From Stegostoma tigrinum (taxonomy: Eukaryota), in NCBI RefSeq assembly GCF_030684315.1, contig NC_081373.1:28497989-28561988 (forward strand): DNA of 64,000 bases, written 5' to 3'. The notes beneath the pieces are model-generated. The model saw only the letters and a list, made by a program, of their open reading frames with translations, was not told the DNA's origin and ran no database searches. Both the position numbers and the translations under genes were made by a program. Below, piece after piece: positions 1 to 64,000 of the stretch; within the stretch, counting starts at the first letter, position 1; each line of letters starts with the position of its first letter.

Positions 1-1243
1 AGGATACTGCTTTTCATTTGGTCAGAAACACTGGAGGATGATTTTAAGGAATCTGAGCAAATTTATTACAATAAAGATCTTCTTGAACTGCTGACCATTA
101 TTGAAGGTTTCATACTAACCACTAATATTCAAGACTACTAAATAGAAATTTAACTCTTTGTTTTCAAGTAACTGAATAAGTAAAATATGATTTTATTAAA
201 TAGCATTCCAGCATTTTACAGATGTTTTGGAACTTAAATGTAATTTTCTCCATTTATAATTAAACCTATTTATAATGATGACTGAACCAAATTGCATTTT
301 TAATTGCATAAATTGCTAGATATTCCAGAACTTTTACTGGAGTAGATTCTGCAAAAAAAACCTTAACATCAATGGCTTTCTTGGCGATGTGATTGTCTCA
401 AATATGTTTATATAAATAACTAACAAATAGACCAGGAATGACTCTTGAACTTAGTCAAACCTCCCATAAAATTCAGCTGGTCCAAAGCTCTGTTCTCCAT
501 GTTCTGACTCTCATTAGGTCCTATTCATCGATCAGCCCTGTACTCACTGTGCTGTATTAGCTCATATCCAGGTACAGTCAAATGAAAATTCTCATCTTTA
601 TATTCAACTTGCACTGTGGCTTTGTTGGCACTCCTTTGTAACATCCTCAAATATCATAGATTTTCAACAACTCCATCTTTCGCTACTGTTTTCCTTTCAT
701 GAAGCCTCCATTTCCTTCATCTCTCTGCTGGCTACATTGAGTTATCTTGGCCCTGAGCTCTGAAATTCCCTCCGTAAACCTGTCTTTCTGGTCTCCATCA
801 AAATGCTCCTTAAAATGGACCACTTTCCAAGATCCTTTGTTTCTTTGTGTCACGTCTTGTCTGAGAATGATGGTGTGAAATAATTTGGCTCAGCTCATTA
901 TGCTAAAAAAATGGTGTAGAATGCCAACTATTGTTTGACTGATTTTAGTCAATTATTCTAAGGATTCTAAAATTCATCTATCTGCAATTTTCGCTAAAAT
1001 CTGTCATTTAATCTTACTTTAATTGTTTTAGAACGACCCATCTGGAACCGTGTCTTTGAACAATGAACTAGGATTCATCCGGATCAGCTATGGCAATCTT
1101 ATAATTAATGTCTGCTATATAGGTTCATATGTTGCTATAACCATTGGGGTGGACGTATCAAGAGGACTTTGGAATTTGGACAAGGTAGATTAGTATTTTA
1201 GGAACAACTTGGATAAGCCCATGTGCTGCCGCGTCCAGCGGTG

Positions 1244-1723
1244 ATTCACATGGATGATCCCTGGAATGGTAGGTTTAGCGTATGATGAACGGCTAAGGAT
1301 CCTGGGATTGTACTCATTAGAGTTTAGAAGGTTGAGGGGAGATCTAATAGAAACTTACAAGATAACGTATGGTTTAGAAGGGGTGGACGCTAGGAAGTTG
1401 TTTCTGTTAGGCGGGGAGACTAGGACCCGTGGGCACAGCCTTAAAATTAGAGGGTGTAAATTTAAAACTGAAGTGAGACGACATTTCTTCAGCCAGGGAG
1501 TGGTGGGCTTGTGGAATTCATTGCCGCAGAGTGCAGTGGAGGCCGGGACATTGGATGCCTTCAAGGCAGAGATCGACAAATTCTTGATATCAAAAGGAAT
1601 CAAGGGCGACAGAGAGAGTGCGGGGAAGTGGTGTTGAAATGCCCATCAGCCATGATTTAAATGGTGGAGTGGACTTGATGGGCCGAATGGCCTTACTTCC
1701 ACTCCTATGTCTTATGGTCTTAT
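1244..1723 (+). mobile_element. 5'-truncated CR1-clade LINE (3' end of ORF2 plus 3' UTR)
   Basis: ORF YDERLRILGLYSLEFRRLRGDLIETYKI...TRGHSLK...FFSQ..V..WNSLP is the typical CR1 ORF2 C-terminus. Short-repeat tail tcttatggtcttat. Confidence 0.92.
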
Positions 1724-4700
1724 ATATTTCCTGTGTGTTAAAATACTTCACCCTGAAAACAGGTACGAACTGAATTTTCAAACTAAACAGAATTGCTTTC
1801 CTATTTTAAACTGCTAAAGTGCAAGAAGTGTGGAAGTTAAAATAAGGTAAATCACTGCCTGTTTGCATACATGCTTTATGACCAGTAGGTCCAACCCAAT
1901 GTTAGCAAGAAACTTAAACTGACAACGAGAGCACACAGTTTAGTGAAGTAATTTTTGCATCATAAACTGCCTTCTCACAATGCACTAGCAATGAAATAAT
2001 TAACCTGTTAAAAATCATTTTGGTGATTGATTGAAAGATGTACTATGGTTCACAAACTTGAAGAACTCCCTATTCGATTAATGCCATTTGATATTTGTTC
2101 TTGGGGAATGGAGAAATGTCTAACATCTTATCCACAGGTCTGCATCTTCAACAATTAAACATACCTGCATTACTGAGATACATAAATTATGCATTCAACT
2201 CCTGGCATTTGTTTAATCCACAACATTCCAACCAAGAGGTGAGATTGTACACTGAGGCAAAGTGATATATTTGCGATCACCTTGTAAAGTCAGTGTCTCT
2301 ACTTAAAAAGAATCCAAAATTCCATCATTAAAACTTCATGTCTAAAATGAATTTGATTCATCTATTGTGTAAATACATTATAACAACATGTACAATTACT
2401 TGACATGACTTGATTAAAAACATGCTGTACAGATTATCTTCTGACTTAAATGTATATTTTGGAACCCTGAAAATGACAACATTTTTGTACCATAGATGTA
2501 TTTATTTGTTAGGCACTGCTGGTTATTAATTTAGAATTTAATCTAAAATTAAGGCCAAAACTTATTAAATTCTGTACCAATAGCCAGTAATGCAGATTAG
2601 AAAGAAATGAACTTACCGAACATAAAACAAATGACTCTTCTTTCTCACTGACCATTGTAACCCATTTTTTGTCATCAATTTAGAATCAATAAAGAAGAAT
2701 TCAGCAGACAGTATAGCTTTAAATTTACATAATCTCCACTTCCAAAGGGACATGAGAAAGATGATTGTTTTGGTCAACATGACACAGCTATTTTGTACTA
2801 AATACTAACCAAAAATATACTGAAAACAAGTAATCATAAATAAAATACCTTGTTAAATTCCATCAGTTTTCAACCTTGAAGGCACAAAAGGTATGTAAAT
2901 TTTATTTGTTTTGGTGACAGGCATATTTAATGGAGTCAGTTAAAGAACAATCTAAACTTTACAATCAACAATGCACCATTCCTGTACAGCAATTGGTGGG
3001 GCCTGTGACAGACAGACACTGTAAAAATAATGTTGACTAATTGAGCTCTCATTGAAACTATCTTAGTACAGTCTCTTGTGTTTGAGTCACAATGGAGATT
3101 CATTTGCTTTTTCGTTTCTTCACTTTTGCAAATGTTGATAATTCACTTTGTACTTCCTTCCTTTGTAAGCAACGAGATAATTTCTGCTGGACCTCAATGC
3201 AAGGTCTCTGTACTCCAAGAACACAAGCAGCCACAAACTTCAGATATACACAAGTGAAGTGCCTTGCATTTATTTTACTCCAGAAACTGACCTTAATCCA
3301 ACAACAGATTAGTGCATTCATATTTTTGTGGAATTTGTGATGTCACTCGTTACCAGGGCAGATATTTATATTATGGAATTAGCCTCAGAGGGAGGAGTGT
3401 ATATCTACATTGTATTCCAACATAACATTTTTTTAAAAAGTGCTTCGAGTTTCCAAAATCTAATTGTAAAGGAGAGTGTTTGCAGATTATACATTGAACT
3501 CAGTTTAGAATATGTATTTTGCACGAAATATTGACATAAAAACAATCTAATTTGCTACTTAAAATTCTACATTTTTGATCTAACTATATCCAAAAAGACA
3601 TCATTATATCTAATATCTACAGTATATGTTAGAGGGGAAAGTTCCTGAAATAAATTTCAAGCAAAACTCAACCTGTAAAATCTAAAAAAAGTTTGAAAAT
3701 CAAGGGGTAAAATTTAATTGTGGTTATCCAGCATATCTGCCTTAATTTTGGCAGAGAAATTGCACAAGTCCCAGAAAACAAGATAATTACATTTTATACC
3801 TTGTTCCCAGGATTTTTGCAACTTTCTTCAGTCAAAGCTATTGTTGTTAAGTGGAAGCCCGTCTATGCAAATGCAACTTTCAACAGTGTGAAAGATACAG
3901 ACTGTTAGGAGTTGCAAGCAAAGTAAAATAGCATTAGTAGTAACAAAGGACATTTAGTGCTGTAAGTAAAAAGCTGGAATTAGAATGCTGTGAGAGAGAA
4001 TTAAGCGCCAACATGTTTATGAATGCGGTTATTATTCAAGGTCAAGCAAATTCCGGTGTGTGAGAAATGCACAACACAAGAAAATTCTGATCCAAAGTTT
4101 AGCTTAACTCTTAAAGCATGTGAAATGCCCAAAGATTAACAAACAGATTGAGCTGATGTGCAATGGCAAGAAGGGGATTTGTCTAGATGAATGCTCAAAG
4201 GCTCATGCACTGATCTCACTTACTGGAAGTGATTGAAAAGTGGAACATATCAAGAAATCATAAAACTCAATAAATGATCCTTCTGTAACAAATCAAAGAG
4301 TTTAGTTCATTAAAACAACAAAATTGTTTAACTGTATAAGTATGATATTAAGATTTCAATTTCATCACTATTAAATGTCTTGACTTTATATTGATTCAAT
4401 AAATTACGATTATTATTGGACAATTCTGTTGAGTTCATGCCTTTGCAGTGAAGTAAAAAGATGAGGATTGTCCTAAAATAGGCCACAACATGAATGGTTG
4501 TGCAGTTGTAAGGTCATCCACTGACACTGACCACTTGCAAAATAAAGACCACTACTAAACATAGATAAAGTAGTTATAGCTAGACAGATTTTAGCTATTT
4601 TGAAAACGCAAAATTGTACCAAAACATTTTACATTTTTGCATCATTGATGCAGAAATGTTTCTCTGATCCTTAGAATTGGCATAGAGACATTTCTGAAAA

Positions 4701-5410
4701 TTTTAAGGGACAACTGCTTAGTTTGACATACTTGAAGCAGGTAAATTTGACTTTACAATGGTGAGCTGTTAACTATTGAATAATGAGATGTGAATGCTTA
4801 CCAGATCTAGACAGCTATTTTCAATATATTTAACAAGTAATTTATTTATTCCTTGATAGGCCTTTTGTAGTTCATGTCAAAATATAGAACCTTCAAATGG
4901 TCAGTATTTTCAATGCAGAAAGAACGTACACAAAAATGCATTCAAATAATCTATACAGCTACATGCTATTTCAGTGTACAGTAGAATATCAAAACATACA
5001 TTGGGACAGTAACTGAAGATGACATCTTTTCTGTTATCTCTGCAGTAATGTTTTTTTCACACTAGTGGCTGATGCTTATCAGGATCAGCACTTAACACAC
5101 TAGTGTTAGCCATGGTTCACTCAGATCACTGAAATCTTCACGGAGATAAGAAGTGATGCTACTGTGGAATTTATACGGTAGGAGATATATTAAATTGTGC
5201 TGCACCAATATACTTTGAAGTGGTCTAATCCTAGGCCATAACTACATCAGAGGACAGAAAAAAAGCATTCTAAAGTATCCACGAAAGGAAGAAAAAGTGA
5301 GGCAAGTAAATCATTCCCTCTTATTACATATTTAATATTCTCAATATGAAGCAACATTAGTCCAATAAGTATTGAAACTGAATACCAGCTCTTAATTAAG
5401 TGCTGTAATG

Positions 5411-6342
5411 TTAATTCTGCTTATGTTGACCCCGAGCAAAATGACAAGCAAAATCATATTTGTCTCTACATTTACATCCACATATGTTACATTGGAATGG
5501 GTTCTTGTAACCATGGCATCCCATGTGAATCGTATAAAGGATATTGTCTGCAAAATACATGTCACAGTGTTGGCAATGATGCAGAAGTTGGGGATCCTGG
5601 ACTTGAAGAGCAGGAGCAGGGGTGCTAGGCTGGCTGTTCGTCACGCTGGGTGTACTTGTATGAGCACTATGCTCACTACTGGGGCCAGCCACAGGACTGA
5701 AGTTCCGCTGATTTTGCGTGTGACATGCATCTGGACTGATAGGGGATGAGCTTTGGGCCACACTGGAAGCTACCGTGGAAACGACTGGAGCTGTAGACTG
5801 TGAGATCACATATGGTTTTTCATCCCTGCAGGTTACCACCTCAGGAGATGCTGGAGCTTGGTTTTCAGGTGGAAGGCTGGACAATTGGCCTGCTAAGGTA
5901 GAAAGCTGGTTTAATGGATTATCCACCATAATATCTTGCGTGTCCCTCGAAATCCCACCAGACTGTACTTTTTGCAAACCCTCATAGGAGTTAGCTGACA
6001 TATCATGAGAAAAGTCACTGAGGTAATCTGGCTTCTGTATCATCATGGAAGAAGGACTTAGATTAATCAGAAGTCTTGTCCCATAACTCAGGGAGTTGTT
6101 AGTTTTTTTCTGCAAAATGCCCAACATTTTCTTATTGGTCAGGCAGGTCCTAGCACCTTTCAAGGGAAGAAGTTTGTGCCTACGTCTACGGTGATGGGAC
6201 AGGTTACTTCGATCACTGCAGCAGAAAGAGCAAAGCTCACATTTGTATGGTTTTTCACCCGTGTGTGAGCGCATGTGTGCTTCGAGGTGCCGCTCATACG
6301 CTGAAGCAAACGGGCATAGGTGACATCTGTGGGGCTTCTCAC
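5411..6342 (-). CDS. IKZF5: IKZF5 copy A, last coding exon (932 nt; zinc fingers 2-3 and the two C-terminal oligomerisation fingers)
   Basis: Acceptor gatacag|GT GAG AAG CCC, reading GEKPHRCHLCPFASAYERHLEAHMRSHTGEKPYKCELC...HHCQHCDMYFADNILYTIHMGCHG...CNICGCKC..YDFACHFARGQH, with TAA at 5411-5413. Spliced CDS is 133+180+932=1245 nt, or 414 aa. Confidence 0.97.
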
Positions 6343-7958
6343 CTGTATCAGAAAGAATAGATCAGCAAACCTTGCCATTTTCTCTCTCTTTTTGCATTTT
6401 TCTCATTTTTCCTCCGCCAAGTAGCTTGTCCTTTAGCTAGGAGTGCGATAGAGCGGTGGAACTCTAAGATCACTGTCAACAATCCCATCTGGTTGTCAAC
6501 ATGGTTGCCATGTAAGAAGTCTGGATAGTTTTGTTTTTCTTTCCTCGTGGTGAGGTAGTTCAGATTTATGGATTATTTTCTGTAGTGGGTCAATTACAAA
6601 CTGATGAAACTCTACCCACGTAGCTGATGGATATGTGTCGATTGGATTTTTGCACCCTACGCACTATCACGTTAAAGGTCTGGACTTTTAGCTAACATGG
6701 AAAATGACGAGGTGACTTGAAATTATCTTAACTACTGAGCTACTTGGTTATCCGCCATCTGCTTTTGAATGAGATCTCATTAAAAATGTTGAGAATGAAA
6801 TATGTTTCCAATTGAAAAATCAACACAAAATAACTTGCCTCTTACAGGATGCATTTTGAAAATCAGAGGTGACAGCAGTTCCTGTATTTCCACATCATAA
6901 CATAATGTATATTATGGCTGCCATTCTCTAATTCCAAAAAACTTTCAAACATTAATATCAGAATAAACTGTTGCTGTTATATGCTGATTTTACAGCATTA
7001 TATATCCTACTTAGAGGAGCAGTACTGTACTATGCTATAGTTGGCTTAACCAGATGGTACTGAATACTTTAATCCTTACCTGCTTTTTCGTTAGTCGTGG
7101 CCCTTTTCACTTTAAACAGGGGAGACTCACCATCGGTACTCCTTTTAAAAAAAATCAAACTGTTACAAAGAATTGTGATCAAATTTAACATCCTTCAGTT
7201 TATGTGTTGTGAGAAAATTGGTACTTAAAAAGGGAGAACAATAGTTTCTGGAGAAATCCCTGCAAGAAGTCGATGTTCCTAAGTGACAGAACCTAACAGT
7301 GTGGAGAAACTGAAATCAACACCGATACCATAAAAACAACAGAAGAATCATTTACCTAAACTGAGTTAATGAATGTATCACAATGTCAATCTAAGTGCCT
7401 TACAGTGCCAAACAGCAAATGATCATAAACTACTTCCAACAATGAAGTTAGCACCACAACTTTAACCAAAGGAATCCAATACCGACATGGCAGAAAAGAA
7501 AAATTAACTGTATTTTAAGGGGGCTGTGATGGTGAGACTCCATTTAAGTCAATTTATGTTAAGGAATAGTTTTACACATCACACTCAATGAATACCACAA
7601 ACTTAACATCAACCTGGATGCTAAATGCCGCGGTCTGGTCTCAGTTAAAACTTAGCAATTTTGTAGAAATTATTCTCTTCATTAAAACAACATTTATCAA
7701 GAGGCAAGCTTGCCCCGAATCATACCACCAACCATCTCTGTACCAACCTCATTATCAAAATGAGTCAAAAGGTTGATTATCTCATTTTTAATTGACGTTC
7801 CAGGAATTTGGATTTGATACTACTGAGCATGTTCATTAAATTAGTGTGTTTGCACCTTATTGTTCAGTACTGCTCCTTTAAGTAGTTAGAATAGAAATAA
7901 ACATATTTGATAATAGCTTCTATTTTAGAACATGTGGAAGTCAATGTAGAGTCATTAC

Positions 7959-8138
7959 CTGTGTGCATTCTGATATGCTCCATCAGGCGTGCGGTCCCTT
8001 TACTAGCGTAGTTGCAGTATCGGCATTTTAGTTTTCCATCATATGTTCTTTCAAACCCGTCAGCCATGAGCCCAGAGCCGTCATCCAATGAAACTTCAAC
8101 TGAAGCATGATGGATTCCATTTTGATCATTTTCTGATC
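7959..8138 (-). CDS. IKZF5: IKZF5 copy A, second coding exon (180 nt; zinc finger 1)
   Basis: (G)SENDQNGIHHASVEVSLDDGSGLMADGFERTYDGKLKCRYCNYASKGTARLMEHIRMHT(G). Acceptor ctgcag| and donor G|GTAATG, phase 1/1. Confidence 0.95.
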
Positions 8139-10403
8139 CTGCAGTAATAAATCCCAAAAAGTGGGAAGAATTAAAAATACAATTCTCTGCAATTTGAAAT
8201 AAAGGCAGCTCCAATTAGAAGAGAATATCTTTTTAAGATGCAGGTGACACTAATGGAAATGTATTGTCATTCACAAATTATGTCAACTTTTCTACATTTA
8301 TAGTAAATATTAAGAGCTGCATGGAAGACACTTTTGAAAATCTGTTTTCTACTTCTACAAAAATTTCCTGTGGCATTTCTCATTGACAGTAAATATGCTT
8401 GTGTAAATCATTGATTCTGGAATCAAAGTCAAATTTCACTTTAACTGAATGTAATATTTAGTCAGAAAACCATTCTCAGACATAACAATATGCATTCAGC
8501 TAACACAAACAGATAAAAGCTCTAATGAGTAAAATGCCAGCACAGCACAGGAACCATAGATGAAAAAATATGAAGAGATTTTCTTTCTGTAATTGACTTT
8601 CCATTAAGACGGAGCTTGAATTTATATAGTAACTTCCTTGGCCTCTGAACATCCTAGAGTAATTAAGCCAATTAAGTACTCAAAGTATTGTAATTGATAT
8701 AATATAGAGATAACTTCGTCAATTTGTACGTAGCAAGGTCCAAACAGAAATTAACTCATCTAAGTGGCCTTTTTCTGAGGAATAAAATGATGGATAGTTT
8801 ACCTAGAGAACTGCTCTGCTCTTAAAATAGTGTGTTAGAATGTTTATGGCCACCTGAGAGAACAGATGGACCTTTAGTTTAATATCTCATCAGAAACATG
8901 GCACCAAAGACACAGCAGCACTTCCACCGGACTGGATTAACATGCTTGATTCTCGAGCCAGGTTTAAGTTCATGACGTGATTCAGATGAACTAGTATAAC
9001 CATTGAGGTAAGGCTAACAGTATAAAATTGATTTACACAGCAGCTTTCAACAAAACATATCACCTATGTATCAAATCTCCAATGGTAGTGCATGTAATAA
9101 AGTAGAATCTATTCTCTAACTGTATCTGTTTTATTTTCATTGTTGGTTGTCTCCTTGCCTCTCTTTTTCTGCCTGTTTCTCTCTCCTTAACTCTTTATTT
9201 CTCACTTTAATTTCCTTTGTTCCTTTCAGATGGTGGGTGGCATGGAGTGCTGTGGTAGGGTAATAAGTCATCAAAGGCCTTCAAATAAGAATTACACAGA
9301 AAATAAGGCTCTTACAACTTTCCTTCCCAACCCTTCCCTTTCTCCCCTTGCCCCACAATCACCCGTGCTCGTGTTTTCACATCGGAATTGTTCCCTGTAC
9401 CTTTACCTTTCCATACCCTCAGCAGCTTAACCACCACTTATTCTACGATCATTCACTTCATCCATAACACTTTGACCTATTGTTGCCCTCTTACTGCATC
9501 CCAGGATAGTTTGCATTGCCCTCAAATCCATTTTATCTATATCTTTCTCAAAGAGGCATCATTTTATATTTTGAAAAGGCAGATTCAAACAGAGAAACTC
9601 TTGTCTGTTTAACCTAAGAATCATCTTTTGAACTGTTAACAGCAGACAGTGAAATAATGATTTGGCTTCAGAATTCACCTGGAGTTGTTTTTGTTGAAAG
9701 CTCAACTATTAGCATGAGGAAGAATGAAAACAACAACCACAACAGGTGTGCACTAAGTACATAATACGACTGTAGTTGAATAAAGCTTTTGAAGTTTGTC
9801 CTCTAGGATTTCTTCAATTAATTAGAAAAACAACTGCAAGGATTTGAAGGAAAATACAATATGGAAGAATGAATTGGCCACAGAGTTTGGGAAACAAGTG
9901 TGTGCAGTGTCAAATAGTGAAAGACAGGACAAGTACCACATTAAAAGGTACATAACTTTCCAGGTGGGGAGCAAAATACTGGAAAAGAGTGCTGCAAAAG
10001 ATCAATAACAACCCTTCCTATGCATTTACCCCTCCAATACCTTTTAAATGTTTTAACTGCCTCCACCACTTTCTCTGGCAGCTCATACCATGCACATGCC
10101 ACCCTCTTGTCATTAAAACACAACCAGTAACATTATTGTTAATGAATGAATTTATTGAAAAATAACAGGCTAACGACACAAATTTTCAATTGCTTTTTGT
10201 AAAATCAGGCAAAAGGTTTTCTGATAGCCTGATACATTTTTAAGTTGTACAATCTATAATCTACGGTACACTGTTGGCTGGTTTGCTGCATTTTTCTTCA
10301 GAAAGCATTTAGTTTATTGAAAAGAAAATATTTTCGACCAATGTTAACTCTCCTAGCTTAGGTCCTCAAAGACAGACGTTTAATTCAGTTGAGTGGAGAT
10401 TTT

Positions 10404-10533
10404 AGAGATAATGGGAACTGCAGATGCTGGAGAATCCAAGATAACAAAGTGTGGAGCTGGACGAACACAGCAGGCCAATCAGCATCTTAGGAGCAGAAAA
10501 GCTGACGTTTCGGGCCTAGACCTCTCTGATGAC
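10404..10533 (-). mobile_element. Short Penelope-like-element terminus with target-site duplication, in an IKZF5-A intron
   Basis: Family core gggaactgcagatgctggagaatccaagataacaaagtgtggagctgga...gctgacgtttcgggcctagacc, flanked by gagtgga(g/a)atttt at 10391-10403 and 10534-10546. Confidence 0.7.
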
Positions 10534-10680
10534 GAGTGGAAATTTTAATTTGACAGTCCTGATTCAGGATTTCCTTTTTCTATGACTCTAAGTAACCGTA
10601 GCAGACAAGTCAGTCTGAGAGTGACATGCCAGTACTCACCATGCGCAAAACATAATTTTTGCATGTAAACATGACCTTAC

Positions 10681-10813
10681 CAGTTTGTAGAGATTCTGGG
10701 TCCTTCTCCACACCAACTGAGCCAGATATCATATTCACATGTTGAGTCTGCTGAGTGAGGTACTCCTGGAAATCCTTGACGAAGTCTACAGAAGCAGCTC
10801 TTTTCTCATCCAT
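10681..10813 (-). CDS. IKZF5: IKZF5 (Pegasus) copy A, first coding exon (133 nt)
   Basis: Encodes MDEKRAASVDFVKDFQEYLTQQTQHVNMISGSVGVEKDPESLQT, matching the IKZF5 N-terminal DFVKDFQEYLTQQ motif. Donor G|GTAAGG at 10680, phase 1. Upstream acceptor ttttttcaag| places the exon start at about 10847. Confidence 0.95.
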
Positions 10814-11957
10814 AATCTCTCAATGGTTCAAGAAATTGCTTTATTTCCTTGAAAAAAGAAAATACAACTTTTGAGGAGTACATTGTGAAGAACAACACTG
10901 AAATTAAATAAAATGTGAATGTTATAGCAATAGCATTTTTTGACAAATGCCTGATATCTATTTATATTTCAATTGAGGTGATCGAATGATTACATTTAAT
11001 TAACAGAACAGTACAACAAAGTTGCTCTGATGGAAACGTGAGGAGTTTTAATTGCTCAGTAGGAAAACCTAACACTACATAGCAGTATGGACTTAATATA
11101 GAGAACTGCTTCCTAAAACAGTTCTGTGAAATGATACTGAAGTGCTAACTCCCAAGTCTTTTTCAAAGCACATTTACATCAGCACAGAATCACATAAATA
11201 GGAAAACTAATTTATTCAGAAGCTTTGAAATCAGTGAAAACTCACTCAGCTGATATCACATCACTCCCTGTACATTTTTATGACTTGAGGGAATTGTACA
11301 AAGCATCAAACACTTGTAGAGTCCAAGCAACAGCACAAAATTTGTAAGAAACTGGTGTTCGCTTTATATAGCACTGATGGAATGGGTCTTCCTTCAAGCT
11401 GCTGGATGCATGTTCAGTTTCAGAGGTTAAGAGAGGATATTAGCTGCATTGTCGAGACCCAAAACAACATGTATGCTGTTAAGCTAGTTTGGAATGCTGA
11501 ATAAAATCTTTAAAAATAGTCTGGCTTCTCTGTATTCTTCTGATGGTTGTCCACTGTGTGCACACTAATGTCCTCACATCTGTAGTACCTGGTATAAAAA
11601 GACTGAAATGTTTACAAGCATCAGGTGCTAATTTGAAGCTCTAACATCCTGTAGATAATATTATACTTGCAATACTTACAGAACTGCATGTTCACTTTAA
11701 AACCGGTACACAGCTAAGAAAACATGCATCTAAAAGGGCACAAAATTAAGAACTGTGATGCTGGAAATCTGAAAAATGGGTTACTTTCAGCACAGCCAAC
11801 TAATTTTCAGCCATTCATAGTCCCCATCAACACCTATGTAGCTTTTCTTCTTCCATGGCTTACTACCAATAATCCTGACTTTCTTTCTCTTGCTGGGCTC
11901 TGTCTCCGCCTATTGGCGCACTCCTTTTCCTTCCGCCTTCCTTTGTCATCGAGATAA

Positions 11958-12620
11958 ATAGAATATAGAACATCACAGCACAGTGCAGGCCCTTCGGCCC
12001 TCGATATTGTGCTGACCTGTCATACCGATCTCAAGCCCATCCAACCTACAGTATTCCATGTACGTCCACATGCTTGTCCAACGATGACTTAAATATACCT
12101 AAGGTTAGCGAATCTACTACCATTGCAGACAAAGCGTTCCATTCCCTTACTACTCTCTGAGTAAAGAAACTACCTCTGACATCTGTCCTATATCTTTCAC
12201 CCCTCAATTTAAAGCTATGCCCCCTCACGCTCGCAGTCACCATCCTAGGAAAAAGGCTCTCCCTATCCACCCTATCTAACCCTCTGATTATTTAATATGC
12301 CTCAATTAAATCACCTGTCAACCTTCTTCTCTCTAACGAAAACAGCCTCAAGTCCCTCAGCCTTTCCTCATAAGACCTTCCCTCCACACCAAGCAACATC
12401 CTAGTAAATCTCCTCTGCACCCTTTCCAAAGCTTCCACATCCTTCTTGTAATGCGGTGACCAGAACTGTACGCAATACTCCAAGTGCGGCCGCACCAGAG
12501 TTTTGTACAGCTGCAGCATAACCTCATGGTTCCGGAACTCGATCCCTCTATTAATAAAAGCTAAAACACTGTATGCCTTCTTAACAACCCTGTCAACCTG
12601 GGTGGCAACTTTCACGGATC
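11958..12620 (-). mobile_element. 5'-truncated CR1/HER1-type LINE
   Basis: Minus-strand ORFs LYKTLVRPHLEYCVQFWSPHYKKD...RGHSFKL...WNAL. The tail reads atagaatatagaacat on the plus strand. Confidence 0.92.
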
Positions 12621-15600
12621 CAATCCCACTGCGGTGGATAGTGGAACTTGAATTCAAATAAAAAAATCTGAAATTAAGAATCTACTGAAGACAATGAAAC
12701 CATTGTCAATTGTCAAAAAAAAAACTCCATCTGGTCTGGGAAGGAAATCTGCCATCATCACCTGGTCTGCCTAAATTTGACTCCAGACCAACAGCAATGT
12801 GGTTGACTCCAATTGCCCTCCAAAATGGCGTAGCAGGCCACTCAATTAAATCGTTTTGTACAAAGTCTCAAGGAAGAGATGAAACCAGACAAACCACTCA
12901 CCACTGATCTAAGCTTTGGAACAGACAATGGCACAAACAGCTATGTCAATCTTGCAAAGTCATCCTTACTAACAACTGGAGGTTCGTATCAAAATTGGGA
13001 CAGCTGTCTCAGAGACTAGTCAAGCACCAGACTGACGTAAGTCATACTTATGGAATCATACCTGACTGTGTTCCAAACGCTACCATCACCATTCCTGTAT
13101 ATGTCCTGTCCCAGTGGCAGGACAGACCCTGCAGAGGGGGTGACTCAGTCATAGACAGTCAGAAAGGAATTACTGTCAGAGTCCTTAATATTGACTCTGG
13201 ACCCGATTATGTCTCATGGCTACAGGTTAAACACGAGCAAGGAAACCTACTGCTGATTACCAAGTACTGTCTTCCCTTGGCTGATGATCCAATAGCCCTG
13301 CCATGTTGAACAAAATTTGGAAGAAGCACTGAGGTGTCATGGATGCAATATGTACTCTGGGTGGGGAATTTCAACATCCATCACGAACAGTGGCTTGGTA
13401 GCACCATGACCAATTGAACTGGTCGAGTCCTAAAGGACACAGCTGCTAGACTGGGTCTGTAGCAGGTGGTGAGAGGGGAAAGACATATTTGACCTCATTT
13501 ACCAATTTGCCAGTGCTGATGCATTGGTAGGAGTGACCAATGCACAGTCCTTATGCAGGTGAAATCCTGCCTTCACACTGAGAGTACTGTCTACTGTGTT
13601 GTGTAGTTAAAACAATGTGCTAAATTGGACAGACTTCAAACAGATCTCGCAACTCAAGACTGGGCATCCATGAGGTGCTGTGCACCATCGACAGCAGTAG
13701 TGTTGTACTCGAACACAATCTGCAACCTCATGGTCCAGCATATCCCCTACTTAACCATTACAATCAATGGTTTAAATGGAGAATGCAGGACGGCATGCCA
13801 GGAGCAGCTACAGGCATACCTGAAAATGAGAGATCAATTAGGTGAAGCTATCAAACAGAACTATTTGCATGCTAAACAGCATAAGCAGCATGTGCTACTC
13901 AGAGCTAAGCAATCCTCCAACCAATCAATCGGGTCTATGCTCTACAGTTCTGCCACATCCAGTCATGAATGATGGTGGTCAATTAAACAACTCACTGGAG
14001 GACAAGGCTCCACAAACATCCCCAAAGTCAATGACAGGAGAGCAAAAGCTTAAGTGCAAAAGATAAGGCCAAAACATTTGCAGCTATCTTCGATCAGAAG
14101 TGTCAAGTGGGTGATCCATCTTGGATTCTTCCAGTGGTCCACAGCATTACAGATGCCAGTCTTCACCCAATTCGATTCACTCCACATGATATCAAGGAAC
14201 GGTTGGAAACACTGGATACTGCAAAGGTTATGAGTCCTGATAATATTCTGGCAATAGTACAGAACTTACTGCTTCCCTAACCAACCTGTTCCAGTATAGT
14301 TATAAGACTGGCAGCTACCTAATACTGTAGAAAATTACCCAGGTACATCCCCATAAACAAAAAGCAAAACAAGTCCAACCTGGCCAATTATCGCCCCCAT
14401 CGGTCTATTCTCAATCATTAGTGAAGTAATGGAAAATATCATCAACAGTACTCTTAAGCAGTGCTGCTCATTGGCGCCCAGTTTGGGTACGGCCCGGGCC
14501 ACTCAGCTCCTGACCTCATTACAACCTTAGTTCAAACAGGGTCAAAAGAGCTAATTCCAGAGGTAAGTTGAGAGTGACAGCACTTGACATCAACGCTGTC
14601 ATCCGTGGGGAGCTAGCAAATTGGACACAAAATTTGTTTGAAGGTGGGAGACAGAGGGTGGTAGTAGAGGGTTGTATTTCAGACTGGAGGTCTGTGACCA
14701 GTGATGTGCCACAGGTATCAGTGCTGCATCCACTGCTTTTCATCATTTATATAAATGATTTGAATGTGATTATAGGAGGTACAGATGTTAGCAAAATTGT
14801 TGGTGTAGTGGACAGTAAAGCCCAGAGTAAAACAGGACGTTGATCAGGTGGGAAATGAGCTGAAGAGTGGCATATGGAGTTTAATGTAGATAAATGTGAG
14901 GTGCTGCATTTGGGAAGGTAAATCAGGACGGGGCTTATACAATTAATGGCAGAGCCCTGGGGAGTGTTGCTGAACAAACAGTCCTAGGAGTGCAGGTGCA
15001 CAGTTCCTTGAAAATGGAGTTGCAGGTAGACAGAGTGTTGTAGATGGTGTTTGGTATGCTTGATCAGTGCATTCAGTGTAGGATCAGTTAGGAAAGCCAC
15101 AAGTTCTGTACCATTGCTGGAACATTGTCAGGGTCTGTAGCCTTTGCAGTTGCACCTGTAAAGGACATTGGTGAGGCCACTTTTAGAATACTACATTCAG
15201 TTCTGGTCTTCCAGCTATCGGAAAGATGTTGTTAAACCAGTGTGTTCAGAAAAGAGTTTCAAGGATGTGCTGGGATTGGAGGGTTTGAGCTATAGGGAGA
15301 GGCTGTATGGGCTGAGGCTGAATAGGCAGAGGCATTTTTCCCTGGAGCATCAGAGACTGAGGGATAACCTTACAGAGCTTTATAAAACTATGACGGGCAT
15401 GAATAGGGTGAATAGTCAAGGTCTTTTTCACAGGGTGCGGGAGTCCAAACCTAGAGGGCATAGGTTTAAGGTGAGAGGGGAAAGATTTAAAAAAGACCCG
15501 AGGGGGTGACTTTTTCATGCAGAGGGTGGTGCATGTATGGAATGAGCTGCAACAGGAGGTGGTGGAAGTGCATAAAACTGCAAAATTTAAAAATGCATCT

Positions 15601-16833
15601 CGATGGGCACGTGAATAGGAAGGGTTTTGAGGGATATGGGCCAAATGAGACTAGATCAGTTTAGGCTATCTGGTCTGCACGTACGAGCTGGACTGAAGGC
15701 TCTGTTTCTGTGCTGTTTAACTGTGACTTTTTGACTGAGTGAAGCATCATGGATCCCTAGCAAAACTGGAATCAATGGGTAAGAGGGGGCAAAGTCTCTG
15801 CTGGTTGGAGTCATACCTGGCACATAGGAAGGTGGTTGTGGTTTTTGGAGTTCAGTCAGTTCCTGGATATTTCTGCAGGTGTTCTGCAGAGTAGTGTCCT
15901 GGGCCTATCCATCTTCATCAATGATCTTCCCTCCATCATAAGGTTAGAAATGGGGTCGTTCACCGATAATTACACAATGTTCAGCACTATTCATGATTCC
16001 TCAGATATTGAAGCAGTCCATGTTCAAATGGAACATGGTCTGGACAATATCCAGGCTTGGGCTGACAACTGGCAAGTAACATTTGCACCACACAAATGTC
16101 AAGCAATGACCATCTCCAATAAGAGACAATTTAATCATGCCTCTCGACGTTCAGTGATGTCACGAACACTCTATCCCCACTATCAAAACACTTGGGGATA
16201 CCATGGACCAGAAAGTCAACTGACCTGTCACATAAACACAGTGACTACAAGAGTGGCTCAGTGGATAGGTATACTATGACGAGTAACTCATCTCCTGACT
16301 CCTCAAAGCCTTACGACCATCTACAAGGGCCGAGTCAGGATGAATACTCCCCACTTGCTTGGATGAGTGCAACTCCAGGAACACTCAAGAAACTTGACAG
16401 CGTCCAAGCCAAAGCAGCCAGCTTGCTTGGCACCACATCCACTCTCTCAACCACTGATCCACAGTAAACATATCTGCTACTATCTACAAGATGGACTGCA
16501 GAAATTCACCAAAGATCCTTAGATAGCAAATTCCAAACCAACAACTATTTCAATATAGAAGGACAAGGGCAGCAGATACTTGGGAACACCACAACCTGCA
16601 AGTTGCTCTGCAAGCGACTCAACATCCTGACTTGAAAATATATTGCCGTTCCTTCACTGTTGCTGGGTCAAAATTCTGGAATTTCCTCCCTACAGACATT
16701 GTGGGTTAAACTACAGCATACAGTTTGCAGCAGATTAAGAAGGCAGTTTACCAGTTTACCACCATCTTCTCAAGGGCAACAAAATGCTGGACAGCCAGCG
16801 ATGTCTACATCCCACGAGTGAATTTTTAAAAAA
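12621..16833 (+). mobile_element. Decayed near-full-length LINE (CR1/L2 group, second family) with AP-endonuclease and RT remnants, interrupted by a CR1 insertion
   Basis: Frameshifted remnants: GNFNIHH (APE, ~13365), KSNLANYRP (~14370), RVTALDI (~14575), QSSVLG..IFINDLP and WADNWQVTFAPHKCQAM (~15890-16110). A-rich tail at about 16828. Confidence 0.8.
14599..15727 (+). mobile_element. CR1 LINE fragment nested inside the older LINE
   Basis: RQRVVVEGC.SDWRSVTS.VPQ.SVL.PLLF.IYINDL, then VRPLLEY.IQFWS, RGHRFKVRG and the CR1 3' UTR. Confidence 0.88.
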
Positions 16834-18199
16834 AGGAGACAGTTCAGGAAGGTGGCATGGAGGTAGGTGATCAGCCGTGATCCAGTTAATTGATGGAAAG
16901 ACTTGACAGGTGAATGGCCTTCTCCTGTTCCTCTGACACAGACCTTACCTGGGGGCTAACATTTCATCTAAGCTGTGGAGTCACTCCAAGGGTCTGCACG
17001 TGCCAATCGGTGAGCTGATGCCACTTCCAGCAATGACTTCCAGATTTGGAAGTCACTGCTGTGTATGGATGCCAGAGGTTCTTGCAGAAGAAACTAAAAT
17101 GAGGGATTGTACTTGGGGACAGTCCCTGGAAAACAGCGGTATAGGATGCCTTTTCAGAACATCACTGTTGCTAGGTCTTCAGCAACATCATTTTTGTCCA
17201 AATGGCAACAGTGTGAAAATGAAATTAAATGGCGATTGCCAAATGGGAAGGCAAAGCTTTGATAACTACTTGTCTTCAGCTGGGACAACAGGGGAATAAG
17301 TGTCTTGGGAGAATAACATAGGGCAGTAATTATTGGTGCAAGTCACTTCTACCTTAATTTCCCCTATTTTACACTGTTCAAAAATTCCCACGTAACAAAT
17401 GAGTATAGATGAATATCGGTTGATATATAGCGGCAAACAAATATTATGTATTGCTCCTCAACACACAGATCGTAGAAATTAAGGACAGAATCTGTATGTA
17501 TTAAGTTTATTTTACACAGTGTGCATATAGACAAATAACATTTTTAATGTATATTGTAATATTTCATATTCTGTATTAACGTTGCTACGGTGTTTCTTCC
17601 CAGCCACAGTGCAACTGAACACAGGGTATAAAAACATAAGAAATGGTAGAGATGGATCATTTGGCTCCTTGAACCTGCCCTGCCATTCAACAGGATCATG
17701 GCTCATCTTCTAACTCAATTCCACTTTCCCCTGTGAGCTTGACATCCCATAATTCCCACAATATCCATAAATCTATTGATTACCCCTGAATGTACATATT
17801 GACTCAGCACCGTTCATTGGTGTGGGATTTCCAAAAATCCAAGATTCAGTGAAGTGCCTCATCATCTCAATCCTAAACAGCCAATCCCTTATTCTCCTAA
17901 AAGGAGAAAATAAGGCCATCAGCACCAACCGTGCCATGTCCCTTGAGAATTTTGCATGTGTAATTGAGAAAGCCTCAATCCTAAACTCGGGTCTAATCAA
18001 TTATTTCTCATAAAGCAATCTCTTCAAACCATAAACCTATTGAACCTTTATCGTACTCTAAACGAAAGATTCTAAACTATTCATTAAGACAATTGCGAAT
18101 GACGTTCTCTTATAAAAGTTGTAAAATTATCAGAAACTAATCTTTAACTTAAGGTGATCGCCTTTTAGAGACGAGCTTCTTGTTTCCAACAGGTTCCAC

Positions 18200-19200
18200 G
18201 ATTTCTATACCATTCCATCTGTAATTGGTTTTATTTGGAGGGAGAGCGACTGAATGCTAGATTGCCGGCTCTGTGGGTGACGGACATCCACCCGACTTTG
18301 TTCTCAGTGAATTGGACCCCGTTCACTTCTCACCGGACCGTGTTGAGAGAGGGGCGGAACCGCCGCCGGGCCTGCTCGAGACAATTGGTCAGTCAGGTCG
18401 GTCGCCGATTCCCATTGAACCAATCCAATGTCAATCACGGACAGTCAAAGCATCAGGTTAGGCTGCGCCGCTAAGGCCGTGTTGTGGATTTGAAAACTGA
18501 GGGGGAGGGGATTAAAACCGACTCCCGAAAGGATTGGGAGGGGGGTTAGGACAGGCAGAGGCCGGGTTATTCGAACCCCACGGAGTTGGAGGCGGACATG
18601 TCCGTGGATCGTTGGACCGTCGCGTCAAGCGATGCACCCGGACTCCCTAAATATATAACGTACACCTCATCCTCCTCAAAAAGAACACTAAAGCTGCATC
18701 TCATCTCGTTGCTGTGTCGGACCTGCCTACCAGCATTTATTTTTAATCTTATTGCTTCACTTACCCTCTAATTAATGTCTGCCCTGGAAACGTCGTTTAA
18801 CCAGAGTAACATCCCACTCGGGCTGGCGGTGGTGTGATGACCTTTTGAACGCGATCAACGGCATTGTCATCGACAGCGGCGGGGAGCTAATTTAACGGAT
18901 TTCCAATTTAAATTATTTTTTCTTCCGCCGAATCCTCGCTGGAAGATTGAAGCGAGCAACCGAACAAAAGCCAGAAGGGGTCAGAGTTCGGGAGGGAGGA
19001 ATCAGTGCGACAGCTTAACAAGTCCCCACGGAAACTGTCACCCTGGAAACCACAGCACCAACAGGGGCCAGTAATCATGGCAATGACTGACATCCTCACT
19101 TGTCAAACAGCAGAGAGAACCTTTAGATCACTTGAGGATCTTACCTGAGCTCGGGAAGGGTGAAATACTCAACGAAGGACGTGCTGGCTGTACAATCGAT
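18200..19200 (-). promoter_or_regulatory. CpG island, probable promoter and non-coding 5' exon(s) of IKZF5 copy A
   Basis: CpG/GC-rich island in AT-rich surroundings, with a GC box GGGGCGG (~18351) and several CCAAT/ATTGG boxes. Minus-strand donor-like sites AGG|GTAAGT (~18764) and CAG|GTAAGA (~19144). It lies about 8 kb upstream of the copy A ATG exon. Confidence 0.7.
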
Positions 19201-22200
19201 TATGTTTTCAGTATAGTACTGTATTGGGTCTGGTGCGACAGAACCAGATCTATGATTTGCATTCACTCAATTAGTAGTGCTAAAGGAGGGCGAAATATTC
19301 GTTGAGAGTAAAGACAACTTTGCAACCAAAGCCGAAGTCTGTTGCCTCACTAAGGCTAGTGTAAAACATTTTGGAAAATGAGTATGTAGGCTTTGAACAA
19401 TCTTAAAAAATAAATTGACCTAATTTTTTTTAAAAAAGTAATTGACCTAAGAAATAAAATTAACATTCTCAAAGGGCATTTCAGCAATAGAAGACAACGT
19501 GAAAGAAGGTCTTGAAGGTGGCATTCTAAGAATTATTCTCAAAGCCAAGTACCATGGTCAAAGTCGGAAACGCTTAGCATATGACACCTTCCCTCTAGGC
19601 AAGGCGTTGGAAACTAGGTATTTGGGGTACTTTCGAAATCAATCTGTTCAGAGCTGATACCACGTCTCTGGAGCAGTTGGGACTTGAACCCAGGACTCTT
19701 GGTTCAGAGATAGGAATACTAACCTCCCCCCCGGGGGATGATGAAATGGGTAGGGAAACAAATGAGAAATAAACTAGAATAGACTTGCATGATGAGTTAG
19801 AATGTTCAATGTAGAAACAGCCTATTTTAAACATATAGGTAATGGGCAAGTAAAAGAAAGGGGAAGTGGCTGAATACAAGAGAAACCTTAAAATTGACAA
19901 CTCGGAATCTGTTGGAAGAATTGTTCCAAAGAGCCATCCAGTGGTTTTAATATATAATTGCATTGTGATATCAACATCAGAAAAGTGAATGGGAAATATG
20001 GACGTTGGAATTTATAATGGAAATTCCAACAAGTAGACCTGACAAAACAATGCTTGTTCATCCTAAGACACTCATCCTTAGCCACTCATCCTTAGCCAAA
20101 ACCATAACAATTCATACATTTATACTAATCTATCCAAAATTTGTTTAATTTGTCTCCTGTTGATTCAAAGAAGTGATCATTTATTTATTTGTCAACACCA
20201 TTACGATTATTTCTTTTAGAAATATGCAGTTGAGGAAAGTTATATCTGTACGATGGATGCAAGTAATATTTCCTAATGTATTTACAAACTGGCTATGTTT
20301 TTCTATATTAAAATCATGGGAAGTCAGAAGTGTGGAAAAATGGCTTCCTGCATTCTGGCTTTTTAAAACATTACATAATAGGTACTACTACTTATGCACA
20401 TCAGGAAAAGACAATAATAAAATACCTACAGTGGCTATCCATTCAACTTCCTTTCTTGAAAAACGTTTATCAACATTTCAAAATTCTCATTCAATATAAA
20501 ATTAGAGGATTTGCTATGGAATTGTGAATGAAATTGGCCCGTCTAATGGCATAAAACAATTCCATACCATTATGAGTAACTTCTTTTTCCACCAAAATAT
20601 TTTCTAGGTTCAAGTTACTTGAAGTACTATAGGTAATATAGAGTACCAAAATATATTCTTTCAAAAAATCAATTTGTTCAGATGCACTATGACACAGGAC
20701 TGGAGCAGGTGGGACTTGAACCCAGGTCCTTGAGCCCAGAGATGTGGATGTTACTAATACACCACGAGAGGCCTCTCATCTAATAGAGCATTCATGGTTG
20801 GCTTAAAACTTCCTTTTCACACAGAAAGCATGTGGATGTTTATACTCAATTCTGCTGTAATAGCGTTAGGTATTAGTCTACAATTTACTGCTGGCATAAC
20901 AAATGTCAGTGGTTCAACTCCTATTAAGATGTCCATGTCTCAGGGTTGCTACTGCTGAAACATGGCTAGATGTAGATAGGTTTCTTTTCCCAACTCTAAC
21001 AGGTCATAGCAAAGTAATGGAATTAAGTCAAACATTAAAAAAAGGTGTTTCATTTTTGTCTTTTCTCACTATTTGGTTTTTCTTTTGGCTGATCAAACTG
21101 GAGGATATCTTGAAAAGCAAAAATATGTTGATTCAACAAGTTTCAACTTTAAAATTCAGTCAAGTTCACAATGAATACAGGAGTGGGAAACTAATTCATT
21201 TTGCAATTTATCCGGTATTTAAGTGCATCTTGCAAACAATAGATTTCACATTACTGTACCACTAATTTGTCAGCAAAATAGTGGTATATGCCAGCTGGGT
21301 TCAGGGAACTCACTCCTGGGAGCAAAGGCAGAACCACAGAATGTTAGGCAGAGCTGTACTCCCTTCATTGACAAGATCTTCTGATGTAATATATTAAATA
21401 CATTTTTAATATCCTCCTGCTTTTAAAATTTTCATCAACTTTGAATTCAATCATTCACCACAATAATATTAACAGCAGAACCACTTAATTATCACGTGGT
21501 TTCCTAAATAACGAAGTAAAGAGGCACCTATGCAAAATCTTACCATTTCAGTTACAGTATTGAGGCTTTTGTGAGAATATATGGTAATAAATAATGCCAC
21601 AGGATAGATAAAGGAGCAGACTTTTCCAGTAGTTATGTATCAATTGTGAGGCCAAAAATAAAAAATTGCACGTTATTGGAACTGAAAGCAGGAGAAGCCT
21701 CTTCAATTCTTAGTTCTGGAAACAAATTCAACGATTGAGGCAAAACTGTCAACATTCAAGATTACACCGGACAGATTGTCAAGGAGCCTGTTTCCATGTT
21801 GTAACTTTCTGTATTTTTCTAATTTGTTTAGCTTGAAGCAATTAACTGGGATTTCACATACTTTAACCTTCTATTCCACTGTTAAAACCATATTACACTT
21901 CACAGACAAATTCTCAAAACTCCATGACCCTAGTTTTATCCTTGCATATTTACAGAACCATTTCTTCCAGCTCACAATTAAGCATACAGAATTTTCCATT
22001 TTGTACTAACACCAGAAAATAAATTTCAGGTTTTTATGAAAATAGTTCAAAATTTTGAAAAAAAGGAATAGCTTAATGGCAGCTGTTCCTCAAGAAGAAA
22101 AATCTAATAATTTTGCTAATAGTATTTTACAAGTTTGCTACTTTTGAGCTGATGAGCAAATTTGTCTCACGCTGACATGAGCTTCACAAAACCTGCTTCA

Positions 22201-22334
22201 CAAGACTCATATTTCCCCTTTTATGAAGTACATGACTTGTGCTCATCACCCACCATCTCCTTTCTCACACTACATCCCAGCCCTAAAACAGCAGTAAGAT
22301 CACTTTGTCATTCAGCACACTTCACTGAGTTTTA

Positions 22335-22645
22335 GAAGATCATTGAATCCCTAAGTGTGGAAGCAGGCCCTTCGGCCCAACAAGTCCATACTGACCCTGA
22401 CAGCATCCCACCCAGGCCCATCCCCCTAAAACCCATCTAATTTACACATCCCTGAACACTACAGGCAATTTAGCATGGCCAATCCACCTAGCCTGCACAT
22501 CTTTGGAGGAAACTGGAGCTCCCAGAGCAAACCCACGCAGACACGGGGAGAATATGCAAATTCACACAGACAGTCACCAGAGGCCAGAATTGAACCCAGG
22601 TGCCTGGCACTGTCAGGCAGCAGTGCTAACCACTGAGCCGCCCCG
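22335..22645 (-). mobile_element. tRNA-derived SINE (HE1-like)
   Basis: Minus-strand head ggggcggctcagtggttagcactgctgcc...gggttcaattc (A/B boxes), conserved body tgtgcaggctaggtggattggccatgctaaattgcc, and a CR1-like 3' tail. Confidence 0.85.
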
Positions 22646-25600
22646 TTAATAAATATGCATACTATATAGTGGGGCTTGCCCACCTCTTAACCGACTAATT
22701 CTTCTCTTTCCACTCCCCAGTCACCACATATCATGTTAATACCCCTCCCTGATCCTCATGCTATCAATGGATTTGATTCCACAGCAGCCTGGATTATCTT
22801 ATTTGCAAACCCTTCTTTATAGTTTCCAATGCATTTAATACTGTAATTGACTACAACATTGGCATACAATGCCTCCCATCATCCAGTTTGATGAAATTGC
22901 CGTGCACAGATTTTATTCCCATTTTCTGAATGCACTCTGTATATGTTGAAAAACTGCATCTCTCCCTTCTCTATTTCTTGAATCCTATCCCCATCTGATT
23001 TGAGCAACCTTATTCATTATGTATATGAACTCCTAAACAGCCTCTGGCAGCATGTCCTGAATGAAGTATAGCCTACTTTGGTCCAAATCAAGGACAGCTG
23101 TTTAAGAATCTGCCACAAACTTAAGTCTCTTGACACCATCTGCATCCATGTCAGCTATTCTCAGTCTAAACCCTCTATTCGTAACCAATGTCTCATTTGA
23201 CCCAGAACTGTGCTTGAGAAACATCATCCATTCATCACCAACAGTTTTTCTTTTCATCTCCATATATACACACACCAGTAACTCAAATGCACTTTTCCCA
23301 CCATATTCATGCTCTTCTTCCATTGTTCATCTTTAATCAACATTTCCAAAATCTATCACATGGCCTGTTCTGCTAATACATTCTCTATTCCATAACTTCA
23401 TCACCTCCAAAATAACAACGTTCATTACATTAGTGGTTGGCCTCAGACAATCTCATTTATGCTATTTCCTCTAATTTTGTAAACTCTCCTGACTATCCCA
23501 TTGCTTGGAGTTTTATGTTCTGTGGATGTCAGTGGGTCTGGCAGCGACAATGAATGGAGAAGTAGATTTTAGGTAGAATCCAATGATACTTTACACAACT
23601 CAATCGATGCTGCCAGAACTGCTGAGTATCTCCAGCATTATTTATTTTCATTTCAGATCTTCAATATTGCACTATTTGGTGTTTCACTTTTGGGCATTCA
23701 TTTTTAATTGGGAGCAGCAGAACTTAATTTCAGGCCAAGATTTCTTTCAAACCTTCTTGACTTAACATTCATTGACTTACACACCTATTTTGAAACATTC
23801 TGGGATATATCTCCCTCATAAAGGGCACAAAATGCAAATTGTTATTTGGTACTTGCACAAAAAGGACTAACAGGTGATTTCAGTTCAAACCTTAGCTAAG
23901 CTACAAGATGATTCTTTTGGACTTTTAAATTTCAAAGTACTCTAAGGTTACAGGGAATATAAAACTGCACTACAACCTTGAAAGCGTTGCTAAATTACGC
24001 TCAGAGAAAAAGTGTTATAGCTTATGATCAGGACGTACCTATAATTTCAAGTTCTTAAAACTTCAAAAATTTTAAACAGCTTATATTTCAAAATGTAACT
24101 TATGTTGGGGGGAACATATGTAATGGGAAAATATGTCAGTAGTTGCACTGTATAACGACAGGTACAGATTCAGTTTGAACTACATTAACATAAATAACAA
24201 CAGTACTGATTTTGCTGAGATCAGTTTGCCACCAATGGCAAGTTCAACTGATAAACAATGTTATGCTTACAAACAATACTAGCAGAGATAACAGGCCATT
24301 TGACCCAAGAGGTTCATATGAACATTATGTTTCACACCCTTCCTCATTTAACACAATTAACATATCCTTGAACTCCTTTCTTTGCATGCACTTATACAGT
24401 TCTTACTTGATCATATCTATGTAATTATATTAACCCTGCACAAGTTCCACAACCCACTTTCTACATAAATAAGTCTCTTTTGAATTCCCTTTTAATAAAT
24501 GCAACGACTAACTTGTATTTGTGATCCTTAAATCTTGTTTTGCAGTTGAAAATATCCTCTTTGCCTTCTCTATTCAATGACATTCACAATAAGACCGCTA
24601 GTAGACCACTACACAAGTCTTTTCATTTCTTGGAAACAGAAGGCCTGGCCAATTTCAATTTTTCCTGATTGATGTAACCTCAGTTCTGGTATCATTGTAG
24701 CAGGTCTTTTTTTGCACTTTTTTAATTTCCTTTTTGTATTAAGACCAAAACTATTTACAATACTTAAAGTTCTGTACAAGTTTAAACATGTTCTTCAATC
24801 CTACCCCCCTTGAAATTAACTTTGATTTAACGAACAAAGCCATAAAAATTAATTTGTACATCTGCATCACTAGACTCCTCTGCTCATCAGGTTTTATCCT
24901 TATTAAAATATATTACCTTTCACTTAGCACATTTGTCATTAACATGCCCATTATGAAAGCTTATTCATATATTCCTATATTTTCATTTTTTCCACCATAT
25001 TAACAAGAAACATCAACATCTCACCCACAATTTTTGAAAATGTATTTCTGATACGAGTCAAAATTATTTAAACTAAATGGACCCTACACGACCCTTGTTA
25101 GAAAAATACTGCTGTATACGGTACTGCTAGTCGAAAGTACTAAAAAGCTATATCTTACATAGACTTAAGCAATATGTGCACACTTGATGTTAATATGCAT
25201 CCTCCATTTTCCAAGAGTGCTAGTATAATTACACCTGCTGTACTGCTATTGTAGAACAACCCAGACAAAGAACAGGCAAGTAGTGTAGAATAAACAGACT
25301 ATTATCAAGGATTTAGTTTATTCAGTATGGAAGGGAAAACAAAATTAAATCAAGCAGACCTAGGATGAAGTCATTACGTCAGGTGATAGGGTAATACAAG
25401 ATTCTGTTCAATTCTTTACATGAGATCCTGTTCTTCACCAGGAACAGTGGAAAAAGATCAGATATTTCCTAAGGAAATGCAATTTCAACTTTTCTATTGA
25501 AACCTGGTTGCCAGGCGATAACACTGGCAAACCAAGGAAGTAGCCCTCAGTAAAGATATGGTAGAAACTCAAATTATCAATACCAGCAAAAATAAGTAAC

Positions 25601-26829
25601 TTTACAGGGAGAAATAAGTACTTTGTACTGCTTTCATATTTAAAGCACAACTATTGAATGTCATGGATCTTTATATAATGTTCAGCAGATTTATTCAAAT
25701 GCTCCAGCCAAGAATGCTTCAAAATAATTCTTTTAAAAAAGTCACTGATTTCTGAAGAGAACTATATTATTAAAACCTTATATATATCCTTTTAAAATCA
25801 ATTTTCTATTTCCAAAGAGTAGCAATAAAATGCTGTAACTGGCCTCTCCACCCTAGGCTAGAAATTTAAGTGCGTTTGGAGAAAGATAAATTTCCATTCA
25901 AGTGAGAGATGATTGAAAACATGTGATGTGGATTGGATCCAACATGGTTGCAACGATAAATAACCGCACAAGCCAATTTGAACTTAAGTCACTTGAAGTA
26001 GGTACAAGGACTAGAGACGATCATTTAGCTACTCAAGCTCATTATTTTCCATTTTGTGACCTAACTCCACCTACCTAACTTTATCCAAAAACAGTCCCTC
26101 AGTATCTGTGACTTTTGGTTCCGAATTGATTTTGGTTTTAAAATTTACAATTCATCTAATGTCAACTTCTGAAGCAAAAAAACAGTTCCAAACTTTTGTA
26201 CTGTTTGTTTGTAATGGATTCATAACTTCATTTCTGAAAGGTCTGCCTGCAATTTAAAGATTTTGTTTTATAGTTCTACATACTCCAACTAGGTATTTAA
26301 AAAAATTGCCCTTACTGCTTCCCTTAATACCTTAAAGATCTTCTAGGATGATTTGACATAAACCACATAAATTCCAGAGGATGCAATCCTAGTAGATTAA
26401 TCCCACCTTACTTTAACTCTGGAAATCCAGGTTACCATTGTAATAAATATAAGATACATTCTTCCAAGGCTAATGTATGATCCTTGTTAGGACAACACCA
26501 AACCATGCATCAGCAATTTTAAGGAGAAATAAAATGCAGTAAATTATTTACTTGCTTAATTGACCTTTCCCATCAACACCTTTCTTCAATTTTAAAATAC
26601 ATTTAATAGCCTGTTCATGTTTTTAAATACATAAATGATAGGCAAGCAGTGGAGAAGTAATTAGGTCATTGGCAGTCTGGAAAATATTTTCAGTTTCCTT
26701 TTAAACAAATTAACAATTGATTAATCTAGTTTTTATTATAGTTTTACAAAGGATTGAAATGAAGTTACCATTTAATGAAACAAGATTAATTTGGATTAAT
26801 TTTTAATAACTTTATTAATACAAATAACA

Positions 26830-27758
26830 TTAAGTTTGCTTATGTTGACCCCTGGCAAAATGACAAGCAAAATCATATTGGTTTTTACATTTACATCCAC
26901 ATATGTTACACTGAAATGGATTCTCATAACCGTGGCACCCCATGTGAATAGTGTAAAGTATATTGTCTGCAAAATACATGTCACAATGTTGGCAGTGATG
27001 CAGAAGCTGTGGATCCTGGACTTGAATTGGAGGAGCAGGGGTGCTAGGTTGGCTGTTCGTCATGCAGGGTGAACTCATGTGAGCACTGCGCTCACTGTTG
27101 GGACCTGGCACTGGACTGAATGTTCTTTGACTATGCACAGGATGTCTATCAGGACTAGCATTGGATGAGCTTTGAGCCACACTAGAGACTACAGTGGTAA
27201 CTATTGGTGCTACAGACTGTGGTATCAGATATGGCTTTTCATCCCTGCATGTCACATCAGAAGATGCTGGAGTTTGGTCATCTTGTGAAAGGCTGGAAAG
27301 CTGGCCAGCTAAGGCAGAAAGCTGGTTTAATGGATTATCCACCATCATTTCCTGTACATCCCTTGAGATTCCACTAGTCTGTGCTTTTGTCAGACCCTCA
27401 TAAGATTCAGCTGAGATGTTATGAGAATACTCATCAAGGTAATCTGTTGTCTTCTGTGTCAACATGGAAGGTCCAAAATTATTTAGAGGCCTTCTTCCAT
27501 AGTTCAGGGAGTAGCTGGACTTTTTCTGCAAAATTCCCATCATTCTCTTATTGGTCAGTGACGTCCTGCGTCCTTTCAGAGGAAGTAGTTTATGCCTGCG
27601 CCTACGATGGTGGGATAAGTTACTTTGATCACTGCAGCGAAAGGAGCATAGCTCACATTTATATGGCTTTTCACCTCTATGTGAGCGCATATGTGCTTCG
27701 AGGTGACGCTCATAAGCTGAAGCAAATGGACATAGATGGCATCTGTGGGGCTTCTCAC
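26830..27758 (-). CDS. IKZF5: IKZF5 copy B, last coding exon (929 nt; zinc fingers 2-5)
   Basis: Acceptor catgtag|GT GAG AAG CCC, with an open frame through all fingers to ...FARGQHKQT and TAA at 26830-26832. Spliced CDS is 133+183+929=1245 nt, or 414 aa. Confidence 0.97.
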
Positions 27759-28448
27759 CTACATGACAAAAAACAAATCAGCCAAGTTATTATATTTTTC
27801 CTCCTAAACAATTGATATCTTTAAGCCAAACGTGAGAAGGTATCTCTCCTTCCAACTGCAATTTTATGTAAATATTACTCAAATTCCCAGATGATTCAGT
27901 GAAACTGATACTGATTGAAGCAGCAGAAAGCTTCAAGATTGGTCTTGTGCTTGCGCTGAGTTAGCTGATCTCAGTTCATAAAATACTTTAAAAGCCTGTA
28001 TTTCCAGGGGTGGACTGAGGGTCCAGAATTACTCTTCAATATAATTCAGAGACTCATGTTGGGAAATTAATGTATATGGAAATGTAAATAGAAGGCCAAT
28101 CAGCATGACCTGACATCTTAAAAAATTATAAATTATAAATATTTCATATTCCAGTTTCAATTCCATAGTCCCAAATATTAAATGGGACATTCATGGTCAG
28201 AACTGGTTCTATAAAAGCAGACTTAAAATGAACAGTGACCATTTGATCCACAGGTGAGTTATGTTTAAATGAAACCAACATAGATTATAACAAGAAACAT
28301 GTTACACTAAAATTAATAATTTCCTTAAAGGCAAAGAAGCCCCATGGGGAGGTTGAAAAGGCTATTATCTATTTTATACGTCACCTTTGTGAGAATCTTC
28401 GTATGTTGGTGATGGAACTTCACCCAAAAAAATAGGAAACCTAAAAAC

Positions 28449-28668
28449 GTAGGTAACGAAGCGGGGAGCTGGATGACCATAGTAGGCTATTGGGTATTAG
28501 AGGAACAGAAAATCTGCTGTTTTGGGTTAGGACCCTTCTAAAGAAAAAGGGGCCCTGACCCGAAACGTCAGTTTTCTTGTTCCTCTGATGCTGCTTGGCC
28601 TGCTGTGTTCCTCCAGCTCCACACTTAGTTATCTCTGACTCCAGTATCTGCAGTTCTTGCTATCTCAG
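28449..28668. mobile_element. Fold-back mini Penelope-terminus element with TSD
   Basis: Degenerate inverted arms around ~28545 (gagctggatga... and ...tcctccagctcc), flanked by cctaaaaac at 28440-28448 and 28669-28677. Confidence 0.65.
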
Positions 28669-28850
28669 CCTAAAAACATTTCTGTTGGCACAGAATACAC
28701 AAACAAGCTTGTAATTCAAGAAACTAGATTTGTCAGGAGATGAAACTAAATATGCATCACTCATCTGAGGCTTAATACTGTGTCCCAGGAAAAACAGACA
28801 ACCAGTGACAAAACTAAATTTAAAAAAAGTGTGCCACTCATAGTATTTTT

Positions 28851-29170
28851 AGATTAGATTAGATTACCTACAGTGTGGAAACAGGCCCTTCATCCCAACA
28901 AGTCCACACCGCCCCTTAGAGTATCCCACCCAGACCCATCCCCCTACAACCCACACACCCCTAAACACTATGGGCAATTTAGCATGGCCAATCCACCTAG
29001 CCTACACATCTTTAGACTGAGAGAGGAAACTGGGGCACCCGGAGGAAACCCACGGAGACACGGGGAGAATGTGCAAACTCCGCACAGACAGTTACCCGAG
29101 GCTGGAATTGAACCTAGGTCCCTGGCGCTGTGAAGCTACAGTGCTAACCACTGAGTCACCGTGCCGCCCC
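28851..29170 (-). mobile_element. tRNA-derived SINE (HE1-like), full length
   Basis: Head gggcggcacggtgactcagtggttagcac...ggttcaattcc, the same body as 22335-22645, and an (AATCT)n tail seen as agattagattagatt. Confidence 0.88.
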
Positions 29171-31172
29171 AAAGCTTTTGTATTTGTCCATTTGATTTTA
29201 CAGAGGCCCTATGCTCAATGTTGCATTTGTTATTTCTCTTAAAAATTAACTGAGTCCAACAACAGCAATAGAATAAATGCACAACTGCAGATCTAGAAAG
29301 TCTATTTCTCATCCCACTTCTCTAGAGATTTTCTTAATTTCCTATTCAAGTGAAAGAGTTCTCAGATGCAATCAATCATTCTGTGAACTGTGCACCAACA
29401 TTAGGAAGTCAGACATACCGAAGTGATATCATTTCAGTTTACAGTACCTGCACAGATGCTCCGTTTCTGAAGGGAGACATACAGTAGCAATTTAATAAAC
29501 ATTAGAAGTAATTGCGTAATGGCCAAGAGTTTGCTAACTCTGTCCCTTGTGATCTACATTGGAAAGTACATTTCCAGCGATTATGCACATGCATTTAAAC
29601 AGGAAATCCAAGAGATTCCGTCAGGACTACTTGACTCCTCCACTGCAACCACTTTGCGGAGAGACTTGGCATCACCAACGGTGCCAAACTGTAGAAGTCA
29701 TCCAATAAACATACCAGAAAAAGCTAATATCAGTAAATTAGTATCAAATGAGTCTAATGACAATCCAATAATAACACAACAAGCAGTGATCACTACCAAA
29801 CCTGAAATTCAAATCCCATTTTGGGAACCTCTGCTGTAAATACCAAAGATGGTGGGAAGAAAGATGAAGGCCAGCATGGAGGATAATGAAGGCTGAGGGA
29901 CAGAGGTTGTTTTTATTTTTAACCACTGTAACTGGCATGAAGTCTCAGAGGACCAAGGTGGGCTTTAATTGCCTGCCTCAGCACCCGGGTGAAATTGCAG
30001 ACACATCAGAATTTTTTCCAGGATCAGCAAGCTCAACCCCTGTCAGCACCTAGAATGAAAATCTAAAAATTTAGTTCTCCTGAGTCAGATTCCCACAGCG
30101 AGGAACTTTCCTGACCTTGGGCTCCAACTTGGGAATGAAAAATCAGTCATAGATCAGTTAGGATTCTGCAATTTGATTTGGAACGGGTTGCTATTTAGAC
30201 ATCCAGAGGCCCTGGACAGGATGCCACACTAGAAATTATCTTCTAATTGTGCAATTTTCCTCAAAAACTTGCCTAAGGTTTGTGGTCAGCTGCTAGGGTA
30301 ATGAATGGTAAGCACCATTCTTGTCAACTGATCAAAAATCCAGATCACTATGTCGAGAAAAACATACGCCATATGGTTTCAATTTTTTTGGAACCTGGCA
30401 TCTATTCTTCAATCAACAATGATTCAAAAGCCATCTTTGGAAAAAAAGACAGTATATACATCATTATTACTCTTCTATTAACCAAAATTGTAACACTGTT
30501 CTGGACAAAAGGTTATATTCCAGGATAGACTTGAGCTTCAAAGCAAAGTTAGGAAGTGTAAACCCAGGAAACACAACAGATTATGCAAAGGCTAGTGTGC
30601 CATAGCCCTTTTAACAAAAAGAAATGGTAACACCAACAAGAACTGCATAATGCTGTAGACTGTCTTTCAAAGCAGAGTGCATTTAAGCCAGACTGAGTAA
30701 GCTATCTGAAATGCTGAGGTGAAGAGAAATTTTAGAATCACTGAAGGGATTTTCTTTTAAATCCTTCATTGGTCAAGAATATCACTGGCAAATTATCTAG
30801 CTCAATTTTCCCACTAAGCGGTGGTGGCAAGTTTCCTTTATTATCCAGTGCAGTCCATCTGGTGTAGGTGCACTCAATTCAGTTAAAAAGTAAGTACCAG
30901 ATGTTTTGAACAAGGGACAGTGAAGCAACAGTGTTTTCCATTCAACTCAGGTTGTATGTAACTTGCAGGAGAACTTTAAGGCAGCATTGACCCCTGCACC
31001 TGCTGTCCTTGTCCTTTAAGTAGTAAAGGTTGCTAGTTTGGAAAATGCTTTAGAAGTAATCCTGTCAAGCTGCCGCACAGCATCTTTTTATGTTATATAT
31101 GTGGCTATTATGTGTAGCTGTGGTGGAAGGGGTGCCAATCAAGCGTTTGGTTAGTCCTGATTGACACTGAGT

Positions 31173-31633
31173 CCCAAAACCAGCCCAGTTCTTCCCCTCC
31201 CCCCACTGCATCACAAAACCAGCCCAGCTCGACCCCTCCCCCCACTGCATCCCAAAACCAGCCTGTCTCTGCCTCCCTAACCTGTTCTTCGTCTCACCTA
31301 TCCCTTCCTCCCACCTCAAGCTGCACCTCCATTTCCTACCTACCACCTCATTCTGCCTCCTTGACCTGTCCGTCTTCCCTGGACTGACCTATCCCCTCCC
31401 TACCTCCTCATCTATACTCTCCTCTCTACCTATCTTCTTTTCTCTCCATCTTCGGTCCGCCTCCCCCTCTCTCCCTATTTATTCCCGTTCCCTCTCCCCA
31501 TCCCCCTCCCTGATGTAGGGTCTAGGCCTGAAACGTCAGCTTTTGTGCTCCTGAGATGCTGCTTGGCCTGCTGTGTTCACCCAGCTTCACACTTTATTAT
31601 CTTGGATTCTCCAGCATCTGCAGTTCCCACTAT
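31173..31633 (+). mobile_element. Penelope-like element 3' terminus with an internal ~39-bp tandem repeat and TSD
   Basis: About 2.3 copies of cccaaaaccagcccag...cccctccccccactgcat, a pyrimidine-rich body, and ctgatgtagggtctaggcctgaaacgtcagc. cactgagt direct repeats at 31165-31172 and 31634-31641. Confidence 0.75.
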
Positions 31634-32139
31634 CACTGAGTTTTGAATGTTGTTAGGGATGTACTTATTCAGGCAAACAGAGTATTCTATCACAACCCCA
31701 AATTATGCTTTCTTTTGCAGGTGATACGGGAGGCAGGGGGGGGCGGGCGGAGGAGGAAGAACTCTGAGGAATCCACCCTCTAACCTGATTTTGTAGCCAC
31801 AGAATTGATATGGCTCCTTCAGGTCAATATTACTGCCCAGGATACAGGTGGTGGGGCAAATTAAAAAATAATAGTGACATTGATGACTTGGGAGAATGGT
31901 TAGATTCTCTTATTGAAAATGGTCATTGTGTATCATAAATGTTCCTTCCCACTAAACATCCTAGGCCTGAATGTAGTTCAGATCTGACTGAACACAAAAA
32001 ATCCTTCACTGAGGATTTATTAAAAATAATAAAGACTACGCAGTAAAACACCTGCATTTCTGATCTTATAATGAAGATGGTCATTTACAAAGCAGCTCAT
32101 GATTAATACAGAGGCATTATCCAGGGAAGCTTATTGCAC

Positions 32140-32485
32140 AGAGATAGTGTCCCTACCTTTAAGCCAGGAGACCTGGTTCGAGTTCCACCTGCTCCAGAAG
32201 TGTGCAATAATTTCTCAAAACAGTTTGGTTAGAAAATGTGTATCCAGTGAACTTTAGGGCTCTTGTGATGTAGTGGTAGTGGCCCTACCTTTGTGCTTAG
32301 GGAGTTGGTTGAAATCCCACCTGTTCCAGAAGGCATGTTACATGTCTGAACTGGTTGATTAAAATAACTAATGAGGAACTTCAGAGATGTTATAGTGCAG
32401 TAGTAGTATCCCTACGTCTGGGCCAGAGATTCCAGGTTCAAGTTCCACCTTGTCCGGATGGAAGGCATCAGATGTCTGAACTCAT
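32140..32485 (+). repeat. Three tandem tRNA-derived SINE heads (~120-bp period)
   Basis: Three copies of tagtg(g)tagtgtccctacct...ggttc(g/a)a.tcccacctg.tccaga at about 32145, 32270 and 32395. Confidence 0.7.
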
Positions 32486-33198
32486 ATCTGCCCTGAGGAG
32501 CTTCTGCATCAATGTCCTCAGGCTGAAACTATTCCTCCTTTAACCAGCTTCATTTGTGTCATGTATGACTTTACTCCCCTACTTCCCATTAATTTCAGTT
32601 TTGCTAGGGCTCCTTAATGCCACAGGTAAATGGCCCCTTGATGTCAAAGCAGTCATTCTCACCTCCCGTACTTAAATCAGAGTTTTTGACCAAAGGAAGT
32701 GAAATGTGAATAAAATTTAGTAACATTAATAACTGAGTCAACATAGGAAGGTGGTGTTAGCAAAACTTTAATTTCCATAATAAAACATTTAATGAAAGGA
32801 ATTGAGCCGGGAAGGAATTCTAAAAATCAATAATATTTAGAAACGGAGATTGGTTCATAACATTTTATCAGTAGTAGCAAGGGCTGGTTAGGTCAGTTAG
32901 CTAGCATGTAATTCAGGGCACCACCAACATGGATTTGATTCCAATTCTACTTGAGGCACATTTGGAACGTTCTCACGCTACTCATGAGTGAGAGAAGCAA
33001 TAGCAAACTAGTTACCAAACAAAAAAGGCTCAGGAGGAGGCAACAAATGAGCCAAGAACTGGTCTACGTGCAGAACACAAATGAAGCAATGGCTTGCATG
33101 TAGACTCAATTTCACCTCACCAGTTCTCTGATAAATTCAGACACAGCTACTTGATAATTGTTGTTTAAAGTAAGATAATCTGCTGTGCAGTCTGTTAC

Positions 33199-33381
33199 CT
33201 GTGTGCATTCTGGTATGCTCCATCAGTCGTGCTATCCCTTTGCTGGCATAGTTACAATACTGACACTTTAATTTTCCATCAACTGTCCTCTCCGGTCCTT
33301 CTCCTATCAATCCAGAGCCATCATCAAGAGAAACTTCAACTGAAGCATGGTGGATTCCGTTTTGATGATTTTCTGTCCCAG
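33199..33381 (-). CDS. IKZF5: IKZF5 copy B, second coding exon (183 nt; zinc finger 1)
   Basis: (A)GTENHQNGIHHASVEVSLDDGSGLIGEGPERTVDGKLKCQYCNYASKGIARLMEHTRMHT(G). Acceptor ttggtag| and donor G|GTAACA. Confidence 0.95.
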
Positions 33382-35666
33382 CTACCAAGTAAATTGGAAG
33401 CATTGATTAAGACAATTTCACAAATTTAAAAAAAAATGTTGTCTAAAAATATGAATACAAACTAAATACTAAATTCACTTAACAGGAGTAGTTCATACTC
33501 TACATATGTACATAAAAATACAATACAATAAATAGATCAAGGTCAGTGGCAAGGTTCTTCCGAAAATTAATTGTTGAAATTACAGTAAACAAATTGTGCT
33601 CCAAGCTATGTGCTCCATCATTCGATCTATGCAAGAATGAAATATGAACCCAACGAAGTTACACAAGACTGAATGCATGTGAAACAGAGAAAGCCAGCAT
33701 GCTATACAGAATAGCTAGGTGATCCCACAAACAACAGATTAAAGCTCTTAGTCCTGTCACATTCAGTTATAAAGAGGTATCGGACAACTGAATAACTATT
33801 AAGTATGTGGATGCCACGAACATCCTCAATTTCAATCATGAGGAATTCCAGAAAGCAAAAATAACCAGCCTTGGTAGTGGAGTGAATGTGGTTGAAATTG
33901 ACTGCAGGGTTAAGCACAACACCAATGTTGCAAATATTCTCATTCAGCTTCAGAGAGCTAACAGGGAAGGATGGATTCAGCAACAAGGGAATGAAATTTA
34001 TGGAGGGACTGAAGACAACATTTAACTGGAAGAAGTTTCATTTCATGTTATCCTGAATTTTAAAACACAAGCAACATGACAAGTTAGCATCAGAGTTAGC
34101 AGAACAGATAAGAGAGGTGGTGGTGAGAAAGAAATACGTGTGAACAGCTTACACGTTGAACCAGAAGTGTTTTGAGGTAGCCAAGAATCAATTATATGGG
34201 CAAGAACAACGAGAGAATCAATTTCAGCTGATTTCCTGGATTTGACTAGATAGTTAAGAAACTAAGAAACGAAGTGAATGTAGTAAGAAAACGTAATACA
34301 GAAGAATGGTATGGCCAACCATCACATGGGCTGAGATAAGTGAAATAGGATAGTTTACCAGTCAGTAAGGTGAAAGTTTGACTTAGCTAGAGGCTGATTT
34401 GGAACTATGGCTGATTCAAACATGAGATTCCAGGAATGATGTGCCAAGGAGGCAACAGGATGTTTAGGGACATGAAAAGGGAAGGCTGGAGAAAGGGTGG
34501 TACATTCACTGAAGTCTCAAAATAGAAATATTTTTAACATTATCTTCCCACATTGAAGTAGAAACAATGTGCTTAGTGGTTTGATTTGTTTTAATTATAC
34601 ACTAATAACTTAGTGGGTAAAGACAAGAAACAAAATGCAATTTGGATGAGCTAGGCGATAGTTCCATTTAATCTAGTAATGGGATGGAATAACTAGATCA
34701 CACCGAATTTCTGATCTGTGTTTATTAATCTTTGTAGGAATCTGGTTAGCAATATTGTATAAGGAATCTTGGAATTTAGCAACAATTGAACAGCAGAGCT
34801 CATGTCCAGATTCAATGTAGAAAGTAGTCGCAGATTATGTACTGAAAAACTGCTGGAATTCAGAATTAAAAGACATTACACCTAAAGCAAGAGAAGCCTA
34901 GAAAAAAATGTACAAATTCAATACACCTTCATTATCACACAGGACACTTTAAAATGTACTTCAGAGAAATACAAGATCAACTGCACATGAAAATCTTACA
35001 TTTCTTCACAAAAAAAAGTTTCTATCTGCAGACATATTGATTATGTACAAACAATTTAAAAAAAATGAGCAATGTAAATTGATTAACTGCTAATGTTTCT
35101 GAACTGTGGAAGCTCAAGAACAGGCTGTAATATTGTATCAATGGCAGCCCATCAAGCAAGGTAGAATTGCATCAACTAGGGACGCTGGCTTTTTACGTCA
35201 GAAAGACTCTTGTCAGCATGATATGATAGCCATTTTTAAAAGAGTTTTTTCCAAACATTATTTCCAAGGATTACAAAATATATGAGTTTGCATTTCATTT
35301 TTATCTACACACTGCACATTTGCTTAAAAATTACAAAAAAAATGTAAATATATTGATTTTTAAAAATTATCATCCATAGAATACTTTTCACAAGGTACAG
35401 AGAGAACAAAAATCAAGGTTTCCTTAGTTTTGGTGACTATAAAACCTTCGTATTTTGCTCAATGGTTGCCACATTGTCAAGAAGTGTATTATTTCCAGAA
35501 ATGTTTTTGTTGTTTTCAAGCAGATACTTCAAATCTGATATTTCAGACCACCATTTATAGTCAAAACAATCTTTCAGGCAATATATTAAACAATTGTTTT
35601 AATAGTTAAAAAATACTAACCAATAAGGAAATTTAAGTTAGTACAATGAACATTTTCTTTCCTTAC

Positions 35667-35799
35667 CAGGCTGAAGTAATTCTGGTTCCTTATCATTACA
35701 CACTGAACCGGAAATCATGTTTACATGCTGTGTTTGCTGAGTGAGATACTCTTGAAAATCCTTGACAAAGTCTACAGAATCATTTCTCTTTTCTCGCAT
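35667..35799 (-). CDS. IKZF5: IKZF5 copy B, first coding exon (133 nt; absent from the supplied ORF track)
   Basis: Manual translation gives MREKRNDSVDFVKDFQEYLTQQTQHVNMISGSVCNDKEPELLQP. Donor G|GTAAGG at 35666. Upstream acceptor ttttctctgaag| at about 35832. Confidence 0.95.
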
Positions 35800-37719
35800 A
35801 TTCTTACACTTGTTTGAAGCTTCTTTAATTCCTTCAGAGAAAAAAAAATAACTATTTCATACATGCAATGTTACTGCACACCAAACACATTAAACAATTC
35901 AGCATGCGCTTGTATTATTTGTATTTGAACTAATTTTCAAGAGTATTCTGTTTCATTCAATAAGCCGAATCTGGAGTAAATTTCTCCTTCATTCAGTCAT
36001 TTTCTGGTTCTACTGCAAATATTTATTCCTCTCCCTCCATATACCCACCTCAGACATTCGTTGGGATTTGATCAAATTCTGATCTTGATAGTATAGAATT
36101 TCACAATCCAAACATTGCTTTTTTAAAAAAAAAATTGCAGTTGTTACATTGAGTTACATGCAGCAGTACAGGGAGCCCCGATTTATGAATGTCTGACCTA
36201 CAAATGATCATATTTATGACCACGATGTAATGCATGGGTGTATTAATATTAATTTTACAGATCTGACATGCAAATGTTTCCCCATCCTTAAACAGTTGTT
36301 TTATACAGTCGAGTATTGTGTTCCAATTGGCTTATGAATGGACTGAACAATGGAACCTGTTTGCAACCCAGATATTGCCTGTACCAGAAATTACATCAAA
36401 CAGATAATGCTGGCATTACTCAGATCAGACCCACTGAGTATTTCCAGGATTTCCTGATTTCATTTCAAATTTCCAGTGTCTATCTTATTTTGTTCTCCAA
36501 AGTTCACTGTCTCTTTACAAATTATAGTCTATTTTACTTTGTACATTTCAATGCACTTGGAAGTTAGAGCATCACCATCAACAAAATTATTTTTAAGAAA
36601 GGCACTGAATTCAAAGTGCCCAAATGGTTGAGTTGATTTTCTCCCTGCAAGAAGTTTTATTTACAACCAAGTTTACAGAAATTTGGAGCTATACGCAAGT
36701 GACATCAAACCAACACAGGTTTTGATTGTTGTATCCCTACACAGCAGAAATTATCACATTTTGGTGAGATGATATAACTACACTTGTAAACCAAAATCCC
36801 TGTGAAAACTTATTGCACAATATTTATGTAAATATTTTACTCCTATGTAAAATGTAAACTGAATCATAAATATACAATAAATGAAGGACATTATTAGTCC
36901 TATGAAATCATGTTACAGAAAACTGAAGTATCCTACTGCTTTCAGTTACATTAATTTTAATTAGGAATTATTTTTATTCCTTTTATCCAGCCTTCAAATA
37001 ATAACTTAGACATAAAAACAAGGTATATTCAGTTAGCTGCATTTGGATGCTTTCCTAAGAGAATCTTTGAAATAGTTCAAGTCTCATCATGCTACCTCAA
37101 TTAACAATACATCAGCAAGAAGCAAAATTAAGTTCATAATGTGTTCAGTACCAACCTCTCATTGGATTGCCTCCCTCTTCTTTAATCACGTACTAAAAAT
37201 GGATTAATTATGGCTATCTTTTTTCTATGATATCAGGAAAGACACAAGTAAAATCCAGTAATTATACTGTGTGGTCCAAAATGTGTTTAATATCCTTTGG
37301 ATAATCTCTGATTTACTCAAGTTCAAATTGAATCATGAATCAAGCTTAGAAGTCCTGTCTCTTCAAAATTTAAATACACTGTTATTCCAATTCAATTAAT
37401 TGTTGATACATGCATGTAATCAACTTAACTCTACTGGTAATCACAAAGAAAATATGCTTCAAGTCACTCCATAATCAGCTCTTAAAAGGTTAATTATAAT
37501 GAGCTAGAACACTTAGGTAGAATTTTGGTAAGAATGTGATTTTTTTTTCTCTTGCTTGAAACTTCACAGCTTCATTAACCACACCAACTCCAGCTTTGGT
37601 CAAACTTAACTAAGCATTACACCATTTAGTCCTAGTCCAATACTAAAAATCACTTGCAAATTCTATTTGCATCTAACAACCGTTTGTTTCCACTTCCAAC
37701 GCTGTCCCCTTACAGGAGG

Positions 37720-38072
37720 AGATAGCGCATAGTGGTAATGTTACTCAACTAATAATCCAAAGCCAAGGCTATTTCTCTGGCTACATAGTTTCAAATCCCA
37801 TCTTGACAAATTGTCGAATTTAAATTCAATAAACCTGGAATTCAGTGCTAATCTCAGTGATAGTGACAACAAAATCAGTCCTAAAAGAGTCGTCTAGTTC
37901 ACTAATGTCCTTTAGAAAAGGAGCTCTTCTGTCTTTACATGTGATCCAGGCCCACAGCAATGTAGTTGACTTAAGTGCCCTATGAGATGGCCTAGTAAGC
38001 CACTCAGTTCAAATGCATTTTGAGACAGGCAACCAATGCTGGCTTTGACAGTGACACCCACATTCCATGAAA
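37720..38072 (+). mobile_element. SINE-like element with a tRNA-like head and LINE-derived body and tail
   Basis: gcgcatagtggtaatg...tttcaaatccca head, body cccacagcaatgtagttgac, tail aatgctggc...cccacattccatga. A related copy lies at 60450-60790. Confidence 0.6.
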
Positions 38073-38214
38073 ATAACAACTATACTCTAATTGCAAATAA
38101 CTTCGATACTTGCGTTATTAATTTCTCCAAAATCCTCTTCAACCAATTGCAAGCATCAGTTCTTCTGCCTGTTGTTTGCTCAAGCTCATAGTGAATACAC
38201 TCAATCATTCAGTG

Positions 38215-39221
38215 AGGTGTTCAACATAGATCCACGTGGTAGACTGGTTAGCAAGATCAGATCACATGGAATACAGGAACAACTAGTTATTTGGATACAG
38301 AACTGGCTCGAAGGTAGGAGGCAGAGGGTGCTGGTGGAGGGTTGCTTTTCAGACTGGAGGCCTCAGAGTACAATGTTTCCCTGATCAGATGGGCCAACTG
38401 ACCGAGGAGTGGCAGATGCTTTTAACTTAGATAAATATGAGGTGCTGCATTTTAGACAGACAGATAAGGACAGGACTTACAAACTTAACGGTAAGGTGCT
38501 AGGGGGTGTTGCTGAACACACAAACTTTGGACTGTAGGTTCCTAGTTCCTTCAAAGTGGATTTGCAGGTATGCAGAATAGTGAAGAAGTTGTTTGATACG
38601 TTTGCCTTTATTGGTCAGTGCACTGAGTATAGGAGTTGGGAGGTCATGTTGCAGCTGTACTGGAGATTGATGAGGCCACTTTTGGAATACAGCGTTCAGT
38701 TTTGGTTTCCCTTCTATAGGAAAGACGTTGTGAAACTTGAAAGGGTTCAGAAAAGATTTATGTTACCAGTGTTGGAGGGTTTGAGCTATATAGCCTGAAT
38801 AGGCTGCAACTATGTTCCCTAGAGCATCAGAAGCTGAGGGGTGACCTCATAGAAGTTTATAAGATCATGGAGGGGCACGGATAGGGTCGATAGTCAAGGT
38901 GTTTTCCTCAGGGTAGCGGCATCCGAAATTACAGCACAAGTATAAGGTGAGAGGGGAAAGATATGAAAAGGAAACCAAGAGGCAACTTTTTCACACACAA
39001 GGTGATGCGTGTATGGGATGAGCTGCCAGAGGAGATACTGGAGGCTGGTACAAATTATAACATTCAAAAGGCATCTGAATGGAAATTTGAATAGGAAGGG
39101 CTTAAAGGGATATGGGCCAAATGCTGACAAATGGGACTATATTAGTTTAGGATATCTGGTCAGCATGGACAAGTTGGACAAAGGGGTCTGTTTCCATGCT
39201 CTACATCTTTATGACTCTATT
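38215..39221 (+). mobile_element. Decayed CR1 LINE fragment
   Basis: WIQNWLEGRRQRVLVEGCFSDWR and RPLLEYSVQFW...LERVQKRF, with a CR1 3' UTR ending tatgactctat. Confidence 0.88.
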
Positions 39222-40466
39222 TGTCATATCCTAGCGCAATCTCACTCAATTGTACTCCTTTAGCTTCCTCAGTTACATGTCCTACCCTGCAGCTACAGGC
39301 TTTTCAGTGCCTGCTCCCTCCATATTCGTGGTGCAGCCTACCCAATCTTACGTCCGGACTTTCTACTCTTAAACCCCATCTGTTTGCCATTTCTAAAACT
39401 CGTTATCTACCTTCAAAAGCATCAGTAAACCTAATTTTTACGTCATTGACAAATTGCAACATTTACTATTTTACAGGTGCACTCAGTAGCACTACTATTG
39501 CTGGAACATGCACTAAAATACTGGAGATCACCAGCTGCTTAAATGGACTAACAAATTCTATGCTAAGACAACAACAGTATGTCAGATTTTGGGAATTCTG
39601 CAATAACCTCCCCACATCCCAAAGCCTTTCCACCATCGACGAGGCACAAGTCAAGAATGTGATGAAATATTTGCCACTTGTTGAGTACAGCAGACAAGAA
39701 ATTCAACATGATCAAGAGGAGAGCAGCCTATTGGATCAGCAACCTATCTACCACCACAAACATTTACTCTATTTACAAGTATACTATGGCTACAGTGCAC
39801 ATCTACAAGCTGCATGGCAACAACTTGCCAAAACCCCACTGACAACACTTTCAAACCTATGACCTCGATCATCCAAAACCAAGAGGTGCAAGGGAACACC
39901 ACCGCCGCAGGCTCCTCTCCAAGATACAAACCAACCGATCAGGATCTATATCACTGACCTAGTGACAGTAAAAGGAAGAGTCATGGAACGCCCTTTCCAA
40001 TAACACTGTGGGTGCACCCTCAGAAACTGCAACAATTCAAGATGACAGCTCACCAAATTCAAGGGCAATGAGGAATGGGCATATGAGCGAACTTAGCCAA
40101 CAGCACTCCTATTCCGAGGAAATAAATGCTACTGTAGTAAACAAGCACAGTAAAGCTTTGGCAATTACTTTAAAGAATATATGGGCCTTTTTGAGTTTAT
40201 ATTTGAGCTAGGTTTTGATAAGAGGATTTTCACATCAGCACTTCTTCGTTTCCTTCAAACCACTAAATGTGGGGCAGCTAGATGCACACAGGCAGTCTAC
40301 ACAGTCGTCAATGAGCAATTTTCCATTTGTATTGAACAACTATTTGAAAGCATTTTGGGGGAAAGAGGCTTATCCAACCTTTAATAAACTACAGTTGGTC
40401 TTTGTAATCATTTTGTATTTTATCCCTGGCTGGATTCAACTAATTTCTTGGCTATCAACACTGTTA

Positions 40467-40735
40467 AGCCACCCCAAGCCGCACCTCCATTTCCTACCTA
40501 CTAACCTCATCCTGCCTCCTTGACCTGTCCGTCTTCCCTGGACTGACCTATCCCCTCCCTACATCCCCACCTATACTCTCCTCTCCATCTATCTTCTTTT
40601 CTCTCCCTATTTATTCCAGAACCCTCACCCCATCCCCCTCTCTGATGAAGGGTCTAGGCCCGAAACGTCAGCTTTTGTGCTCCTGAGATGCTGCTTGGCC
40701 TGCTGTGTTGATCCAGCTTCACACTTTATTATCCT
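40467..40735 (+). mobile_element. Penelope-like terminus with intact hammerhead-like core and TSD
   Basis: Same family as 31173-31633. CTGATGA-AGGGTCTAGGCCC-GAAAC-GTC at 40642-40669. acactgtta direct repeats at 40458-40466 and 40736-40744. Confidence 0.75.
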
Positions 40736-40959
40736 ACACTGTTAGGTACTTGCTTTGCGGTCACTTTTTCAAAACAAAATGTTTGCCTACGTTGGGTTCT
40801 CTCTTTCACTAGGCTGAGTGGGATCATGTTAAGTCTTGTCCATACGAAGAATCATCCTTGACCTCAGAATCTTCGTCTAGCCATTTTAAAAGTACATTTT
40901 TGACGTATACAAAATACGACGAGATCAAAATAAATGCAATTCAGATCAACTATGTAAAG

Positions 40960-42210
40960 GTTAAATTTGTCACTGCAGCCGCCCGACCTGCCGGACTGAA
41001 AGCGCCTGGCTACAGTTTATAAATGGATGTCGCGGCCGACTCTATTGAAGAGCCCACCCTCCCTCACGCTCATTGGTGTAAAGACGTGAGACGTCCAAGA
41101 GCGCCGCCCCCACCCATTGGTCGATTGGGTCATCACTTACAACGGATCAGGCTCAAAGTTAAGATTGGAGCGGGCCACATTATTTTGAACATCGACAGAG
41201 ACAAAATAAAATACTCACAAATTACAGAAACCCAACATCAATGTTTAAAAGAAACACAGGATCAGGCACGGGCGGAATGGGTGGGAGAAGGTCAGAAACA
41301 ATCTATCCGCAACAGCCCAACGTTTCTTACAAGTTTTACTTTCAGTCATAAGCAGGGAAGGTTCGAGCCGTTTCGGTTATTTTTCAAACGTTCCATCCGG
41401 GAGCTGCCGGATTGTTAAAGCGGATCAGACTACTAGCCCTCTTCCCCCACCCTCCCCCGCTCGAAGAGGCGGGGGGGGGGGAGGGTTTGGAATGATCGCC
41501 GCCCCCCAAATACCTTTAACTTAATTCCACACACTGGGCAGCGGCTTCGAAGCAGCAAAACATAACAGCGCTCCCACCAAGGAGAGAAAAGATGACTAGC
41601 CGGGTCTTCTGACGCTCGTTTGATGACTGTCCCGGGAATAGGTGGTGGTGGTGGCGGCGGCGATGCCGGTGCTGGAGAGGGGACTTGGGGAACAGGGAAG
41701 AGAGAAGGAAGCCGCTTCTTCAGCTTGTTTCCTGAGCCGCAATCCCCGAAGGCGAAAGGAACAAAAGGCCGGCGTCGATGTCACAGTTGAGCCGGGATAC
41801 ACAAACAGACAGGCGGCCAGATGGAAGTGACATCAGCGGGGAGGGGCCATAGCTCTTCCCCAATGACCGGCTCGGGACCGTCCGGAAGTGGAGCACAACC
41901 CCTCAGCCCAAAGCCAATCGTTGTTGCTCTGCGCGGCAACGGTTGAAATTTGCCCTTCCGTTTTCACACGCTTGTCAGACTACAAAACAAAAGCCCTAGC
42001 GGAAGTTCTGATCTGCTTGGAATAGGCATGATGTCTCGTAGTAGGTTGAGCAATTGATTTCAAGTCTCTGAACGTTGGAGATGAGTAATCTGCAATAGCT
42101 CTGCTCTCCAAACAGCAAAATCAAATACCACTAATTCATTCAAGTTATTCTTGAGGTGGGTTAGACGTTGCAAAGGACAAAATGGCGGCTTGGTTATTGC
42201 TTTCTAGGGT
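40960..42210. promoter_or_regulatory. CpG island, bidirectional promoter shared by IKZF5 copy B (-) and ACADSB (+)
   Basis: CpG-rich island with ETS/GABP-type CCGGAAGTG (~41883) and GCGGAAGT (~41999), CCAAT boxes, GC boxes, and a YY1 motif CAAAATGGCGGC (42178-42189) overlapping the ACADSB ATG. The genes are divergently arranged. Confidence 0.8.
42182..42208 (+). CDS. ACADSB: ACADSB coding exon 1 (start of mitochondrial presequence, MAAWLLLSR)
   Basis: Strong Kozak AAAATGG next to the CpG island, followed by donor AGG|GTGAGT in phase 0, compatible with exon 2. The sequence is too short to confirm by homology alone. Confidence 0.7.
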
Positions 42211-45059
42211 GAGTACCAATTCTGAATACCCGAGGGGTACTTAGTAATTGGATGTTTATCGTTTGGTTAACTATAAATATTTGTGTGTGCTCCAATAACA
42301 TTTTGCGTTTACATGGTGCGGTTGATGAAATAAAACGCCCTAAGGCTTTAACTTGGAGCATACCGAATGAAATTTGACACCAAATCACACAAGGAACGAT
42401 TACCCAAGGCTTGATGAAGGGTGAGGTTTAAGGACACACTGAATAGAGAAGCCTGGAGGTGATGAAATATGTTCCAAGTGTTCTGCTCTTCAATCTTTTA
42501 TAGGGACTCTAGCATTTTCCCTACTACCGATGTCAGGCGAACCAGTTTATATCTCCGTTTTCGCTCCACCTCCTCTTGTTTCAAATGGTAGGGTTACTTT
42601 AGCTACCCTTCAATTCATAGGAACCTTTCCCGAGTCTAAGGAAAGATTAAATAAATAATTTTAATGTGATATTATTTTACATTGAGTTTGAGAGATTTAG
42701 TTAAGTCCAAAGCTAGAATCTGGAACCTGAGCAAGTCAAATTGTGTTGATTTGAGGTGCAAGTTGATAACGGTAGATTACAAAAGTAGCAAAATATATCT
42801 CCTTACTTTAGAGTAAATACATATTGCCGTAAGTTTAAAAACATCCTGTGACAAAAGTGATTCAACTCTGGCTAGTGTGAAGCTTATTATATAATAGATT
42901 AAAGGAAAATATATTATGGCATTGCCTGAGGATTGGCAGGAGTTTAACGTTTACTGCAGGATGACAAAGAAAACAGTTTGCTCTAAAAGCATTTATGTTA
43001 CAAGAATGTCATCTCTGGTGTTCTTTAAACATGCAGCATCCTGTTCTATTACAACAGCTCAGTTCATCCAAATAGTATTGATTTCTTGTAACAATGTGAT
43101 TTCAAAGCTTAAAACAGTATATACGAGCATTAAACATCTGATTTATAGAAAATCACCTTATTATAGACATCCTTTGATCTACATGTGATGCACCATATCG
43201 ATTTGGGATAGCATAGCTTTGTATAATGCACTTCCAATAATTGAAAGGACCGAATGCCAGACATGAAGTGTTTTTAGATGTTGTTGTTTGGTATTTTTGG
43301 TATTGATACCTCTCAACTTGTGGATACAGATTGTCATGGGGACACATGTCAACCAATTTCCCCTGTCATTGGTAGGGAAAGTGTTTCTCTTAGGTGTGAG
43401 AATCAACGTTTTAGCGCCTTCGTGCCACTCTTGCAAACATCATTGAAGTGGAGCTTTGGGCCATCCCATTATTGGTTTGTAATGCAGAAAATTATTGGGC
43501 TTATCTTCCATCTCAATAATGTACCTGAGCCATGTACATTTGGCACTCATCATTCAGAGGCAACATACTTGGGAGTTTTGCCTTTGAGAGGACTACTACA
43601 TTTATAGTTTTGACGTTCCGCAAAATGTCCAGAATGTGTTACAATGAGCAAAAATGAGAGTGGCTGAGCTTTTTGTTTGATAGCTGCAAGTTTTGCATGT
43701 TCCTTTGCCATACAACAAGGTGCTGAGAACAGGCCCGTAAACAAGCAACGTTGTGCCGATGGTCAGCTTAATATTATTCTATTTGTGTTTTGTGAGTTAG
43801 CCAAAGTTCATAGCTGCTTTTCTGTGACGTGTATTGAGCTCTGTGTTAAGTTGTCTGTCACCGTGGATCTAAGGTAGCAGAATTTACCAATAATTTCCTG
43901 CAAGGTGTTACTTAGTGTGGTCAAGGAGAGGCACCATGAATCCTTGGATTTCACATACTATGGGTTCTGAAATGCTCCTCAATTTTTGGCTACAAAGATT
44001 AGCATAATTCTGTGGGCATGCCAGTTTTTGCTGTTTCTTTATCAACCAGTTTCTTGGTACGCTAGCTCCATTGTTTTTGCCATTCCAAGGTCAAGAAATG
44101 TAATCTTACTTTAATGCTGTGCAAATAAACACATCTCCTTTTAGACTTTATAAAAATTGCCCTTGAAAATGTGACTTCCTCTGGTCTCCAGTGCTAATGT
44201 CCTTGATCTTCAATAGTTCCTTTCTTAAGTGGCATAAAGGCAAAGGTATCCTTCAAACGTCATACATCAGAATTATCTGACTATGTGCATGTGATTGAGC
44301 AGCGTTTCCACAATGGTTGGGATCTGTGGGCTGAAACTTTGAGCTATGATAGAATTCTGACCAAGGTATAGCAGCTGTACTCTCTCCAATAGGCCCCTGT
44401 GTTCTCAATCCGCATATCCTGCTTTCTCTCCATTCTCACTGAGGAGACGCAACGACTTTCATGCCTTAAAATGGGGACACCATGGGAAACAGTTTGTAAA
44501 GCACTGTCATATAGAATGCTTATCATGTGGATGTCAAGGGCTATCACTTTAAAATTGATAGAAATTGGACTCACTTTTATAGCTATTATGTAAAGGCTGC
44601 CCTCATTTCAGCAATTTAAATGAAATCATCACTTAATTTTTTGTAATAGGTTATCCATTTTCCTTAAATCATAATCTAGACTATGACTGATGATCAGTTT
44701 TTGAGGTGTGCAGTTTCAATGTACTGAACATTTTGGGGCATAGGAGGCAAATTCCAGCCATTATTATTTAGCATTGAGAGTAATATCAAAAACATCTTGT
44801 GCTTCTTACCAAAGTGAGACCACTTTTGAAAAACTCTATTTTGCTTTTAGATTTATGTGTCAGAGTTTATTCCTTGCAGTTTGTCTTCATCTTTTTCAAG
44901 CTATCATGCTGTAAAATGTTCAGTTATTACATTTCTCTGCCCCTGTGATGTTTGTTGTTTTGCATCAAATTCTGTGATATGTATAATCTTGAATTGATAA
45001 ATACATTTGCTTATGTAATGCACATAAGTATTAATATTGATTAAAAACATTGAAACAGA

Positions 45060-45275
45060 ATCACCAAATCCCTACAGTGGAGAAGCAGACCATTTGGCTC
45101 ATTAAGTCCACACCGATTCTCTGAAGAGTATTCAATCCTGATCCATTCCCCCTACCATATTCCTGTAACTCTGCAATTCCCATGGCTAACCCACTTTGCT
45201 TGCACATCCCTGGATGCAATGGGCAATTTAGCATGGCCAATCTACCCAATCTGCACATTAGTGAGTGTGTAGGGG
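45060..45275 (-). mobile_element. HE1-like SINE, 3' portion
   Basis: ccctacagtg...gggcaatttagcatggccaatc..cc.aa.ctgcacat is shared with the other copies. Confidence 0.75.
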
Positions 45276-45299
45276 ACTGCATGCCAAGGAAGTTAATCT

Positions 45300-46020
45300 G
45301 AGTGTTCCTCAACTAGAAACCATGATGAACCTGGGGATCCACTCCCTGATGAACACCTCAGACTGGTCAGGTGACTCTGGCCTATTCAGGTAATCTAGGT
45401 ACAATATTTGCAAAAGTCATCGGGGACACCAAGAGACCAACATCAGACTAAACGCAAGTCCCAGACTAACCGTACAAACACAGATTGACAGTAGCAAGGC
45501 TTAAACAATATAATGAGTAGAACAGCTGACAACAATGCATCTCTTCCCGTTGACCTCACTGCATTCTATGCTTGTTTTGAACAGAAGGTCAGAGAAATGA
45601 TGTTAACCTGCCCTGACAGCCTCAGGTATATCTGTTTCCACAGTCACCACTGCAGATATCAGATTGGCCTTCTTGAGAGGGAACCCGTGGAAAGTGACTG
45701 GCCTGGATGGAGTCGCCAGCTGTACACTCAGATCCTGAGTGGACTTGCTGGCAGGAGTATTTGCTGACATCTTAATCTCTCCTTACCCCGATGTGAGCTT
45801 CCTACCTTCCTCAAGAAGACAACTATTATCCTGGTGCCAAGAAAATTCAGGCAATGTGCTTTAATAACACCTGCCCTATGGCTCTGACATCTGTCATTAT
45901 GAAGTGCTTTGAGAGGTTAGTAATGGCACACATCAACTCCAGCCTCCCAGATTGCTTTCATCCACTTCAATTTGTCTACTGTCACAGTATGTCCCGGCAG
46001 GTGCCATCTCCTTTGCCTAC
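45300..46020 (+). mobile_element. Decayed Rex1/Babar-like LINE RT fragment, continued at about 47780-48200
   Basis: FYACFEQ, KKTTIILVP and P.ALTSVIMKCFERLVMAHINSSLP...PLQF. The second part reads LCNWIIDFLT.R.QTVRIG...APQG.VLSPLLYS. Confidence 0.65.
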
Positions 46021-47300
46021 ACTTGTCCCTGTTATCAAAATGTTCCAGGGATCCTGCAGGGGAGAGATGTCAAAGCAGAGATGTGAGTTCTGTGATCGCA
46101 GTACATTTAATCTTTATTCGAACTGTCTTGCCATACATGCGGGAGAAGCCAGTGACTGCTCCGAATCTAGCTTTCACATGGGGTCCAGTCAGTCTTTTAA
46201 ACACCTCACATCTGAAGAGAGGTCAATGACACTCTAGTTACCCCATCTGACTGCAGCATTTTTATACATTGAGTTACAGTAAATACGTGCCATATTAATG
46301 TCATTGTTCCTTTTCCTCCCAACCTATACATCCAATCCTGTGAAACTCCTGATCAATGATAGTCACCCCTATAAACAGTCCTCTGTTCCCTTGATCTCAT
46401 AATGTTTACCAGATATTACTATCACCAGGCCTTGGCATCATACAATGTACAGCATTAATTTACATTCCTACACTAGTGATTATACTCCTACTCAAACAGA
46501 TATTTCCCAGACTTGCTTGTCTCTAAGGGTTGTTTGAATTCTCTTATTTATTGCTATCCCTATCAAATTCTGTTACTCATCTTATATTTCCTACTGTCCT
46601 AATCACAGGAGATACAAAAAGATGTTAATTTCTAGTAATTGCTGTGAGATTCATAATATTAGTTCTAATATAATGGTAGTTATATGGTTACACCTGCTGT
46701 TAGAATTCTTCAGGTAACGAGTTGTGAACAATTTCTTTCTCCCTGTGTCATACTTGTCTATCACTTAATGACCTTTCTAAGTTCCGTTATACAGTTTACA
46801 AACTTCAATACAGAAAATACAAAAGAATATTAATTTTTACTAATTGTTATAAAATTTCTAATATCAATTCCAAAAAAGAATATATGGTTAGTCCTAATGT
46901 TAGAATTCTTTAGCCACCGAGTTGTGAGTGGCTTCTGTCCTTCCAAAGTCAGGTAAACACTGCCCCTCTGTCTTGCAGCTGCACTATAATTCATTCTAGT
47001 CACATATTGTCTTCTAAGATGAAATTTACTGACCCTACTATAAATATTTCTACATTAACTCTTTTGCCTAATAAGATAACATCTATTTCATTTATAAGAC
47101 TAAAACTCAATCGCTTTCACGGATCAAGGAGTCTTTAAAGTTTATCTTTATTGTGGGATCATACTTCTCTTTTTAATGCTTGCCACAAACTTCAGGCTGC
47201 CTTTCCCAGACATCTGTTATCACGCTGTCTGTTACAGTCATCAGCTGTTGTTTTTACAGAACTCCCTATATATTATTTTGTAAGATTCTTTGTTCAGAAT

Positions 47301-47612
47301 TAGAACATAGAACATAGAAAAGTACAGCACATTACAGGCCCTTCAACCCACGATGTTGTGCTGTGGAATAATCCTAATCCAAAAATAAAATAACCTAACC
47401 TACATTCCCCTCAATTCACTGCTGTCCATGTGCATGTCCAGCAGTCGCTTAAATGTCACTAATGACCCCGCTTCCATGACTACCACTGGTAAATGATTCC
47501 ATGCGCACACAACTCTCTGGGTGAAGAACCTCCCTCTGACGTCTCTATACCTTCCTCCTAACACCTTAAGACTATGACCCCTCGTGGCAGTCAATCCTGC
47601 CCTGGGGAAAAG
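47301..47612 (-). mobile_element. CR1/HER1 3' fragment
   Basis: TRGHSLKVLGGRY...FFTQRVV.AWNHLP, with tail tagaacatagaacatagaa. Confidence 0.88.
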
Positions 47613-48214
47613 TCTGACTCTGTTGACTCTGTTGTTTTGGGTTACGTCCTTCTGAAAGCTACCATTGCGCTAACTTATGAACTCACTTTAATGCTGGATT
47701 AGGCAAGCTAATTCTGTTATTGCAGCCGTATTTATGCCCATGGGTGGCCATGTTGTGCCACCTATGACCGTAGGCTGGTCCAACAGACACCGATGTCAGA
47801 TTTCTATTTAATGACTTTAGCTTCACCTTCAACATTGTAATTCCAACCAAACTCATCTCCAAAATTTGATACTAGGACTCTGCAACTGGATTATCGACTT
47901 CCTGACCTGCAGACTGCAAACTGTAAGGATAGGTGACAACACCTTCTCCACAATAATACTCACCATCAGTGCCCCACAAGGCTATGTACTCAGCCCCTTA
48001 CTATACTCTATATACTTGCATGATTCTGTGTCCAAATTCAGCTTTAACTCCATTTACAAACGTATTGATGACAGCACAACGTCTCAAGCAATGATGAGAC
48101 AGAATACTGGAAAGAGATAGTGACCTTAGTGGCATTGTGTTGAGACACCAATCTCTCCCTCAATGTGAACATAATGTAAGAACTGGCCATGGACTTTTTT
48201 TTTAATTCATGAAC

Positions 48215-50170
48215 AGGATGTGGGTCCTCATATGTTAAGCTTTTCAATGCTGGGACCACTCCTGTGAACCTCCTCTGAACTTGCTCCAGGGCCAGTACAT
48301 CATTCTTGAGATATGGGGGCCAAAAACTGCACACGATACGCTGGATTTTCCCCTCATTTAGAAAATATTCCATACCTTTATTCTTACCAAAGTGCGTGAC
48401 CACTCAATTTCCCATGTTGTACTCCATCTGCCACTACTTTGCCCACTCTCCTAAACTGTCCAAATCCTTCTGTAGCCTCCCCGCCTCCTCAATACTTCCT
48501 GTCCTTCTACCTATCTTTGTATTCTCTGCAAATTTAGCTAGAATACCCTTGGTTCCTTCATCTGGGTCATTAATGTATAAACTGAAAAGTTGTGTCCCAA
48601 CGCTGACCCTTGTGGAACATCACTTGTCACCGGCTGCCATCCTGAGAGAGACCTTTTAACTCCACTCTCTGCTTTCTGCCCATCGGCCAATCTTTTATCC
48701 ATGCTTGTATCTTGCCTCTAACGCCATAGGCCCTTATCTTACTCAGCAGCCTCCTGTGCGGCATCTTGTCAGAGGCTTTCTTGAAGTCCAGGTAGATAAT
48801 ATCCATTGGTTGTCCTTGGTCTAACCTGCTTGTTACATCCTCAAAGAAATCTAACAGATTTGTCAGGCATGACCTCCCTTTGATCATACCTGCTGACTTT
48901 GCCCTATTTTACCATACGTTTGCAAGTAATCAGAAATCTCATCCTTCACAATGGACTCTGAAATCTTACCAAAACCAAAGTTAGTCTAATCGGCTTGTAA
49001 TTTTCCATCTTTTGCCTTACTCCCTTTTTAAAAAGGGATGTCACATTAACAAAATTCCAGTCTTCTGGGACACTCCCTGACTCTAGCGATTCATGCATGG
49101 TCGCCACTAACGCCTGCACTAATTCTTCAGCTATCTCCTTAAGGACTCTGGGGTGTAGTCCACCTGGTCCTGGTGATTTATCCACCTTCAGGCCGTTCAG
49201 TTTTTCTAGCACCTTCTCCTTGGTGATGCCCACCATACTCAGCTCTGCCCTTGACTCTCAAACTTTGAGATATTACCAGTGTCTTCCACTGTGAAGACTG
49301 GTGCAAAGCAATTATTCAGTTCCTCTGCTATTTCCTTGTTGCCTACTACTATCTCTCCAGGGACATTTTCCAGAAGTCGAATGCCCTCTTTTGCCCTTTT
49401 TAATATATCTAAAGAAACTCTTAGTCCTCCTTTTATATTACTGGCTAGCTTACCCTCATATTTAATCTTCTCCCTCCTTATTTCATTTCTTTTTTGGTGC
49501 CCTCTGTAAGTCTTTGTAAGTTTCCCAATCCTCTGGTTTCCTACTGCCCTTCACCTCATTATATGTTTTCTTTTTTGCTTTTTATGCTATCCCTGACTTC
49601 CCTTGTAGGCCACGGTTGCCTGATTTGACCCTGTACCATGCGTCTTTTCCTTAGGGATGAATTTTTGCTGTGTCTCCTGAATTACTCCCAGAAACTCCTG
49701 TCATGGCCGTTCCACTATCTTTCATGCTGAGCTGCTCTTCCAGTCAATTTTGCCCAGCTCTGTCCTCGTGCCTCTGTAGTTGCCTTTATTCAGCTGTAGT
49801 ACCCGTTACCTCTGATTCTGTCTTCTCCGTCCAAAATTGCAGAGAAAATTCTATCATATTATAATCACCACCTCCTAAGGGTTCCTTCATCTTATGTTCT
49901 CCTATCAAGTCTGCCTCATTGCACAACACTAAGCCCAGTATTGCCTGTTTCCTAGTGGGCTGCACTACAAGCTGCTCCAAAAAGCCATCATGTAGACCTT
50001 CCACAAGTTCCTTTTAATGCAATCCCCTACCAACTTGATTTTCCCAGTCCACCTGCATAATGACATCCCCACGACCACCGTAACTTTGCCTTTCTTACAC
50101 ACCTTTTTTCGATTTTTCTGGCGTATTTTGTGCCCCAGCTTCTGACTACTGTTTGGAGGCCTGTATGTAA
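48215..50170 (-). mobile_element. Decayed CR1 LINE (APE and RT)
   Basis: Minus-strand ORFs FLEQLVVQPTR..AIL.LVL.NE, DKSPGP.GLHPRVLKE and KGRSCLTNLL.FFE....YLDF.KA.DK.PH.RL. Confidence 0.9.
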
Positions 50171-52120
50171 TTTCAACTGTGGATTACGTGAAACTCTTTG
50201 CTGCTTGTTTTTCTGGACCTCTTTTCACATCACTTCATGAATAGGTCCTTGAATGTTCTGCAGACAGCTTCTTTGTCCAGACTTCATCCACCAAAGTCTG
50301 CATTGATAAGCCACCAGCCTCCTCCTACTATCATGAACATCTTGGACCAAATCAGAAGCCACTTCTAGACTTCATTTTGGAGCCCAGGGAAACCTTTGAC
50401 TCACATGCTCCTGCCTGGTTTCTTTGTGCATAGGGATACATTGCCATCTTGTACATCTGCACAAGTTGCATTTTACAGTACTTAACTTCATTTCTTAGTG
50501 CTAAGCTGCCAACCTCTATGGATTACATAGTTTTATTCAGCCGGAGGACAGGAGGGGTTAATAGTTGTGGAGAATAAGTTTTTGTGTGAAAGCTATCAAG
50601 TGGAAATGCTATTTTCTGAAGTTGGTAGTAGATGAGTGTTGTTGACTTTCGTGCAGTGACAGAACAAGTGTGACACTGCAGAGAGAAGATGGTGGCACTT
50701 GCTCTTGCGGAACACAGAAGTTCATTCAATGAAAGCATAGTACTGCAGATTTGGAGATTTGACACAAAAGCAGAAAGTGTTGGAGATACTCTGGCAGGTT
50801 TGGCAACATCTGTGGAGAGTTAACAGTTCAAGTCTAAAATGACTCCTTGGAAATCTCACTGGAGAGAAGAATAGAATCCCTCAAGGTGGACGTACCTGAA
50901 CTTGAAATGTGAACTCCTTTTCTTTGGATCATTGATCCTTTTTTCTACGCTGCTGTACATTCTGTCTGAGCCTGGAGACAGCACTGCTAGCTGTATCCAG
51001 TCTGGCTGTGCCAGTGCTGTGGCCTTCTCTGGTCTACTAGGTAGAAGCTGACCCTACTCTTGACCACCACATCCACTAGGAACTCCAGGTTCCTATCTGG
51101 AAAGCAGAGTGCTAGCTTTCCTTTCTGAGACATGTTGATTTTCTGAGAGGACTGAGGTAACGAATGAAAGTCACTGGATTGAAAATGTTAACTCTGTTTC
51201 TTTCTGCACAGATGTAGCTGCACCTGAATTTCTCTTAAAAAATTTTCTGCTGTTATTTCTGTGTTAGAGAGTTCTTGGTATCAGTATCGGCAGTGGTGTG
51301 CTGGTGGGCTTTAACTAGTGGTTTGTACTCTGGAAGAGCCCAGAAGGGCAGGAATTTCACATCCGCTGCCATGTGATTACACAAACAGTCTCTTTGGTAT
51401 CCTTGTTGTGCAAGTAACAAGGTGAGGAGTGGTAGATAATGAGAAAAATTGCTGTGGGCCAAGATGGGGCACCCAGCATGAAACCGACGTCCAAAATAAT
51501 GCAAACAAAAAGCAGAAAAATCCAGCCCCCATCCACACATTTAATAAGTATAACTGCAATCCATCCAGACAGGGCCATTTTTATTCTTTGTAAGTTTGAT
51601 TTAATTTATCAACTGTTTTCCCCATTTCAATCTTGAATGTCCAGTTTTTTTCTTTTTTCTAGTATCATCTCTACCATGTTAAATCTCTCAGAATGAGACT
51701 AATTTGGGTGCAAAGAGAGCAATGTTTAAATGTTTCGCTGGAGTGAATAGGCAAGATTATTTTGTCTGCTGGGGCACCTGGGGCTGAGGAGTCATACTTT
51801 TCTAGTTTTAAAGGATTTATGAAGTGGAGGAAAGTGAGGTAATGAAAATATCCTTTATAGGTTTGTAGCATGGAATGCAGTAAGCAGTTCAAACAAACTA
51901 TTGCAAGATAAGACAAATGAATTGGTTATGAAGAGCAAAATAGATACTTAATTTTATGATTAATACATAACACTGGACAAATAATCAGGGAAAGCCCTGC
52001 CTTTCCAACTTTTTGACATTTTTGAGGAAATGACACTTAAAGTGGACTGAAAGAAACTTTTTATGATGCGTTATGCCTGTTCTTCTGAAGAATGATTAAT
52101 CAAGCCCAGTGCAAAAGCTA

Positions 52121-52435
52121 AGCTAACAAGGTGTAGAGCTGGATGAACACAGGAGGCCAAGCAACATCAGAGGAGCAGGAAGGCTGATGTTTCAGGCCTA
52201 GACCGTCCTTTCTGAAGGGGGGTTTAGGCCTGAAACTTCGGCCTTCCGGCTCCTCTGATGCCGCTTGGCCTCCTGAAGGCCAAAGTTTCAGGCCTAGACC
52301 CCCCCCTTCAGAAAGAAGGGTCTAGGCCCGAAACATCAGCCTTCCTGCTGCTCTGATGCTGCTTGGCCTCCTGTGTTCATCCAGCTCTACACCTTGTTAG
52401 CTCAGTATCGCCAGCATCTGCAGTTCCTACTATGT
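52121..52435. repeat. Nested double inverted repeat built from Penelope termini
   Basis: agctaacaaggtgtagagctggatgaacacaggaggccaagc (from 52121) is the reverse complement of gcttggcctcctgtgttcatccagctctacaccttgttagct (to 52402). Internal alternating copies of aggcctgaaac/gtttcaggcct. Confidence 0.85.
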
Positions 52436-52454
52436 CTGAAACAACAAAAGCTGA

Positions 52455-53690
52455 GCTGAAAGGAGTAAAGATTTGCAAAATAAATATGGATGAATATATA
52501 ATGGACTGAAAGCTAGAAAGGAGTGGTTTTTGGGTAGATATCACAGCTATCATCACCACTTTCAGAGAAAGTACTGAGCAAACTGTTGGTATTATAAGCA
52601 GACAAGATCCCACAGCCTGATGGCCTACATCCTAGGGTCTTGAAGGAAGTGGCTGCAGAGATAGTGGTTGAAATATTCCAAACTTTCCCTGGATGCAGGG
52701 AAGATACAAGTGGATTAGAAAAATGCTCGTTAACACCCGTATTCAAAAAGGGAGGGAGGCAGAAAGCAGGAAACTACAGGCTAGTTAATTTAACATGTCT
52801 GTGGAAAGCTGTTAGAATCCATTATGAAGAAAGTAATAACACGACATTGGGAAAGTCAAAGTACAATTCATCAGAGTGAGCATGATTTTATAAGGATAAA
52901 TCATGTTTAATTAATTTGCTAGAATTCTTTGAAAATTTAATAAACAATACGGATATTGTGAATCCTATAGATGTAGTATATCTGGACTTTCAGAAGGCAT
53001 TTGAGAAAGTGATGTACAAAAGGTTAAGACACAAGGTAACATTACATGGGATCAGTGGTAATTTATTAGCTTTGATAGAAGATTGACTAACTGACAGCAG
53101 ATAATTGGGATAAATGGAGTAAAAACAAAAGTTGCTAGAAAAGCTCAGCAGGTCTGGCAGCATCTGTGAAGACAAAAATCAAGGTTAACGTTTTGGGTCC
53201 AGTGGCCCTTCCTCAGAATAGAGTTTGTTCCCTTCCCTTCCTTGACTTTGCTGTTTCCATTTCTGAGGATAACATTTCATTTGCTTTCCTTATTATCTGC
53301 TGTACTTGCACACAAACTTTCTGCGATTCATGCACGAGGAAACCCAGATCCCTTTGAACTGAAGGACTCTGAAGTTCTCACCAGTTAGATAATGTTGCCT
53401 TTCTATTCCTCTGATCAAAATGGATTCCCCCACTCTTATCCATATTAAACTATATCTGCTAAATTTTGGCCCATTCATTTATCCTAGTCATATCAATTAG
53501 TTAATTTCTTATTTCTTTTGCAACTTGCTTTTCCAACCATTTTAGCATCACCTGAAGACTTGGCTGCAGTACTTTCTATCCCTGCATCAGTGTTATTGAT
53601 ACAAATTATAAATAGTGCACCTCAAGGACCAAACCCTGTGGCACACCACTGATTATAACTCTCCATCCAGCAAAAGACCCATTATCCCAA
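52455..53690. mobile_element. CR1 fragments in opposite orientations (+ ~52455-53120; - ~53230-53690), separated and followed by Penelope-type termini
   Basis: LHPRVLKEVAAEI...FKKGGRQKAGNYR..HDF.K.KSCL.NLLEFFE on the plus strand. Minus-strand RT/post-RT segment. aaaagctcagcaggtctggcagcatctgtg repeats at about 53138 and 53754. Confidence 0.7.
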
Positions 53691-54312
53691 CTAAATAAAA
53701 ACCGAAAGAAGTGCGGATGCTATGAATCAGAAACAAAAACAAAAGTTGTTTGAAAAGCTCAGCTGATCTGGCAGCATCTGTGAAGAAAAAAATCAGTGTT
53801 AATGTTTTGGGTCTGGTGACCCTTTCTCAGACCCTTCCTCCTATCTCTTATGGTCTAATCTGCACAGGGATTTGTGCCTTACTGATTTATATCAAAGACG
53901 ATTATTTTTGAAGCTATTATTAAACCTGGTGAAGAGAGCATTGAATTTGTATGAACAGCCAGAGAAGCTACAAAAGTTAGGTAAAGCAAAGTGGTTAGAA
54001 ATTTAAAGGAATGTTGAAATTCGAGCATATGTATGATAAGATGGTTTTTGAGTAAGGCTCTATCATCAAATGTTAGATTCTTGTGATTTATTGCATTGAT
54101 GATTTTTTTAGCTTTTCTCACAGTAAAATAACATTAGTTTCAAATATAAAAGTGAATTGGGAAAGTATTTTACTAAAGATGTTGAACTATGATTAATTTA
54201 TCTTTTACTTCTCTGTACTGCAAGAAATATATGGTTCTATAGCTGTCACTTGATTTAAAAGTTAAATAACAGTTTTTTTTTCCAATTAATATATTGCTGC
54301 AATGATGAAAAG

Positions 54313-54442
54313 CTGGGAAGAAATTTTATCAGTCCCAGGTGTCAAACACTTCGAATTGCTTTGGACAGTGGTACTGCAGTTGGCACCCATTATGCACCAC
54401 TACAGTCTTTCACCGAAGAAGAGCTGATGATGAAAGACACAG
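54313..54442 (+). CDS. ACADSB: ACADSB coding exon 2 (130 nt)
   Basis: LGRNFISPRCQTLRIALDSGTAVGTHYAPLQSFTEEELMMKDT resembles the remembered human LRRNF...HFAPLQTFTDEEMMIKSS. Donor AG|GTAAAT. The 5' boundary is less certain than the 3'. Confidence 0.85.
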
Positions 54443-54579
54443 GTAAATTAGCTCTTGTTTGTTTTTGCACTCTCTCTGTGGTCAATTAGTATTAAGACTA
54501 GCAATTTGACATGTATATTCTTGCCAAGAATTATAAGATAAATAGAAGTAAATCTGAAAAAATATCCTTTTTAAGACCA

Positions 54580-54910
54580 GGCAGCATCATGGATCAGTGA
54601 TTAGCACTCCTAGCTCACAGCACCAGGGACTGAGGTTTGATTCCACACTCTGGCGACTGTCTATGTGGAGTTTGCACATTGTCCCTGCGTTGGCATGGGT
54701 TCCCTCCCACAGTCCAAAGATGTGCAGGTTAGGTGGATCGGCCATGCTAAGTTGTCCATAGTGTCCAGGGATGTGCAGGTTAAGTGGATTACCCAAGGGA
54801 AATGCAGGGTTACAGGGCTAAGGTAAGTCTGAGTGGGATGCTCGTTGGAGGGACAGTGTGGACATGATGAACCGAATGACCTGCTTCCGCACTGTGGGGA
54901 TTCTACGATT
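54580..54910 (+). mobile_element. HE1-like tRNA SINE
   Basis: tcagtgattagcact...ggtttgattcc head, body tgtgcaggttaggtggatcggccatgctaa, and tail gggattcta. Confidence 0.85.
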
Positions 54911-57129
54911 AAGAGGGGCTGAGTATCAGTTCCTGTATCACTCTTGCATAGGCTCTTGCAAAGCTGGCTGCTATGAAGTAATTCGGTCAGTTCATGTTGT
55001 TAGCTTCAGCCAGCAAAATAAATTCCTAAATGGGTGTTGTTGTCCTACCCCTCAACATAATTTTGAGGTCTCTCCAATTCAGCTGACCTTAATACATTTT
55101 GTTTTGCTTTATACTTCCATGGATGTGAGCATTGCTGGCATGGCCAATTTGTTGCCCGTTCCTAGTTGTCTTCAACACTTGCTTTCTGGACCATTTCACA
55201 GGGCAGTTAGGATCAACCACATGGTAGATTTTCTTTCCTGAATAAAACATTAATAAACCAGATGCGTTTTAGTAACAATTGACAGCGGTTCAAATTGTCA
55301 TCATTAGACTAGACTAAAGTTCAAATTCCATCATTTCTCTGCTGTGGAAATTAAACCCATACTTCCAGAACATTAGTTTACAGTTCTGGATTACTGGTCC
55401 ATTGATATTACTATAATGCTACCACTTCCCCACAAGGTTTTCAACATGTCAATTTTGTACTGGATTCTAGTGCACATTGCCATGTGAGTCCCAATGTTAG
55501 TATTGGTTCCTTTTCTTTACCCCTATTTCTTAAAATTTAGGGAATTTCTGAGTGAAATTATGGCAATTATCATTGAATGTGATACAGGGACAAATTACAC
55601 ACTATCCTCAATCATTTTAGTTTTTGCCTTGCTGTTCTGTTGTATCCAAGGGATCTTTATTGGGCCGAAATAATGAATGCATACAGAATTGGGGGAACTA
55701 GATTTCAGCTTGAGTTTAATTTGCAATTTATGTGTAAAATAATAGGAAAACTAGATAAGAGTGTAGATAGCTATTCTACAATTTTTTTACATTCCTGCCA
55801 AAGTTGGAACTTTTGTCCTTCATCTGTAATATTGTGCTAATTAAATTTTTCCAATCGATTCCATCCCGTATTTCTGCAGATCGACAGTTTTTCTTTAGAG
55901 ATGTCCTCGTGGTAACTGGAATGGAAAATGGAGAAATGATGGTTTTTGTAGTACCTCATTTCGTGGTGTTTGAGATAAAGCATCAAGGCACTTAGGGGCA
56001 GAATGCAGAAAGTTCTATCTTCTTGTGAACACTTGCTAACTCTCTGACATGGGAGTACTTGATGCTGACTGTGATAAACTTATTTGTATCTGGCTTCTTG
56101 GATTGTGGTATGTCAATGTCCACAGTGGACGTCACAAAATCTGCCCAATTTTTGAAAAAAAGCAATTGCCATTTTTTTCACCAGCCTCGTAGAAATGCAT
56201 TCTTGCTTGATTATAAAGTTTTTAGTGCTTTTAAATTTTTTTGATACACTTCCTTAGCTTCGTCTTCTATTTGACTCCATTATTCCTGTAAAAATAAGTA
56301 AATTGATAGATGGAAAGGCCGTGCAGTTGATCCTTTTTCGAGACAACTGGGCTAAGGAATAGGAAGTGCAACTCTGACCTGGTGTGTATGTGTACCTCCA
56401 GCATGGAACTTGCACTGTAATTGTCTAGTCTTGGAAAAGCATATTTCAAATGCGCACGTGCCATGCAATTGAACATTGATTCTAATATTGAAATGCTGCT
56501 GGCAGGGCTCCCTAGGACTTGGGGCAACAAATCGGCAAAAGTCGGTAGCTCTGGGGGCTAGTTCCTTTTTATAATGAACTCTGTGGCCCAAGAAGAGCAG
56601 GAGTATCCTTCATTCCTCATTCCTGAAGGAAGCATTATTTCTCCTTATTCTGACTGAAGCCTGTCATAGGCTCTGCCATTGTTTGTTTTTAAGGAACAGC
56701 ACAGAGTTCTCATGGTGTTCCTTCATATTAATTTTTAAAAAAATGTAATTAATTCATGGGATGTGAATATCGTTCATTGGCCAGCATTTATTGACCTCCC
56801 CCCCCCCTCCACAAACTCAAACTTGTTCCATTCCTGCAACCAGGATATGTGAACTATTCTGTTCTCCAATTTCCATAAGATACAATAAAGATATATGTTG
56901 TCATCAAATTCCAAATTTACAGATTTAATGCCTACATCTTACCTTTCCACTTTCTCCCTGGAAATACCTGTGTCAATGCCCCATTCTTGCACCTCTTGCA
57001 TTGTTTAACTTTTATAGGAAATTTGCTCCTTACATTATGATATAAATTACATTTTAAGTATATTAGTGAAAAATGTACTGATGCTTTTTGTTTGCTGATA
57101 TTCATGACTATTTATTACAAATATTGTTG

Positions 57130-57525
57130 TTTTTGTTGTGCTGTAGTTGGGTTGCTCACTGAGCTGGTTCGTTAGTTTGCAGATGTTTCATTACCCTGCT
57201 GGGTTACATCATCAGTGCAGCTTTTGATGAAGCATTGTTGTTTTCCCACTTGTTATATAAACTCTGGGGTCTGTTGGAGTTGATTATCTCATTTGTCGTT
57301 TTCCTTTGCAGTAGTATCTATGTCGGGTCTAATTCTACGTGCTTTTTGATGGCCTTCTTGGTAGAGAGTCAGGCCTCTAGAAATTCCGTGTTTGCCTCTG
57401 TTTGTTGGCTTGTCCTAGGATCCTGATGCTGCCCCAATCAAACTGGTGGTTCTCCTTCTCCATGTGTGTGGAGATGAGTGAGTGTTGGTCATGTCTGTTT
57501 TTATTGTTAATTGGTGTTCATGTAT
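57130..57525 (-). mobile_element. Penelope-like element 3' fragment (second family) with a hammerhead-like motif
   Basis: Minus strand shows the GIY-YIG C-terminal remnant HQFDWGSIRILG..EFLEA, followed by tgcaCTGATGA...GAAAcatcTGCA. Confidence 0.7.
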
Positions 57526-59235
57526 TAGAACATAGAACATTACAGCGCAGAACAGGCCCTTTGGCCCTCGATGTTGCGCCGACCTGTGAACTAATCTAAG
57601 CCCAGCCCCCTGCACTATCCCATCATCATCCATATGCTTATCCAAGGACTGTTTAAATGCCCCTAATGTGGCTGAGTTAACTATATTAGCAGGCAGGGTG
57701 TTCCACACCCTTACCACTCTCTGAATAAAGAACCTGCCTCTGACATCTGTCTTAAATCTATCACCCCTCAATTTGTAGCTGTGCCCTCTCGTACAAGCTG
57801 ACGTCATCATCCTAGGAAAAAGACTCTCACTGTCCATCCTATTTAATCCTCTGATCATCTTCTATGTCTCTATGAAATCCCCTCTTAGCCTTCTTCTCTC
57901 CAATGAGAACATACCAAGTCCCTCAGCCTTTCTTCATAAGACCTTCACTCCAGACCAGGAAACATCCTGGTAAATCTCCCCTGCACCTTTTTCCAATGCT
58001 TCCACATCCTTCCTGTAATGGAGCGACCAAAACTGTACACAATGTTCCAAGTGAGGCCGCACTAATGTTTTGTACAGTTGCAACATGTCTTTGTGGCTCC
58101 AGAACTTCATCGCTCTACCAATAAAACCTAACACCATAAGCCTTCTTAACAGCACTATCAACCTGGGTGGCAACTTTCAGGGATCTATGTACATGGATAC
58201 CAAGATCCCTCTGCACATCCACACTACCAAGAATCTTTCCATTGACCCAGTATTCTTCTTTCCTATTATTCTTCCCAAAGTGAATCACCTCACATTTATC
58301 CGCATTGAACTCCATTTGCCATCTTTCAGCCCAATTCTGCAGTTTATCCAAGTCTCCCTGCAACCTGCAACATTCTTCCACACTGTCCACCACTCCACTG
58401 ACTTTAGTGCCATCTGCAAACTTACTAACCCATCCACCTATGCCTGCGTGCAAGCCATTTATAAAAATGACAAACAGCAGTGGTCCCAAGACAGATACTT
58501 GAGGCACACCACTAGTAACCGGACTCGCTGAATATTTTCCATCAGCCACCACTCGTTGCCTTCTTGCAGAAAGCCAGTTTCTAATCCAAACTGCTAAATC
58601 TCCCTCAATCCCATGCCTCCGCATTTCCTCCAATAGCCTACAATGTGGAACCTTATCAAAGGCTTTACTGAAGTCCATGTACACCACGTCAACTACCCTA
58701 CCTTCATCCACATGCTTGGTCACCTTCTCAAAAAACTCAAATGAGGTTTGTGAGACACGACCTGCCCTTGATGAATCCATGTTGACTATCTCCAATCAAA
58801 TTGTTGCTTGCTAGATGATTATAAATCCTATCTCTTATAATCCTTTCCAAAACATTTCCTAAATCAGACGTAAGGCTCACAGGTCTATAATTATCTGGGT
58901 CATTGCTACTGCCCTTCTTGAACAAGGGCACAACATTTGCAGTCCTCTGGTACTAAACCTGTATACAATGAGGACTCAAAGATCAACTCCAAAGGCTCTG
59001 CCACCTCCTCCCTAGAATCCTTGGAAAAATCCGATCCGGCCCAGGTGATTTATCTACCTTCACACCTTCTAGAATTGATAACACCTCCTCCTTACTGCTT
59101 TCATTTCTAATAACCTGTAGCTCAGTCTTTTCCTCTACAATATTGTCCTCTTTCCTGAGTGAAAACAGATGAGAAATATTCGTTTGGCACCTCTCTGTTC
59201 TCCACAGAGTCCACACACAACTTCCAACTTCTGTT
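57526..59235 (-). mobile_element. CR1/HER1 LINE, ~1.7 kb, frameshifted RT
   Basis: VDVVYMDFSKAFDKVPH, SGVPQ.SVLGPLLFVIFIN.L, KFAD.TK and WQMEFNADKC. Tail tagaacatagaacat. Confidence 0.93.
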
Positions 59236-59236
59236 C

Positions 59237-59385
59237 AGAGATAATGGGAACTGCAGATGCTGGAGAATCCAAGATAACAAAGTGTGAAGCTAGATGAACA
59301 CAACAGGCCAAGCAGCATCCCAGGAGCACAAAAGCTGACGTCTCGGGCCCTGACCCCCTACCAGAGAGGGGGACGGAGAGAGGGC
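59237..59385 (-). mobile_element. Penelope-terminus short element (first family)
   Basis: gataatgggaactgcagatgctggagaatccaagataacaaagtgtgaagct...aaaagctgacgtctcgggccctgaccc. Confidence 0.7.
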
Positions 59386-59394
59386 CAAGTTTCC

Positions 59395-59875
59395 TGGACC
59401 AATGTAATATGCAAGATTCCATGCAAGACTGCGACAAACATTACATTGGACAGACAGGAAGGAAACGAATGTGAACACCAACTAGCAACAGAAAGACACG
59501 ACCAGTATTCTCTTGTCTCCATTCACACTGATAAGGAGAACCATCATTTCGACTGGTCTAACGTCAGGATCCTTGGAAAGGCCAAACAGAAGCAAGCATG
59601 GGAATTTCTAGAGGCTTGGCTCTCCACCAAGAAAGCTACCAATAAACACGTAGGATTAGACCCTATATATACATCAATGTAAAGGAAAACCGGAAATGAC
59701 ACAATCAACTCTTATGGACCCCAGAGTTTAAATAACGAGTGGGAAAAGACAACAACACTTTATCAGAGACTGGACTAGTGATGTTACCTAGCAGGGTAAT
59801 GAAATGTTTTCAAACTAACGAACCAGCTCGGCGAGTGAACCATCCACAACTCGAGCTACAAATCTACTCAAACCT
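59395..59875 (+). mobile_element. Penelope-like element 3' fragment with GIY-YIG endonuclease remnant
   Basis: TNVICKIPCK/DCDKHYIGQTGR (frameshifted GIY-YIG) and HHFDWSNVRILGK...EFLEAWLS. The terminus is homologous to 57130-57525. Confidence 0.8.
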
Positions 59876-60449
59876 TATTTTGGTTGTCATAATTTTGTGG
59901 GTTTGGGCTATTTGGGGCGTGGGAAATCTTAGCTCCAGTCTTCTCGGTCACAATGTAATCTCTCCGTGCCTTTCTGAAAGGTTTGCAGTTAATTGTCTAA
60001 CCTTGGGGGTAATTATTGCGATTACGTGGGAAAGCTCTTCAGTTAACAGTAGCTCCAGAAATGATTTTAAGCCAGTGCCTCTGCTGTTATTAACTTTGCT
60101 GATTCTCCTCATTGTTGTGTCTGCAATCGAGAATAATTAGGTATACAGAAAAGGCAGCCTGATGTTCAAGCTGTAAGACACAAAGAATTAAATACAACTG
60201 GATAGGAATAACAGCAAAATAAGAGAAACAAAATGGGACATGCCATGGAAAGAAGGCCATGATGTGAACCTCTTGATTTGAGTAGTGCTAAAGCGCTACA
60301 ACTGGCATCGCAAATTGCATCTTATGGCTACCAGAACTTTATTTGATATCTGTGGGAATTTGCAATGGTTGACTTTGACTTTGTATTGTCATTCCTGTGG
60401 GCTAAATGAAGTATAGTGATTTGGAGAGTTGGGAAGGAGTTTTATTTTA

Positions 60450-60790
60450 TTTATTCACGGTATGAAAGCATCGCTGGCCAGACAGCATTCATTGCCCAAA
60501 AGGCAGTTAAGAGTCAACCACATTCCTGTGGATCTGGAAACACATGTAGGCCAGACCAGGTAAGGATGGCAGTTTCCTTCCTTGAAGAACACTAGTGAAC
60601 CAGAAGGGTTTTACTGAGAATTGGCAATGGATTCATGGACATAATTAGACTCTTTAATTCCAGATTTTTAAAAAAAATTAAATTCAGATTCCACCATCTA
60701 CTGTGGCAAGAATTGAGCCCAGGTTCCCAGAACATTATCTGGATCTCTGCACTAATAGACCAGCAACAATACCACTAGCCATTGTTTCCC
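60450..60790 (-). mobile_element. SINE-like element, same family as 37720-38072
   Basis: Minus-strand head ctagtggtattgttgctggtctattagt...gggctcaattc, body ggaaactgccatccttacctggtctggcctacatgtg, and a (AATA)n tail. Confidence 0.65.
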
Positions 60791-61915
60791 CATTAGATGC
60801 TATTTAAATTAAATGCAGACCACAAATAGCCAAAATTAATTTGTTGTACAAATTGAGATGGAACTTAGCATGAGCTACAAGATGTTGGTAAATATAATTG
60901 GTTCCTTTTACAAAGATAAGCTACTCCTCATGTTAAATTTATTAATAGCTTTATCTTGCACGACCAAAATTGCTTGGGGAACACAAACGTCTATTTTGTA
61001 GCATATGACAGATTAAAAACAGACAGGGAATAGAAATTGAACCTGTCGCATAAGTGGGGGATATTGCCAATCTATATGACAATTGAGCATGGGATCACAT
61101 TATTATTAATCCTTCCAGCTCCCAATGCAGATTTATACCTGCATAAAATGTACGTAGAAAAAATATGCAATGTATTCCTTTTTTATTCTTAAACACACAA
61201 AAAGCACTACTATTTTTCAGGTAGACATTCGGTTCTCTCAGAACCAGTCTTAGTTCCTGAGAATTTCTTGTTTTTTCACAGCTTTGTAACTTTTACCCCC
61301 ATAATCCTCTTGTGATACAGCGTTTTCCTGGAGGTTCTGCCTCTAATTCAACCTAAACAAATCTTCCAGTTCCATTATAAATCCTTGCAAATTTATTTCT
61401 TTGTATTCAAGTGCAGACTGTCTTGCTTGCATTACTCCACGGTGATCCATAGAATCTTCTTGCATCAAGCTGCTGTATTGATCTTCGATCCTGGCAAATT
61501 AACTTGTCTGAGAATCAGTGCTACTTTAGGGAAGCCTACAACATGATCCTTAAGTGCTTTCCGAAGGCTTTGAGGGAAAGAATCCTAACTTCATGACAGT
61601 GTGAGTCACACAGGTCTTGAATCTGGGTATAAATGCTGATTTAGACCGCCATCTTGCAACTAAATAGACCATTTACTGAATAACTATTTACCACCAACAT
61701 TCTTGACAATTTCCTGGGACTTTAGAGACTAGCTCCCTAACCAATAAACCCGGACACTGCTGCCTTTGTCTTCCAAATGTGAACACCTCCCCTTTCCAGC
61801 AAAACAACTTGAACCTCCTCTTAATCGTTAACGTCCAGATCACCCAACCAAGTTCAGAAAAGGCTTCGTTACCCAGTGTAGTTTTACCATGAATTATAAA
61901 CTGACCAAAAATAAT

Positions 61916-62133
61916 ATCAGATAATGAGAACTGCAGATGCTGGAGAATCCGAGATAACAAAGTGTTGAGCTGAATGAGCACAGCAGGTCAGGCAGCATCT
62001 TAGGAGCAGGAAAACTGATGTTTCAGGCCTAGACATTTCTGATGAAGGGTCTAGGCCCAAAACGTCAGCTTTCCTGCTCCTAAGATGCTGCCTGACCTGC
62101 TGTGTTCATCTAGCTCAACACTTTGTTATCTCT
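61916..62133. mobile_element. Fold-back mini Penelope-terminus element with a 14-bp TSD
   Basis: gagataacaaagtgttgagct...aggcctagac and ...agctcaacactttgttatctc form inverted arms. tgaccaaaaataat at 61902-61915 and 62134-62147. Confidence 0.82.
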
Positions 62134-62839
62134 TGACCAAAAATAATGATGCCCATTGCATTTTTTAAGATAAGAAATACTGAGTGGAGCCTTGGGGAAG
62201 GATAGAGAATTAAATCGAACTAGAACGTGATTCTGTGAAGTCATGAAGTAAAATTTCCCTTCTTTGCGTTGATATACTGAAAGGGTCTTTCAGATTGTAT
62301 AACTCAACTTATTCCATTTTTATGGAATATTAATGGCTGTATTGTGTGGAGAAATTATATGAATGTGTAATATGGTAGTTGCTTTTAAATTTAAAAATTC
62401 GCTTTTATGCTTTTAAATTTATTTTCTTCTCAATGTAACTGTAATAAGAAATATGAAAAATTAAGCTTTAAATTTCTTTAAGGATCTTCTGGTAAGAACC
62501 TTGAGCCTTGCTGAACGTAGAAAATAGAAATCTATCAGTACTGCAAAAATGGTTGGTCATCTGAGGTATTTGTTGAAGTATATTTCTCTGTACTTCATCA
62601 GATGCTTCAACCCCAGAAAACCTGCTACTGATGCTGGGCGCATAACAGAAAAATGTCATTCCTGCCAGTGACATTTATCATTTTGATAAGGAAATAAGCA
62701 CCTCAAAAGAAAATGGATGATGAACATCCCTGATTGTGGACTATGAGAAATACTGTATACTTTATTTCAAAATCTTTACCTTTCAGTGTCATGAAGCATC
62801 ATTTTTGTTTCTTACTGACAGTTTGGCTTTTTTTTTAAG

Positions 62840-62940
62840 TTGCCAAGTTTGCTCAGGAACGAATAGCTCCATTGGTTCGCAAAATGGATGAAGAGTCGCA
62901 CATGGATGAATCTGTTATTGCAGGATTGTTTGAACAAGGG
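62840..62940 (+). CDS. ACADSB: ACADSB coding exon 3 (101 nt); the gene continues beyond the window
   Basis: Acceptor ttttttaag|, then (V)[33 protein letters not shown], the acyl-CoA dehydrogenase N-terminal helical domain. Donor GG|GTTAGT. Confidence 0.93.
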
Positions 62941-64000
62941 GTTAGTAATGTTTTGTTTTTGGAATCTTGTATTGTTTTACATTATAATAGCTACAAAATC
63001 ATGAAGGTTAACTCTTCTATCTACTGATCGTATTTAGGAATATTTTTAATGTCATTGTTTTTAACATATAATTTGGTAAATAGTTGCTTATTATCTTCAA
63101 TTGAAGACTAGATTGAGCAATAAGTTAGAAGTCAAAACCTCTGAAAAATTGCTTTTAATCCACCAAAGACAGAAGAGATGTGCATATCTGCTCCAAAAGG
63201 TTACAGCACAAACCTGGAGCAGGAAAAGCCTTTATGTCAGAAAGTCAATTTACTATTTACCTTTATTGTGAACACTCACCAAATTATTTAGTTTTCTGGT
63301 AGAGGGGCTTAACCACAAAGGAAATGTTCTGGGGGAAACAAAGATGAAATTCTCAAATTGATAAAGGAAGTTTGTTTGCTAATCAATAAATAATATGTAC
63401 TAATTTATTAAACGTGGCTGCTTAACCATTGCCTGTGAACACATTAAAAGAAATGAGTAAAATCCCACTCAAATTCACTAATGAAATCCATCCATAGTAC
63501 AATGTAGACAGCATAATTTATGCAGTAATTGTGAAGTTTTGTTTTCAAAAAGTTTTGTTAGAAAGGAATTGGACATGACACACAGGCTACAAGATTGGTT
63601 GTGATATGTGGTTGACTGAGCTTTCTGTCGTGCAGTTAGGAAGTTTAGATGACCACCCTGTGTCTGATAAGAAATTTTATGTTTCTTTAATGTAGTTCAA
63701 ACAGAAAAGTATTCCATATGCTTGACATTTTAGCAGATGAGAATGTGCTGAAACTGCCCAAATACCCAGAGAACACAAGTGATGTGGAAATAAAAACCCT
63801 CTAACGTTATTTGAAGTTTTCACAGTCTGTGCATTTGCTGGTCTGTGTGGCTTTGTACAGTTTTCTTGAGCTAAAATTACTAAGTAGCAATTGGGGAAGT
63901 TAGGTGTTTTATTTTCAGAAACTTTCTATTTCCTCTCGAGCAGATTGTCCTACTGTAATTCCCTGCACCTGATTACAGATTATTTTAAAACCTCTGCACT

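Follow-up and report, generated by a model that had tools for sequence, protein, structure and literature searches.

Pegasus (IKZF5) is the least understood member of the Ikaros family and is needed for human platelet production: heterozygous variants of the human gene give rise to thrombocytopenia, according to PMC13177390 and PMC7867147, and the human disease is described as dominant in PMC10291195, which also gives GNNTGTNG as the IKZF5/Pegasus binding motif. Its relatives IKZF1-4 (Ikaros, Helios, Aiolos and Eos) have four N-terminal fingers and a GGAA motif, whereas Pegasus has three N-terminal fingers; both have a C-terminal finger pair, which in IKZF1-4 mediates homo- and heterodimers (PMC13177390). 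In mitosis, the phosphorylation of Ser/Thr residues in the finger linkers inactivates DNA binding by Ikaros and Sp1 (PMC4359306).

Mammals, birds, gar and bichir have one copy of IKZF5 among the proteins listed, and teleosts and sturgeons keep two Pegasus genes, whose position on different contigs is consistent with whole-genome duplication. The premise of the original prediction that the locus is normally single-copy therefore holds for the former but not for the latter. John et al. 2009 are said to have described an extra Pegasus in teleosts, and we take the human gene order to be IKZF5 flanked by PSTK and ACADSB.

We analyzed a window of 64,000 nt of the zebra shark, Stegostoma tigrinum (NC_081373.1), to which all coordinates refer unless prefixed C24. 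Its minus strand carries two IKZF5/Pegasus genes in tandem, A and B, with PSTK and ACADSB as flanks; the stop of A and the ATG of B are the outer limits of the pair (Table 1). The two intact same-strand genes with identical exon phases that had been predicted are indeed present: each has a CDS of 1245 nt encoding 414 aa, introns of phases 1 and 1, GT-AG at every splice site, and five C2H2 fingers (three N-terminal, two C-terminal) whose zinc ligands are all intact. Both products are identical to zebra shark 'Pegasus-like' proteins of RefSeq (P0179 for A, P0134 for B), where the two copies are already annotated automatically. RefSeq also holds an isoform X1 of B (P0128, 437 aa), whose N-terminus matches the predicted translation of the upstream exon end.

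Table 1. Features of the IKZF5 pair and its surroundings in the window
Feature	Position	Strand	Evidence
IKZF5-A last coding exon: ZF2, ZF3, Ser/Pro-rich middle, ZF4-5, stop (at 5411)	5411..6342	-	product = XP_048407403.1
IKZF5-A coding exon 2: ZF1	7959..8138	-	spliced contigs of runs X1, X2 bridge exon
IKZF5-A first coding exon; ATG 10813, coding 10813-10681	10681..10847	-	spliced contigs
IKZF5-A non-coding 5' exon, 5' end approximate	18765..18986	-	X1, X2 contigs; GT donor
IKZF5-B last coding exon: RGEKP linker (T133R), R150Q, K404Q	26830..27758	-	product = XP_048406744.1
IKZF5-B coding exon 2: ZF1 with R85Q, T94I, I101T	33199..33381	-	
IKZF5-B first coding exon; ATG 35799, coding 35799-35667	35667..35831	-	
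Upstream exon end, start of N-terminal extension of B isoform X1	40791..40827	-	translation match; donor
CpG island, candidate bidirectional promoter IKZF5-B (-)/ACADSB (+)	40750..42250	.	CpG statistics; inferred
ACADSB-like exon core, approximate	54380..54440	+	motif scan
ACADSB-like exon, approximate	62840..62940	+	motif scan

The PSTK/ACADSB synteny is present at the shark pair. PSTK exons lie at C24:28466401-28489624, and further ACADSB exons follow beyond the right end of the window, at positions C24:28570274 and C24:28606095, the latter with human ACADSB (2jif) as its top match (E 2.7e-21). Copy A adjoins PSTK and has its own CpG island, and B lies head-to-head with ACADSB, a candidate ATG of which (42182) is followed by a GTGAGT donor. 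The CpG island expected for each copy was found at ~18,000-19,250 for A and on the B side at 40,750-42,250 (CpG o/e 0.77-1.05). The non-coding 5' exon of A sits within the A island and is spliced to the first coding exon of A in record 1 of run X1 and record 7 of run X2. A search of sequencing runs listed no RNA run with the sequence. Both X1 and X2 stem from relatives of the zebra shark, and that they are RNA is only a guess. They contain individual contigs that span three exons of A, together with coverage of the last exon of B, in agreement with transcription of both copies in these relatives; the presence of A and B within one run does not amount to their presence within the same cells. 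A bin over part of the A island had no contig cover, to which we give no weight.

A and B are identical at 321/413 aa (78%). Their last exons differ at 73/308 positions (76% identity), close to the ~75% (72/288) estimated earlier, and the differences are concentrated between the fingers, as had been noted: identity is 121/186 between the finger clusters, compared with 83/90 and 57/62 within them, the latter figure being that of the C-terminal finger region. The dN/dS ratio is 0.15 overall and 0.03-0.04 in the finger clusters, below the value near 1 that had been named as a refutation. Outside the coding sequence, the lack of visible intron similarity was confirmed: the two pairs of coding-region introns share one 30-bp match at most, and the sole similarity between the long 5' introns is a repeat of high copy number (68% over 901 bp). 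Comparison of the A and B promoters yielded nothing beyond short chance-level matches, and that of the 3' regions only repeats or short chance-level matches.

When the genome was searched with the last exon of A, the sole two full-length matches were A and B; five other loci matched at 36-53%, in the C-terminal fingers alone, and we take them to be other Ikaros-family members. Among the homologues, all named matches are Pegasus/IKZF5, the remainder being unnamed or hypothetical. In both searches, then, neither copy corresponds to another Ikaros-family paralog.

Both copies are listed for 20/22 named chondrichthyan species, in which they mostly lie on contigs of the same length, often under neighbouring accessions. 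False duplications can give tandem copies, and one of the catshark A models bears a LOW QUALITY flag, but a synonymous divergence (dS) of 0.89 between A and B excludes both a haplotype and an assembly duplicate. Together with the unalignable introns, intact frames, low dN/dS, spliced contigs and orthologues of each copy in 20 species, it leaves next to no probability for an assembly artefact, a recent duplicate or a decaying pseudogene, a reading refuted by divergence, species spread and tree.

Trees of 56, 21 and 38 rows were computed on subsets of the proteins, with IKZF1-4 left out and Microcaecilia P0017 (broken ZF1) removed from the first; the lamprey outgroup came from a 50%-representative search that was otherwise swamped by multi-finger proteins. 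A and B were separated from bony vertebrates (100/100), and each formed a clade that includes the chimaera, with values of 100/100 for B and 96/76 for A. The grouping of chimaera A with elasmobranch A has weak support (96/76 and 88/76; not resolved in the quick tree). Zebra shark A is 86.7% identical to chimaera A and 80.0% to chimaera B, zebra shark B is 83.6% identical to chimaera B and 77.8% to chimaera A, and both are 70-77% identical to the single-copy IKZF5 of squirrel and gar, which has the same arrangement of three N-terminal and two C-terminal fingers. Since chimaera B groups with shark B, the duplication precedes the chimaera-elasmobranch split (~421 Ma); the old tandem duplication that had been proposed is thus common to sharks, rays and chimaera.

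The claim that it is specific to chondrichthyans fared less clearly. In the best tree rooted on cyclostomes (lamprey and hagfish), A and B form a clade (96/100) with bony vertebrates outside it, so that a chondrichthyan-only origin is favoured but not proven: A+bony and B+bony both survive AU tests (p-AU 0.24 each; delta lnL 2.8). The duplication might instead be older than the cartilaginous/bony split, with one copy, most simply B, lost by bony vertebrates, in which case sharks would display the ancestral jawed-vertebrate state. Some room for this history is left by the great distance to the cyclostome outgroups (branches of 0.5-0.9), by an A stem of only about 0.01 and by polarised sites that discriminate weakly between the groupings (A+B 5, A+bony 2, B+bony 3); we nevertheless hold it to be improbable, because it goes against the best rooted tree, requires an extra loss and finds no echo in the linker of B described below, which occurs in 0/319 non-B sequences (coelacanth and lungfish are not named in the lists). 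Moreover, the additional copies of teleosts group in a clade separate from B, as do the sturgeon copies. The fast teleost copy was considered as a B orthologue and rejected on account of its separate clade in the quick tree.

The two copies diverged asymmetrically, a feature absent from the original prediction. Eighteen changes map to the stem of B and two to that of A (p=0.0004), one of the two A sites (286) being ambiguous. In relative-rate tests B was faster at p<0.05 in 11/14 comparisons, the three without significance being the two that involve skates and one that involves a sawshark, and polarisation against cyclostomes gave 14 B-derived and 4 A-derived sites. The substitutions include R85Q, T94I, I101T, T133R, R150Q and K404Q in B and R146C in A, none of which is found in tetrapod or non-teleost ray-finned IKZF5 (residues 85, 94, 133 and 150 in human numbering). 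T133R converts the ZF2-ZF3 linker from TGEKP to RGEKP in every B sequence and breaks the rule of Ser/Thr at the first position, which marks canonical multi-C2H2 proteins with phospho-regulated linkers, whereas linker 1 of B and both linkers of A are TGEKP. Arg is found in linker 2 of 39/358 Pegasus-like sequences, all of them chondrichthyan B where listed, and Thr in the other 319; teleost and sturgeon copies keep TGEKP. T94, T133 and R150 are present in lamprey and hagfish. The B changes strike sites that do not vary between hagfish and mammals, and 19-20 B proteins have since held the new residues invariant; across 20 B proteins, 78/83 columns of ZF1-3 are invariant.

By contrast, the canonical base-reading positions -1, +2, +3 and +6 of ZF1-3 are the same in both copies and in tetrapod and non-teleost ray-finned IKZF5. 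Binding of GNNTGTNG by both A and B is therefore predicted, if indirectly. In human numbering, Y121 occupies position -1 of ZF2, which matches the patient variant Y121F (PMC12461113). The +1 residue is altered in B in ZF1 (T94I) and ZF3 (R150Q).

We consider it probable that a whole-gene tandem duplication in the cartilaginous-fish stem was followed by asymmetric divergence, in which A would have stayed near the ancestral protein while B underwent a burst of changes, was then frozen, and became a retuned partner in DNA holding and regulation. A is the conservative copy, although B holds the promoter apparently shared with ACADSB. As judged from the fingers, B is most likely retuned in affinity, cofactors or mitotic phospho-control rather than endowed with a new DNA specificity: linker 2 has lost a Thr that serves as helix cap and mitotic phosphosite in other C2H2 proteins and gained an Arg. 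Given the near-identity of the C-terminal fingers, through which Pegasus self-associates, the hetero-oligomers of the original prediction are plausible: in cells that express both copies, A would probably associate with B, and B could tune how tightly Pegasus complexes bind, their dose or their release in the cell cycle. A complex prediction that paired the C-terminal fingers of A and B in the presence of zinc, run without alignments, scored 0.59 (control 0.41) and carries no weight either way; no Pegasus structure was among the best 60 of 66 PDB matches. Linker 1 of B keeps its Thr, so that mitotic release could still work, which counts against the retuning of B.

Alternatively, the promoters may have split or doubled an ancestral expression (regulatory subfunctionalisation or dosage), the B changes being near-neutral and fixed in a short relaxed phase. 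The absence of detectable promoter similarity, the shared base contacts and the nearly equal net charge of ZF1-3 (K+R 20 vs 21) fit such a history, as does the dominance of the human disease (PMC10291195), which is compatible with dose sensitivity. We nonetheless regard it as unlikely, because changes at sites invariant from hagfish to mammals were then held for >400 My, a freezing not expected from relaxation alone.

In a bolder version of the retuning of B, one that we rate as a long shot, Pegasus-B would be a sixth Ikaros-family protein that, through loss of the linker-2 phospho-switch, stays on mitotic chromatin itself or retains Pegasus-A there by way of mixed oligomers; if true, a thrombocyte regulator would have a bookmarking variant that arose in nature and has been fixed for >420 My.

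The pair is a new paralog in a known family, not a new kind of system, and asymmetrically diverged tandem transcription-factor duplicates are a well-known class. A full-text literature search found no paper on a shark IKZF5 duplication among the papers listed, though earlier work on Ikaros-family evolution could mention the pair; the elephant shark supplement text gave no match, and 'Pegasus' in the whale shark paper is a computer cluster, not the gene. Shark work on one 'IKZF5' may concern either copy. Kept for >400 My and with one copy altered at DNA-binding-domain sites that are otherwise constant, the pair amounts to an experiment of nature in the mutagenesis of residues 85, 94, 133 and 150. 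In the fast teleost copy, ZF1 residues 85 and 94 are also altered (R85S, then T94M); if the proposal for B is true, these parallel changes would mark a recurrent route for retuning spare Pegasus copies.

By a six-frame finger scan of the window, two sets of five C2H2 fingers were recognized on the minus strand; aligned against itself, the DNA yielded three exon pairs with 76-80% identity. The spliced frames, whose intron phases are equal, bear out the original prediction of two intact, tandem, same-strand Pegasus paralogs with 414-aa products: IKZF5-A (A), on the PSTK side, and IKZF5-B (B), on the ACADSB side. The proteins are identical at 321 of 413 residues (dN 0.132, dS 0.887), and their dN/dS of 0.149 (0.03 in the N-terminal DNA-binding fingers ZF1-3, 0.35 in the middle and 0.04 in the C-terminal fingers ZF4-5) agrees with the purifying selection then proposed. 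As also anticipated, introns lack visible similarity: between A and B, introns and promoters gave no alignment except repeats. A search of the assembly (GCF_030684315.1) returned no third full-length copy. Judged by architecture, sequence and synteny, A and B are bona fide Pegasus genes. They match RefSeq XP_048407403.1 (A) and XP_048406744.1 (B) letter for letter, both titled zebra shark 'zinc finger protein Pegasus-like', and thus were already annotated automatically, without distinct names. A full-text literature search, with most subscription papers beyond its reach (including the two Ikaros-family evolution papers likeliest to mention it), found no description of a chondrichthyan Pegasus pair. 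With this pair, a known family gains a new paralog that arose by a known process.

Features of the window (window positions)
Feature	Position	Strand	Details
A coding frame	10813-5411	-	1245 nt, 414 aa, GT-AG splicing
B coding frame	35799-26830	-	1245 nt, 414 aa, GT-AG splicing
Blocks joined by X1 and X2 contigs	18764-18986, 10680-10846, 7957-8137		both introns skipped
Candidate ACADSB first exon	from 42182	+	
Open frame upstream of B ATG	40791-40827, 35800-35831	-	
5'-intron repeat	14841-15714, 38382-39200		68% over 901 bp
Palindromic elements	52118-52405, 61951-62132, 28451-28634		180-290 bp, 70-88% self-complementary
Decayed LINE reverse-transcriptase-like fragments	57418-58795, 11959-12809, 1245-1634		translations judged by eye

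Exons of PSTK are found 8-32 kb to the left of the window, and those of ACADSB extend from within the window to 44 kb or more beyond its right edge. Both sets are on the plus strand, which makes the order PSTK(+), A(-), B(-), ACADSB(+). The candidate first exon of ACADSB probably begins in a CpG island shared with the 5' end of B, so that the head-to-head promoter of single-copy mammalian IKZF5 seems to have its counterpart at B; A uses a separate CpG island at 18-19 kb. Through the open frame upstream of the B ATG, RefSeq isoforms of zebra shark (protein P0128) and chimaera (P0004) have an N-terminal extension, with a short stretch common to both; A has an in-frame stop just upstream of its ATG. 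In predicted isoforms of chimaera A (P0006, P0198) and a frog protein (P0014), extra sequence is inserted in linker 1 (ZF1-ZF2), where an intron splits it, so that ZF1 would be uncoupled from ZF2-3. Both copies have a related repeat, similarly oriented, in their long 5' intron; since it is high-copy in the examined runs, two independent insertions are probable.

No RNA run containing the window stretch is on record. Contigs from four related-organism runs, guessed to be RNA, were aligned to positions 7900-27899. In each of runs X1 and X2, which come from different studies and different organisms, a single contig spans the three blocks tabulated above, which defines a non-coding first exon for A. 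The last exon of B was covered in all four runs at 96-98% identity, its splice joints lying outside the aligned interval. As A and B contigs occur in the same runs, both genes can occur in one sample, though not necessarily in the same cells. Logan contigs of 1.4-2.0 kb encode unnamed 414-aa proteins, five of B type and one of A type, which suggests that skate-like animals make spliced mRNA from both genes.

The pair is real, and older and wider-spread than a single window reveals: cluster listings place both copies in at least 20 of 22 named chondrichthyan species, and the other two, both Scyliorhinus, have at least one copy each among the cluster members listed. In a 56-row tree, chimaera B grouped with elasmobranch B (100/100), chimaera A with elasmobranch A (96/76), and A+B apart from bony vertebrates (100/100). 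The duplication, rightly thought to be old, therefore predates the holocephalan-elasmobranch split, dated to 421 Ma in PMC3692497. Its supposed chondrichthyan specificity is less settled: when the tree was rooted on Pegasus of lamprey and hagfish, the A+B clade was recovered (96/100), but constraining A or B to group with bony vertebrates cost just 2.8 log units (p-AU 0.24). Neither coelacanth nor lungfish appeared by name among the sequences listed. An origin in the shark lineage is the simpler explanation, though short of proof.

Stem changes (states common to elasmobranchs and chimaera within one copy, unlike bony vertebrates) number 18 on B versus 2 on A (p=0.0004), and pairwise rate tests found B faster in 11 of 14 comparisons, skate being the main exception. 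The DNA-binding domain carries R85Q, T94I, I101T, T133R and R150Q in B and R146C in A (residues numbered as in P0013, a mammalian protein of 419 aa); because lamprey and hagfish have T94, T133, R146 and R150, the changed states at these four sites are derived. Across 20 B proteins, 78 of 83 ZF1-3 columns are invariant. Read from these comparisons, B underwent a burst of changes, then a freeze. Arg in linker 2 (ZF2-ZF3) occurs in 39 of 358 Pegasus-like sequences examined, every one a B, and Thr in linker 1 in 314 of 314. Single B proteins of Rhinoraja (P0142) and Amblyraja (P0003) show a residue typical of A (C146; a Met within the basic tail that follows ZF3), which points to homoplasy or to gene conversion acting locally between A and B.

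The assumption that IKZF5 is normally single-copy is too broad, since teleosts and sturgeons also carry two Pegasus genes, on different contigs whereas the shark copies are in tandem. The fast teleost copy (P0044, P0056, P0068, P0088, P0090, P0113, P0077, P0120, P0436) forms a clade separate from shark B. The same two ZF1 sites are altered in it: residues 85 and 94 changed stepwise, R85S then T94M, pike and whitefish having S/T and acanthomorphs S/M, and one knifefish protein has H/V. This parallel reflects either convergence or a shared tolerance at both sites after duplication.

Positions -1, +2, +3 and +6 of ZF1-3 are identical in A, B, mammals and cyclostomes, so that the standard C2H2 recognition model predicts the same DNA motif for A and B. 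Residues at +1 and in the linkers influence contacts with the backbone and how the fingers lock onto DNA; T94I and R150Q of B both occupy +1. As judged from its residues, linker 2 of B (RGEKP, TGEKP in A) cannot be phosphorylated and gains a positive charge, the linker 1 site being kept. A human disease variant, reportedly described by Lentaigne in 2019, affects G134, adjoining residue 133. PMC4359306 states that C2H2 linkers, most of which begin with Ser/Thr, are required for stable binding, and that their mitotic phosphorylation, by TOPK/PBK, inactivates Ikaros and Sp1 binding. IKZF proteins oligomerise via the C-terminal fingers, according to PMC13177390; as these are nearly alike in A and B, mixed A/B oligomers may reasonably be expected. 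Against the main rival, that the pair was kept purely by regulation or dosage, the best reading is that A would be the conservative copy and B its retuned partner, and the pair supplies a sharp test at residue 133.

Elsewhere, the window contains decayed LINE-like fragments and palindromic elements, the latter composed of a short repeat family present at ~10 window places and possibly MITE-like or head-to-head SINE pairs.
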